Shown piece by piece: positions 1 through 64,000 of a DNA stretch of 64,000 nucleotides. The stretch covers positions 79,441,018-79,505,017 of the forward strand of contig NC_081362.1 of the NCBI RefSeq assembly GCF_030684315.1, written 5' to 3'. The notes under the pieces were generated by a model, which worked only from the letters and a program-made list of their open reading frames with translations, had not been told where the DNA came from and searched no databases. The position numbers and the translations under genes are program-made. This stretch comes from Stegostoma tigrinum (lineage: Eukaryota). Position 1 is the stretch's first letter; each line of letters opens with the position of its first letter.

Positions 1-220
1 TTACCTCCCCAGGCTCCATCCCCGCCCCTTTAACTTGTCTGTCTCCTCTCCCCCTATCTTCTCCTCTCTCTATCTTTGATCCGCCTCCCCCTCTCTCCCT
101 ATTTATTCCAGTTCCCTCTCCCCATCCCCCTCTCTGATGAAGGGTCTAGGCCCGAAACGTCAGCTTTTGTGCTCCTAAGATGCTGCTTGGCCTGCTGTGT
201 ACTTCTAGCTCCACACTTTG
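1..220 (+). mobile_element. 3' end and pLTR of a Penelope-like element (family A), cut by the window start
   Basis: C/T-rich tract followed by ctgatgaagggtctaggcccgaaacgtcagcttttgtgctcc..., the same as the 3' part of the GIY-YIG-bearing copy at 1382-1959. Confidence 0.85.
134..161 (+). ncRNA. Minimal type I hammerhead ribozyme motif (PLE-associated), intact core
   Basis: CTGATGA 134-140, extra A141, stem II GGGT/GCCC with CTAG loop, GAAA 154-157, self-complementary ACGT in place of stem III, GTC triplet ending at C161. Confidence 0.8.
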
Positions 221-599
221 CTAACCCTGTCCCATGAAGTGTTTCTGGCATATATTCTCACACAGTCCTGACATTCCGGTCTGTGTATTTCCTACAGCAG
301 TTCCCTTCGGCAAGGTGATGCAGGGTATACAATGTAATTTTTAAAAAAAAGTTAATAAATGCTTTTTAGAAACAAATACAATTCATGCCTTATCTCAGTC
401 CAATCATACCATTGTGCATTTCAGTTACTAACTTTGACAGGAATGTTTTTACCCAAAAGATGTGCTCATTAAGTAATGGTAATTTCGGGAGTAGACATGT
501 GACTACCAATTATGACGTATTATAAAAGTCACAGCTCCGTAGCGCATGCTAGTAGCAGTGACGTAGTAAAGCCTGTTCATTGTGATCAGAGAAGGAATG

Positions 600-966
600 T
601 TACTCCCTCTAGCTCGAATAAACAAAAAAAATTTGAGTGTTTGGGCATCGATAGAGTGGATAGTTGGAGTCTGTCTCCTCGGGGCAAATACAGGGGGTAG
701 ACATTTAAGGTGAGAGGGGGAAAGTTTAAAGAAAAGTGTTTTACACAGAGTAGTAGGTGCCTGGAATGTGCTGTTGAGCGAGTGGTAGAAGGAGGTACAG
801 TAACAAAGTTTAAGAAGCATTTAGACAGACACATTAACAAGCAGAGAAAAGAGAGTCAAGGTCCATGTGCAGTCAAATCAGATTAGTTGAGAACAGTGTA
901 ATGGTAGTGTAATGGACATGATGGGTCATAGGGCCTGTTCCTGTTCTGTATTGTTTAATGTTCTGT
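600..966 (+). mobile_element. CR1/HER1 LINE 3' fragment
   Basis: Decayed ORF2 C-terminus (GIDRVDS.SL.PR..., TQRVVGAWN) and a gggcctgttcctgttctgta...gttctgtgtt tail. Confidence 0.8.
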
Positions 967-1039
967 GTTTACCAGCAAAATGTGTTGAAAAAAGTTGCCA
1001 GCTATACGTTTTGTATCCTCACTTTTAAAGAGCATTCCT

Positions 1040-1265
1040 GATTTTAGCAGCCTAACTATTGGTAGCTGTGCCTTCAGCTGCCGTTAGGACCTATTTTTTG
1101 TAATTACTTCACTGCTCCTTGTTCCTTCTTTTAAGGTGCTCCTTAAAGCCTTTTTTAAACCAAGAATTTTTGTCATTTGACTTGATAGCTCCTTATGAAG
1201 CTGTCAGTTTAACAACTTTCGTAAAATAGTTTAAGATGTCTTATGGTTTTAAGTATACTATAAAA
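1040..1265 (+). mobile_element. Old L2-like LINE 3' end
   Basis: attggtagctgtgccttcagctgcc...ttttaaggtgctccttaaagcc...ccaagaatttttgtca resembles L2 3' ends; related pieces lie near 24280-24470 and 30700-30970. Confidence 0.5.
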
Positions 1266-1381
1266 AAATGTTTCTATATCTGCCTCATTGATACTGTAAG
1301 GTGCAAGTGCATATTGCAAACTAATTGAGCGTTGCAATACAAAACAATTCCTGTAAGCCAACTCAATTTACAATTAAGGAC

Positions 1382-1959
1382 GTGATAATGGGAACTGCAG
1401 ATGCTGGAGAATCCATCATGTTCATCCTGGGCCTCCTGCAGTGCCACAATGATGCCACCCGAAGGTTGCAGGAACAACAACTCATATTCCGCTTGGGAAC
1501 CCTGCAGCCCAATGGTATCAATGTGGACTTCACCTGCTTCAAAATCTCCCCTTCCCCCACCGCATCCCAAAACCAGCCCAGTTCGTCCCCTCCCCCCACT
1601 GCATCCCAAAACCAGTCCAGCCTGTCTCTGCCTCCCTAACCTGTTCTTCCTCTCACCCATCGCTTCCTCCCACCCCAAGCCGCACCTCCATCTCCTACCT
1701 ACTAACCTCATCCCACCTCCTTGACCTGTCCGTCTTCCCTGGACTGACCTATCCCCTCCCTACCTCCCCACCTATAGTCTCCTTTCCACCTATCTTCTTT
1801 TCTCCATCTTTGGTCCGCCTCCCCCTCTCTCCCTATTTATTCCAGAACCCTCACCCCATCCCCCTCTCTGATGAAGGGTCTAGGCCCGAAATGTCAGCTT
1901 TTGTGCTCCTGAGATGCGGCTTGGCCTGCTGTGTTCATCCAGCCTCACATTTTATTATC
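1382..1959 (+). mobile_element. 5'-truncated Penelope-like element (family A): endonuclease C-terminus, pLTR and inverted pLTR tail at the left end
   Basis: MFILGLLQCHNDATRRLQEQQLIFRLGTLQPNGINVDF (PLE endonuclease end). Hammerhead 1868-1895 has GAAATGTC. Left end 1384-1415 is the reverse complement of the pLTR tail. TSD ttac(a/g)attaaggac at 1368-1381 and 1960-1973. Confidence 0.9.
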
Positions 1960-3604
1960 TTACGATTAAGGACATTAGTTTACATGTACTAATCATTAAT
2001 GATAAAGTCTTCGTGTGCAGGGCTAAATAAATGCCTAAATTTTTGCAACAATTTAAAAAAATACCCATCTCCATGATGTTGAGTAGCTTGAATTTCTTTG
2101 GTAAAGTGAATGATGCCCGTGGGATAGAGACCTTGACATGAAAGCATTGCTGGTTTGAGCCTACACATTGGAATCTAAGGAATGGAGGGAAATGCTTCCC
2201 TTTGCTTCTGAAATAAGACTTGCATCATCTATAGTTTCTATGGTGGCTAGGGATTGCATTGCATTTGAATTTGGAATTGTATATATTAATTGTGATCTTG
2301 GGATGTCGAAGAAAATGTGCTTTGTTACAAATTTAAGTGAGCATTCTTAGGAATTGAGGAAATTGTGGTGAGAGGAGAACAATATAAGGATAAAGCATTC
2401 CAAGTCTCCTACTTTCTTACTATTTAGGATCTAATATCAAGTACTGTAACAGTATTGAAATAACACTTTGGAATTTGTTGTTGATCAAAGACATGAGGGA
2501 AGGAGCCAATATTGTGTTTTCAATTTTGGAATTGAGAACTGCTGTTCCAATTTTGTTGTTTTAATTTCTAATGACATTTGTATAAGAAAAAGCATATTTG
2601 TGTTGTGAAGTCAATGCGGACTTAGTGTAAAAATGTGCATGACTGAAAAGTTCAGTTTCGTTCTGCCTGAAAAATGGCAGTTCCATTGTTGAAGTGCACA
2701 GTTCCATGTTACAGTATAATGTGATTTTATTTCACTTTAAGTGATCCAAGGAATAACTGACACAAAGTAAATGCATCTGATTCACGGGTATGGTCCGAAT
2801 CCTGCTGTTTGTAAGTTGTATGAAGAATTTTGTTGCCTGATGACATGCTGCGGTGTAGAATTGAACCGTTTAGGTTCAGATAAAGTTACGATTTTAAAAC
2901 AAGTCGTGAATTGTTTTAGCTACACCTATTATCGGGCAGGAAGCTGTGGATACTATGGGATGTTTGACTTCCATGTTGCAGTCTCATTTATTATTGGGTT
3001 TCCTTTCCTGGCAAGAGGATTTAGGATTGAAAGATGTCAAGATTTGGTCCTGCAATGACGCTTTTAAGGTCAGACTACCCACCAATGCATTGTTTGGGTT
3101 CACGTAGAATACAGATTACAAAAAACAACGTTAGGTAATTCTGCTATAATGCATGTTTTGTTAATGCAAATTGGCTGTAATGTGATTGATGAATAGTAGA
3201 CACTATTTAGATAACATGAACTTTCTACTGTACAGTATAAGAACTTTCTGTAGCAACTATGTTGCAAATTCCTATGTTTTTGTTTGTTCGAGATCGCAAA
3301 AAAACACAGCTGTCATGTTTTAGGTGAACTACCTGTAGCAGGCTGATGCCACTCATGAAACTACTGAACAAGTGTGACGATTGGTTCCAGGATGGTGGAA
3401 TGGACAATGCAAATTTCTTCATTTGCATATTGATTATTCGTAGGTGGGGAAGGAGGGAGAAAATTTTTGAAAGTCGAACTTGTACAAAAGATACTATAAA
3501 TTTTAAAAAAAGTTTTTTTTGTGGAAGTGGTCAAATCACAGCCAAGTCAATGCAGCAGATTAAGAGCTGGTACTGAAACTCTCTTGGGGCAGTGGATAAA
3601 TAGA

Positions 3605-3958
3605 TCATAAAATCCCATGGTATGGAATAAGTCTGTTCAGCCCATCGGGACCACACTGACATTCCAAACATGAATGCTGCTCAGATCCACCCCCCTTCCC
3701 TATCCCTATAACACTGCATTTCCCATGATTAATCCACCTACCCTGTGCATGCTTGGACACTAAGGACAATTTAGCATGGCCAATCCATCTAACCTGCCCA
3801 TCTTTGGACTGTGGGAGGAAACGAGAGCACACGGAAGAAACCCATGCAGACACAGGGAAAATGTGAAAGCTACACCCAGTTATCAGAGAGTACAATCAAA
3901 CTTTGATCCCTGATGCTGTGAGGCAGAAGCACTAACCACTGAGCCACCATGCTACCCC
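3605..3958 (-). mobile_element. HE1-like V-SINE (tRNA head, V-domain, HER1-like tail)
   Basis: Minus strand: ggtggctcagtggttagtgc A-box head, ctgtgtctgcatgggtttcttccgtgtgctctcgtttcctcccacagtccaaag V-domain, gggctgaacagacttattccatac tail. Confidence 0.8.
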
Positions 3959-5886
3959 AATCCTAATCTGAGTTCTAATTCTAATTCTAATACTAATCAG
4001 AGAGCCCTCAAATCTAATGGGAAGATTCGTTCATGTAAGAGGAGTGCCCCTCATGAAAAGAATGGAAAGAAATAGCCAGGTGCTGTTCTGTAATTGCAAG
4101 CTGGTTCTTTCCCAAGCTTGCTGCTCTTAGAATAGTTAGGAAGATCACAAGAGGCCTGGGGAAGAAACAGAGATTGCAAGCCTATGGGGAATGTATGGAG
4201 TTTGGGAGGTACTGTGGGACATCAGCGGGGGCAGATGGTGGTGTTGCCAACCAGAGAGTGTTGCAAGGAAGCTGAGGGGAGTTGGACTGGCTGCAAGGGA
4301 GTGGTGAGAAGAAAGTTGTTTTTTGTGATTGGGGAGGAAGGCTGCAAAGAAGGAAAGAAACTGACTACAAAGAGAGGACTGTGTCAAACGTTCATCAAAG
4401 AAACACTCAGCTACCCATGAACTTGTCAACTTAAACTCACTGTGGCAATGAATTACTTGCAGAGGAATTTAGAATCTGCAGGTTCAGGCTGGATGGGTAT
4501 GATAAGGAATTAGAATATGGGGGAAAAATATTGAATGCTGTATAATGAGCACTCTAACAATTTAAAATTTGTGGAATTTAAATCCACAGTTAATATCTGA
4601 GCTGCAATCTATTACAATAACTACCTTGTTAAAATATTCTAAGCTTGTAAACACATGATGAAAACATGCTAACTGTGACCTCATCAATCTGGAACGTGTG
4701 TTTAAAGTGATGGTTTTTCAGTGTAGAAGTGTGTGGCAATTATTTTGAGGGGAAAATCTGCTAATTTATGATTGTTGCCTTGTACCAAATTAAATACTGT
4801 CTAGGAAATTCATGCTTTCCTTTTGCTTTGTGGCTTTTAGTTTAATGAATAATTTGATGCTAAATGAGGTGAATGATAAATTCTTCTAAATTTCCTTCTG
4901 TGAGAGTCCAGTTGACCATGCATTGTCACAGACTGCATCACCTTTTAAAGGAGTTTACACAACTTTAAAAAGTAGATGCTAAAATCGAAAAATAGTCCTC
5001 TGGAAATTCTAGAAAGCAGCCTTTGGGGGAGAAAACGATTATTTTGTGCCCTATTAACAGGTATGACAGTGGTATATTTAATAGTTTAAGCTGTTTATCT
5101 TTAATCTGACTGGATACATTTTAATGAAATTAAGCATTTAATCCATTTGCATCATTTCTGTCTCTTTTAGACCATTGATTTTACTAAGTGTTATGACACT
5201 CTAATAGCAGACGATAGCCCTTTTTTGTGTAACATGAATCATAATTATAATTGCAGTTTTTTATTAGTGCCAATTTATTGGACTTTTGAGATATTCTGCT
5301 GGGGGATCAAGAGAATAACCTGCCCTAAAAGTTGCAAGCATGTGTATAACAATACAATCAATCTCATTTATAAATTAATGAAAACTGATACAGCAAACCT
5401 TTTATTAACCAGTACGTATGGGACCAAGAGTGTATCGGTTGATCAAATATTTAAGATAATCAAGCAGTCTGCGTAACCACGGTAAACCCTGTAAATACAA
5501 TTAAGTCACCACTGAATTCATATATTGTTGACTGCTGACTTGAATTAGTCAATTGGATACTTTTGACTCCAATTAGGATATGCCTTTTATGTGTTAGGGG
5601 AAATAAAAATATGATACACATGGCTGAGTGAGTGGTAGCTGTGGAAATAAAATTCAAGTTCAACTGAGTCTAATATTTATGTTGCTGATGAGCTAAAGTA
5701 GGAGTAAACATATTGTCACAATAGTCATAAAATGTGAACTGCCAATTTTGAACTTCCATCTTCTAATTCTATTACCTGAGAATTGCTGGGACTAAAATCT
5801 TCTTCTGTTTTTTAAAAGAAGAGAAAATCCTGACAACAGGTGGGACAGAGATTGCCTGACCAGCTTGAGCCAAGATTGTGAAATAG

Positions 5887-6747
5887 TGATAACACACTAT
5901 GGAGCTGGAGAAGCACAGCAGGCCAGGCAGCACCAAAGGAGCAGGAAAGTTGACGTTTCGTGTCAGGATCCTTCTTTAGAAATGAGAAGAGGTAAGGAAG
6001 GTGGGAAATAAATAGAGATGAATGGGTGGGGTTGTGGAAGGTGGGTGGGATGAGGGTTATAGGCGAGTGCAGGTAGGCAGTGGTTGGGATTGGTCAGTGG
6101 GATGGGAGGGACAGCAGGTGGGAGAGAAGATGGACAGGTTGTGTCAGTTCAAGGAGATGGGGATGAGAGGGAGACTTGGACATGGGATGAGGCCAGGAGT
6201 GAGAAGATTTTAAAACTGGTGAATTCCACACTTAAGCCATCAGGCTGTAGGCTCCCAAGACAGAATATGAGGCGCTGCTCCTCCAGTTTGTGGGTGGTGT
6301 CATTGTGACACTGGAGGAGGCCCAGGATGGACATGTCACCCAGTGAGTGGGAGGGGTAGTTAAAATGGTTGGTGACAGGAAGGTGTTGTTGTTTTGTTGC
6401 GTACAGAGCACTGATCCTCTGCAAAATTGTCTCCGAGTCTACACTTGTTCTCACCGATGTAGAGAAGGCCACATTGGGAGCAGTGGATAGATTAGACCAA
6501 GTTGACAAACATGCAGGTGAACCCCTGTCTGATATGGAAGGTTTGTTTTGTATCTTGAATGGAGCTGGGAGGGAAAGGCGTCAGGGCAGGCGTAGGACAT
6601 CCTGCGGCTGCAGGAAAAGGTGCCGGGGGTGGTGGGGTTAGTGCAGAGTCTGGAGCAGATGAGGGAATCATGGAGTGAGTGGTCCCCTTCATCTTCATAA
6701 TACTGTGTTGTCTTTGACTCCAACATCTGCAGTTCTTACTATCTCTC
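5887..6747 (-). mobile_element. Older PLE family A copy with GIY-YIG domain and inverted pLTR tail
   Basis: Minus strand encodes ..CSQCGLLYIGENKCRLGDNFAE.. and ..HLPVTNHFNYPSHSLGDMSILGLLQCHND... Reversed pLTR at ~5887-5980; forward pLTR tail (caacatctgcagttcttactatctc) at ~6700-6747. TSD is only degenerate. Confidence 0.85.
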
Positions 6748-6865
6748 AGTCTGAAACAGGGCCTGGTGATGCAAATTGGAGAAACATTCATTCAAGAAGA
6801 GCTTGAGGACACTTTCAGATTTGAGGATACAAGACTAAGGAAGGGCATAGAAAGGGTTAATGGTA

Positions 6866-7165
6866 GATGTCTTTTCCTTTGGGTGGGGATTTCAAGACTA
6901 AGAGGCATATTTTTAATGTGAGAGGAGAAAGATTTTACAAAAGACACGAGGGGTTAATTATTTATGCAGTTGGTGAACTTCCTAGGGAAGTAGTGGATAT
7001 GGCCACATTTACACCTTCTAAAAGACACACAGATAAGTATGTGAATAGGAAAGGTTTGAAGGGAAATGGGCCAGGAGCAGGCAGTTAGGACCAGTTTAGT
7101 TTGAGGTTATGTTTGGCATGGTCTGTTTGGACCAAAGGTCTGTTTCTGTGCTATATGGCTCTAAA
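6866..7165 (+). mobile_element. CR1 LINE 3' fragment
   Basis: FP.GGDFKTKRHIFNVRGERF ORF2 end and ggaccaaaggtctgtttctgtgctatatggctcta tail. Confidence 0.75.
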
Positions 7166-7240
7166 AGATCTTAGTTAAGTAACTGTGGTCTTAGATTAAA
7201 AATACAGCACCTAAAGGACTCTAATAGAATAGATTAGGTT

Positions 7241-7432
7241 ATAGAACATTACAGCACAGTGCAGGCCCTTCGGCCCTCGATGTTGTGCCGACCTGTCATA
7301 CTGATCTCAAGCCCATCTAACCTACACTGTTCCATGTACGTCCATATGCTCATCCAATGACGACTTAAATGTACCTAAAGTTAGCGAATCTACTACCGTT
7401 GCAGGCAAAGCGTTCCATTCCCTTACTACTCT
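7241..7432 (-). mobile_element. HER1/CR1 LINE extreme 3' end
   Basis: Minus strand RVVREWNALPATVVDS.TLGTFKSSLD.HM plus tail; homologous to 56388-56580. Confidence 0.85.
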
Positions 7433-7771
7433 AATTATATATTTTAAACTGCACGTACTTGACCTTTCTTTTGTACCAAACAAATTCTCCTTTTTAAACT
7501 TTATGCCTGTGCTTCTGTGTGTGTACTTTGTCACATTTTGTTTTTTTTTTAGACTTGTTAGGTAATGAAATTCCCTCCATTTCACTCAAAAAAAACAATT
7601 TGCAGTTGGTGTATTAATTTTAACGAGTGCTATTTTAGTTGAAGTATCGTATGCTTGTATGCTGAAAAGAAGTGTTAAAAGTTTTTGTTGCAATTGATCA
7701 AGGAGGTAAGAGAACAGCGAGGAGAACCTGAAGCACGCACCTCACCTGGTTAAAACCATATCTGTTTAGAA

Positions 7772-9240
7772 GTGTTATGACCTCAGCAGATGTCATTACT
7801 GGGTAAGTCAGATCCCAGACTGTAATCTTGCGTGACAGATCATAACTTTTTATTTTACATAAGTGGTTCTTCACTGCAATACAAGCATGCAATGCTGCAG
7901 ATTTGGTTTTAACCGTAAAACTGAAGTTTATTATGCAGAAGAAATGAAGACAGAATAACCAAACTGTTTACAGAGAACCCACATTTTAAACCTTTCAAAA
8001 CACACAGTAAATTACAACTCTGTTAATCTGAACAACACTCCCTTATAGCAGCCTTCGAATGCTTTTTAGCCAACTTGAGCATTGTTCAATTTTTCTCTGA
8101 AATTTGAAACATAAAGCTTTACTTTATCAATTTCTGTGTCCTTTTAAATGTTGCTGTCACCTTATGTCCATATTAAGACTAAATGACTCATTTAGGAGCA
8201 ACTCTAGTGGTAAATTGCAACAAATGAAGTGGTTTCTGTTTTGTCATTGAAAAACAAGGTATCAAGTAATAGCACTAAGGTGTTGTTTCAGATTCAGCCT
8301 CTAGTAGGTTGGTATAATTCAATTAAATACAAATTTATTTGTTGCATCTCTGTTAAAGAAATGGGCTAAACATGTCAGCCTCATTCTTTTGCATTCATAA
8401 TTTGTTGTTAAATTTTAAAAATTATGTTTGAAACTAAATTTCCAAATCCTCTCCCAGTTTCATGGGACATTTAAATTACATTTTGTTTTAAATCATCCTC
8501 TGTTTATCTCGTCCTCCTTTTCTGTTTCAGATTTTGTTCACATTCTGCCCCTTCCCATTACTCTGTTTTTCTTTATCCTCGCTATCCCTTAACCTTTGTC
8601 TCTTCTAAGCATTTTTTTTTTCATTTCTAAGAAAAGCTTGACAAAGTCCAGCTGTGACATCACAATTTCAGGCTTCTATTGTTCCACTTCTAAATGTTGG
8701 ATAATCATTTGAACCATTTCATTTTTATGCCTTTAAACTTTTTACTTTTAAATTCACTTTATCTGCTAACTGTTTCTAGTTTTAGTCAGATTTCAAATAA
8801 GCCACTGTTTTATTTTCTGCTTCAAGTAAACTTTTGGCAGCATTCAAAGCCATCTTTAAATTTTGTTCAGTCAAGGTCAGTGCAATGTAGCTTTTAATAT
8901 CCGGAGCCAGTGTTTGTCCATTATTTTAGGAAGAAAGACACCTGTCTCTCTCAAATCCAGTAAATTCAAATCCAAATCCACCCAAAAGACCCTAATTGTT
9001 ATGATTACAGCTGATAATACAATGAGACCTGTGATGTGACAGATTGACATCGGCTTCAATAGATCGATTTGTCTTGTTAGATTTAATGAGTGATTTTTCG
9101 CTGGAATGCAGGCATGCAATACTGCAGATATATTTTTAACAGTTAACATAGAGGTTCATTATGGAAAAGAAATGGAGGTAAGATAGAACAAACCAAACTA
9201 GTTACAAATAACATGTTATATTTTGAAACCATTGTAAAGC
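7772..9240. repeat. Two diverged ~220 bp direct repeats (about 7772-8000 and 8997-9240), probable LTR remnants
   Basis: Both begin TGTTATGA and share gcatgcaat(g/a)ctgcagat...ttttaac...gtt(t/c)attatg.a.aagaaatg.ag...accaaact. Confidence 0.45.
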
Positions 9241-9774
9241 AAAATTGCATTAATCCAAATAGCATTCCTTTATAATACTCGCAACAGAGAGAATTCCATT
9301 CTCAATTGCACCTATTAGCCTTGATTTAATCCTGGCTTTAATTCTCAGCTTTAAGAATATGATAGCCTCTTCCTGCAGTCTTCATATAACTGAATTTAGA
9401 ACGTTCTAAGTTTTAAATAACTCTGTCAATGTTTTAACCAAACACTTCTGGTTTGGAACTTTTACTTTGGGTTTTTGTACTGAGATAACAACCTATTTTT
9501 AACTGTTCAAAACTACCTTTTTTTCTTCTAGAGTGACTGTTATGCTCACCCGGCTACAAGCCTTAACTAAAGGGGTTTTCTTCAAGAAATGAGTGTTTCT
9601 TCTAATAATAAAAAAATCCATGACCTTTCTGAACTGAAACCAAAGGCACAGCTATTTACTGTCTCTGCTCATAAAACTCACCTATAATAGTGTTAGGGTT
9701 TCTAAAACCCTATTAGCCTCTAAGAATTGTCTCTCCCATTTTGCTTTCTGAAAGAAATCATCATGGCTACAGAA

Positions 9775-10092
9775 GAATCATGGAATCCCTACAGTGAGAA
9801 AGAGGCCATTTGGCCCATTGAATCTGCACTAAACCTCTGAAGAGTATCCTGCTCTTCTCTGTCAAGTCACATTTACCATGGCGAATCCATCTAGCCTGCA
9901 AGCTACAGGGAATTTAAGTATGGCTAACCCACTTAACCTGCACATCTTTGAACTGTGAGAGGAAACTGAAGCATCCAGATAAAACCCTAGCAGACACAGC
10001 AGGAATGTGCAGACTCCACACACAGTCACACACGATTGGATTCTAATCTGGGTCTCTGGCACTATGTGGCAGCAGGGCTAACCACTGTGCTG
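9775..10092 (-). mobile_element. HE1-like V-SINE
   Basis: Minus strand: cacagtggttagccctgctgccacatag head, gtgtggagtctgcacattcctgctgtgtctg V-domain, ctcactgtagggattccatgattc tail. Confidence 0.8.
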
Positions 10093-10789
10093 AAGAACAA
10101 GTTGATCTATTAAGTCCCCTCATAGATACAGATCAAACCCTAGAGGCACTAGTACTAAATCCAGACTTTGAAACAAAACAATATTAAAAATGTATAAATT
10201 GCATCACAGCAGCAAGCTTTTTTTAAATTGGAAATGAGGAATGGAACTCTGTTACTATTTTGCTTTTAGATTGAGGTGATGGAGCCTTGACTGTCATTCA
10301 AATGACTGTCGAGCTGTCTGTGTTCATTTCAGCAACAGGCTTTTATTTATACACTTTCTACGTGCACTGCAAGGGTTCTATATGAGCTGAGTGTTTTGTC
10401 CATGATGTCTGTCTGCATAACATTATCTCACTCTAGTCATGTGACTTTATATCATCATTACAGAGTGATCTCTTGGACTCATTTTTCCACAATTACTGTA
10501 AGGAATCATTAAAAAAACTGTACTAATTGAGTGTTCACAGGTGCTACTTCTATCTGGCACTGGATTTTATGATGTCAAAATCTTGCCACATTTTTTCAGC
10601 TTTTTTCCTGAATACGTTACTGTGCCTGGAATTAGAATGGGGAAAAACCTAACTTAAAGGAACTTTTCTTATTCAATTTTCATAATTTCCAAAGCAAGAG
10701 TTTAACCAAAATGAGTAATTACATAATTTGTAAAGTGGTCTTTCTCATCCATTGAACTACCTTTGGTGACATTTATTATGGTACCATCA

Positions 10790-11675
10790 GAGCCAGTCAT
10801 CTCCCTCCAGAACATCACGACAAGAATTCCTTATGGTGGTGTCTTAGGCTTAACCATTTCAGCTGCTTCGGCAATGATCTTCCCTCCCTCTCAAGGTCAG
10901 AAGTATAGATACTTGCTGCTGATTTCACAATATTTAGTGCCACTCACCTGCGATAGGTTTAGTGTTAACTCCACAGACACTTGAGTATTTTCTGTCTTAA
11001 CGCAATAAAACCCGGACAGCAACCAGGCTTGAGCTAATAAGTGGCATGTAACATTTGTGCCATGATGTAGCTGGTAATGACCATCCCTGAGCAAGAGAAT
11101 CTTACCTTTGCTCCTTGAAGTTCTATGGAATTACCATTGCTGAATACTCATTATCAACATTCTAGCTGCAACCATTGACCAGAACTTGAACTCAACTAAC
11201 CATATAAATACTATGGCTACAAGAGCACATGGGAACTTAGAATTTTGCAGCAAATAATTTGCCTGTTATCTCCCAATGACTGTCCATCATCTCTAAGGCA
11301 CAAGCCAAAAATATGATGCAGTATTCTTCTTTTCGTTGGGTGAATGCAACTCCAATGACCTTCTACAGCATCCAGAACAAAGTAGCCTTCCTGATTGGCA
11401 CTGCCTCCACCACCTTGAACCTCACTCTCTTCAACACTGATGCACAGTGGCAGGGTGTGTTTCATTGTCTAGATGCACTGCAGTAACTTGCTAAGGTGCT
11501 TCTGACAGCACATTCCAAACCTGTGACCTATCATCTAGAAAAGCAAGAATAGCAGATGCATGGGGACACCACATCCTGGACATTCCCCTCCAAGTAGCAT
11601 ATCCTCCTGTGGGATCTGTATTGCTATTCCTTCACTGTTGCTGGGTCAAAATCCTAAATTTTCCCCTCTTACAGC
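10790..11675 (+). mobile_element. Decayed LINE of a second CR1/L2-group family (RT C-terminal half and 3' end)
   Basis: Degenerate GVPQGSVLGPTIFSCF.NDLPS and W..KW..TF motifs; 3' part shared with 26620-27260, 52500-53020 and 53920-54160. Confidence 0.65.
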
Positions 11676-11677
11676 AC

Positions 11678-11960
11678 TAGCCATTAACTTCAGGAAGTGG
11701 AGTGGAGGGCGTGTCTCTTTCTGGATCAAGGTGAAGATGCTCGACGGTGTCAAGTTCCTGCGAGTGATGATCACCAACAGTCTGTTCTGGTCCACCCATG
11801 TTGATGTGATGCTTCAGAAAGCACAACAACATCTCTACTTCAGGAGGCTAAGGAAATTCCGCAAGGACTCTTGCCAATTTTCATAGATGCAGCAAAGGAA
11901 ATATCCTGTCTGGATGCATCGCATTGTGGCATGGCAACTGCTGTTTCGAAGACCACAAAA
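11678..11960 (+). mobile_element. Rex1/Babar-like LINE RT fragment
   Basis: INFRK...GVKFLRVMITNSLFWSTHVDVMLQKAQQHLYFRRLRKF resembles the Rex1/Babar C-terminal RT motif (FKFLG..I...LSW..H......KAQQRLYFLR.L). Confidence 0.75.
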
Positions 11961-11964
11961 AAAC

Positions 11965-12995
11965 AACTTTAATGCAACAAGTTAGAGGAGACCCACCACC
12001 TCATCAAAAGTGTATTCGCTGGGATTGAATTCACAAGGGAAGAAGGAAACAACAATCAACTACAGTTTCTGGATGTTAAAGTTGAGAGTTAGATCAACAG
12101 GGAGTTCTAAACCTTAATACACAGAAAAGCAACCCTTAACTTCCACAGCAACCACCCCAATGCCCACCAACAAAGCTGCATTAGGACACAATTTAATCGG
12201 GCCACGACACACTGTAACACCCTGGAACTACACAGGAAAGGGGAAGAGCATATATATAAAATCCTTGCTATAAACAGATATCCCCACAACTTCATCCACT
12301 GGTGCCTTCTAAACCAACAACAACAGAAGGACACAGTGCACCCTAACACACTGGCCACATTGCCATACATCAAGAACATACCAGAACTGAGAAAAAGATT
12401 CCTAAGACCACTACCAATCATGGTGGCCCACAAGCCCACAACCATTCTATGACAAACACTTGCAAGGATTAAAGACCCCATTCCCACAACATGCAGAATG
12501 AATCTGGTTTACAAAATGCCATGCAATGACTGCCAAAAACATTACATTGGGCAGACAGGAAGGAAAATAACCATCAGAATTCATGAACATGAACTAGCAA
12601 CAAAACGACATGGCGAACTCTCCTTAATATCGCTACAGTCAGACAATGAAAGCCATCAGGTTAACAGGGACAAGGTAGCCATAGTAGCCCAAGCCACACA
12701 TAGACACGCATGGGAGTTCCTAGAGGCACGGCTCTCCACCTGTAATGCAATTAATAAGCACTTAGAATTGGACCCCGTAGACAAACTCATACAGATCAAA
12801 CCCAGAAATGACACTACTCACCATAACGGACCAAATAGTACAAATTCCAGGCAGAATAGCAGACCACTGCTTTATCAGAGACTCCACTGATGATATCACC
12901 TAGTGACAAAACATTTGAACGAGGACAAGCCAGCTTGGCGAGCAAGCAACAACCTCACCCACAACCCAAGCTACAGATCTTTGCCAAAACTTTGA
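11965..12995 (+). mobile_element. Penelope-like element, family B (Poseidon-like): RT C-terminus, GIY-YIG endonuclease and degenerate hammerhead
   Basis: GIEFTREEGNNNQLQFLDVKVE (end of RT). ORF 12498-12890 NLVYKMPCNDCQKHYIGQTGRKITIRIHEH (GIY-YIG), with no Cys-rich linker. CTGATGA-t-atcac-cta-gtgac-aaaa-catt at 12887-12915. Confidence 0.88.
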
Positions 12996-15134
12996 ACATA
13001 TGTTTATGCGAAAGGAAAAATGTGGGCTAATTATATACTTAAAACCTTCAGAAGAGAATCTAGCATGATAGCAGTGAGGGAATGCAAGGAGTATTTTTTC
13101 TTTTAATAGTTTTGTGTATTTTAATGATGGAGCTTTGTTGCTAGGTTCTTACCTGTGTTGGTATTATGAAGAAGTCAGTAGTAATGGATTACACCTTTTG
13201 AGGCAGAGATTCTAATGTATCATACTTGTTAGCTAGTGGTCACGAGAAAGGTAAATGATGCAATAGGATGAAGGAAAATTTCTTCATTGATTTTATTTAC
13301 AGTTTTCTTTCAAAGAAAACTAAGGGTCTTTTGGTCAAAAATGAGGCAATCTGGTCTGCTGCCACACATTACGGGGCAGTAATAGAGGAGTGAGAATATA
13401 TTGGTTGACAATTGTTTGGTGGTATGGAGGAGAAGGGGAATGAAAAGGCAGTGTGCACATAAAGGTATTGACTATGTAGTAGATGGTAGTGAAAGGCAAA
13501 CAGGTAGAAAATAGAGCACAGGTTTTCCTTGAAAATGCTACACTAGGTCCACCAGCTGCCTTTTGTTAGCTCCCTTTAAATTATGCACCATCCCTCACGG
13601 GTGGATGAAAAACACCATGAGGAGAAGTAAACCAAGAGAAGCCATACAAGGAAATGGTAAAGAAAAAAGAGAGAATGCATAGCAAAGAGGGGAAGGAGAG
13701 AAACCCCAAACAGTTTAGATCGGCAAGAGACATCTTGTGTTCTCCAACTGCTGTAAATGGTGCAATGAGAAATTGGCTATTAATATATTTCATCAATGCA
13801 CATTTTCGATGTTTATCATTATAAAATTGTGTTGGCATCTATAATGGACATTACCACAGTATCAAACTGCAATGAGACCTGTCCAACTAGTGAAGTACTG
13901 TAGCATCACTTAGAAAGCAATGTAACAGTTTCCATTACAAATGCATTAGAAATGATGTATTTATTGTTATATGCATTTGTTTCATTGTCATGTGCAAAAG
14001 TCAATATTAACATTATAAACACAGACGTAGGAATATGTGGTGTGTCTTATTGAAGTACAACATTCAGCCTATCAGATTTGTGCCAACTTCGTGAGATCCA
14101 GATAATTCCTTGCTTTTTGCCTATAATTGCAATGCAAGTTTTTATTCAGTTCACTTCGGAAGGCTGCTATTGAATCTGTATTCATTGCCACCACAAAACA
14201 ATGAAATCCAAATCCTGAATATTTGTGTACCAGAAGATGATTTACGTCATGTTGCCCCAATTCTTGAAGTCTGTGCCCTCTGGTTGATTCTGATCAAATA
14301 AGGTAGAGCAAAATCAGATGATGCTCTGATGAAAAGTCACGTAGGCTCGCAACTTTGAAGTAACAGACTTTAAAATAAAACACAAATCAAATTAGCAAAA
14401 TATAAATAACACTGTAATATTGTCTAATGTATCCATACCATAGATGTTATTTGATTGATGTATAGCCAGAATTGTTTAGTTTTCACTTATTAATACTGTA
14501 ATTTGAACAGTTTTTTTAATGAAAGTTTTCGAGAGCTGTTGAAGGGATTATATGTACACGTCATGCCATAGATTAATGAGACTTGAGTCATTAGCACAAT
14601 CCTCTTTTCACAATCCTGCCCAGAGTTTCCCGTTTCAATCATGTGATGCAAAGGAGACTACATAAATCATATAAGCAGATTTTATGGATTTCATACTTGT
14701 GTTAACAGCCTGTTGATTTTGGAGCAGTTTTCTAATGAGCATTATATGACAAATTCTTCAAGTGATATTTCAGAAGGGAACGTGGCATTTGTAGCACAAA
14801 TGGTCAGTAAGTCTTGATTATTGAGAATACAGTCAACAGTCCAGTATCCTAGGATGCTGAAGTATTCAGTTACACAATGATTTCTGTGATATATGTAGGG
14901 ATCTGTCAGAAGAAGATTGCTGACGCACTTTTAATACATACCTACGTTTATGCTATTGTATTTATCTTGCTGCTGCTGCCCATTAGCTTTAAATACTAAA
15001 ATGAAAGTAGCAAGCCTACCTCTCTTTGCCTAATTGTTGAAACACAGGTAAATGGCAATAAAATTTGGGATTGGGAAATACATTTTTTTGCTCAAAATAG
15101 AGGCTGAGTGTTTGCAAATAAATATTTAAGGCAG

Positions 15135-15347
15135 AGATAATGGGAACTGCAGATGCTGGAGAATCCAAGATAATGAAATGTGAGGCTGGATGAACACAGC
15201 AGGCCAAGCAGCATCTCAGGAGCACAGAAGCTGATGTTTCGGGCCTAGAGTTCATCTGATGAAGGGTCTAGGCCCGAAACGTCAGCTTCAGTGCTCCTGA
15301 GATGCTGCTTGGCCTGCTGTGTTCATCCAGCCTCACATTTTGTTATC
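15135..15347. mobile_element. Fold-back (inverted pLTR) PLE-derived unit with an intact + strand hammerhead at 15256-15283
   Basis: Reversed pLTR joined head-to-head to a forward pLTR at the ribozyme core; TSD aaatatt(t/a)aaggcag at 15120-15134 and 15348-15362. Confidence 0.9.
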
Positions 15348-15519
15348 AAATATTAAAGGCAGTTCTTTTTAAGTTAAGTACCCTAGGCTTTCTTGTATTG
15401 AATTCAAGATGAAGGATACTTTGAGAAACAAGTTTCAAGTCCTGAGAGAAATTATAGATCTAAGAATATTCCAATTAGACTAATCACTAATGTTGCTGCA
15501 CTAAAGCTACTGAAAATGG

Positions 15520-17560
15520 CCATAAGACCATCAGATGTAGGAGCAGAATTAAACCATCAAGTCTGCTCTGCCATCCAATCATGGCTGGTAAGATTCTCAA
15601 CCCCATTCTCCTGTCTTTTTCCTACAGCCCTTGATCCCCTTACTAATTAAGAACGAATATATCCCTTAACAATAGTCACTATCTTGGACTGCTCAGCCTT
15701 CTGTGGCAATGAATTGCACAGATTGATCACTTCTGGGTGAAGAAATTCCTCCTCAATCAGAGTTATCAAGGGTCGTGTATTCACTCTAAGGCTGTGTCTT
15801 TGGCACTCTAAGGCTTGGTCCCAGTCCCTCTTACTAGTGGAAACATCATCTTCTCCATGTCCACTCTTTACCAGCCTCTTCGTATTTTGTAAGTTTCAAT
15901 GAGATCTCCCTCCTACATTTCACTGAGTACAAACCCAGCATCTTCAACTGCTTCTTATATGATAAACCCTTCATTCCTAGGATCGTTCTTGTGAACATCC
16001 TGTGCCCTCTTCAATGCGCTCATATCCTTGCTTAGGGAGCAAAACTGCTTGTAATATCCCAAATGCAGTCAGATCCTGACCCTTTATACAGCCTCAATAG
16101 TACATCCCTGTGCTTGTATTCTCGCCTTCATGAAATGAATGCTAACATTGTATTTGCCTTCCTAACTGCCACATGAGCCCGCATGGCAATCTTAAGAGAA
16201 TCCTGAACTAGGATTCTCAAGTCTTTGTGCTTCAAATTTCTGAAGCCTTTCCCCATTTGAAAATAGACTACACGTCTATTCTTTCTACCAAAGTGTCTAA
16301 CATCACACTTTCCCATATGGTATTCCATCGACCATTTCTTTGCCCACTGTTCTAGTCTTTGTCCAAGTGCTTCAGCAGCTTCCCTGCTTCCTCAATGCGA
16401 ATTGCCTCTCCACCTATGTGTATGTCTTCTGATAACGTAGCAACAATGCTCTTAGTTCCTTCATCTAGATCATGAATGCATTACAGGAATAGTTGTGGTC
16501 CCAACATTGATCCTGTGTGGAACTCCACGAGCTATTGTCCTGAAGAAGACACCTTATTCCCACTCACAGCCTTCTGCCAGTCAGTCAATCATGTATCAAT
16601 GCCAGTATCTTACCCCTAACACCGTAGGATCTTATCTTATTTTGCAACCTCCTGTGCATTTTGTGAGAGGCCTTCTGGAAATCCAAATAAGTTACATCCA
16701 TTGGCTCTCCTTTGTATAACTTACTCATTACCTCCTCAAATAATTTTAACAGATTTGTCAGGCATGACCTCCCCTTGACAAAGCATTGTTGACAGCCCTA
16801 TATTACTATGCGCTTCCAATCTCATCCTTAATAATGGACCCTAAAATTTTACTAATTACTGAGATCAGGCTACCTGACCTATAATTTCCTGTCTTCTACG
16901 TCTACTTCTCTCATTTATTTAACAGGGGTGTTATATTAGCCATTTTCCAGTCCTCTAGGACCCTCCCTGAGTTTCTGAAAGATCACCACCAATGTCTTCT
17001 TGGCTATCTCCTTCAGAACTCTGAGGTATAGTTGATTGGTCCTGGTGACTAGTCTACCTTAAGACTTTTGAGCTTTCCCAGAACCTTCTCCTTGGTGACG
17101 GCCACTACATTCACCTCCATCCTGACTCTTTTTGAAGTAGTAGAATGCAATTGGTGTCTTCCACTATGGAGATTGATGCAAAATAACTATTCATATCCTC
17201 TCCATTTCTTTGTTCCCCATTACTGCTTCTCCAGCCTAATTTTCCAGCTGTGAAATGCTTACTGTCACTTCTCTCTATTACCGTTTATAGCTCTAAAAAA
17301 TGCTTGTGCAGTCTTCTGTATTATAGCTATCTTACCCCTGTTTTCCATCTTCTCCCCCATTATTACTTTTTTTTAAGTTGTCCTCTGCTGACTTTTAAAG
17401 GTTTCCAAATTCCCTGGACTCCTAGTAATCTTCACATTTGTATGCTTTTTCTTGCTTTTATGCTGTCCCTGACTTCCCTAGTCAACCATGGTTGCCTTAT
17501 CGTCTCTTAGTATGCTCTTGCTTGAGGTGAATTTCAACTGAGCATCCCGGATTACCCCCA
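15520..17560 (-). mobile_element. Decayed CR1 LINE ORF2
   Basis: Minus-strand remnants such as MEYHMGKCDVRHFGRKN...VRKANTMLAFIS; same family as 43793-47770, with cataagaccatcagatgtaggagcagaatta at the tail end. Confidence 0.85.
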
Positions 17561-18199
17561 GAAGGTCCTGTCAGGAACAATTTTTCTGATGTTTCAATCT
17601 TGTCCTGTAGGTTTAAAAGTGCCCCATAAAAAAATACTCTCCTGTTCTCGTTAACCTCCCTATCTACTTCATTACTAGCTCTATTTTGTTCATGTCCTTT
17701 TCAAAGTTCACTTTTTAAGATGCTTAACTTGTTCCTTCTCTTCATTTTGAATAATGATGACTGACTTGTAAAAACAAAGGCCAAAGCCTTTCTTCGCAAT
17801 CAGAAATACAAAGACTAAAGATTGAAACAGCTGTGGGAAATAGGTAATGTTTACAATAGAAATGTTGCTACTTTCCTGCAAACAGTTGGCTCCCAGATTA
17901 GACACCAGTACAATATTTTTATTTCCAGTACTGGTGGCCTATTTCCTGTGCTGATTATAAGTTTATGAGCTCCCGCATACTAAATCAGCTGAACTTTTCC
18001 AAACATTTATTGCAGCCTTTCTTTCTTCTCATGTTGTGGGGAGGGGAGAGGTAGAATTAAATTACTTGTCTGGGCCACATGACTGCAGATATTTAAAAAA
18101 GTATTTGCTTGTGACTGTTTAATTTTCATGTGGAAATATTTGTAAATGTTAACAATGGAATTATGATTAATGAAATCATTGTCAGATGTTGACTTCTCA

Positions 18200-18355
18200 A
18201 ATAGCCTGGTGTACATGTGACTCCAGATCTGTAGTAATGTTGTTGACTCTTATTGGTCCTCTGAAATGGCTTAGCAAACTGCACAGCTCAAAAGCAATGA
18301 GTAATGGGCACTGAATGTTGGTCTGGCCAATGATGACAATCATGATCCCATGACA
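18200..18355 (+). mobile_element. 3' part of a tRNA-derived SINE (second SINE family)
   Basis: tacatgtgactccaga...gttgactctta...ctctgaaatggcttagcaa...gggcactgaatgttggtctggccaatgatg...atcccatga is homologous to the reverse complement of 26130-26260. Confidence 0.55.
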
Positions 18356-19754
18356 AAGTAGTGAAAAGTCAAAAATCTCTGCTGTGTTGTGTTTCCTCAT
18401 TCTGCAGTTCTCCCTTTTGAGATTTTTTACCTGATTGATGCTCTGCAACTAGAAAGCTGAAAAAAAATGTTTATTAAGAGCTCCCATTACTTCGAGCCAA
18501 TTCACATCCAGTAACTTGCTGTGCAAGTTGTGCTCACATTTTGACAGCTGTAGCAACTTGCAGTTGAGACAATGCAAACCATTCTAACACACAGTTGATT
18601 GCTGAATCTCCTCCTAATATGAATGGATCCTTTGCAAAACATTCTAGGATCAGGATCTGGATCTGTGTCTTTGCCAACAGCTAATTTGCTCTTTTGGGCT
18701 GATCTCTGCATCATTGAAATTCATGCAGTAGTTTTTGAGTAAGTCTCTTTGTTTGTAAACAATCTAACAGACGTTACTCTCCCATCTTCAATGGTGGAAC
18801 TAAACAAATCACTCATTATATTGCACTCTTGTGATGATCGGTGTTTATTTCTACAATTAATTTACTCATCAGTATATTAATATCAATCCTTTTGATGATC
18901 GAAAGATCAATTGATTGAAATGGAATATAGTGAGATTTGTGTTCGTTTACGGAGTAGTTTGAAATTCTGGTGGCTGGCATTGATTCAAAACATTACTTCC
19001 TGGCCACCAAATGTGAAATTTATTATGTACTTGGTTTAATGGCATTGTGATTCTAAGTTTCATTCTCCAGTATCTATAATGGGATTTCTCTAGAAGTCTA
19101 GATGATTTCTGCTATGTAGAAATGCCATTTCTCATCAAATTTAAGCAACTCTTCTCTACCAGTGAATCAAATTTCCTATTTCACTTAAGTGAAGGTCTTT
19201 ATGCAACCAAAAACAGTGCATGCAAGAAAGTCATTCAAGATGCACCTGACATTTTTCATTAGTTTTGAGAAATGTCTTCCTCCAATTCCTACTCAAACTA
19301 ACTTGTTCATTAACAAATGCAAAATTTGCCATGAACCAGTGAAAGCAGTGTATTAGAATGCAATATTTTTTAAAAATTCCTTGATATATTTAAATGTGAT
19401 ACTTGGTGCAGTTTGCTTAATATAGCTTAAAGTATATTTTATCTACTTTTTTTTGCCAGGATTTGCTTCCTTAGCTATTAACTACTCACCAACTCTTCAA
19501 CTCACCCATCAATGAGTCACACCTTAACGAAAATCCCGGTCCTGTGTGTTTCTGAGCATTTGCTGAACTATTTGAATGTTAAGTTGTTCACATGAAATTT
19601 AAACTGTACAGCCATAAAATTTATTGATAACGCATCCAATACTGTCCACCTTTTCAAAGCACAGATTGTACAACATCGCTATGCAGCCATTATTTTATTT
19701 CTTTTAAGTGGGAATATATGTTTACACAAAGTCTTGTGCTTTAGCCAATTCATT

Positions 19755-20760
19755 TGACAGCACTCTCTCCTGTGAATCAGACTGTCGTGGGTTTGAGACC
19801 ACTTCAGGATTTGAACACAGGAATCTGGTCTGGCATTGTTGAAAGAGGTTATATCTTTTGGTGAGATGTTAAACTAAGACCTTATCTTCCTGTCACATGA
19901 TTGCAAAAGATCCCATGGCCTCCTTTTGACAAAGGCAGAAGATTAATCTCTGGTGACTTGGAGCAGTTATATCCTTCCTTCAACATGATAAGAAGAGATA
20001 ATTACATTGCAGTTTGTCGGATTTCAGTAGCAGTACAGCTAGTTAAGGTTGAGAAGAAGACATGTAGAATACTGCCCTTTATTGTAAGAGGTATAGAATA
20101 CAAAAGTAGGGTCATAATGATAAAACTGTATAAAATACTGGTGAAGCCACAACTGGAGTCCAGTGTGTATTTATGGTCACCACATTATAGAAAGGATGTA
20201 ATTGCACGGGAGAAAGTGCACAGAAGATTTACTAGAATGTTGATGGGGCTGAAGACTTGCAGCTACAAGGAGAGATTGGAGATGTTGGGATTGTTTTCTT
20301 TGGAACTGAGAAGGCTGAGGGATTGCATTATTGAGGTAAACTAAATTGTGAGGGGTAGAAATACAGTAGCAGGAGGACCCTGTTTCCCGTGACAGACTGT
20401 TCAAAAGCCAGGAGTCATTGATTCAAGCTAAGTAGCAGAAAGATTAGGGGGAATGTGTGGAAAAATGCTTTTACGCAGAGGGTGGTGGGTTTCTAGAATT
20501 CACTGCTGCAGTTGGTAGTGGAGGCAGAGACCCTAAACTCTTTTAAAAAGTACCTGAATCTGTACCTGAAGTGCTGTAAACTGCGGGACTATGGGCTCTT
20601 AACCCATGGGAAGATGGGATTAGAAAGGGTATCTGGGTATCTTTGGACTGGTATAGACAAGAATGACTGAATGACCCTCTTCATTTCTGTGGTCCTATCT
20701 TGTTATGCGTATATTAGCTGCCTCATTTTGTACATTGTGATAGTGACTGTACGACAAAAA
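19755..20760 (+). mobile_element. DeuSINE (SacSINE1/AmnSINE1-like Deu domain) split by a CR1 insertion
   Basis: tcttttggtgagatgttaaactaagacc...aaaagatcccatggc...ttttga..aaggcagaag is a Deu-domain-like core; the SINE tail (tcttgttatgcgtatattagctgcc...acattgtgatagtgact) resumes at ~20698. Confidence 0.65.
20035..20697 (+). mobile_element. CR1 LINE ORF2 3' fragment nested in the DeuSINE
   Basis: RGIEYKSRVIMIKLYKILVKPQLESSVYLWSPHYRKDVIAREKVHRRFTRML. Confidence 0.85.
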
Positions 20761-21309
20761 TATTCCATACTCTAACTACTTGCACCACCCTTGCTTCTTT
20801 GGAATGTCATTTTAAATCTGTGCTGTTTTGTTCTTGTTTTTTTTTAATGATGTGGGGGGTTGGGGGTAGGTTCTCTGTCTAATCTGAACAGCCTGCTCAT
20901 GATTTTGTAAACCTCTATCAAATTGCCCCTCAATTTTCTTCTGTCCAGCAGAACAATCTAAACTTCAACCTATCCTCATAGCTGAAGTTTCACAAATAAC
21001 AGTTTTGGCACAAGTTGAACTTTTAAAGCTTGTGTGCAGACTTCAAGAGTTCTCCATTTTCCAAACGCATAGTTTTTAAAATGGAAATTTGAAATATCTG
21101 TAATAACAAACATAGTCATGTAAAGTGAGGACTTGTGTGTATTAAGTCGCTGGGGGTTTTGGTGGTTTGGGGTGATTGTCAGTGGTTCATGTTTAAGTTT
21201 CTTTTGCAATTAATGTATAGCACTGATTTCAGAGCATGACTTGAGGTTTTTGATTTAGTCAACACTTTGACATTGTTGATGTTTCAAGATATATACTATA
21301 GGTGTACAA

Positions 21310-21442
21310 TTTCTGTTGTGAAGGAGGTACATATTGGACTTGAAGCTTTAACTTTGTTTCTGTCTCCTTGTTGCTGCCAGACCTCCTGAGTTACTTTATG
21401 TTTCCGTTCTGGATTCCTAGTCTCTGCAATATTTTGCTTTAA
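21310..21442 (+). mobile_element. Ancient pLTR-like remnant (possible third PLE-derived family); related pieces at ~14326-14360, 36820-36925 and 51410-51545
   Basis: Shared tail gctgcc.gacct.ctgagt...tttc.g.t.tcc.....tctgca.tattttgcttt resembles the family A tail ctccagcatctgcagt; a degenerate ctgatgaaaagtcac..ggct lies at 14326. Confidence 0.4.
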
Positions 21443-22549
21443 TTAATGCGGTACTGTTCATACCAAAATTTATCATTTGCTTCTTGTGATAAAGGCTTCT
21501 TATAGCAGCCCTACAAAAGTAGTAAAGCCTGGTGTCTGCTACAGAACTGGAAGTGGCTTTGCATCTTTCTAAAAGGCATTTTGCTGAGTCACTGTGTTAA
21601 TTCATGTAAAGTGGGGTTCTAATGGATGATGATTTAGAAGTGTTAGGCAACCTGCTGTGTAATTCTACATCAAATCATTTTTGAAAGTGCACATTGATGA
21701 TATAATTTTAAGGACTTATGAAACAATATAGTCTGATCAGATATGCAGTAGGAAATGGAACTTCAGTGATCTTACAAGGCAGAGCCATGTGTTTTAGTCT
21801 TCCCCCATGTTTCTCCTGGGTGCTACTGGAATGACTGTGCTGTTTAGTGAAAAGTAGGATTTCTGTTTCAAGCTCCTAACATCAGATCTATGTAATCTCA
21901 GTTGCGCTAACCTGATACTATACAGAGCAGAGGCCTAGCTGTTTTACTCCAAAGTAAGAGAAATAAATATTGGAGATAGAAGATTATACACCTCCTAGAG
22001 TCCAGTTTCAGAACTACATTGGATGATGCCCAGAGGATTTTTGCTTTGCTCGTCCACACAGTACAGAGTTGAGTCTAGTTCAAGAAAATGCATGAGGAAT
22101 TGAAAAAAAATTGAATTCTTCAAATTACATAACTCCTCCTTCTTCAGAACAGATTGCCCATAAGGATGGAAAGTCATCTTTTTGGGTTCCAAGAGAAGAC
22201 CTTGCCAAAAAATACATTGGAAGCATTTTTGACTCCAGTGACAGCTATTTTGTTTGTTAAAGTTTTATTCAATCTTGAATTGTAGTTTCTTACATTAACG
22301 ATCAAGGTTGGAAGCTATTTTGGATTCAAATTACTTGAATATAGCAGTGACAGCCCTGCAAAGTAAGGGCCTAAATAATAGATTTTAAAAGCCGAGGTTT
22401 ACCACTAAAAGTAAGAGAGCTTTGTGCTTTACTGAACTGATTTTCTATATGAAATGAGACAGTAATGCAATATGATGGGTTTCCTATGTGCTGTGCCATA
22501 TGTATTAATATGTTGGTTTGGCACACCCATCAAAAACAGGTATACAAAT

Positions 22550-22980
22550 AAAGAGCGGGAGAAGAAAATGTTGGCCTCTTGGACCTGCTCTGCCATTAAA
22601 GAAGACCATGGCTGATCTGACTGTAACCTTAAATCCACATTCCCATCTACCCTGATAATCTATCACCTCCTTGCTTATCAAGAATCTATCCATCTCTGCC
22701 TTAAAAATATTCAATAGGTGCTTCCACCACCTGTTGTGGAAAAGATCTCCAAAGACACTCAACCCACTTAGAGGAAACAAAGCGACTAATTTCCATTTTA
22801 AATGGGCTCAGCATTATTTTTAAGCAGGTGTAAATTCTGCCTTTAAAGAAAACATGGTTTCCACATCCAACCTGTTAAGATCTATTCGGATCTTGTTAAT
22901 TTTGACCAGTCACCTCTTGGTGTTCTAAACTGAAGCAGATACAATGCTAACATGTCCAACCTTTCCTCATAAGACAACAC
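22550..22980 (-). mobile_element. Decayed CR1 3' fragment
   Basis: Minus strand LNIFKAEMDRFLISKEVIDY and the tcagccatggtc-type 3' UTR of this CR1 family. Confidence 0.7.
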
Positions 22981-23991
22981 ATTATCTCTGTGCCCAATGC
23001 AATTTATTGATGATTCATTTTAGAGTCACATGACTATGGTTGTGTCTTTTGTCTTTGTCAAGGCACTGTACCCAATTGAGGTATCTAGGATAGAAGGCAG
23101 GGTGCACCCCATAAAACTCTCACCACTGTTCTACATTCTACATTCGTTCACCTTGTCCTTTGATCTCTTAGTGATTACCAGGACCTACTACTATTCTTAT
23201 TGGAAATAATTTGAATATGGTGCTGCTAGCTGGGATTCCTGCTGCCAAGGCTGTAAATCTGAGGAAGGCCCTTTCTTGGCCTGAGGTGTCACCCGCTATC
23301 TTGGTGCCAGCATTGCCTCCTGCTTTGTTTTTATACTTTGTGTAGCAATTATATCAGCTCCCATAACATAAGAACTAGGCGTGGACTACCATTGTACTGA
23401 AAGGCTTAGCACGTGTTTATGGCAACGCCTGATATATCCATACTGTCATGGCCACTTCAGTGTCTGGGCTAATATTAAACTGTTTGATTATAACAGTACT
23501 GTGCTTCTATCAGTATGCCAGCTTCAAATACGTGCAGATAAGGTGGAATCTTTTTTACCTTCAGGTCACATGCATGTCTCCTAAAGCTATATTGCAGACT
23601 GACTGAAATATAACGCAACCGAGGGCACTTAATTCTGTTGGAGCCCACCCATTGGAAGTGATTGGGGCTCCCAAGTGATGGAACCCCTGTGGGGCAATTA
23701 ATTTCTGCCTCTTAGTAAGACTTTGGATTTTTCTTGCTTTCCTAACAGCAATTTGCGTAAAGAGAACCTGGGAACTCTGCTGAGGAATGATAAAGGCAGA
23801 AAAATAAGACCTTTTTCTGGTATAGAAATACGACCTGTGTTGTTGAAACCTTTGACATAAAGCAATAATCAAAGTTGAATTGGTATGTTTTTAACTGTAT
23901 CTATTCAGGATAAGCAAACTGGAAGAACTGGATGAGGTAGTTCAGTCACATAAGCCTGTTCCACCATCCCTGTTCAGATCTATCTACTTGC

Positions 23992-24184
23992 TGAGTGATA
24001 GTAAGAATTGTTGATGCTGCAGCCAGAGATAACATAGTGTGGAGCAGGAGGAGCACAGCAGGCCAGGCAGCATCAGAGGAGCAGGAAAATTGACATTTTG
24101 GGTCGGGACCCAAACGTCAACTTTACTGCTTCTCTGATGCTGCCTGGCCTGCTGTGCTCCTCCAGCTCCACACTGCGTTATCTA
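23992..24184. mobile_element. Older fold-back PLE pLTR unit
   Basis: Imperfect inverted arms around ttttgggtcgggacccaaacgtc; TSD tatctacttgc at 23981-23991 and 24185-24195. Confidence 0.85.
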
Positions 24185-24699
24185 TATCTACTTGCCTATC
24201 TGTCTTACCTCTTCCATATTGACAATCCTTCAAAGACCTGACATTTCACTAGTCTTCTGGATACCCCTAATTCCTTCTCCCCATCATTGATGTTCATGCC
24301 TTAGTCATTTTGGAATTCTGTTCCTAAAATGTCAGCTGTTAGTCATTAAAACCAACCACTTTGGCCAAGCTATTAGGCAGTCATCCTTCTTTAGCCCAGT
24401 CTTTAGATCTGTTTTTGTTTGATTACAGTAAAGCACCTTGGATGTTTTACTGTATTAAAGTTGCAGTATAACTTCAGGGTTTTTGTTGTGATCTTCTGAA
24501 AATATTCAGTTGGATTAGTTAGGTGTGATCTGCCTTTCCCAAATACTAATCCCTTAGATCAGTTTATACTTCAAATGCTCATTTATCCTATCCACGAGTG
24601 ATAGGTTACAGTAATTTCCCTGCCACGTGCAACTAATTCTCATTGTAGTAACTTTACTACACATTTTAAAATGTAACATAAACACACAAGAAGATACAA

Positions 24700-25300
24700 G
24701 ATGAGGAGCAAACTATTTGGCTTCCCAGGTCTGCTCTACCATTTGATAATTTCATAGCTGATTTGTTTTATGACCTCAACTCCACATTCCTACTCCCTCC
24801 CCATATCCGTCAATTCCCTTAATCAAAAAACCAATAGCCCTCTTCTGGCACAAGAGGCTTAGGTTCAAGTAACACCTGTTCCAGAGGTGTGTAATAACAT
24901 CTCTGCCAGTTTGATTTGAAAAACAGGTTAAATCAAACAAAAATCCTTAAATATGTTCAGTAACCCCACCTCCACAAAGAGTTCATCAAAGAGTATTTCA
25001 TACACTAATGACTCTAGAGAAAAATAACAATCTCTTCCCTATGGTCCTAAATGGAAGCTCCAATTTTTAAAATGTGTCCCCTAATTTTAGACTGCAGAAC
25101 AAGGGAAAACATTCTTTCAGAATCCACCCTACGAAGTTCCCTTTGAATCAAATATGCTGCTGTCAGATCGCCTTTCATTCCTATAAATTCTACTGGGTAT
25201 AACGCCAACCTATTTGATCATTCTTCAAAAAATATGCCCTTAATCCTGGCATGAGTTGTGTGAACCTTCTCTGAGCTGCTTCTGATGCAGTTTTCTTAAG
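24700..25300 (-). mobile_element. Heavily decayed CR1 3' fragment, possibly with a small SINE piece inside (about 24835-24910)
   Basis: gtctgctctaccatttgataat.tcatagctgat 3' UTR motif and gtgaaccttctctgagctgcttc ORF2 motif. Confidence 0.55.
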
Positions 25301-26129
25301 TAAGGATGTACATCAATCTGTTTTGATTCCTTTGTAAGCCAGGGTAACCACCACACCCATTTTACTTAAAAAAGGAAATACTTTCTAGTTAGCGAGTCAA
25401 CTGTATCACTTTTGCAAGCGATCTTACAACAGTCTTGCGGGTGTGTATTTGTACCCCATGTCTGGACAAATGTGTATACATGTAGGGATGTATGATGTAG
25501 GTCTTCCTGTAGCAGACTGTATTACAAATGATCAATTGTTTTTAAAAGGGATAATGTTTGGAAAGCTGCTATGGCAATGGCTGCAGATCATTTGACCCTT
25601 ATAAGGTCAGAATTGTTTGTCTAATTGTATTTTGCAGTGATAAGCAGGGAAGTCCTAGTACTGCAGAATAGGAAGTGACTTTGTATTTGTGCTGGTCATA
25701 TCCTGGAAAAACTGGGCTTCTTGGTATGTTTTGAAATTTTTTAACTACCGGATGTTTGTTTTCTTTTGGTCACATCGAAATTTATTTGTATAACATTCGG
25801 GCGAGTTATTGTGTGACTTTAATCCTTACATTGTCCATGCTTTCATTTTCCATATTATCATTTTATCCTCAGTTTTCCAGAAAAGTTAGGAAAACATAAA
25901 GTATGTAGAACTGGGACTTATCAGGAGTTACCAGCGAGAAAATCAGTTAACTGTAGAAACTTCTAAGGGGTTTAGGTCAGTGTGAATTAAGACTTTTCTT
26001 TAGGAAACCAGTGAAGACTGACCTTGGGGATTCAACACATATAGAAACTAGAGCCTTAGTTTTGAAAGGTGAATGGGAGTTACTGCCAATATAATTTAAC
26101 AGATGAGTTCAGGTTGCATTTTTTAAAAA

Positions 26130-26482
26130 ATTCTTTTCCTGGAATGAGGCTGTCACTGGTTAGGCAGCATCCCTAATTGCCCATCCCTAGGCCTGTACCT
26201 AATTGCCAAGGGCCACCGCATTGATGTGGCTTTGGAGTCACATGTAGGCCAGACCAGGTCAGGATGGCAATTTTCTTCCCTAAAGGACATTGGTGAACCG
26301 GATGGGTTTTCCAACCATCAACAATGGATTCACAGGCATCATTAGACTGTTAATTCCAGATATTTATTGAATTCAAATTCCACCATCTGCTGTGGCGGGA
26401 TGCAAACCCAGGTCCCAGAATGTTATCTGGGTCTCTAGATTAATAGTCCAGCAATAATACAGCTAGGCCATTGCCTTCCTCT
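26130..26482 (-). mobile_element. tRNA-derived SINE (second family) sharing its 3' tail with the second LINE family
   Basis: Minus strand: ggaaggcaatggcctagctgtattattgctggacta A-box head, gggtttgcatcccgccacag B-box-like motif, ggtctggcctacatgtgactcca core, gggatgggcaattagggatgctgcc tail. Confidence 0.6.
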
Positions 26483-26619
26483 GATATGAGAGGATGACCT
26501 TGACAATGCTGATGGTGGAAAGGAATTGGTTGTTCTGCTGAAGTACTCTTCAACTGTTATAATTCAAGGAAAAGCCTATCATTTCTTCAGCAAAATCAAG
26601 CCATTCTGTGGCTTTACCG

Positions 26620-27262
26620 AAATTGATTCTATCACAATCAGCATCTTGGGAGTTACCCTTGACCAGAAACTGAACTTGATTAACCATATAACTGCTGTGG
26701 CTAAAAGAGCAGGGGGTACGAGAAGTTACTCACTTCCTGACTTCCCCCTATAATCCTGTCCACCATCTTCCAGACAGACACCAGTGATGTAATGGAATAC
26801 TCCAGTGTTTGCCTGGATGAGTGCAGCTGAAGAAGCTTGACACCATCAGATCAAAACAGCCTGCTTGATTGGCACCACATCCATAAACATTTCTTCCCTT
26901 CACCACGAGTGCATTGTAACAGCAATGTATACCATTTATCAAGATGCAACGCTTACGTAGCACCTTCTGAATCCTCAACCGTTATTGTCTAGGGGAACAA
27001 AGACAGCTGATACACGGGAGCACCACCATTTGCAAGCTCCTCTCCAAACGCTCACCACCGTTATGGGAAAGTACACAATCGTTCCCTCAGTCTCACTGAG
27101 TCAAAACGCTGACATTCCCTCTGCAACAGGATCTTAAGTGTACTTACGTGAGTGCACTGCAATGATCAAAAAGACAGCTCACCAAAACCTCTACCTCAAA
27201 GGCAACTACTGATGAAAAGTGAATGCTGACTCAACCAGTGAAGCTCACATTCTTTGACTGAA
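26620..27262 (+). mobile_element. Second-family LINE 3' fragment
   Basis: SILGVTLDQKLN.INHITAVAKRAG; gcctggatgagtgcagct..gcttgacaccatc..gcctgcttgattggcacc. Confidence 0.7.
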
Positions 27263-27698
27263 TTTTTAAAAAATTTGGATTCTGAATTTTCCCCATTTCT
27301 GAAGAAAATGTAACGACCTTAAACCCTTGGTGCCTTCCTCACATGTTACTGGTGTTGATTGGAAATGGATGTTAGGAGTTTCCAGTAGATTTGCATTAAA
27401 CCAGATGAATAGTTATTTAGAATAAGGCTCCTGATTGTTTATATTTGATCATGAATTATCAAACCAACAAATTACACCACCTTTTTCTTTGCATTTGAGT
27501 CTCCCAACAAAGTTTGTGTGTCGGTTTGTATCCACCATTAACATGGCATCTGGGATTCATTAGTACTTGATAGGTGGTAAAGGGCAACCTCTGAAACCAT
27601 TTTTAATTTCAAAGATTTAGTATCAATTCAAATTACATATTGCTAAAAAAAATCGCAAAAAATTTACATTGAAAAGATCTTGATTTGTAATATGTCCT

Positions 27699-28029
27699 GG
27701 GGTGGTACAGTGACACAGCAGTTAGCACTGATGCCTCACAGTACAGGGGTTCCAGCTTTCGGAGATTGTTTGGAGTTTGCATTCTTGTCATGTCTGCATG
27801 GATTTCTGTTTGTTCTCCACCCACAGTCCAAAGGTGTGCAACTTGGGTGGATCGGCTGTGCCAAATTGTCCTGTGTTGTCGTAGCGGGGTTAGCTAAGGT
27901 AAATAAGGTAACGGGGATATGGTGGAGTTGAGAGTATGGGTTTGGGTGGGATGCCCTTCAGAGGGTCAGTGTAGACTTCATGAACTGAATGGCCTCTGTC
28001 TGCACTGCAGGCATTCTGTGATTCTATGA
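27699..28029 (+). mobile_element. HE1-like V-SINE
   Basis: ggtggtacagtgacacagcagttagcactgatgcctcacag head, tggagtttgcattcttgtcatgtctgcatggatttc..cccacagtccaaaggtgtgca V-domain, tgaatggcctctgtctgcactgcaggcattctgtgattctatga tail. Confidence 0.8.
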
Positions 28030-29350
28030 AAGCAATCAATTTAGGGTTTGTGTTTTTAGATGTGATGCAGTAATTCCCAAAAGCTTTATAATTTATTCCA
28101 CATGCAATTTAAACATTGGCACTGAAGTAGTAGCAACTGTGCACCGTGCCACATATAGTCTCTGTCCGTGCTGGAGTGAAACCCCATGTGTTGATGCCAA
28201 ATTTAATGCTTCCACGCTTTTTAATCCGTTCCAGTAGTTTGATGCATATAGAACAAGTATGGCACAACAGTAAAATTGAGCATGAAATAAATAAATATAA
28301 CATTTTGAATTGTTGATAGACTAAGACAAAATCAAATCAGCTATTTATTGGAACTTCATTGGAAATTGATGTGCAAGAGAGACAGCAATCTAAATTGGTA
28401 CATTAGAAAACAGTGTTATTTTAGGTTATTTTACTCCTGAATGATGTCTGACAATAATGAGCTCCATATCTGAATATGACAGCAAACACATTGAGAAGTG
28501 AGAACCATTAAATCAGGCCCACTGTTCTGTCTAACCCTGAGAATTCCGATTGTCACCTTTCTAACAATGCCAGTCTCTGCTTTGCTTTCTTTATTGAACC
28601 TCCTAATTCTGCTGCATTCACTTCTTAGATCTTTACATGCAGCAGTTCAGCTTCAACTAGTATGAGCTTTTGTTGGCATAGTGTATCATACTCTCTTGCT
28701 TTCATGAATAAATATAATTAATACCGTGAACGAAAAAAATGTTAGCAAAGCCAATGAGTTTGAAGGCTGAATATTCCCCTGAACCTGATGCGATGCATAC
28801 AAGGATATTAAAGGAAGCAGCTATACAGATAGTGGATTCACTGCTAATAAGCTTCCAAGAATTCTTAGGTTTTGGAAAAATTCCAGAGGATTGGAAAACC
28901 ATGTTTACACCTTTAAAGAAAGGAAGGAGTCAAGAAAGCAGGTAAATCTAGGCCAGGTAGCATAATGTCTGTTATTGGAAAAATGTTCCAGTCATAGGGG
29001 ATGCAATATATGATACATAAAGGTGCAATAGAAGATGGAAAATTGGCTAACTAATAGAGAGTTGGGATTAGGGAGCATTTCAGGATGTCAACTTGTAACA
29101 CACGGAGTGCCACAGGGATCATTGCTGGGACCACAATTATTTTACACTGATTATTAATGATATGGATGAGGAAAGTGAAAGTACTATAGATGCATTTGCA
29201 GATGACACAAATTTAGGTGGGAAGGCAGGTGCTGTAGATGACACAGAGAGACAACAGAGGGATATAGACAGCTTAAATGAATAGGCAAAAACTTGGTAAA
29301 TGGAATCTTGTGGGAAATGAGTGTCTGTATTTTGATAGGAAGAACATAGA

Positions 29351-29671
29351 GTAGATAGCCAGAGACTTTTCCTCAGGGCGGAAATAACTATTACAAATGG
29401 GGAATAATTTTAAGGTGATTGGAGGAAGCTGTAGGGGAGATCTCGGAGTTAGGCTCTTTACAGGAGAGTGATGGGTACGTGGAATGCACTGCTGGTGGTG
29501 GTAGTGGAGTCAGATACATTAGGGTCATTTTAAGCAACTCTTGGATAGGTGCATGGATGATAATAAAATGTAGGGTATGCAGGGTAGTTGATCTTACACT
29601 AGGATAATAGGTCGGCACAACGTCGTGGGCTGAAGGGCCTGTACTGTGGTGTGCTGTGCTGTTCTAAGTTC
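29351..29671 (+). mobile_element. HER1-type LINE 3' end nested in CR1
   Basis: VDSQRLFP.AE..ITN; ggtcggcacaacgtcgtgggctgaagggcctgtactgtg..gttctaagttc tail, as in the 56388 family. Confidence 0.85.
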
Positions 29672-29816
29672 CAGCAGAAAGTTACAGCACAGGGGATTTA
29701 GAAGTCCTCATTCGTAAATTACAAATAGCTAGCAGGAGCATGTTCAGTGGGTGATAAGGGAAGGGCATTAGAATGTTGGCCTTCATTCCAATGTGACACA
29801 AGTGTAAAAATAGAGA

Positions 29817-30025
29817 TGTGAGGCTGGATGAACACAGCAGGCCAAGCAGCATCTCAGGAGCACAAAAGCTGACGTTTCGGGCCTAGACCCTTCATCATCT
29901 GATGAAGGGTCTAGGCCCGAAACGTCAGCTTTTGTGCTCCTGAGATGCTGCTTGGCCTGCTGTGTTCATCCAGCCTCACATCTTATTATCTTGGAATCTC
30001 CAGCATCTGCAGTTCCCATTATCTC
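29817..30025. mobile_element. Young fold-back PLE pLTR unit with perfect 84-bp arms and an intact hammerhead at 29899-29926
   Basis: 29814-29897 is the exact reverse complement of 29900-29983 with a 2-nt spacer; perfect TSD tgtaaaaatagaga at 29803-29816 and 30026-30039. Confidence 0.93.
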
Positions 30026-31641
30026 TGTAAAAATAGAGAGGTTTTGCTAAAATGATACAAAGCAGTAGTCAGACCAAGGCTGGAAAACTGTGAATAGTTT
30101 TGGGCCCCATACCTAAGGAACGATATATGGACGTTGGAGACAGTCCTGGGAAGGTTCACAAGGCTGATTTCTGGATATGCAGGGCCCATCTCAAGGGAAG
30201 AGGTTGACTATGATAGACGTGTACTCATTGGAACTTAGAAGAATGAGAAGTGACCTTATTGAACCACACAAGACTCTTACAGGGCTTGTCAGCATATTTG
30301 TACAGAGGTTGTTTCTCCTTTGTTGGAAAGACAAGGACCAGCAAGCGTAATCTCACAGTAAAGGACTGCTTATTAAGGCAGAGTTGGGGAAGATTATTTT
30401 TTCTGAGGTTAGTGAATCTATGGAATACTTACTACAGAGGCCATAGGCCTGGGTGTTAAGTATATTCAGGGCTGAGATTGCTAGATGCTTAATCAATAAG
30501 GGAACCAAGGATTATGGGGAAAATAAACAGGAAAGTAGATTTAAGAGTTGTAAAATCAGCCATGATCTCATTGAAGGACAGAGCAGACTTGATGAGCTGA
30601 GTTGCCTACTTCTGCTCCTATGTCTTATAGTCCTTTCTCTCTCAAAATTCCACCTCCCAGTTGGTGAGTTTGAAATATTTATCCTCATTTATAAATTTCA
30701 CATACTGTTTACCCTCGTTCAAATGTCATATTAAACTCTAATCAGGTGTTTATTTCCACCTCATCATTAGCAGAAGACCTTTTCTGTCATCTAGCCCATG
30801 TATTCGAACACTGTCTGTAAATTCATCTGATGCTTTCCAACTTCAGAAGTTTGCTGCACCTCCAAACTTTGGTCACATCTCTTAATTGTAATGTTGATTA
30901 TTGTTCATCTCTTCTCTGAGATACCTTGGAATACCTTCTGCAATAACTGTGCTATTATAAATGCTTGTTCTGTCAGCAAATTATATGTAACGTTAAATAT
31001 CTAAAATATTTCAAAGGTTCTTGAGTGTGCATACATTTTAGTGGCACCTTTCGGTTTTCAAGATGCCCCAATTTGAGCTATACTGTAGGCCATTCAAGGA
31101 TTCATTACTTTTCTTGGTTGCTATATGTAACTAGAGGAAAAAAAAATTTTGTTTAAGGAAATTACCTAGTTGTAAATAATGAGCATTTGAGGCATAAGTC
31201 GACACACGTAGGATTATTTTTTCTGCAAAATTATCCCCTACTTCTCTGAGATTATCAATGCAAAATGGTGACAGTTTTATGCGATCACTAAGAATTTGAT
31301 TGCAATTTTACGTCAATTGGCAAACGGAAAAGCTTCAGCAAAACATGTCCAAAATCTCAATGTATATGTCAATATACTATAATACCAGTATTTATTAACA
31401 TATCAATGTACTACCAGATATATTTTGATGTACTTATAAACCTAACTATTATTATATACACTTTTAATTAGAAGGAAACAGCTTTTGGGTATTTGTTGTG
31501 ACAGTGATTAAAAACAAGGCCATTCATCATGTCTAAAAGTTTTTAGAGAAAATCCGTGTTGTTGAGTCACACTGAAGGTAACTTGTTTATCAGATTAGGA
31601 AAATTTGGCATCTGTAAATATCTAATCTGTTTTTATTTTAG

Positions 31642-31780
31642 TTCCCAGAATGTGGCTTTTTTGGAATGTATGACAAGATCTTACTCTTTCGCCATGACCT
31701 CAGTTCTGAAAACATCCTACAGAGGTTGATATCAGCAGAAGAAATTCATGAAGGTGACTTGATTGAGGTTGTCCTTTCTG
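31642..31780 (+). CDS. PRKD3: Internal coding exon of serine/threonine protein kinase D3 (N-terminal region upstream of C1a)
   Basis: Translates [46 protein letters not shown] plus 1 nt. From memory this matches the PKD-family N-terminal exon; GFFGMY and EIHEGDL favour PRKD3 over PRKD1 (GFYGMY, DIQEGDL). Acceptor ctaatctgtttttattttAG has a CTAAT branch-like motif; donor is G|GTAGGT; 139 bp, phase 0 to phase 1. Confidence 0.88.
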
Positions 31781-32059
31781 GTAGGTAGCCGTACTAACTA
31801 ATTTAATTTGCCGCAGTTGTGAACTTTGGACTTAAAGTTGCCGTTTGCTTCTTAATTGCACATAGGATTTATGTAACACTTTAAGTTATCCTTTTACTTT
31901 GTTATTTTGGTGAGACAAGGGCTCCATCTTCACAATATTTTTGCCGTAAGGAGACACTCTATGATGTTTTCTCTATTGTACAAAGGTAATGTTTTCTGGT
32001 ATTCACATTCTTCTTTGCAGGTTAAATGAACAAGTATTTTTTGTAGCGGGTATTGGTTC

Positions 32060-32800
32060 TGTAAGCAATGCCAAATACTGTTGGGAGTGATTTGAGGAAA
32101 TGCAAGTTTGTTTAGAAGTTAATCAAATTGCTTTTTTTAAGTGTCATGTGTATTGGTATTATGGTTTTAAGAGGTGTATTTTGTCCTTTTGGTTTTGAAG
32201 GTAGGTTGCAAATGAGGTGTAAAGCAGTCTGTTCAAAGCCAGTAAACAGCCTTTGTAAGGCCTTGGCTTTTTAAAAATTGGAACAATAGAAGCACCTTAA
32301 ATGGGTGCGGCCAATCTGCCACAGATTTTTAGTTTTAGCCTTCAGCGGTTGCGGGAGTCTTAAAGCTGGTTGTGGAAACTCTTATTCTTCTGTTTGTTAC
32401 AGCTAAAAGCTGTGTTCTCTTCCTGCTGGTAGAATTGCATGCAAGACTGTCCATTTTACTGAATTTGCCTTTGCCAAGGGTGTTATCATGGGACTTTACT
32501 ACATTGGAACAGTTAATTAGCAGTAATTACATATGTTATTTTGTCGAACATTTCAATAGACTTACAGTTAAGCCAATTCTTTTGTTTATATTTTGTCTGT
32601 ATTTTAACTGTAGCGTAAAAATAAAGTGTTTTACTTGAAGTTGAGTAGTTTGACGAATTAAATTGCATCTGGAGCACAATGCCTTAAACTTAACTTTAAA
32701 TAAAAGGTTATGGTCTTTGTTCATCCAACCCCACACTTTGTTATCTTAGTGCTTAGGCTGTCGTCTTAATACTTTGAGGAGTTTGTTCTCGTTCATAACG
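32060..32800 (+). mobile_element. Probable solo LTR containing a ~30 bp PLE pLTR fragment at ~32719-32748
   Basis: Starts TGTAAG, has AATAAA near 32620, ends gttcataac; internal gttcatccaaccccacactttgttatctt matches the pLTR. Confidence 0.4.
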
Positions 32801-33379
32801 CATGTTTAGAATAAGTCTTGTTAATTAAATCCCCATTGATTAGTTAGATTGAGTTGACTTTGATTGCCTCTGACTTGACTGATTTTGGCAATAATGGCTG
32901 TTTGAGAAATAGTTTCCAGGGTGAATTATTTTTGGACCCTGTGCAGAATAAATTGCAAAACCCAGTAATAGGCACTTCACTGATGTGGTCAGTGTTTGAG
33001 TTTGGAATATTAAAAAGAAATCGATGGGTTGAAAGACTTCTTCTATGCTGCCTGACTCTATGAAGTCAGGTTGGCTTGCTGGAACACTGTTTAGGAAACC
33101 ATTCTTTTTTGGAAAGAAAATATAGCTTTATGATCTTCTCATTCCAACAATATTGTATGCAAGCGGCTAATATAATTCCACTGAATTTCAGCAATCGAAG
33201 CCTGTATTGAGAAAAATTTGCCCAAACTCAACTTTGTAAAAGTAGTACCTCTCCAAAATATTAGCACAACTTGGAAACCTTTACATTTTCATTTAATTAG
33301 ATGGTATATTTCTCTGTAGTGATCTATTTTGTATGCATTTCATTCAAGTTCCCTATAAGCAAATGGTTCTTAATGTTGT

Positions 33380-33607
33380 GATCAGAGATAATGGGAACTG
33401 CAGATGCTGGAGAATCCAAGATAACAAAGTGTGGGCCTAGATGAACACAGCAGGCCAAGCAGCATCTCAGGAGCACAAAAGCTGATGTTTCGGGCCACGC
33501 CCTTTGTCAGAAAAAAAGAGGATTGAAGGGTCTAGGCCTGAAACCTTAGATTTTGTGCTCCTGAGATGCTGCTTGGCCTGATGTGTTCATCCAGCCACAC
33601 ACTTTGA
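33380..33607. mobile_element. Fold-back PLE pLTR unit flanked by an inverted 16-bp duplication
   Basis: Reversed pLTR plus forward pLTR; tggttcttaatgttgt at 33364-33379 is the exact reverse complement of 33608-33623. Confidence 0.85.
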
Positions 33608-34435
33608 ACAACATTAAGAACCAAGATAACAGAGTTTAAAATAGTCACGACCTGTACTTTTGCTGTAAGTTGTTTTAAGAAAGTTAAATGTAAAAGTTTT
33701 TGTTTACTTCCTTTTGTCATTGTGAATTCCTGTTTTTATCCCTGCACTTGCCAAACTTGTCATGACCAGACCCCAGATAAGGATCATAATTCTTTACATT
33801 TCCAGACGCAATATGCCAACCTATTGAGCTCCTGGGTGATGAGGGATGAACCAGCTCCCTTTTTATTCACCTACCCCTCAGTTAGTCATGACAAAGTTAA
33901 TTTAGAAAGGTTCCTTTCTCTTGTGGGCATCTTTCTTCCCAACCCAAATAATCTTGTGTTTTAATAGGAGTCAATGTCCCAGGCTTTCCTGAATTAACAA
34001 AGTGTGAGATTAGTAAATACTAAATATGAGAAGAATCAGTATAGACTAGAAATGAGAGTCCAAGAAGATAAAAGTTTAAAAACTCTGATATATTGATCAT
34101 GAAGAGTGTGTTTTTGAATATTGCAGCCATTGCGATGAAGGGTAACCGGTAGTTTGGATACCTTTCACTTTGGTTGAATTCTCGCATTCAGGATACAGGA
34201 GAGTGCTTTGTTATCCTGTTTCCTTTTTTACCGATTTTTAGCAGTGTTATAGAGGGTCTTTACTCGCAGCACAGGCAACTAGGGGAAAATTCTTTAACTG
34301 TTACCTTCATGCTAATACAAACCTTAGCCTAATACGTGTAAGAGCATTCAATCCCACCAACTCAGTGTAGTAACTGTCTTTTTAATCTCTGTCCTTGTGC
34401 ATTCTTCAAAGTGAAAACATCAAATATGCATGTAG

Positions 34436-34533
34436 AGATAACGAGGTGTAGAGCTGGATGAACACAACAGGCCAAGCAGCATCAGAGGAGCAGGAAAGCT
34501 GATGTTTTGGGCCTAGACCCTCCTTCAGAAAAG
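34436..34533 (-). mobile_element. Solo PLE pLTR fragment with degenerate hammerhead
   Basis: Reversed pLTR ending gcctagaccctccttcagaa; TSD aaa(t/c)atgc(a/g)tgtag at 34422-34435 and 34534-34547. Confidence 0.8.
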
Positions 34534-34696
34534 AAACATGCGTGTAGTTTGGGACAAAATCCAAAAGGGGTGGATTTTAGTTGAACGGTGTTTTGTCAGC
34601 TCCTTACTATCTCAGTAGTCACAGGAGATTACGGTCCAGTTTGTTTGAAATTTTTTTGATCTCTTTTAAACGTTGTATCCTATGTTCAAAGGACAC

Positions 34697-34769
34697 AAGA
34701 TAATAAAATGTGAGGCTGGATGAACACAGCAGGCCCAGCAGCATCTCAGGAGCACAAAAGCTGACGTTC
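34697..34769 (-). mobile_element. Solo PLE pLTR fragment
   Basis: aagataataaaatgtgaggctggatgaacacagcagg..gagcacaaaagctgacgtt; stops a few nt past the predicted cleavage site. Confidence 0.8.
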
Positions 34770-36185
34770 CATTTTTTTGCAAACTGCACTTATGGTCTCT
34801 CTAGCAATCCTCTCTTTAAAAAATACGTTTTCGAATTAGAGTTAAAAAACATGTCCAAAATGCTTTGCAGTTCTGACCTGTCATCGCAACAAAACTGCAA
34901 CTATTTATTCATGAGAGTGAGAGTACATTGTTCTCTGTCTGACTGGGTATTTGGGCCATATGCTACTGTTGGTTTTACGAATTTCATGACTGAAATTAGC
35001 AAGCTGTGCAGTCCAGTCAACTCCTATTCCCGTGGATTGGAGTTGAAGAATTGAGGCCTCTTAACTGGATATTCGGAAGAGCTATGAAATAAGCCAACGG
35101 GTAGAAGCAACACATGAAGCACCAAGTTCTTCCAGTGTTCTGATTAATCAGATGTAACTAAACGTGCATTTAGGGTGAGAGTGGAGAATGATGGAAAGAA
35201 AGTGGATGATAGTGATATTTCCTGCCTAGATGCATTGACCTTTTACAGCTTGCCTGCATAAGGATGATAACCCCAACTGAACTAATTTTTACTGTCAATT
35301 AAGTCGTACATGATAGCTACTGAAGTTTGTATCAGGTATCTTAAGACAACTTGGTGGTATCTTTAAGGAGTGATGTTGCCAAGCCCTGATGTACATTCCT
35401 ACTTTCTCACAGAGATTGATTGTTACATCTTATTATTGACATGCCAGGCCTCATGCCTTCAAATGTGTTTAAAGAATTATTACTTACCTTGCTGTCTATT
35501 CACTGTTGAGGTTGAAGTGAAAGTCCTAATTATTGTTATAGTTGTTGCAACTATTGTTGGATGCAGTATGGACCTTCGAATGGCTAATCATATCATTTAA
35601 CATTAGCTTTATGCGGCAGGCAGTTCCAGAACCAGGTCTCCCATAAAAGACTGTGGTGGTACTCTCATCCCATTTAGAGAAAAATGTTTGAGATTTCAAC
35701 ACATTAACTTGCTGTTGATGTACAATTGATGCATAGCAGAGAATTAAGTAAGAGAATTTGCCAAAAATCGCATTTCTAATCAACTTAAAATGTATGGAAA
35801 TTTTCAACACATACTTCTCCTGTACAAGGAGTTGGCCCTAGTTTTCAGTCATGTGTTTAATGGCAGATATTGTAGAAGTAGGAACATAAATTGAGGTTTT
35901 GTTGTAGGGAATGTGTATGGATCTTTTGGAATGATATCCTTAATGAATGAATTGATCATATATTCACCGAAAGGTCATTTTTATTGATGTTCTTCTCATT
36001 GCCACAAGCTCCTTTCTCTGTTGACGCTCAACTTTAGAAATAAGGAGGGGTGAAGAAGTGATGACTTTTGTGCAGTAAAAAAAAATAGGGAAATGGAACG
36101 GAGTGGAATGTCGGGGAAAGGTTAAAGAATGAGAGAGATTAGAGATCAACAGTGTAACATTACAAAATGCAAGGGGAATGATATT

Positions 36186-36515
36186 TCATAGAATCATAGA
36201 ATTCCTACAGTGTGGAAACAGGCCCTTTGGCCCAACTAGTCCACACCGACCCTTGGAGCATCCCACCCAAACCCATCCCCCCCAAAAACCCACCTAATCT
36301 ACAGACCCCTGAACACTACAGCCAATTTAGCATAGCCAATCCAGTTAACCTGCACACCTTTGGACTGTGGAAGGAAACTGGAGTACCTGGAGTAATCCCA
36401 CACAGACAGGGGAGAATGTGCAAACTCCACACAGACAGTCGCCCGATGGTGGATTTGAACCCGGGTCCCTGGCACTGCGAGGCAGCAGTGCTAATCACTG
36501 AGCCGCCATTCCTCC
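36186..36515 (-). mobile_element. HE1-like V-SINE, well preserved
   Basis: Minus strand: ggcggctcagtgattagcactgctgcc (A box), gggttcaaatcc (B box), V-domain, gggccaaagggcctgtttccacactgtaggaattctatgattctatga tail. Confidence 0.88.
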
Positions 36516-36519
36516 CTTT

Positions 36520-36715
36520 AACCTTTGATTCTCCCATTGATCTAAAATCTATCCAACTCGGCCTTCAATATTCACAAAGGCTGTGGTCCCAGAGTTCTGT
36601 ATGGCAAGGAGTTCCAAAGACTCAACTCAGAAAAAATTTTTCCTCATCCCAGTCTTAAACTGGCACCACTTTATTCTGAGACTATGCCTGCTGGTCTTAG
36701 ACTCTCCCATGAGGG
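36520..36715 (-). mobile_element. CR1 3' fragment
   Basis: aaaatctatccaactcggccttcaatattc..ttttcctcatcccagtcttaaa..cttagactctccca is the reverse of the ORF2 end. Confidence 0.6.
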
Positions 36716-37574
36716 CAAGCGACACAGATCTACATTAGGTGTTAATAGCAGAATATAAATCAGTGTTCACTGACCTGGAGGAGTACCACCTCACTTTCTG
36801 CCTTATTACTTTATCATCTTCTGACCTTTAAATGGAATTTAATAGACTCTTTCTCTCATGCTGAATTTCTCCAACATTTTGTTTTCATTTCAGATCTCCA
36901 ATATCTGCAGTATTTTGCTTTTGACTATATGTACATCCACCCTGAAAGGGAAAATTCTTAATCCTCAAAAGACTAAACGAGTCTTAGATTTCTTTATTTA
37001 AGCATTTGTTCATGCATGTATGGGAAGTAAGGCATCAAAAATGGTGCGCAATTCTCCAATTTTGTATGAAGCCTTTATACTATTTTTACAGATATGTTTC
37101 TGAATAAAGTCGTGTTCATTCTGCTCTACATTCCAAGTTAGTACACTTGACTTTATTATTTAGTCATTTTCAAATCGGTACACATGTTCACACCTAACTG
37201 TATGTACATACTTAGAGATTATCAAAATTTTTTACCTTGATTCAAATCCCTTCCAATCCCTTTTTTGTCAAAATTCCATGGCCTGTAAGAGAAATGTTGC
37301 TTTTAGTTTTCCCTTAAAGGTTTAAGAAAACCTATGTATTGTGGTAGAATTCATCTACTGCAGCCATCAAGAATTTTAGCTGATAGTGAACAAGTGTTAA
37401 GCACAGGACTATCAATGCTGTGTGATGAGACAAAGTGCTGGAGAAACACACGAGGTCTGACAAAATCTGACATCCTGCTGTACCACAATACTTAATGTTC
37501 AATCTTGGCAAAATTTCTGCACTTCAGTGTCAGCCCTGTGCCATGCAGTAGTAGATTTTGCTAAGCACTTCATT

Positions 37575-37900
37575 GGAACAAGAGTAGGCCATTCAACCTG
37601 TTGTGCTTGTACCACCATTTAATACGGATAATCCTTTATGCAATTCATAATCAGAAATCTATCAATTCTACTTTGAGCATTCTTAAATACTGAGCTTCCA
37701 TAATCCTCTAGGATCATTGGAAGGTTCCAATGTTTCACAACCCTTTGAACTATTTTAAAAAACATTCTTTTTATCTTGGTCCCAAAAGGCATCCGCCTTA
37801 TTTTTAAATTATGCCCTCCTGATTCTGGACGCCCCAAACATTGTGAAACATCTTACTTACATCTACCCTGTCTATTCTTTCTAAGTATTTTGTAGGTTTC
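37575..37900 (-). mobile_element. CR1 3' fragment
   Basis: Minus strand GGHNLKIRRMPF.TKIKRMFF..QRVVKHWNLP...IDRFL. Confidence 0.7.
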
Positions 37901-38835
37901 AGTTCAATATTTTAAGTGTTGCTCTGTACAATCCAACAAAAGTTAGCTAATTATTTGTAGACAGAGGGGGAGAGACATATTCGATTGAATTTATTTAGTA
38001 CAATTCAGATATTTACCCTTGATTATTAGCGGATCCCTGCTTTTCATTTTGTAATGCACTGTTCCAAGACACATCTTATAAAGTATTTACAGTGTAGGAA
38101 CAGCTATTCAGCTTCACAGGCTCATGTCTGTCGTTTCTACATTTCATACAAACCTCTCATACTCCTTTCTGTCAGTAGATTCTTCTCTGCTTTTTTTTCC
38201 CTTGCACTTATCCACATGAATATATCTCTGGTCTTAGCCTTGACTCTTATCTGTGGAGCTAAGTCCCAAATTTTAAACACCTTTTTTGATAAAGAATTTT
38301 CTCCTTAATTCGCTATTGCATTTATTAAAGACAACTTTATTTATGGCATCTCATACTCTTTAACCTACAGAGAAAATTAGAATATTTTCCAATATCCATC
38401 TTTTCAAATCTTGTCAGATCATCCTGCAGTCTTCATTTCTCAAGGAAACAACCCAGCCCATTTTAATCTTTCCTGGCATTTGCAACTTATAAATTCTTCA
38501 TATTATGTTGGTAAATCACTGTATAGTTTCTCTTAAGCTTTATCTTTTTTAAAAAATAATTTTGGGGACCAAAACATGAGCCTCTGCATTTTGTGCAATC
38601 CACCACTGTGCACTATTGTCCCCTGACAGTGGAGCAAATCAGTGATAGTTATTTTGATCAAGCTTTTTGGATGTGTTTTGACAGATCTCTGTGGCCAGTG
38701 GGACTTGAACTTGAACCAGTGGCCCAGAGGTATGGGAGCACACCACTAACTATAGAAGAGATTTAACAAATTATATTTATTGTTGGACAGGGCAGCTTTG
38801 TAAAGATGATGAAATCCCAATTTACACTTTTCTTA

Positions 38836-38916
38836 GATGACAAGGTGTAGAGCTGGCTGAACACAGCAGGCCAAACAGCATCAGAGCAGCAGGAAAGCTG
38901 ACATTTCGGGTCTAGA
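38836..38916 (-). mobile_element. Older pLTR fragment interrupted within its hammerhead by a younger PLE; it resumes at 40206-40230
   Basis: ...gctgacatttcgggtctaga | insertion | atttcaggtcgagacacttcttca restores gacgtttcgggtctagacccttcttca. Confidence 0.7.
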
Positions 38917-40205
38917 TAATGGGAACTTCAGATGCTGGAGAATCCGAGATAACAAAGTGTGAAGCTGGATGAACGCAGCAGGCCAAGCAGCATCTTACGA
39001 GCACAAAAGCTGACGTTTCAGGCCTCGACCCGTCATCGGAGAAGGTTCTGAAATAAATAGGGAGGGAGGGGGAGGCGGACCGAAGATGGATAGAGGAGAA
39101 GATAGGTGGAGAGGAGACTACAGGTGGGGAGGTAGGGTGGGGATAGGTCAGTCTGAGGAGGATGGACAGGTCAAGGAGGCGGGATGAGGTTATTAGGTGG
39201 GAAATGGAGGTGCGGCCTGAGGTGGGAGGAAGGGATGGGTGAGAGGAAGGACAGGTTAGGGAGGCGGTGACAAGCTGGGCTGGTTTTGGGATGCAGTGGG
39301 GGAAGGGGAGATTTTGAAGCTTGTGATGTCCACATTGATACCATTGGGCTGCAGGGTTCCCAAGCGGAATATGAGTTGCTGTTCCTGCAACCTTCGGGTG
39401 GCATCATTATGGCACTGCAGAAGACCCAGATGGACATGTCGCCTAAGGAATGGGAGGGTGAGTTAAAATAGTTCACGACTGGGAGGTGCAGTTGTTTATT
39501 GCGAACAGCGCGGAGGTGTTCTGCAAAGCAGTCCCCAAGCCCCCCCAAAGTGTAGCACTTCCTGCGGTTGCAGGGGAAGGTGCTGGGTGTGGTGGGGTTG
39601 GAGGGGAGTGTGGAGCGGACAAGGAAGCCCCGGAGACAGTGGTCTGTCTGGAAGGCAGACAAGGGTGGGGATGGAAAAATGTCTTTAGTGGTGGAGTTGG
39701 GTTGTAGATGGTGGAACTGTTGGAGGATGATGCGTTGTATCTGGAGGTTGCTGGGGTGGTATGTGAGGACGAGGGGGATTCTGTTTTGGCGGTTATTGCA
39801 GGGGCGGGGTGTGAGGGATGTTTTGCAGGAAATGCAGGAGACACGGTCGAGGGTGTTCTCAACCACTGCGGGGGGGACATTACAGTCCTTGAAGAACGCG
39901 GACATCTGGGATGTGCGGGAGTGGATTGCCTCATCCTGGAAGCAGATGCGGCAGAGGCGAAGGAATTGGGAATAGGAGATGTAATTTTTGCAGGAGTGTG
40001 GTTGGGAGGAGGTGTATTCTAGGTGGCTGTGGGAGTCGGTGGGCTTGAAATGGGCATCAGTTTCACCTCCCCCTCCCCTACCTATTTATTTCAGAACCCT
40101 CTCCCCATCCGCCTCTCTGATGAAGGCTGTGGGCCCGAAACATCAGCTTTTGTGCTCCTGAGATGCTGCTTGGCCTGCTGTGTTCATCCAGCTTCACACT
40201 TTGTT
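38917..40205 (-). mobile_element. PLE family A copy (Neptune-like Cys linker) with an internal deletion of the GIY-YIG core and an inverted pLTR at the right end
   Basis: ORF 39171-39905: RIPLVLTYHP..PCNRRKCYT|LG..DCFAEHLR..HLPVVNYFNSPSHSL. Forward pLTR at ~40055-40205 with hammerhead 40117-40144. TSD atttc(g/a)ggtc(t/g)aga at 38903-38916 and 40206-40219. Confidence 0.9.
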
Positions 40206-40999
40206 ATTTCAGGTCGAGACACTTCTTCACGGGAGAAAAAAAATTCACACAAGTTTCTTAGTACTTTTGTTACCTCCAAAAAAAAATGGATACCATAGAC
40301 GAAAGGGAAAGAACTGATTCATCTTGGTCTGGAAGAAAGTATTTTTCCAATTATTCTTGTATATTCACATTGGGGTTTAATCAGCCTTTCTCCCAGGACA
40401 GCAGAAAAAGTACAGAAATAGTAATAATTGTAATCACAGCATGTACAATTATACTTGTTGCATATTGGATACAGACGCAATACGGATCCTTGTTACTGAC
40501 CAATTTATGTGGAACCAATTATAAAATTTGACGGAAGTCTTGGATGTGACGTAGATTGCATAAATTTGCACTTAGAACGACATCAGTTCTGATATACACA
40601 TGGATTCCATGCTTGGCTAGTGTAGAAATTATAGTTTAAGAAAATATTTCCATAAATTATATAATTGACCAGTTTTGACTGGTATATGGCTGGAAAACGT
40701 TGTACTGTATAAATGGGTGTTCTTTCATGGTAATGGAAAAGCATTCAGTTCAGTATTTGACATAATTTTGATCTCCTGAAGCAGGAGAAGTGTGTTATTT
40801 GGAAAAAATCAAAGTGGATTTCTTACCCTGTTGAAGGCAGCAAAGAAAACCACTAAGTTCAGCAAGGCCAGATGCTCAAACCTATTTCTATTAATTATAC
40901 GAGATAACTTGAAGCAGAAAAGTGTAATCCCATTGAGAAGCGCTATGTGCATACACAGTTTATATTTAGAGGAATTAAATTAGTTGCCTTCATTAAAAC

Positions 41000-41640
41000 A
41001 ATAGCTGCATTGATTATGAGAGGAATTGAGCAAAGAAGCAGGGATACTATGCCTCAGTTATATAGGGCATTTGTGAGACTACATGTGGTAGACTTTATAA
41101 TTTAGTCTCCTTGTTTAAGGAATAATGTAAATGTATTGGAAGCAGTTCACATGAGGTTTACTCAATTGACACTTGAAATGAGCAGGTAGTTTTATGAAGA
41201 GAGATTGCACAGATTGGGTTTGTTTTCAGCAGAGTTCAACAGAGCAAGTACTGAGTCATTTGAAGTTTATAAGGTCCTGAATGATAGTGATAAGATGAAC
41301 ATGAGAAGGATGTTTACTTTATGGATGACCCCACAACTTGGTGACAATGTTTTAAAATTGGTGGCTTCCTTTTTAGGAGAGAGAGGAGGGAAAATGTTTT
41401 CTGTCAAAAGCTTGCTGAGTTATGGACCGCTGCCTCAGAAGATGTTGGAAATAGGGTCAGTGAATATTTTTAAAGCAGGGGCAAACAGATTCTTTCTAGA
41501 TAAGGAAGCCACAGACTGTTGGGGATACATGGGAACGTGGAATTTGGAATACAAACCAATCAGCCATAATCTTACTGAATGGAAGAACAGGATTGAACTG
41601 ACAAATGGCCGATTTCTGCTCATAGTTCTTGTGTTTGTAG
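41000..41640 (+). mobile_element. Decayed CR1 ORF2 3' fragment
   Basis: RGIEQRSRDTMPQLYRAFVR..; RLGLFS.E..; NIFKAGANRFFLDK. Confidence 0.75.
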
Positions 41641-41919
41641 GCCCAGGCAGAGGCCAAACTCAAACAGTAGAAGAAGCTGTAAAAACCCAAACATCCCTTG
41701 CTCCTTTCTTTGCCTACTTCACTTGCCCATTTGTGGTCGGGTGTTCAAATCCAGTATTGAACTGTTTAGTCACCTCAGGACTCTCAATTCTCGAATGGAA
41801 CAGATTCATCACCTATTCAAATACTCGTTTCCTCTTCCTTAGGCAGTCCTTTGATGCAATCAAATTGTTTTTACTAGAAGAAGCACACTACTCAAATGAC
41901 CCAGTATGATTCATAGACA

Positions 41920-42089
41920 AGGTGTAGAGCTGGATGAACACAGCAGGCCAAGCAGCATCACAGGAGCGGGAAGGCTGACGTTTCGTCAGGCTGCCTGCTC
42001 CTCTGTTGTTACTTGGCCTGTTATGTTCGTCAGCTGTACACCTTCTTATCTCAGATTCTCCATCATCTGCAGTTCCTACTATCTCTGAA
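41920..42089. mobile_element. Older fold-back PLE pLTR unit
   Basis: Arms meet at gctgacgtttcgtcagg; TSD atgat(t/g)catagaca at 41906-41919 and 42090-42103. Confidence 0.85.
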
Positions 42090-42218
42090 ATGATGCATAG
42101 ACAGACTGGTTCTCTATATGCTTATTAGGGCGCAGCTGTGAAAATGTTGCCTATTGAAACACTTGTACATAAATTTATTTCCGGGCATTAAAAAGTGTTC
42201 CCAAGCAGGGCAAATAAT

Positions 42219-42470
42219 TGGTTAGCTCTGCCACCTGTCAACATTTAGGGACCTGGGTTCAATTCCTCGGACAACTGTCTGTGTAAAGTCTTCACGCTCT
42301 CCTTGTGTCTGCATGGTTTCCTCCAGGTGCTCTGATTTCTTCCCACAGTCCAAAGTTGTGCAGTTTAGATGGATTAAGCATGCAAAATTTCCTGTAGTGT
42401 CAGCAGATGTGCAGGCTAGTGGATTAACCGTGGAAAATGCAGGGTTACAGCCATAGGGTAGGGAAAGCAC
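42219..42470 (+). mobile_element. HE1-like V-SINE, partial
   Basis: gggacctgggttcaattcctc B box and gtgtctgcatggtttcctccaggtgctctgatttcttcccacagtccaaag V-domain. Confidence 0.75.
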
Positions 42471-43113
42471 AGACTTGATGTTTTACTTACTCCTGGTCAC
42501 TTAGAGGATGTATTTTGTTTGGCAGAGCAGATTTATGTTCTCTTCCATTCAGAAAATCTGCATTCGTCAATCTTGAGACTTCTGGTTCAGATTGACAATA
42601 AGGCACGGTTTGCATTTGTCCTTGTCCCTTGGCATTTCACAAGGGTTTCTTTGATCATCTGGATGTCTTTGTGCCCCTGTGGGTAGTGTAGTGAGGAGGT
42701 AATGCTGTTGAACCCATAGTTGGCGTGTGTGTACATGTATGTACTGGCACAGTGAGAGACGCGGTTGATTGACTTCACAGTTAAGACCAGTTGTGTGGAC
42801 CAAGTATCATCAGCATGGCAACAACTCTCTGACTTCTGAGCAGGTGAATAATACAGAAGCAGAAGGTCTACATCCAACAAGAGATAGCAATTTTCTCTCT
42901 GTCTCTCCAGTGAAGTAATTGAGAACTGAAGGGTAGCTAATCTATCGTACCATTTGCAATGAACTCTTCCATCTAACCTATGACTGAAAGACTGAGCAGT
43001 CAATGGGTCAACTGCCCTGTATTTTCAGCCATGAACTGTAAGGATCTGCAAATAAGGAAATCCCAGATCAATAGGACTTGGAACAAGCCAAAGGGACTTC
43101 ATTACATTCTGTG

Positions 43114-43329
43114 ATAACAAGGTGCAGAGCTGGATGAACACAGCAGGCCAAGCAGCATCGTAGGAGAAGGAAGGCTGACGTTTCGGGCCTAGACCCTTCT
43201 TCAGATGAAGGTCTAGGCCCGAAACATCAGCCTTCCTGCTCCTGAGATGCTGCTTGGCCTGCTGTGTTCATCCAGCTCCACACTTTGGTATCTCGGATTC
43301 TCCAGCGTCTGCAGTTCCCATTATCTCTG
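43114..43329. mobile_element. Fold-back PLE pLTR unit with an intact minus-strand hammerhead at 43177-43204
   Basis: Minus strand reads CTGAAGA-A-GGGTCTAGGCCC-GAAA-CGTC; TSD att(a/g)cattctgtg at 43101-43113 and 43330-43342. Confidence 0.9.
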
Positions 43330-43792
43330 ATTGCATTCTGTGGACTGGTGCTGTTGTAATTGTTTCCCTGGTATCTTTTCCTCTGTCCATGTCATCCATG
43401 TTTGTTTGTGTGCCGGTATGTATATGTGGTGTTTTAGGAGGCGTTTGAGTTTCGGCCAGTAGCGTTGTATGTTGATAATTCATATCTTCACTTGCCTGTG
43501 ATAATCTTTATTTGTAACAAATAGAGTTCATGTTAAGTACAGAAAGCTGGTCAATGTTTGCTGTTAACTCCAATCCATCAGGCAGATAAACTGAGGATTT
43601 CTGAGTAATTGGATTGAATCTTTATTTTTGTGATAATCTCTAGTAGTGCAGCTGAAGTATCAGTTCACTTTGTCAAATGGGTTGTTATGGTCATACTCTG
43701 TAGATTTTTTTTTAAGTCTGTTCGAGTGATGTGACCATTTCTGGCAAGGCCAGTGTTTATTGTCCATTCCTGATTGTCCAAGGGAAATTAAG

Positions 43793-46700
43793 ACCATAAG
43801 ACCATCAGACATAGGAGCATAAATTAGGTCATTCGGCCCATTGAGTCTGCTCCACCATTTGTTCACGGCTAATAAGTTCCTCAACCCCATTCACCCATTT
43901 TATCCCTGTAACTCTTGATCCCATTGATTATCAAGAACCTATCCATCTCAGTCTTAAATATACTCAATGATTTGGCCTCCACAGCCTTCTGCGGCAGTGA
44001 ATTCCGTAGATTCATCACTCTGTCTGAAGAAGTTTCCCTTTATCTCTGTCCTAAAAGCTCTTCTCTTTACTTTAAGGCTGTGCCCTCGGGTCCTAGACTC
44101 TCCTACCAATGGAAACATCTTCCCAACAGCCACTTTGTCCAGACCATTCAGTATTCTGAAAGTTTCAATTAGATTCCCCCCTCACCCTTCTAAACACCAA
44201 TGAGTATAGTCCCAAAGTCCTCAAACGTTCCTCGTATATTAAGCTTTCCATTCCTGGGACCATTCTCATGAACCTCCTCTGAACCCGCTCCAGAGCCAAT
44301 ATGTCCTTCCTGAGATGTGGTGTGCAAAAATGCATGCAATACTCCAAATGTGGCCTGACCAGAACCTTATACAGCCCCAGTAGTACGTCCCTGCTTTTAT
44401 ATTCAAGTCCTCTCAAAATAAATGCCAACATTGCATTTGCCCTCCTGACAACTGACTCAACCTCCAGGTTTACCTTGAGACAATCCTGGACGAGAATTCC
44501 CAAGTCTCTTTGCACTTCAGACTTCTGAATTTTCTCCTCATTTAGAAAATAGCCCATGCTTTTATTCTTACCAAAGTGCATGACTTCATACTTTCCCACA
44601 TTGTACTCCATCTACCACTTCTTTGCCCACTTTCCTAACCTGTCCAAATTCTTCTGAAGCCTTGCCACCTCCTCGGTACTACCTGTCCATCCACCTACCT
44701 TTGTATCATCTGCACGTTTAATCAGAATGCCCACAGTTCCTTCATCAAGACCAGTCATGTACAAAGTGAGAAGTTGTGGCTCCAGCGCTGAACCTTGCAG
44801 AACACCACTCGTCACGAGCCGTCATCCTGAGAAAGACCCCTTTACCCCCACTCTCTGCTTTCTGCCAGGCAGCCAATCTTCTATCCATGCTAGCGCCTTG
44901 CCTGTAACAGCATGGGATCTTTATCTTACTCAGCACTCTCCTGTGTGGAACCTTATCCAAAGGCTTTCTTGAAGTCCAGGTAGATTACATCCATTGGCTC
45001 TCCTTGGTCTACTCTGCTCATTATTTCCTCTAAGAATTCTAGCAGATTTATCAGGCATGACCTCCCCTTGATGAAACCACGCTGATTTTGCGCTATTTTG
45101 CTATACACTTCCAAGTATTCAGAAATCTCATCCTTTACAATGGACTCCAAAATCTCACCCATGACCGAGGTTAGGCTAATTTTCCTGTAATTTTCCGTCT
45201 TTTGCCTTACTCCCTTTATAATCAGGGGTGTCACGTTAGCGATTTTCCAATCCTCTGGGACCCTCCCTGACTCTAGTGATTCCTGAAAGATCACCACGAA
45301 TGCTTCCACTATCTCTTCAACTATCTCCTTTAGAACTCTGGGGTGTAGTCCATCTGATCCAGGTGATTTGTCCATCTTCAGGCCAATCACTTTCACTAGC
45401 TCCTTTTCCTTGGGCGATGGCCACTATACTCGGCTCTGCCCCCTGACTTTCTTGAAGTTTTGGGATTTTATTCATATCTTCCACCATGAAGACTGATGCG
45501 AAGTATTTATTCAGTTCCTCAGCCATTTCCTTGTTCTCCACTACTATCTCTCTACTGTCATTTTCCGGTGGTCCAGTGTCCATTTTTGCTTCTCTTTTGC
45601 CCTTTATATACCTAAAGAAACTCTTACGGCCATCATTTATATTATTGGCTGGTTTACCCTTCTATTTAACCTTCTTCCTCCTTATTTTTTTTTGTTGTCC
45701 TCTGTTGATCTTTGTAAGCTTGCCAGTCCTCTGGTTTCACACTGCCCTTCACGACATTAGAAACTTTATCTTTTCCTTTTATGCTATCCCTGTCTTCCTT
45801 TGTCAGCCATGGTTGCCTCATCCTCCTTGTACCATGTTTCTTTTTGCTAGGGATGAATTTTTGCCGCATCTCCTGAAATACTCCCAGAAACTCCTGCCAT
45901 TGCTGTTCCACTGTCTTTGCTGCTCAGCTCCTTTTCCAGTCATTTCTGCCCAGGTCCTCCCTCGTACCTCTGTAGTCGCCTTCATTTCAGCTGTAACACC
46001 ATTGCCTTTAATTCTATCTTCTCCTGCTCAAATTGCAGAGCAAATTCAATCATATTATGATCACTGCCTCCTCTAGGATTCTTTTACCTTCAGCTCCCTT
46101 ATCAAGTCTGCCTCATTGCACAACACTAAATCCAGTATTGGCTGTTCCCTTCTGAGCTCCACCGTGAGCTGTTCCAAAAGCTGTTCCATCTCATAGACAT
46201 TCCACAAACCCCTTTTGCTTGCAATCCACTACCAACATGATTTTCCCAGGCCACCTGCATATTGAAATTCCCCATGATCACTGTGACTTTGCCTTTCTTA
46301 CACACCTTTTCTATCTCCTGGTGTATCTTGCGCCCCAGCTCCTAACTACTGTTTGGAGGCCTGTACACGACCCCAAATATAGGTTTTTTTTTTACCTTTT
46401 GCGGTTCCTCAGCTCTACCCCCGCAGATTCTACACCATCTGACCTAACTTGTTTCTTCCTATTGATTTTATTTCATTTCCCACTGATAAAGCAACCCAAC
46501 CCTCTCGGCCCACCTGCCTATCTTTTTGATAGGCTGTATATCCTTGCATATTCGGTTCCCAATCCTGATTCCCTTATAGCCACATCTTCGTGATGCCTAC
46601 CATGTCTGCCCTGCCAGTTTCGATCTGTGCCACAAGCTCATTTACCTTATTCCTTACACTGCATGCATTTAGATATAACACCTTCAGTCCTGTATTAACC

Positions 46701-47770
46701 CTCCCTCTTCACATTTTCATTCATTTTTCTAGTGTTTGATTAGTAGCCTTTTCCAAACACTCTGTCCTATTTATGTCTGTGCTGGAGATGTGAAAAACTT
46801 CTCTTGAATTCTGTTTCCCTGTCATTTCTTTCATATTGTTCCACTTAGATGAATCCACCACTATAGGTATTGACCTGCTGCTTCGTTTCCCACCAGGACA
46901 AGTTTCACCATTCCTTCCCACACCCCATTTTCTAGCTTGAAGTCCTGTGGACCAGCCTATTTACCCTTTTCGCTAGAAGATTGGTCCCAGCTCGATTCAG
47001 GTGGAGGCTGTCCCCACAGTACAGATCCCTCCTGTTCCAATACTGATGCCAGTGGCCCATGAAATGGAACCCCTCTTTCCCACACCATTCTTTTAGCCAC
47101 ATGTTTACTTCCCTTAATCTCATGACACTATGCCAATTAGCACGTGGTTCGGGTGGTAATCCGGAGATTATAACCCCTGAGGACCTGTTCTTTAATTTGG
47201 TTCCTAGCTCTTGCTAATGTCTGAACAGGTCCTCTTTCCTAGTCTTGCCTATGTAGTTTGTTCTGGCGTGGACCAGAACAACTGGCTTCCCCCCACCCCC
47301 CAAACCTCCTACTCCAATATCCTTTCCAACCAGTTAGAGATATTCCTTATCCTGGAACTGGGCTGGTAGCACACCATGTGGGACTCTCGATCCCACTTAC
47401 AAAGGATACTGTCTATCCCCCTACTTATAGAATCCCGTACAACTACCTCCTGTCTTTTTGCCCCCCACTCTTGAATGGCCTCCTGTACCACTGTTCAGTG
47501 ATCAGTAGGCTCATTGTCTCTGCGTCCCTTTTCCACATCCACACAGGGTCCAAGTACCTCGTACCTGTTGGACAAGGTCAAGAGCTGAGGCTCTTGTGTT
47601 CCTGACTGCACGATCCCTCAACCTGCCTCACATACAACCTGCTGTCCCTGGCCACTGACCAAGTTGGAATTACCTAATCTACCAGGTGTGACTGCCTCCT
47701 GAAACAAAGTGTCCAGGTACTTCTCCCTCTCCTGGATGTGTTGCAATGTTTGAAGCTCTGATTCCAGCTC
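43793..47770 (-). mobile_element. Near full-length but frameshifted CR1 LINE (ORF1 with SGNH esterase; ORF2 endonuclease and RT)
   Basis: ORF1: ELESELQTLQHIQE.EKYLD, VVVRDSISRGIDSILC, VNMWLKEWCGKEGFHFMGHWHQYW..DSLHLNRAGT. ORF2: KSPGSDGLHPRVLKE, PEDWKIANVTP, SCLINLLEF, DVIYLDFKKAF, ADDTK. Tail (taagacca)n. Confidence 0.93.
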
Positions 47771-48399
47771 ATTTTCATTTCATAAGCTCTAATTTTTTTT
47801 TCACAAGTCAATTGAGTGGCACGTTGTTGTGCACCTTCTGGAAGTCCACATGATCACATCAACTGCATTGTCTTCATCAACCCTTTCACTTAGCTCTTCA
47901 GTAAAATCTGGGCCATAGTTGTTGTGGGGAAATTAGGGAAGTCAATGGTGGGAATTTAGAGGCAGCATGCTGAAATACAGAGGAGAACATAACACAATGC
48001 TACCACTAAGTTGTAGGTTCGTGGGTCAGAAAATAATGCTGGGAGGTGAAGTTGTAGTGCAAAGATGTGAATAGGAACGTATGTAAGCTCATTACTGATG
48101 GACTTGATGGAGTACACCAGGAAGAAAGAAACATGGCAAAACAGGGCTGAACCTGTGACTAATTGCACCAAGCATGACCTGTGTTGCCTACCATACTCGC
48201 AGAAATCACAAATTTGCCCTGGAAATAGAAAGTGGCTGTGACTACCTCCTGAATTAGTGGATTTAAGTCTGAGTAATTGCATTAATCAGCACTTTCATAA
48301 TACAAATTGAAACCCCTATCCAGCTGTGTGTGATATAAATTCTGGTAGCATGCAATCTTGGCCAAGCTACTGGTCAATGCACATGGAAGATAGTCATAT

Positions 48400-49150
48400 C
48401 TGTGAAGCAGAAGTAGTCACAGGCAGCCTTAAAAGTGACAACCATGGACCACTCATTGTTCACAAACAGTCCAAGATTTCATTGGCTGCATAAGGGCATA
48501 GAGTGGGCAAGGTATCAGTAATCATGCAGCCAATAAAATCTCCTACTATATCTGTGTGACGTGGCTTATGATGCATTCATCAGAATCAGGTTTCTATGCC
48601 AGAGGTGTACATAGAGTAATTTCATGGCCTTTCTTGCCAGAGTCCTCCATGCCCATTGTATGGAGGAATATGCAAAACTGATGAGTACTGGATCTCTTAC
48701 AAAGATGGTTACTGGGAAATGAGGGCTACCTTCTGCAAGCATGGTTGATTACTCCATTACGTAACTCCATGACTGAGGCTGAGTACAGGTACAAAGCAAC
48801 TCATTCTTCAACCAAGGTCATTGTGGAATAGACAAGAGGCCTGCTGATGTTATGCTTTCAATGCTTGGATGGGCCTGGGCTCAGGGCATGCCATGCAGTA
48901 CAGTCCAGAAAGTGTGCTGCATAATTCTAGCATGTTGTGCTCTGAGCAATTGAAGCAAGCAAAGAGGGAATGTGATGGTCTCTGAAGAGCTGGGAGAGAA
49001 TGAGCTGTCTTTCAAGGAGGAAGATGAGAACATTAAGCATGAGGAACATACTTAGTGCAACAAGGCAGGTAGGTCTTAACTGACAGCCAAATCCAATAGA
49101 CATGAGCTGGGTGCAATGATCACTCATTAGTGAATTTGTTATGCTTGAAA
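48400..49150 (+). mobile_element. PIF/Harbinger transposase relic (HARBI1-like DDE C-terminal half)
   Basis: From 48706 it reads WLLGNEGYLLQAWLITPLRNSMTEAEYRYKATHSSTKVIVE*TRGLLMLCFQCLD, then after frameshifts MQYSPE/VCCIILACCALSN and an acidic stretch. This matches the Harbinger motif series GD.GY..WL.TP..YN..H...R..VE..GLLK.RF.CL..YSP.KV..II.ACC.LHN. Confidence 0.82.
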
Positions 49151-50379
49151 GACCATTGATCCAGTCGGTTTTCCGAGAAGCAAATGTAAGTTTTGTTTGT
49201 TTTTGTTCACATTTGCTGTTGCTGAATAAAAGTAATGGTTTTCAGTCATTTGAAAGCTTTCCAGAATGTAATGATCCCACATTGAAAATGAGAAGATGTT
49301 ACACGTGGCACTGGGGAAAGAATAGTATTACCGTAGATAGAGTGAGGCAGGATGATGCTAAGGTTGGGTACCTATGTGATCAAATCATATTACCTCTACA
49401 AATGTGCACTTGTATTTCTAATGCACTGTCAGTGTGTCAATTTTGTATCCTGAGAAGGCTTTCATTTTGTTACTTGCCACAATGTCCACAGTGAAGGACA
49501 CCTGGCAGGCAGTGCTTGTCTGTATACACCTCTGGTCTTTAAAAATGGTTTTAACACCGAAGTGCTGGAAATTGCATGTCTTTTCACCTGTTGCAAATAG
49601 TAAGATAGGATCAATGGGGTGACATAGAGACCTGATGCATTGGTATTCTGATGAGTTTTGGAAAATAACATGAGAAATCTCACTATGGCTCACATTTTAA
49701 AATCACACGTTATAGTTAGCTGCTTTCTGGTGAACGTTCAGCCAAGGCCTAAGCTCAGGATCTTGTCTGAAGTGCGATAATGTTAATAGCATGGATAATT
49801 CGGAATTCACCCTGAAAAATTGAGGTATTTTTGTAATCGTTCATAAATTATATTTTGGTGCACAGAAATAGCAATACTGAACCTTGCTGCTCAAAAGCCA
49901 ACGCTTCTATTTAAATAACTTTATGAAATGTCTGTTCATATAAAATTTATGCAAAAATGTTTTCATGAAAAATTCACTGTGGATGGATTATTTGGGAACT
50001 AAGCAATGTGGGCAATGAGAAATGTGGCAGAATCACTTCAAGCCTGGAGAGGCCTATCTCGATGTTGAGTGCAACTTGCTGCTTCTTTTAGCTAAATTCC
50101 AGATGTCAAAACTAGAGAGTTATGATTTGCCAATTAAAGGGGCTACAGCTTGTTAACAACCTTATTAATTGCACATATCACCTTATTAATATGCAACTTC
50201 TTTTTCTATTGCCCACCATGAGTAAGCCAGATGCTGAGAATTCTTGACATGGAGAACAGGTACCTGTCACTCCAACTCACTGTTTGCTGTAAAGGACCTC
50301 CACTTTGGAGACTAGACACCAACATCCCTGTGTACTGTTCATGGGCACCCAGCAACGTACCCCACATCCATCCACATTG

Positions 50380-50810
50380 GCATTCTTTCATATGACACCC
50401 TGTAGATTAAGGTTTAAGCCCATCATCCAAAAAGTTCATGTGTTGTCCAATTCTCTTCTTGATGTGCAGAGTCTTACACTTGTCTGCATTAAATTAATTT
50501 ACTGTTGTTTATTTGGCCCTCTCACATTTTGATGAGCCCATTCTGTAACTCCACTGCTTTGCTGGTCTGCTGCTGGTATCATCTGCAAGTTTGGCTAGTT
50601 GCATTGAGCTTATGGATCGAAGTTACTGATCCAAATTTGAAGCAGCAGTAATCTTAATCCTGAACCCAGGTGCACACCGCTCTTAACATTGTCCCTACAA
50701 AACAGTACCTGTGTTTTCTCACCTCTGCTTCCAGATTATTCTTTGTGCCAAAAATTCCATAAATCTGAGATTTTCAGTTGCCCTTGAACTTTATCAAATG
50801 CCTTTTGGAA
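50380..50810 (-). mobile_element. Ancient CR1-group RT fragment
   Basis: Minus strand SGVHLGS (degenerate SGVPQGS) and AKLADDT. Confidence 0.55.
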
Positions 50811-51009
50811 ATTTCTGCCTTAACTGTCACCTCTTCTGTAATGAAAAGGGACAAGGCAGATGCAGATGCCCATCTTGTATTTCTGTTTCAAATGTATTGC
50901 ATTACTTTGTTGTATCTTCATTTTGGTAGTGCCAAACTGCATCTTTTTTAAAAGCTGTGCACCTATCTTCTGTTTTCTTATAATTGTTACCTATTCTGTT
51001 TTAATGTCA

Positions 51010-51340
51010 TCTATGGCTCAGTTGGTAGTCCTTCTGACTCTTGTGAATTACAAATTTGTGGGTCTGAGTCCCACCGCTGGATTTGAGCACTATAGTCAAG
51101 ACTGACTATCAAGTGCAGTACTGAAGGTGGCCACACTGTCAAAGGCACCGTCTTTTGGATGACATGCTAGAACGGGTGCTCATCCATCTCCTCTAGTGAA
51201 TGTAAAAGATTCCTTGTCACTATTTGAAGAGCAGCAGACTTATTTCTGTTGTCTTAGCCTTTGCTTAACCCCTCAATAAATACGAAAAAAAAGGATTATC
51301 TGCCATTCTCATATGGCTGTTTGTGGGAATTAATGTGCTG
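51010..51340 (+). mobile_element. DeuSINE (tRNA head and Deu domain)
   Basis: tggctcagttggtag A box, gggtctgagtcccac B-box-like motif, gtgcagtactgaagg..cactgtcaaaggcaccgtcttttggatgacatg..gtgaatgtaaaagattcc..cactatttgaagagcag core. Confidence 0.72.
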
Positions 51341-52499
51341 TAGACGATGGATTTAAGAGTTTTAAATAGCCTGTTAACACTGTGTAAAACATGAAGAAAG
51401 GAGCTATAATATAGAAGCAAAATAATCCAGTTGCTGGAAACTGGAAATAAAAGCAAAAAATGCTGCAGATACTTAAATCGGGCAGCATGTCTGGAGAGAG
51501 AATCAGGCCAGGTTCTGATGGACGTCATCGTTAATCTGAAAGAAGGAAGAAACTTTTTTTGTTATCATTGGTAAATGTATGAATTATGTATTTAGTGGGC
51601 TCTAACCTGACAGTTATTTAGCACATTGTCATTTGCTTTCAATCAGTACTGACGTTGCAATGTTGTGAGATTAGTATTTTTGAGTGCATCCTCCAATGTT
51701 ATAACGTGACTAAATATTTAGATCTTTGGGATCTTGTACAGAATTCAATCCGCCACATTGTCTTCAAAACAAAATGCACTCTGTCGGAAACGATGAGGAA
51801 AATTAACGAATACCTTCACAAAGAGAATTTCCAGCTCGTCTATCCAGCTAATTAAAAGCAGCTGATAACCACTTCTGCTTAATATTCAGATCACTGCTTT
51901 AGGGAACTGTGTTTTGTTCAAATATTGTATTGAAAGATATTTTGGACGGTTTGCCGAATTGGTGGTGGAGTTTTGCTGCAGTACTTAAAAGAGAACGATG
52001 CCAGGAATATTGGATTTATATGAGGAAGAACCGGCACAGGACTGGTGTATGTCTTATTTCCATAAAAAGAATTAAACAATAGCAAAGATGATGCACATAT
52101 TTTGTTCCTTTACCTATAATGTTCTGTCCCTCCATTTGTCATAAATGAGGGGACAGACTTGCAGCCTTAAGGTAATCAGTGTGAGTAAAAGTTACAGCAG
52201 CAGTGCTAATTATAAACAGATCTTACAGTGTTTCTTGGTTTCCAAGAAACACTGAAACATCTGTTTATTATCAACATATTATCCATAAGTGTCACACAAC
52301 TCAACGTGAATAATTGAACTGAAAATTCACTGGACTGTTAAAAGAACATGGATAATATTTAAGGTTTCTGGTTCACCTAAAGATTTCTACTTAGCCTTCA
52401 GCAAACATTCCCCAGCCTCAACCCCTTTATCTCAGTATCAAAGATTAAATATGCTCCTGGCAAGTTCCCAACCTCCAGCGCATCATATCTACAGCAAGT

Positions 52500-53020
52500 A
52501 ACTGCTAAGTCTCCAAAGCTTGTCCACTATGTGCAGTATACAAGTTAAGAGTGTGATGGGATGCTCACCACTTCCCTGGATGAGAACAGCTCCACCCAAA
52601 AAGTTCAACAATGTCCAAGACAAAGCAGCTACTTGATCCATTCCCCAATTTCCACCTTAAATGTTCAACTCTTCCACCAGTGGTTCACAATGGAAGCAAC
52701 ATGTGCCATCCAAAACATGCACCACAGCAACTCACCAAGGTTCTTGAACAGCACCTTTTTACATCTGAAATCTTTACCACCTAGAAGAATGGGAGCAACA
52801 GATGGGAACATCACCAACTGCAAGTTCCCCTCCTCAGCTCACATCATTCAATGTTGGAACTATATCACCATCTCTTGAGTAATACTGGGTCAAAATCTTG
52901 GAACTGCCTTTCTAACAGTATTGATATCAATTTCATGGTTTCAAGAGGTACTTACACACTATCTTTTCAGGGCAGTTGTGTTATATAATAAATATTGGCT
53001 TTGTCAGTGGTGCTCAGGAA
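52500..53020 (+). mobile_element. Second-family LINE 3' fragment
   Basis: Homologous to 26750-27260 (ctggatgagaacagctcc..gacaaagcagctacttgat..gggaacatcaccaactgcaagttcccctcc). Confidence 0.7.
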
Positions 53021-53919
53021 TGAGTTTGAAAGTTGAAGATGATTCTTCATCCCTCCTTCTCTACCACAAAAAAATTATCACTATGAACACCCTTTTTTTT
53101 TTTGCTTATTTCTTTGAATATAGATTCAATTCTGTGGATCTGAATTAATTCAGTAGTCCTTCAGCTGTGAATATTCAGCTCCTCGATAATGTCATTACTC
53201 ACTATGTTCAAAGATAGTAAGAAATTACTCTGTGCACCTGAAAGAATTTCTATAATTACCAGTCTTTGTATTAGACTCCAGTTGTGTTCTATGGTATGAC
53301 CCTGTGTGCCAGGCTAATATGTGGTGCAATTATGATAGCTGAACGAAACAAAATTTGGCATTTACAAATCTGACAGGAATTGTCTTATCTGCTTTTGCAT
53401 ATTTCTTGAATTATAACCTCTTAAGAAGAACATCTTCAATATCTGATGCATAAATGCACGTGTTTCTTTTTAGGTACAATCGTATTAACATCTAGTATCT
53501 TAACATAGAAAAGACTAAGCTCAATAAGTGACAATAATACTGTTACTACATTTTTTTGTACTTGTGGCAATTAAGAAGGGATGAGTTATCCAGCGAATCA
53601 AATGATCAAATTTTTACTTGCATCTACTGTTGAGAATCGCAAACCTGGAAGTGCATAATTCTATTTGTGTGGAATTACAAAATACTGGTGACTGTAATGG
53701 CTGCTAAGAAGATTGCAGTCAAAGGTAGTCATTGTCACCATAGGCAGATCTGCTGTACAGGGAGAAAGAAGAGTGGAAAAGTACTTCAGTTAGGAATACG
53801 GCTGTAAATGTGTCTCCAGGATGGTATGTTGCCTTCATTGTAGGTAGTACCTACAGTGTCTCAAATACACGCCTTCATTGTGCCATGGTCCTGGATATCA
53901 AAGAGCATCTTCTTTTTAT

Positions 53920-54160
53920 CCACTCATGGGAGGTAGAGATCATTTACTGGACCAGAGTTTATTGCCTGTCCCTGGTTGCCCTTGTGAAGGTGATGGTAAG
54001 CTGCCTTCTTGTCCATATGCTGTCAGTGGATTGACAATATCGTTAGGGATGGAATGCCAGGATTTTAACTTGGTGATAGCAAAAGAATGGTGATATATTT
54101 CCAAGTGAGAATAATGAGTGGCTTGGAGGGGAGCTTGCAGGTGGTGTTGCTTGCAGGGCA
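53920..54160 (-). mobile_element. Second-family LINE 3' end
   Basis: Reverse complement of the 52800-53020 / 27010-27260 segment. Confidence 0.65.
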
Positions 54161-54339
54161 TTCTTCGAAAGGCAAAGAGCCAGAGGTCATACTGCTTGTT
54201 GGCACTATGATGTAAGTAGGAAGATGAATGAAGTCCTGAAAACACATTTCAAGAAGTTAGGAAGGAAAAAAAAAACAGCACCTCCAAAGCAGTAATCTCA
54301 GGACTACTCTCAATCCCAGGGATTGAACAGGGAAGCAGA

Positions 54340-57300
54340 AGAACTGAGCAATTCAACACATTGCTGGAAACCTGGTATAGGAAGGAAGATGCCAGATTTC
54401 TGAGGCATTGGGACTATTCTGTGACAAGATGGGAAGGTTGTGTCTTGGTAGGGATTGGGCTAATATCTTCACAGGGAATTTTATTGGGAAGATTTTGGCA
54501 GATTGACAGTAGGGTTGGGAAGCTACGAGAGACCTCAGATTCCAAAGAAGCAAAAGTGGTACGAGGCTGTAGAAAAGTAGTCGGCAAAAATGGAAGACCG
54601 ATAAAGCATCAAATAGGAACAAAATAGAGAACAATATAATAATTAAAGACTCTCTGTCTGAGTGTGTGTTTCATTCATAAAAGGTTGATTATTTGATGGA
54701 CAAGTTGATGCAGATTTATATGCTTTAATTGCCATTAGAGATATAGCTGTGTGGTGACCGAATTGGGAACTGGGTATCCATGGACATTTAAGAGCAATAG
54801 ATGAATAGGAAAAGGAGATGGGATATCATTGCCATTAAGAGATGACGTCAGTGTTTAAGTAAAAAAGGATTTTTGATTGAAGGATCAAGTTGTTCAATCA
54901 ATTTAGGTGAAATTAAGTAACAACAAGGGAAGCAAATATTGGTAATTGTTTAGATAACTCCACACTTTAGTAGTAATGTTGGTTATGCTGTAAATCAGGG
55001 AATTAGAGATGCATGGAACATTGGTAATGCAGAATAATGGGTAACATCAATCTGCAAATAAGCTGAATAACAAATTCAGCACTGAAGTTGTGGAGAATAG
55101 CTCCTGTTGTGTACAAGAAATGGGTTTCTGAAAGTCTGTGTTGAGAAGGCAACTAGGGACTGGGCTATTTTCAATTCAGTGTTGTGTAATGAGAAAAGGT
55201 TAGTTGTGAACCTTTTTGTAAAGAAACCTTTTGGGAAATATCACTGTAATACGATAGAATGTTAAAAGAAGTTTGAATGTAAATTAGTTCACGGTTCAAA
55301 TTTGGGTTATCAACATTCTGAGATTAGGGTCTTAAATCGGATCAAAGGAAGCTATGAAGATAGAAACTATATGATGGTTAAGTTCACTGTGGTGTATTGA
55401 AAAAACACCATTGTAGACCATGTAGTACTAAAGAAATACTACAAGGCCTACAACAGATGTATATTCTTCTTGGGAACAAACACCCAAAGGTAAAAGTGAT
55501 CAACCATGATTAATGGAAGAACTTAGAGATAGCAAAATGACAGGGAAAGGGGCCTATAAGAATGCCAGAAATAGTGGTAAGCTTGAGAATTTGGCGCAAT
55601 TTAGGACCCAGCAAAGGAGCGCCAAGAAACTGATATGGGAAAGAAAAAGAAAATATGAATACAAACTAATGAGGTGTCTAAAGATGGGCTTTATAAAGCT
55701 TCTATCAATATGTGAAAGGAAAAAGATTAGCAAGAATAAATGTGGGCCCATTACAGGTTGAGACAGGAGAACTTAGAGCTTGGAACAGGGAAATTGCAGG
55801 GAAACTAAACAGTTACTTTGCATTGGTCTTCGTAGAAAAGATATGAATGAATGATTTATTTATTGTCACTGGCATTTTACAGTGAATAATACAATAAAAA
55901 TACAGATACAGAAAACCTCTGAGATCCCAGGTGATCAAGAGACTTGTGAAGAACTAAAAGAATTTAGCTTTAATAAAGTGCTAATCCTGTAAAAATTAAC
56001 CGATTTGAGGCTTGACCCTAGATGAGCTTCAGTCCAAAGTGTTAAAAGAAGTAGCAGTAGATATAATGGATGCATAGGTGGTTATCTTTGGTATTTCTGT
56101 GTACAGTGGCATGTTCTTGCTAATTGGAAACTGGCAAACGTAACTGCCATTTAAAAATTGAGGAAGAGGGAGAGTGAAACCTTACAAACTTATTATCTTT
56201 ACATCTACACTGGGGGAAATGTTAGAATATATTGCAGAGGGTATGATAACTTAATGTTAGAAAAGGATAGAAAAATTGGGCAGAATCAACGTAGATTTCT
56301 AAAGGGAAAATGGTGCTTAAAAACTTGGAGTTTTTTTTTCCAAAGGATAGTACTTGTAGCATAAACAAAAGGGTCAGAGTGAATATAGAACATAGAACAT
56401 AGAACAGTACAGCACAGAACAGGCCCTTCAGCCCACGATGTTGTGCCGACCATTGATCCTCATGTATGCACCCTCAAATTTCTGTGACCATATGCATGTC
56501 CAGCAGTCTCTTAAAATGTCCCCTATGACCTTGTATCCACAACTGCTGCTGGCAACACATTCCATGCTCTCACAACTCTCTGTGTAAAGAACCCGCCTCT
56601 GACATCCCCTCTATACTTTCCTCCAACCAGCTTAAAACTATGACCCCTCATGTTAGCCATTTCTGCCCTGGGAAATAGTCTCTGGCTATCAACTCTATCT
56701 ATGCCTCTCATTATCTTGTATACCTCAATTAGGTCCCCTCTCTTCCTCCTTTTCTCCAATGAAAAAAGTCCGAGCTCAGTCAACCTGTCTTCATAAGATA
56801 AGCCCTCCAGTCTAGGCAGCATCCTGGTAAACCTCCTCTGAACCCCCTCCAAAGCATCCACATCTTTCCTATAATAGGGCGACCAGAACTGGACGCAGTA
56901 TTCCAAGTGCAGTCTAACCAAAGTTTTATAGAGCTGCAACAAGATCTCACGACTCTTAAACTCAATCCCCCTGCTAATGAAAGCCAAAAGACCGTATGCT
57001 TTCTTAACAACCCTGTCCACTTGGGTGGCCATTTTAAGGGATCTATGTATCTGCACACCAAGATCCCTCTGTTCCTCCACACTGCCAAGAATTCTATCCT
57101 TAATCCTGTACTCAGCTTTCAAATTCGACCTTCCAAAATGCATCACCTCGCATTTATCCAGGTTGAACTCCATCTGCCAACTCTCAGCCCATCTCTGCAT
57201 CCTGTCAATGTCCCACTGCAGCCTACAACAGCCCTCTATACTGTCAACAACACCTCCAACCTTCGTGTCATCTGCAAACTTGCTGACCCATCCTTCAATC

Positions 57301-59860
57301 CCCTCATCCAAGTCATTAATAAATATTACAAACAGTAGAGGCCCAATGACAGAGCCCTGTGGAACACCACTCACCACTGACTTCCAGGCAGAATATTTTC
57401 CTTCTACTACCACTTGCTGTCTTCTGTTGGCCAGCCAATTCTGTATCCAGACAGCTAAGTTCCCCTGTATCCCATTCCTCCTGACCTTCTGAATGAACCT
57501 ACCATGGGGAACCTTATCAAATGCCTTACTGAAGTTCATATACACCACATCCACAGCTCGACCCTCATCAACTTTTCTAGTCACATCCTCAAAGAACTCG
57601 GTAAGGTTTGTGAGGCATGACCTGCCCCTCACAAAGCCATGTTGACTGCATTTAATCAAGCCATGCTCTTCCAGATGGTCATAAATACTATCCCTCAGAA
57701 TCCTTTCTAACACCTTGCAGACGACAGACGTGAGACTTACTGGTCTGTAATTGCCGGGGATTTCCCTATTTCCTTTCTTGAAGAGAGGAATTACATTTGC
57801 CTCTCTCTAGTCCTCAGGTACGACTCCAGTGGAGAGCAAGGATGCAAAGATCTTTGCAAGTGGCAAAGCAATTGCATTTCTCGTTTCCCAAAGCAGCCGA
57901 GGACAAATCTGGTCCGGGCCTGGCGACTTGTCAATCTTAATGTTTGACAAGATTTTCAGCACATCAGCTTCCTCTATCTCTATCCATTCCAGCATGCACA
58001 CCTGCTCTTTAAAGGTTTCATTCACTACAAAGTTTGTTTCTTTCCTAAAGACAGAAGCAAAAAACTCATTTAGGGCTTCCCCTACCACCTCAGACTCCAC
58101 ACACAAGTTCCCTATGCTATCCCTGATTGGCCCTACTCTTTCTTTGACCATTCTCTTACTCCTCACATAAGTGTAAAATGCCTTTGTGTTCTCCCTAATC
58201 CATTCTGCCAAGCCTTTCTTGTGCCCCCTCCTGGCTCTCCTCAGTCCATTTTTGAGCTCCTTCCTCGCCTGCCTGTAATCCTCTAGAGCTGAGCTTGGCC
58301 CTAGCTTCCTCCACCTTATGTAAGCTACCTTCTTCCTTTTGACGAGAAGCTCCACCGCTCTTGTCATCCAAGGTTCCTTTCTGTTACCCCTTCTTGCCTG
58401 TCTCAGAGGGACATATTTATTCATCACTCACAACAACTGTACCTTAAACAGTCTCCACATGTCTATAGTGCCTTTACCATGGAACAATTGCTCCCAGTCC
58501 ATGCTTCCTAACTCATGTCTAATCGCAGCATAGTTTCCTCTTCCCCAATTAAATATCCTCCCATTTTGCCTAATCCTCTCCTTCTCCATAGCTATGTAGA
58601 ATGTGAGGCAGTTATGGTCACTATCACCAAAATGCTCTCCCACCGCAAGATCTGATACCTGCCCCGGCTCATTTCCGAGCACCAAGTCTAGAATGGCCTC
58701 TCCCCTCGTCGGCCTGTCAATGTACTGAGTTAGGAAACCCTCCTGAACACACCTTACAAAAACAGCTCCATTCAAATCTTCTGCTCGAAGGAGGTTCCAA
58801 TCAATATTGGGAAAGTTAAAGTCACCCATTACAACAACCCTACTATGTCCGCACTTTTCCAAAATCTGCCGACCTATGCTTTCTTCAATCTCCCTGCTGT
58901 TATTGGGGGGCCTGTAGTAAACCCCTAATGAGGTGACTACTCCCTTGCTGACACGGTAGGCAGATCTTCCTTGACAATGGAAGCAACGTGGTGTATTTTC
59001 AGAATTTTTAAAAACTGTCCATCTGAGGAAGGAGGTGAGTTAACAAAATGAGAGTACATGCATGGGGGAAATATGTAAGCATGGATTAGTTCAAGGAAGA
59101 AATAAAGGGATCATTAACAAATGACAGGTTGTTACTAATAAGGTACTGCAGGAGTCGCTGCTAGGTTCACAACAAATTATGATGATTTGGGTGTGTGGGC
59201 TAACAGTAATACTTCCAAATTTGTTGTTGGCACCAAGCTGGAGAAGAATATAAGTTAAGAGGTTAGTGCAAGGAGGATTTGGGCAGGTTAAGTAAATGGA
59301 CTTGAACATTACAGATAGATTATGATGTAAATTAGTGTAGTGCTTGGGTAGAAAAAAACAGAAGGGCAGAATGTTCATTTAATGGTGAAAGGCTGGAAAT
59401 TGTAGGTATACGAGTGATCTTCGTGTTCATGTCCATGAGTCAGTAAAAGTTAATAGGTAAGTACAGCAAACAATACGTTGCCATTAGTTTCAGGGGGATT
59501 TGAGTACAGAAGTAAAGATGTCTTGCTGCAGTTCTGTAGAACATTGCTGTGACTTGACCTGGATTATTGTCTACCGCTTTGACCTCCTTGTTGAACGAGG
59601 GATATACCTGCCTTGAAGGACTGCAATAGACGTTTACCAGATTAATCACTAAAATAGTGGAATTGTTTTATGTTGAGAGATTGAGGGAACTGGATTTGGA
59701 TTCCTTAGAGTTTTGAAGAATGAGAGGAGATCTTGTTGAAATTTACAAAATTCTTACAGAGCATGACAGTCTCTATATAGATGTTTCTCCTGACTGGTGA
59801 CTATAGAACCAGGGGATGTAATCTCAGGATAAGGAGCACGCCATTTAAGACTGAGCTTAT
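54340..59860 (+). mobile_element. Old, heavily decayed CR1 LINE split by a younger HER1 insertion
   Basis: ORF1 esterase remnant (LETWYRKEDARFLRHWDY), then endonuclease/RT remnants (AYKNARNSGK.E, QNQRRFLKGKWCL), resuming after ~58985 (gtggtgtattttcaga..., FTRLI). Confidence 0.75.
56388..58950 (-). mobile_element. Young 5'-truncated HER1/CR1 LINE with near-intact ORF2 (endonuclease C-terminus and RT)
   Basis: ORFs 58428-58862, 57807-58427 and 56523-57713 are in one frame separated by two stops. Motifs: GDFNFPNIDW, LDLVL, GDSDH, KSPGPD, QHGFVRGRSCLTNL, SGVPQGSVIGPLLF, FADDTK. Tail (tagaaca)n. Confidence 0.96.
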
Positions 59861-59864
59861 GTAC

Positions 59865-62148
59865 CATAGAACATCGGACAGTACAGCACAGTACAGGCCC
59901 TTTGGCCCACTGTGTTGTGCCGAACTTTTACCCTAATCCTAAGTTCTATCTAACCTCCACGTCTACCTTTAAACTATCATCCATATGCCTATCTAGCAGC
60001 TGCTTAAATGCCCCTAATGAGGCCAACTCCGCTACCCTCTCCGGCAATGCATTCCATGCCCTGACCCCTCTGAGTAAAGAACCTACCTCTGACGTCTCCC
60101 CTATATCTACCTCCACTCACTTTAAAACTATGTCTCCTTGTAATAGCTACCTCCACCCTAGGGAAAAGTCTCTGGCTGTCCACTCTATCTATACCTCTGA
60201 TCATTTTGTACACCTCTATCAGATCACCTCTCATCCTTCGTCGTTCTAAGGAGAAGAGCCGTAGCGCTCTCAACCTTTCTTCGTAAGACCTTCCATCCAT
60301 TCCAGGCAATATCCTGATAAATCTCCTCTGCACCTTTTCCAATGCTTCCACATCTTTCCTGTAATGAGGCAACTAGAACTGGACACAGTACTCCAGATGT
60401 AGTTGCACTGGGCTTTCGTATAGCTGGAGTATAACTTCATGGCTCTTGAACTCAATCCCTCTATTAATGAAAGCTGACACACCATATGTCTTCTTAACAG
60501 CTCTATCCACCAGGGTAATAAAATGTGAGGCTGGATGAACACAGCAGGCCAAGCAGCATCTCAGGAGCACAAAAGCTTTTGTGCTCCTGAGATGCTGCTT
60601 GGCCTGCTGTGTTCATCCAGCCTCACATTTTATTATCTTGGAATCTCCAGCATCTGCAGTTCCCATTATCTCTGATACTATTTTAACCTCACTGCGAAGC
60701 CTCTTCCAGGGATGCCTAACCTGAAGAAGTTACCAGCTTTTGTGCTCCTGAGATGCTGCTTGGCCTGCTGTGTTCATCCAGCCTCACATTTTATTATCTT
60801 GGAATCTCCAGCATCTGCAGTTCCCATTATCTCTGATACTATCCACCAGGGTGACAGCTTTCAAGGAACTGTGGACATGAACCCCAAGATCCCTCTGCTC
60901 CTCCTCACTGCCAAGAATTTTTCTGTTAACCCTGTATTCTGCTTTCAAGTTTGTCTTTCCAGAATGAATCACCTCACACTTTTCAGGGTTAAACTCCATT
61001 TACCACTCCTCAGCCCAGCTCTGCATCCTATCAATGTCCCTTTGTAACCTAGAACAGCCCTGTGCACTGTCCACAATGCAACCCACCTTTGTATCGTCCA
61101 CGAACTTGCTAAACCACTCTTCCACTCCTTCATCTAAATCATTTACAACAATCACAAATAGAAGAGAACCCAGATGAGATCCTTGTGGTACACCACTTGT
61201 AACTGAGCACCATGTTGAATATTTTCCGTCCACTACCAGCCTTTGATTTCTAAGGGTCAGCTAATTCTGAATCTAATCTACCACATTTCCCCCTATGCCA
61301 TGCCTCCTTACCTTCTGCATGAGCCTACCATGGGGAACCTTATCAAACACCTTACTTAAAACCATGTATACCACATCCACTGCTCTACCTTCATCCATGT
61401 GTTTGGTCACCCCTTCGAAGAATTCAGTAAGGTTTGTGAGGCATGAGCTACCCCTCACAAATCCATGCTGACTATCACGAATCAAACTGTGCCTTTCCAA
61501 GTGATCGTAAATCCTATCTCTCAGAACCCTTTCCAACAATTTGCCCACCTCTGACGTAAGACTATCTGGCGTGTAATTTCCAGGGTTATCCCTTTTCCCT
61601 TTTTTGAACAAGGAAATGACGTTTGCCTCTCTCTCCAATCGTCCGGCACTATACCTGTGGACAGTGAGGATGAAAAGATCATCGCCAAAGGCCCTGCGAT
61701 CTCTTCCCTTGCTTCCCATAGAATCCTTGGATAAATCCCATCAGGCCCTGGGGGATTTATCTATCTTCAAGTTCCTCAAAATTTCTAGCACACCTTCCTT
61801 ACTAACATCGACCTCCTCTATCCTACGAGCCTGAGCCTGCCAAAGAAAAGCATTCGTTAAGGACCTTTCCTTTCTCTTCAGGTTCTGTGCACAAATTCTT
61901 TTTACAGTCCTTGATCAACCCCACCCTTTCTCTGGTCATTCTTTTATTCCTCATGTACATGTAAAAAGCCTTAGGGTTTTCCTTGATCCTATCTGTCAAG
62001 GTTTTCTTATGTCCCCTTATAGCTCTCCTAAGCCCTTTCTTCAGCTCCTTCCTGGATAATTTGTATCCCTCTAGAGCCTTTTCCGTTCCTTGTTTTCTCA
62101 ACCTGACATCGGCATCTTTCTTCCTCTCAACCAGTTGTTCGACCTCTG
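59865..62148 (-). mobile_element. HER1/CR1 LINE ORF2 fragment with a nested PLE unit and an internal deletion near 61830
   Basis: QHGFVRGSSCLTNLTEFF, SGVPQGSHLGSLLF, FVDDTK, PHYRKDVEALEKVQRRF; tail at 59865-59920. Confidence 0.92.
60517..60838. mobile_element. Tripartite PLE pLTR insertion (one inverted and two tandem forward copies) lacking the hammerhead core
   Basis: Perfect TSD ctatccaccagggt at 60503-60516 and 60839-60852; segments 60517-60577 (reversed), 60574-60734 and 60735-60838. Confidence 0.93.
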
Positions 62149-62599
62149 TTGAGATTGCCGCTTACTGTGCCGCTTAGGTACCTAGGTCCCAAAGTACAGC
62201 TTTTGCAGTTGCAGGTCTTTGGAAGAATAGAGATTAAAAAACAAAGTCCAGCACTGCAGATTACAGGAATAATTTATAAAATGGAGAAAAAAGCTCAGAA
62301 CAACGGTCTTCCTACCCAGTCCATGCTGTCACTTAGCCTCCTGCTCTTGACTCCAGACCACACCAGGCTTCAGCTCGGGGTTCGCAAGGCTAAAAGAATG
62401 CTCTGAAATCACCTTGAGACACAAGTCCACACCGAAGCCATGCTGGGCTGGCAGAACGCCATAACAGGCTGAGAGGATGCCTCGTTGGGTCTTTGCTGAG
62501 GGTGGAAATTCTGATGCTGAGAGTTCCAAGGTTGTGAGCCTAAGGCAGTGAGCTCCAAGGCTGGGTGGTATGAAGCCAAAAGTCTGAGACCAGGAGTTT

Positions 62600-62930
62600 G
62601 GAGGTAATGACTTTTCACTCAGTGTGTTCTAAAGCTTTGGAATTGTTCAACCCAGAGGGTTGGCAGCTCAACTATTGAGTCGGTTCAAGACTGAACTGGG
62701 TAGATTTCTAGAGATCAATTGCATTATGCAACATGGAGAGAGTGCAGAAAAATGGCACTAATGATATGATACACTGTAATCTAGAATGGTAAGGTGTGGT
62801 TGATGGATTGAATGTCTGACTCTTGTTACTGTGAGTAAAATTATTTTTGCTCAGCCAATGGATCTGTATTGAGAATGTAGTGGAGGCAGGTTCAATCAAT
62901 GTTTTTGAAAGGGAAATGAACACAGCACTG
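62600..62930 (+). mobile_element. Decayed CR1 3' fragments
   Basis: ttttcactcagtgtgtt..ctttggaattgttcaacccagaggg..ttcaagactgaactgggtagatttctag; gtagtggaggcaggttcaatcaatgtttttgaaaggg. Confidence 0.55.
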
Positions 62931-64000
62931 CTGGATTTTTCATTTGGTATTCAAGTAAGCATATTTTCCAGTCCCTTTGTTTTAAAGTGATATAAACTGT
63001 GTGTTAATACTGGCGCCCAAACCTATTCCAAACCTGAATGATCTTGGAAACATGGATAACTTATAATTTCCCAGTCACCACATCTGGCTGTATTTTCAGA
63101 GTCTTTGCCAGAACCTGGCCACTTTTTTGGGTGGAAATTGTTTCTTGTTAACATACATTGCATTTACCAACTCTTAATTAAGAAAGTTAACTTATAGAAT
63201 GAAGATGGAATAACACAAAATGTAATGGAGTGTAGAAATTTCATACTTGAGAGTTGTTGTGTAGGCAACATGTTAGTAAATTGTTTCTACTGAGATTGTT
63301 TCTTTTTTTGCAGAGTGTATCAGGTTTATTGGCACGAGGTCTAATTGTTCAGCAAAATCGATTCTGTTCATGATGTTTTATTTAATTTGGACAGTAAATG
63401 CTTTGTGATTGAACTTGAGAGATGCTCTTTTCCAGTCACATGATAATTGCCACTGTGGATATCCAAGGGAGGTTGTGTGTGGTCACTTTTTAAACTGTGC
63501 ACTATAGATCTGTCACACCATTTTCTTGTCTCCAAATGGATTTGTTACTTGATTTTGTTTTATTTGACATTAGACATTGATTTTGTATGGTTTGGACTGA
63601 TTGCTTTTTGGACAATGCTGATTGTTGTCTGATTTGGACAGCACTGATTCTGAAGAGTTAGAATCCAATGAAACCTGAACACAGTTTGTTGAGATTCAGA
63701 AATTGTTTGAGTTCAGTCCAACCCCTTTTATTGGCTTTGTTTCAGATTTGACTCAGCTGTGTTTTTTTAAACCAGTGTGTGATTATGAAATAATAGGGTA
63801 GTGCAGAACGTTTGGACTCGCATAGTATGTTTTACAGATGGCAAGGCAGATATTGCTGCAATCATCGGCACTGGTGGGAGGGCTACAAAGCGGCCAACTG
63901 CTTCATGTCAGTTTCCTTGATTGGGGAATCGTTCCTTCCACAGGTTATCCCAAAAATGGGAAGAAGCAAATTACTTCAAATTAGTTTGTGCAAAACCTTT

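Follow-up and report, generated by a model that had tools for sequence, protein, structure and literature searches.

The window analysed here, a 64,000-nucleotide stretch of the Stegostoma tigrinum genome, contains ten named two-armed insertions and several one-armed pieces of the element PLE-A. By its sequence features, PLE-A is a Neptune-type Penelope-like retrotransposon with a 3,609-nt unit encoding a reverse transcriptase (RT) and a GIY-YIG endonuclease. Locus L221 carries a single 1,072-aa ORF in which DKG, YIDD and VVY..YIG motifs are visible, giving the RT and C-terminal GIY-YIG arrangement of EN+ Penelope-like elements; the RVT_1 (E = 2.9e-5) and GIY-YIG (E = 0.0039) matches were both under the Pfam cut-offs. 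Two Cys residues between GIY and YIG (VVYCIHCTRCGFLYIG) and later His residues match the CCHH zinc finger at this position in the definition of EN+ elements excerpted from PMC8557442. The Neptune-type label rests on the RT-EN linker, CNRRKCYTC, which fits the CX2-5CxxC pattern given there for Neptune (or Nematis). L221 also shows a 555-nt direct repeat, the 3,609-nt unit, an inverted copy and a 34-nt tail, corresponding to a partial-tandem pLTR with an inverted 5' arm and a 30-40 nt tail, and its two full-length inverted units are 99.945% identical. The minimal hammerhead motif (CTGANGA, unpaired A, stem II, GAAAC-GTC) was present in 12 of 14 aligned rows, two of the 14 having wrong coordinates. 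An Rfam scan returned only miRNA-type hairpin matches under threshold and no hammerhead family, and a homolog search with the N-terminal 180 residues returned none.

Positions on the pLTR are numbered from the predicted ribozyme cut, with the A of GTC/AGC as +1 and upstream numbers including a 0. The initial annotation placed TTATCT at +60-65 and +93-98 and described two outward-facing ends, one short and one long, at each of the ten named insertions. Both observations held. In each of the ten, the left arm is inverted and the right arm direct, and a short end (+54 to +67) is paired with a long one (+98 to about +105), typically at about +64 and +99. At 1382..1959, a tail-only long arm (1382-1415, minus strand, +66 to +99) is joined to the ORF 3' end with its pLTR, which stops at the short site (+64 to +66) as previously described; the TSD is 14 bp. 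A putative minimal hammerhead motif (CTGATGA-A-stem II-GAAA-(C/T)GTC, plus strand, 1867..1895; descriptor features as in PMC4209133) predicts a cut before 1896 (+1).

Palindromic insertions were seen at 15135..15347 (long left, short right, both arms ending at -28; 15-bp TSD), at 23992..24184 (older subfamily, long left, short right; 11-bp TSD) and at 29817..30025 (young, short left stopping at +54, long right; 14-bp TSD; locus L016). Short left and long right arms were also found at 41920..42089 (14-bp TSD), 43114..43329 (13-bp TSD) and 60517..60838 (14-bp TSD). The arms of the last meet at AGCT (+1, 60574-60577), and its right arm reads to +161 and then restarts at about +1. These six and the 1382 insertion passed an automatic TSD test (11-15 bp), and the TSDs of the remaining three were judged by eye. 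The insertion at 5887..6746 is old, with a short left and a long right arm and a decayed TSD (9/13). At 33381..33629 (named 33380; long left, short right, 15-bp TSD) a 23-bp micro-inversion that arose later contains both the short end and the right-hand TSD copy. The insertion at 38914..40207, a long arm with the ORF 3' part (minus) and a short right arm with a 13-bp TSD (2 mismatches), landed in an older short-ended pLTR arm (38835..38916, minus strand). Further one-armed pieces lie at 45..223 (plus strand, end near the short site, possibly running off the window start), 34435..34530 (minus strand, short end, no partner or TSD found) and 34696..34768 (minus strand, short end, no partner found). 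The claim that each insertion is two-ended was thus too strong.

Counts beyond the window show that its short+long pairing is not chance. Among 17,717 head-to-head pairs genome-wide, 86 had a tail on both arms compared with 1,826 expected, a 21-fold depletion. In 864 kb of unselected DNA, 47 of 48 TSD-bounded pairs were short+long, the 48th being short by its TSD (false-TSD rate, 29/10,389). The same pairing was found in 15 of 15 palindromes chosen without regard to their ends, and in 97 of 98 simple TSD-bounded pairs of 170 bp to 7.8 kb from all loci, a set that includes selected loci. True short+short pairs numbered 0/48 and 0/98. The 6,427 genome-wide pairs without a tail call do not count as short+short; among 15 palindromes checked, the tail pattern missed seven, all with a long end. 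When 15 long+long pattern matches were examined, at least five proved to be internal arms of compound insertions with short+long outer ends, one was a true long+long pair with a TSD, and most others had no TSD. Exceptions to the rule were L186, a true long+long copy with a TSD, and L100, L257 and L105, whose partner arms end at about +14, +20 and +36-42. The ends are zones rather than points (short 58-66 in 59/65, long 96-112), and TSDs measured 14-16 bp in 55 of 65 copies, with a span of 11-19 bp. One-armed insertions are common: 800 kb of unselected DNA held 49 two-armed and 90 one-armed chains, the latter an upper bound that includes broken chains and sibling families, and ten young one-armed chains carry a TSD.

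A sibling family has the other end sequences GTTTTTG and GGTTTTT at equal spacing, and 7 of its 7 TSD-bounded pairs were short+long. TTATCT, which had been proposed to define the start sites, is therefore not the determinant. A CCAGC box duplicated about 17-20 nt upstream of each end appears to be a better candidate signal. Folding of the pLTR RNA was no more stable than that of shuffled sequences (z 1.66 and -0.03), and we therefore claim no structure for the two sites. Microhomology with the target averaged 1.8 nt at each end (one short-end value being a 14-nt outlier) versus 0.5 nt in shuffles, a one-sided null for which a fair value lies near 1; primer-RNA pairing would span 1-3 nt at most. 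The target flank was symmetric, with A at -7 in 65% and 70% and at -3 in 60% and 56% of the two sides against a background of 29%.

About 17,700 similar short palindromes sharing a hot spot near -28 could be taken for a MITE-like non-autonomous family, copied whole from a few master templates so that the pairing is inherited. We consider this extremely improbable: inner junctions vary from copy to copy, lengths span 100 bp to 7.8 kb, each end shifts by several bases, with microhomology to the target, and the short+long rule holds across subfamilies that are 82-100% alike as well as in the sibling family. Ends unequal by 34 nt, variable centres and TSDs of 11-19 bp likewise do not fit a MITE or DNA transposon.

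Comparison of the two arms indicated how they relate to each other. Each arm holds sequence absent from its partner in 37 of 96 pairs, upstream sequence in the short arm and the tail in the long arm. A set of 30 loci selected because their long arms were short included 11 with a tail-only arm, a short partner and a TSD. Because each arm can hold sequence that the other lacks, neither is a copy of the other; two opposed cDNAs, neither derived from the other, lie inside one TSD, as in twin priming. The self-priming idea in the relevant passage of PMC3846280 would instead have one cDNA fold back at its truncation point and be copied back 34 nt short. Near-perfect palindromes, with inner ends equal within 5 nt in 33/96 pairs, and near-identical arms such as those of L221 are what such fold-back would leave, but it fails for the mutually missing sequence, the 11 tail-only arms and the 1382 insertion in the window. 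Junctions are moreover mostly without a loop, with 1-8 nt of overlap in 54/96 and filler in 25/96. The tail-only arms and mutually missing sequence refute fold-back as a general route, and we regard it as very improbable as the source of the pairing.

A second alternative places the priming of both strands at the long site, or in one region, with the short end produced later by endonuclease resolution or trimming. Such trimming of the tail, for which endonuclease resolution is suggested in a passage of PMC8557442, would yield one long and one short end. The short end nevertheless lies directly against an intact TSD in the same range of lengths, so that trimming would need a second priming. Short-only one-armed copies with TSDs exist, and the Poseidon RT is reported in PMC11167929 to start at both sites in vitro. 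This alternative is quite unlikely.

Whether the two arms derive from one RNA was assessed from their inner ends and rare variants. Inner ends fell within 5 nt of each other in 33/96 pairs (shuffle mean, 10.6), and far upstream they fell within 20 nt in 8/33 (mean, 0.8). Rare non-CpG variants were shared by both arms in 11 cases versus 0.4, and 92 rare variants occur in one arm only. Matched inner ends and shared rare variants favour a single RNA template, although gene conversion between the inverted repeats, or transcription of two RNAs at the same locus, could also have produced the shared variants. The long arm extends further upstream in 26/96 pairs, and there is therefore no strict leader-follower order. 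Since the arms overlap on the RNA, one template would require strand displacement or a tandem transcript. Two protomers acting on two RNAs, or on the two pLTRs of a tandem transcript, with an asymmetric dimer assigning the sites, would accommodate the overlap of 60-3,600 nt without strand displacement, as well as the long arms that outrun the short arm and the many pairs with very different inner ends. This arrangement is unlikely, though less so than trimming or fold-back: inner ends coincide away from hot spots, rare variants are shared, and with two equal RNAs mutual exclusion of the sites requires an extra asymmetry. The sign expected if the long cDNA ran into the short primer, an excess of long arms at the short site, was weak (36 versus 22 and 21 per nine-base bin, counted by eye among the 100 listed), and collision was not retained as an explanation.

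The upstream stops bear on the state of the template. The initial annotation had proposed twin priming at two internal RNA sites, one event per strand, and this part stands; its extension to every insertion, its reliance on TTATCT and its template generally starting at the ribozyme cut do not. Most arms read through the predicted ribozyme site, and both arms lie wholly downstream of +1 in only 14 of 97 pairs. Palindromes centred on +1 were 5-28 times commoner than those at control 4-mers (595 versus 39, 21 and 123), and ribozyme-cut RNA does appear, from these centres, to be used as template in a minority of pairs. Stops of both arms were often near -20 to -33, with the shared hot spot near -28, perhaps marking a transcript start or a stall; TATTTAT lies about 30 nt upstream of the candidate transcript start near -30.

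The sequences directly show arms facing outward, a short end paired with a long one, TSDs close to 14 bp, a symmetric target flank, and neither arm copied from the other. Our preferred reading, to which we assign a probability of roughly 0.7, is that each arm stops at its own fixed RNA position, likely because the two target strands are nicked by a protein dimer at points about 14 bp apart, after which the 3' end of each strand primes reverse transcription at its own site on a single RNA; the ends are here read from genomic scars. The two protomers would occupy the sites around +64 and +99, one apiece, which would make the sites mutually exclusive. Both cDNAs would run toward the RNA 5' end and often halt at a common place: between about -20 and -33, at +1 where the RNA had been cut by the ribozyme, or kilobases upstream where it was a tandem read-through transcript. 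Short homology or filler would join their 3' ends, each cDNA likely templating the other's second strand, and one-armed copies would result from extension of a single end. A homodimer model of the N-terminal 175 aa scored 0.43 (best control, 0.00; pLDDT at least 63), but one of three runs scored 0.00, contact agreement between runs was at least 0%, and the prediction may reproduce structures seen in training. The score mark was reached by 17/29 eukaryotic pairs (animals 7/16) and 0/30 single chains. We lean slightly towards the broader proposal that programmed twin priming is a main integration route of Penelope-like elements, in which a dimer holding one RNA at two duplicated CCAGC modules would prime, one protomer per strand, from a symmetric cut staggered by 14 bp, mutually templating cDNAs would dispense with a separate second-strand step, and the genome would record in vivo use of hammerhead-cut RNA.

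Several components were already known, more than the initial annotation acknowledged. Inverted pLTRs with a one-sided 30-40 nt tail are described for Pen2a_Av and EN+ elements in sections of PMC3846280 and PMC8557442, and PMC11167929 reports, for Poseidon in vitro, that RT starts at two adjacent sites bounding the tail and that nicking and extension affect both strands. That study saw no start-site difference between strands, a result compatible with the short+long rule; it neither matched the two strands of a target nor tied the sites to inverted copies. The origin of the inverted copies, the one-sided tail and the second strand is left as an open question in the relevant parts of PMC8557442 and PMC11167929, and we found no published account reading strict one-each pairing as fixed-site twin priming. 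Those accounts call the tail optional and ascribe it to EN resolution or self-priming (PMC3846280, PMC8557442), whereas in the shark element one-each pairing, counted across the genome, holds for about 99% of two-armed copies and fold-back is excluded; TSDs are about 14 bp compared with 8-10 bp in Adineta.

Poseidon PAc of Anolis, as portrayed in PMC11167929, resembles the shark element in having two neighbouring internal RT starts that delimit the tail and lie downstream of the hammerhead, in the nicking and extension of both strands, in a dimer predicted via an N-terminal helix and in that ribozyme cleavage is unnecessary. PAc belongs to another clade, the shark element having a Neptune-type linker, and its start sites lie in the ORF rather than the 5' UTR (shark ATG near +140). 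No RNA ends at the ribozyme cut were found there, in contrast to the enrichment of +1-centred palindromes in the shark. The shark element works like L1 twin priming (Ostertag and Kazazian 2001, cited in the relevant part of PMC12016303) in that both strands prime, opposed cDNAs lie in one TSD and short homology joins them, but not in the L1 form, where a poly(A) start and a variable internal start give about 20% of insertions with about 12 bp of overlap. Here there is no poly(A), both starts are internal, fixed and 34 nt apart, either arm may be longer and the overlap reaches a full unit.

These genomic scars connect the pair of start sites known in vitro with the pair of target strands and exclude fold-back as a general route. 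They also provide testable numbers: one site per strand, a stagger of about 14 bp, a symmetric target and matched 5' stops. A two-ended insertion reaction with fixed internal starts would be relevant to retrotransposon-based gene writing, and it accounts for many shark palindromes of 'MITE-like' appearance, a large class that annotation tools would place wrongly.

The window covers C11:79,441,018-79,505,017 in a 3.2-Gb animal genome. Positions in the element were numbered from the A of GTC|AGC as +1, with 0 counted among the upstream positions, and TTATCT occurs in the element repeat at +60-65 and +93-98. The initial annotation had described ten insertions with outward-facing arms, one short-ended and one long-ended, and this geometry, with ends at about +64 and +99, was confirmed in all ten. 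TSDs were detected automatically in seven. Inspection by eye showed a 13-bp TSD with two mismatches at 38914-40207 and a decayed TSD, with nothing better, at 5887-6746. At the 33380 insertion, a later 23-bp micro-inversion (33607-33629, also seen by eye) has flipped the right-hand TSD together with the short end, so that the flanks resemble an inverted duplication. Four or five one-armed pieces, previously unmentioned, also lie in the window. At 38835-38927 an insertion inside an older pLTR arm duplicated the hammerhead stem II sequence. Remnants of CR1-type LINEs, retaining RT and AP endonuclease domains, occur at 15520-17504, 43794-45825, 56391-59039 and 59865-62077.

To assess pairing genome-wide, exact patterns were counted across 3.2 Gb, giving 17,717 close head-to-head pairs. 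The signature of the tail, the ~34 nt separating the two ends, was on the right arm in 5,734 pairs, on the left in 5,642 and on both in 86, against 1,826 expected under independence. The exact pattern reaches young, short pairs only, and variants of the tail escape it: among 15 palindromes checked, 7 had no tail call although every one was short+long. In 864 kb chosen regardless of the element, 47 of 48 TSD-bounded pairs were short+long (false-TSD rate 29/10,389), and the remaining pair was borderline, judged short by its TSD. Across all loci, selected sets included, the count was 97 of 98 simple pairs. One locus, L186, was a long+long exception, and a few other partner arms stop far short. 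The pairing is real, strong and partly known. Contrary to the initial claim, it did not extend to every insertion: 49 chains were two-armed versus an upper bound of 90 one-armed (41 short-ended, 49 long-ended), and ten young one-armed copies had a TSD.

Duplicate insertions were dropped by TSD before end positions and TSD lengths were counted and arm reach was compared. Among 96 unique pairs, the short arm extended upstream past the long arm by over 5 nt in 37, the reverse was true in 26, and in 33 the inner ends agreed within 5 nt. Fold-back of one cDNA is excluded for those 37 because the tail is always on the long arm. A tail-only arm with a short partner and TSD was found at 11 of 30 loci chosen for a short long-arm, and 824 joins of a tail-only arm to a short arm were counted genome-wide. 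TSDs were 14-16 bp in 55 of 65 insertions, target flanks were symmetric, and microhomology at the ends was 1-3 nt at most.

The orientation fits a model in which cDNA synthesis began at the outer end of each arm, with one target strand as its primer. The non-fold-back pairs support the proposed twin priming at two internal sites; its universality, its reliance on TTATCT and a ribozyme-cut template as the usual one were not upheld. The N-terminal 175 residues were modelled as a helical homodimer (0.43 versus 0.00 for the best control; one of three runs scored 0.00; contact agreement at least 0%, pLDDT at least 63). Of 29 eukaryotic pairs 17 reached the score mark, and none of 30 single chains did. 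The prediction supports a putative dimer. From sequence comparison, we favour a putative single RNA template for both arms. Of 33 pairs with inner ends far from hot spots, 8 had the two within 20 nt of each other (shuffle mean 0.8). Rare variants common to both arms numbered 11 (mean 0.4), with gene conversion a confound, and 92 were private to one arm. Internal tandem restarts were seen at 60574-60842 in the window, and at L090 (4626-6123) and L022 (808-1904), as read-through to +161 with restart near +1 and as 247-nt head-to-tail mini-units in both arms, a pattern that points to template jumps or to small RNAs of a circular or retrozyme-like kind.

A template generally beginning at the ribozyme cut had also been proposed. 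Only 14 of 97 pairs lie entirely downstream of +1 and arms stop mainly at -20 to -33, which excludes cleaved RNA as the usual template. There were 595 perfect palindromes with the AGCT at +1 as their centre, whereas three other palindromic 4-mers gave 39, 21 and 123, an indirect indication that cleaved RNA is sometimes copied. TATTTAT lies ~30 nt upstream of the main stops at -28 to -33, at about 5115-5147 in L221 and about 1833-1865 in the window, and these stops may mark where transcription begins; alternatively, cDNA synthesis may stall at a purine-rich stretch.

TTATCT had been held to define the priming sites. A sibling hammerhead-bearing family shares the two end zones, with end sequences GTTTTTG and GGTTTTT; TSDs flanked 7 of its 9 head-to-head pairs, and all 7 were short+long, which rules out TTATCT as the determinant. 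Both families share a CCAGC-like box ~15-22 nt upstream of each end, which may position the enzyme. Sibling loci L011, L040, L049, L067, L119, L127 and L152 have a hammerhead, T-rich ends and TSDs of 11-14 bp.

The element repeat contains a minimal hammerhead motif. Outside the window, full-length copies are built of a 3,609-nt unit whose 1,072-aa ORF (ATG near +140) encodes RT, a CX4CX2C linker and a GIY-YIG/CCHH endonuclease. Such a linker is given as a mark of Neptune or Nematis in PMC8557442 and would place the element with one of these. Both end sites are 5' UTR positions, so ORF-bearing arms must derive from tandem or circular RNA. In locus L221, a single TSD encloses two inverted full-length units that share 99.945% identity, with the short end on the left and the long end on the right. 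Several uninterrupted ORFs of ~1,070-1,100 aa occur in L221-L240 with varying Thr/Pro-rich minisatellite repeats; the family is therefore young. L071 and L083, and L238 and L239, each show the same insertion with the same flanks in two places, and are probably segmental duplications or unplaced haplotypes. L072 (7455-9413, minus strand) contains a single-exon host ORF of 653 aa with a signal-peptide-like start, probably similar to a leucine-rich repeat membrane protein.

Both the insertion architecture and the pair of start sites had been published before. In the available portion of PMC11167929, the tail is bounded by two adjacent RT starts, both strands are nicked and extended, and a dimer is predicted; starts on the two strands are not matched up there. 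Twin priming of L1 is described in PMC12016303, and related literature includes PMC4209133, PMC2377424, PMC8969392 and bioRxiv 10.64898/2026.07.22.740005. No publication was found on strict one-each pairing or PLE twin priming; Arkhipova 2006, Evgen'ev and Arkhipova 2005 and Pyatkov 2004 may contain such a model. What sharpens these into a testable mechanism is that the pairing is near-absolute and independent of TTATCT, that fold-back is excluded and that there is a +1 class.

Follow-up and report, generated by a model that had tools for sequence, protein, structure and literature searches.

Seven ORF-less hairpins, each built of two head-to-head copies of the pLTR of a Penelope-like element, were found in a window of 64,000 nt from Stegostoma tigrinum (GCF_030684315.1, NC_081362.1, positions 79,441,018-79,505,017, forward strand). 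The reading preferred here, at a probability of roughly 55%, is that each hairpin is a one-step, dead-on-arrival insertion of a Neptune-type element, in which reverse transcription is primed from both target strands, probably with a single RNA as template, and the ends of the two cDNAs then become joined. The mechanism is drawn from this one window and its 10 two-armed events, scored partly by hand. Among the 13 complete insertions of the window the hairpin, that is, the junction alone, is the commonest form (7/13), and its density of 7 per 64 kb is that of this window only. The first-pass annotation had described six fold-back units, and these were confirmed at their coordinates, each as a pair of pLTR copies that meet at their 5' ends; the list was incomplete, since a seventh unit and three longer two-armed insertions have the same anatomy. 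Positions in the pLTR are counted from the T preceding the CTGATGA box (+1).

U1, 15135..15347: hairpin; tail arm on the minus strand (about +4 to +127), short arm on the plus strand (+1 to +93); target duplication 15120-15134 / 15348-15362 (14/15 matches)
U2, 23992..24184: hairpin of the oldest sequence variant; arms joined inside hammerhead stem II (about +10/+17); target duplication 23981-23991 / 24185-24195 (11/11 matches)
U3, 29817..30025: young hairpin; short arm on the minus strand to +3, tail arm on the plus strand from +1; target duplication 29803-29816 / 30026-30039 (14/14 matches)
U4, 33380..33607: hairpin; the arms are separated by an A-rich stretch of about 12 nt
U5, 41920..42089: hairpin; arms begin at +21 and +26, ribozyme core mostly missing; target duplication 41906-41919 / 42090-42103 (13/14 matches)
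U6, 43114..43329: hairpin; junction as in U1, sequence variant different; target duplication 43101-43113 / 43330-43342 (12/13 matches)
U7, 60516..60838: hairpin plus partial tandem inside a LINE; each of the three arms starts where the ribozyme is predicted to cut, at about +30; target duplication 60503-60515 / 60839-60851 (13 bp)
U7, 60677..60733, plus strand: sequence past the tail, with a probable ORF start at 60712 reading MPNLKKL

The direct duplications of 11-15 bp reported earlier for five units do adjoin U1, U2, U3, U5 and U6, against a background in which at least 11 matches were reached at 0.6% of 2000 random site pairs. U4 is without a direct duplication; instead, the 16 bp of its left flank (33364-33379) recur in inverted form, without a mismatch, at 33608-33623, a feature absent from the first-pass annotation and unaccounted for by the preferred model. 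A search of the window for empty sites found both flanks in a paralogue for one of nine insertions, U7, whose target is held once by a related LINE copy (57013-57020, in a 74-78% identical paralogue); none of the original six units had both flanks in a paralogue in this search.

In these six units the inverted arms are 48-88 nt long, with a complementarity of 79-100%. The arms of U1 show 1 difference per 54 core columns and those of U2 11/79, and in U6 they differ at 2-3 sites that also mark sequence variants (12 differences in all). The arms of U3 (0/81 differences) and U7 (0/62) are identical, as is the repeated block of U7 (108/108). For U3 a fold of -181 kcal/mol was calculated (z = -25.5), and none of 200 shuffles was equally stable. 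The junction spacers measure 1 nt in U1, 2 nt in U2 and U3, and 0 nt in U7, the hairpin junction of the last being also compatible with a blunt join at the foot of the hairpin (+32). The probable ORF start after the tail of U7 indicates that the template spanned a pLTR-ORF junction; of 123 homologues, three have the motif MPN[L/F] among their first 40 residues, and it is absent from 79,564 other residues.

As judged from their sequence, the hairpins come from the pLTR, with its hammerhead, of a Penelope-like element of Neptune type that has relatives in carpet sharks. Positions 39426-40076 of the window are 60% identical to P0001 of the whale shark, in which GIY-YIG scored above the cutoff and RVT_1 (E 9e-5) below it; the degraded ORF of the window itself gave no match in Pfam. 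A Cys-rich linker between RT and endonuclease, which is defining for the Neptune clade (PMC8557442), was recognized by eye in the ORF of the window and in P0001, and the assignment to Neptune is by domain order and this linker rather than by placement in a tree with named clade references. P0002 of the zebra shark runs through the pLTR region at 86% identity. The pLTR lies downstream of the ORF in the three complete body-bearing copies, and 11 full tails were counted.

The consensus of 10 copies showed the features of a minimal type I hammerhead, i.e. the core boxes, an extra base after A9, the G10.1-C11.1 pair, a palindromic 15.2-16.2 and a GUC cut triplet. The Penelope pLTR origin proposed earlier is supported. 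Helix I is 2 bp long, as in D. virilis, the typical length being 4-5 bp. In the helices 95.5% of the cells pair, a value reached by 216 of 500 shuffles, so that covariation is not significant. A search of Rfam returned 15 matches, all under the gathering score, with no hammerhead family at E<=1; the only hairpin families among them were microRNAs, likewise below threshold. The core is intact in 3 of the 12 arms of the original six units (U1 short, U3 tail, U6 short) and is buried in the hairpin duplex, so that the term ribozyme palindrome was an overstatement. The units are unlikely to act as working ribozymes.

The longer two-armed insertions and the single-arm copies of the same family are as follows.

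1382..1959: two-armed; inverted tail-only arm (+95 to +126) and a 545 nt 5'-truncated body with the short end; duplication 1368-1381 / 1960-1973 (13/14 matches)
5883..6750: old, two-armed; body with the short end on the minus strand, tail-only arm on the plus strand from about +80; duplication uncertain (7/8 matches, within chance)
38914..40210: two-armed; 1.17 kb tail arm on the minus strand with remnants of RT thumb, Cys linker and GIY-YIG, 145 nt short arm on the plus strand; nested in ribozyme stem II of an older single arm
38835..38916, minus strand: that older single arm, with the short end; resumes beyond the nested insertion at about 40213-40232, to +2; degenerate outer duplication of ~17 bp, by eye
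34436..34533, minus strand: single arm with the short end, running to about +1 and then into a few A residues; target duplication 34422-34435 / 34534-34547 (12/14, by eye)
34696..34768, minus strand: single arm, short end; stops at +24; duplication looked for in the flanks, none found
1..222, plus strand: 3' end of a body-bearing copy, with an intact hammerhead motif at 134-161 and the short end; runs off the window

The arm ends are not combined at random. A tail end is paired with a short end in all 10 two-armed insertions (p=0.0055 versus random pairing), and the tail is present in 0/3 complete single-arm copies versus 10/10 two-armed ones (Fisher p=0.0035), counts which leave aside a fragment of 33 nt at 32715 and the copy at 1..222; with one extra single arm included the contrast gives p=0.001. 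The 5' ends of the arms, read by hand, are matched within hairpins, 36 of 5040 permutations being as close for seven units (p=0.007) and 32 of 720 for the original six. The rank correlation of the same ends is weak (Spearman p=0.08 for seven units, p=0.51 with two long insertions added), and self-complementary joining could itself produce a correlation of arm ends, a point against the preferred model. Of the three long two-armed insertions, two have a tail arm that ends at the short start site or close to it (+95, about +80), as though the first cDNA had stood in its way. In the insertion at 38914 both arms run past the ribozyme, and their ends lie about 1 kb apart, which speaks against the preferred model.

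Ten of 22 scored arm ends, two of them in single-arm copies, fall between +1 and +6, a clustering matched by none of 200,000 simulations of exponential truncation, which is a crude null. The usual end point of an arm is the 5' edge of the ribozyme and not its cut site, U7 alone ending at the predicted cut. The stall near the ribozyme proposed in the first-pass annotation is one of two options, run-off at the 5' end of the RNA fitting as well. A splice acceptor at +1 was ruled out, no AG being present there, and ribozyme cleavage was ruled out as a general cause of the stops, 10 arms ending 24-29 nt upstream of the cut.

The distance between arms was found to be 0.068 within units and 0.146 between units (permutation p=5e-5). 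This permutation was relied on because an arm tree from 54 columns had low support at most nodes. Arms cluster by unit and sequence variant, not by side, which supports the earlier proposal of repeated de novo formation. That proposal had also been argued from differing junctions; these do differ for most units, but not for U1 and U6, which join identically (short arm to +1, tail arm from about +4), and the argument is weakened to that extent.

The preferred model would run as follows. The GIY-YIG nuclease would cut the two target strands 11-15 nt apart; the short start site, at about +83 to +95, would then be used by one strand as primer and the tail start site, at about +126 to +135, by the other, the two sites lying some 35 nt apart and most likely on the same RNA. 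With the enzyme placed on the pLTR-ORF junction, at the 5' end of the transcript, both cDNAs would be 60-130 nt long and would have the same end point. This would usually be at +1 to +6, where either the RNA has its 5' end or copying of the hammerhead hairpin has just been completed, with occasional ends at +10 to +30, as for U7 at the predicted ribozyme cut. The 3' ends of the cDNAs would be joined bluntly or through 2-5 nt of self-complementarity, and gap filling would give the duplication. On the 3' pLTR the same reaction would yield a long body that carries a stub in inverted orientation. The anatomy, the duplications, the pairing and correlation of the arm ends and the identity of the family are seen in the window itself. 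That both strands are cut and extended, the two start sites and a predicted dimer are carried over from published in vitro work on a related clade, and the single shared RNA, the cause of the stop at +1 and any ribozyme cleavage in vivo are what we infer.

Head-to-head pLTRs, a one-sided tail and a target duplication are already published Penelope anatomy; the literature searched did not yield an account of ORF-less hairpins as a frequent product. Pen2a_Av of Adineta (Craig 2021, Fig. 2 legend) likewise shows a head-to-head pLTR junction with a short overlap or palindrome, and canonical Adineta insertions have one target duplication (8-10 bp) and a tail of 30-40 bp on a single end. The shark hairpins differ from canonical inverted-pLTR insertions in lacking the ORF and the second direct pLTR, so that the junction is the whole insertion. 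Among the related systems, one described in vitro is the anole Poseidon element PAc (Frangieh 2024, PMC11167929): it cuts and extends both strands on a template of pLTR-ORF type and starts at two internal sites that bound the tail, the ribozyme lying ~100 nt upstream, with 5'-shortened RNA giving shorter products; insertion into its own pLTR is also proposed. PAc needed no ribozyme cleavage in vitro, and RNA-seq reads ending at the cut site were absent; both observations count against the preferred model. It belongs to Poseidon, not Neptune, and the accessible text reports no pairing of start sites per strand and no joined hairpins. In Schistosoma mansoni, opposite-strand pairs of minimal hammerheads have been attributed to truncated elements (Cervera 2014, PMC4209133), but they lie ~100-700 bp apart, and the part of that paper available gives no duplications, tails or mechanism. 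The accessible portions of papers on palindromic repeats of the coelacanth, chaetognaths and D. virilis make no link to pLTRs.

In L1 twin priming, two target strands prime on one RNA and an inverted 5' piece results within one duplication; there is no overlap between the pieces, and the site of the second primer varies. The shark insertions at 1382 and 5883 look similar, but in the shark neither start site varies, and as a rule the same 60-90 nt are copied in both arms. Non-LTR retrozymes (bioRxiv 10.64898/2026.07.22.740005) are likewise non-coding, hammerhead-bearing and pLTR-related, and one chondrichthyan has them; they form head-to-tail tandems with a ribozyme in each unit, whereas the shark units are inverted, their cores are mostly not intact, and the sole direct repeat (U7) is without a core. 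With MITEs the hairpins share a short, non-coding, self-complementary and dispersed character, and the earlier label MITE-like holds for this shape only: the units are retroelement-derived, with asymmetric ends and long, variable duplications, and no copied master was seen.

Copying of a few master hairpins as a non-autonomous family is very unlikely, in spite of the common junction of U1 and U6, which also counts against the preferred model, and of the similar sizes. Three different junctions occur among the three units of the youngest variant (U1, U3, U7), tail arms are no nearer to other tail arms (0.162) than to the short arms of other units (0.146), and the asymmetric ends and 11-15 bp duplications of varying length are foreign to such a family; the matched stops and the likeness within units argue against one master. 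An assembly or library fold-back artefact is hardly credible, although palindromes are a known assembly problem for Penelope-like elements (PMC8557442) and the inverted flank of U4 would suit it, since the arms of older units differ by up to ~20%, direct duplications exist, and the LINE split by U7 has an unbroken relative in the window. Self-priming, in which one cDNA or antisense template folds back and is copied, is the preferred published reading for the head-to-head junctions of rotifer elements (Arkhipova 2013). It would give matched ends and identical arms by necessity, and the join of U2 at stem II has 5 nt of self-complementarity. For the shark it is quite improbable and mostly ruled out by spacers of 0-2 nt (U1, U2, U3, U7), too tight for an intramolecular loop; moreover, the short arm extends further 5' than the tail arm in U1, U5 and U6, yet it cannot template a tail, and the tail-only stubs are no copies of the opposite arm.

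The first-pass annotation had proposed two opposed primings that stalled near the ribozyme, taken here as separate events, with one RNA for each and stalls independent of one another. The two priming events stand; their independence does not, given the tail/short pairing and the correlated stops, neither of which it predicts, and it does not foresee tail arms stopping at the short start site in two of three long cases. Two RNAs would produce the same anatomy and duplications, and would suit the very unequal arms of the 38914 insertion and the few U6 arm differences at variant-marking sites, which against the preferred model would fit two RNAs or chance; a hairpin at +2 to +31, predicted in one copy in its element context, could halt the enzyme. 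We consider this version unlikely. A rival overlooked in the first-pass annotation is loss of the ORF by solo-LTR-like recombination between direct pLTRs, from full insertions consisting of inverted pLTR, pLTR, ORF and pLTR with tail. The full structure with duplication and one-sided tail is published (PMC3846280; PMC8557442), and recombination would leave the same final sequence and account for the clustering at the 5' edge of the pLTR. Its probability is nevertheless low: the window contains no full-length copy, its three complete body-bearing copies being truncated at 0.5-1.2 kb, the direct repeats would be merely ~90-130 bp, U3 and U7, whose arms are identical, are young, and U7 retains only ~60 nt past the tail.

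As to the surroundings, 85 of 151 frames of at least 75 aa were scanned against Pfam and gave two weak matches and no clear host exon. A 23 nt pLTR pattern matched bacterial and archaeal genomes once, with no likeness outside the pattern, and was taken as a chance match.

The origin of the inverted repeats and one-sided tails of Penelope-like elements is stated to be unresolved in PMC8557442 and PMC11167929, as is cutting by minimal hammerheads in vivo in the latter. The hairpins reduce an insertion to two starts and two stops, so that a census of one shark genome could test single-RNA twin priming and could also map the 5' ends of templates across many events. If twin priming is programmed, as suggested tentatively below, each hairpin would register the template 5' end twice, hairpins with ends at +30 would provide genomic evidence for minimal-hammerhead cleavage in vivo, and, provided that the local density holds, hairpins might by extrapolation number hundreds of thousands per genome. 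In annotation such units would be taken wrongly for MITEs, DNA transposons or microRNA hairpins, and if transcribed they would form duplexes of 60-90 bp; a lizard Penelope and a palindromic repeat from a frog rank among the most edited repeats (PMC5625713). Palindromic 'MITEs' or unclassified hairpin-with-tail elements of other vertebrates could share this origin. It is tempting to speculate, and we do so only tentatively, that Penelope-like elements carry out a programmed twin priming, in which a dimer uses two start sites on one RNA, one for each strand, and that in carpet sharks ORF-less hairpins may be its main product.

The six fold-back units reported in the first-pass annotation exist, each consisting of two pLTR copies (arms) joined 5' to 5' (6/6), and are genuine insertions of a Neptune-type Penelope-like element. 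BLAST and profile searches of the window revealed further members of the family.

Copies of the element family (window positions)
15135-15347, hairpin unit U1
23992-24184, hairpin unit U2
29817-30025, hairpin unit U3
33380-33607, hairpin unit U4
41920-42089, hairpin unit U5
43114-43329, hairpin unit U6
60516-60838, seventh hairpin, U7
1382-1959, longer two-armed insertion
5883-6750, longer two-armed insertion
38914-40210, longer two-armed insertion
Other copies: three single arms that are complete, one copy cut off by the window edge, and one 33 nt fragment

Five of the six original units are flanked by direct duplications (11-15 bp, no more than one mismatch each); at least 11 matches were found in 0.6% of 2000 random site pairs. 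U4 is without a direct duplication, and the 16 bp of its left flank recur inverted. The inverted pair (33364-33379 and 33608-33623) matches perfectly, yet the U4 arms differ at 14/83 positions; on the right side, the 12-15 nt following the inverted 16 bp (region to 33640) resemble the short end of the element in antisense. The inverted flank could have come from a templated insertion during repair, or from a micro-inversion at a later date. In an empty-site search within the window, the test was possible for U7 only among the nine insertions tried; U7 sits in a LINE, and a related LINE at 57013-57020 has the target once.

The ORF remnant at 39426-40076 showed 45-60% identity to proteins of whale shark, zebra shark and bamboo shark. 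The whale shark homologue contains RT and GIY-YIG domains and the cysteine-rich linker that is a marker of Neptune, and one zebra shark protein extends through this pLTR, at 86% identity. These matches make a carpet shark the probable host. The hammerhead has the minimal Penelope features listed in Cervera 2014 (PMC4209133), although its helix I has 2 bp and no significant covariation was found. Since the core is kept in just 3/12 arms of U1-U6 and is buried by the long duplex, the units are unlikely to be active ribozymes, and the earlier description of them as ribozyme palindromes is hardly apt.

Positions in the arms were numbered from the T preceding the CTGATGA box (+1), the predicted cut falling between +29 and +30. 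The 3' ends form two classes, short (about +83 to +95) and tail (about +126 to +135). One end of each class was present in 10/10 two-armed insertions (p=0.0055), and a tail in 0/3 complete single arms (p=0.0035). The 5' stops, read by hand, are paired: +4/+1 in U1, +10/+17 in U2, +1/+3 in U3, +1/+6 in U4, +26/+21 in U5, +4/+1 in U6 and +30/+30 in U7. Their matching within hairpins gave a permutation p of 0.007 for U1-U7 and 0.044 for the original six, and only p=0.08 by Spearman; joining at self-complementary sites may inflate this correlation. The interval +1 to +6 holds 10/22 scored arm ends, two single arms among them. In two of the three long insertions, only a stub (tail only) represents the tail arm, ending at the short start or close to it. 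Three arms stopping near +1 are followed by short runs of A (33512-33518, 34530-34533, 40236-40244); these may be untemplated additions to cDNA ends or variant upstream sequence.

U7 continues for ~60 nt beyond the tail into a frame resembling the N-terminus of homologous ORFs; its motif, MPN[L/F], occurred within the first 40 residues of 3/123 proteins and in none of 79,564 other residues. The template thus crossed the pLTR-ORF junction. All three arms of U7 begin at about +30, which fits ribozyme cleavage; the hairpin junction is also compatible with a stall at +32.

Arm distance was 0.068 within units versus 0.146 between units (p=5e-5), and no left or right lineage was recognized, which is evidence against one master copy. 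The earlier claim of repeated de novo formation is supported; its argument from differing junctions has less force than was claimed, the junction of U1 being identical to that of U6.

De novo priming on two strands is the explanation we favour, with a probability of about 0.7; its single-RNA form is given slightly better than even odds. For PAc, the anole Poseidon-clade element, Frangieh 2024 (PMC11167929) describes cutting and extension of both target strands, two internal start sites bounding the tail, and shorter products from 5'-shortened templates, and predicts a dimer. Each nicked strand would use one of two start sites for priming, and both strands probably share one RNA; the tail-primed enzyme would either halt at the first cDNA, leaving a stub, or displace it and copy to the same end, giving a hairpin. 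The two cDNA ends would be joined bluntly or via 2-5 nt of self-complementary sequence. Candidates for the +1 stop are the RNA 5' end and release after copying of the +2 to +31 hairpin; ribozyme cleavage was ruled out because +1 lies upstream of the cut. Around 38835-38916 and 40205-40250, an older single arm has a younger two-armed insertion in its hammerhead stem II, with a degenerate ~12 bp duplication; this fits the proposed ability of the enzyme to target its own pLTR.

The mechanism was drawn from 10 events in one window, and, besides the junction common to U1 and U6, the differences between the U6 arms at a few variant-marking sites and the unmatched arm ends of the 38914-40210 insertion speak against this reading. 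Recombination between direct pLTRs of a full element would leave the same final sequence, indistinguishable in one genome; however, the window contains no full element, and two hairpins have identical arms. Self-priming, proposed for pLTR junctions in Arkhipova 2013 (PMC3846280), suits U2 at best; evidence against it comes from the junction spacers of 0-2 nt in U1, U2, U3 and U7 and from the short arm, which extends further toward 5' than the tail arm in U1, U5 and U6.

Other repeats were observed in the window. A second element remnant at 12453-12890 (+), apparently Poseidon-like, has a weak GIY-YIG match (E 0.058), and a weak tail-like match at 36890-36911 (+; E 0.09), whose continuation differs, may be a tail belonging to a further related family. 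An unrelated palindrome of 73 bp (52204-52276; 35 nt arms, 86% complementary) is without pLTR similarity. Several RT-bearing LINE copies, which we take to be CR1-like, lie at 15520-17504, 43794-45825, 56391-59039 and 59865-62077; the frame at 56523-57806, open over 427 aa, matches RT strongly. A dispersed repeat of 200-250 bp (3693-3950, 9870-10090, 27791-28031, 36184-36509, 42247-42463) is probably a SINE. The sole Pfam matches among 85 frames, both weak, were to ALKBH8_N and GDSL lipase (11539-11883 (+) and 46935-47213 (-)), in frames that are probably transposon-derived.

PMC3846280 and PMC8557442 describe pLTRs placed head to head, with junction palindromes, one duplication and a tail at one end only; the hairpin units are the minimal form of this published anatomy. 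For Schistosoma, PMC4209133 notes hammerhead pairs on opposite strands, 100-700 bp apart. A full-text literature search, with older Penelope structure papers and subscription papers mostly outside its coverage, found no account of stand-alone ORF-less pLTR hairpins or of strict tail/short pairing, and the hairpin class may already be on record. The new part is the regularity of the units; it suggests a specific mechanism that can be put to the test. The anatomy will be familiar to specialists, but the pairing rule, the matched stops and U7 allow the mechanistic question to be tested with existing genomes.
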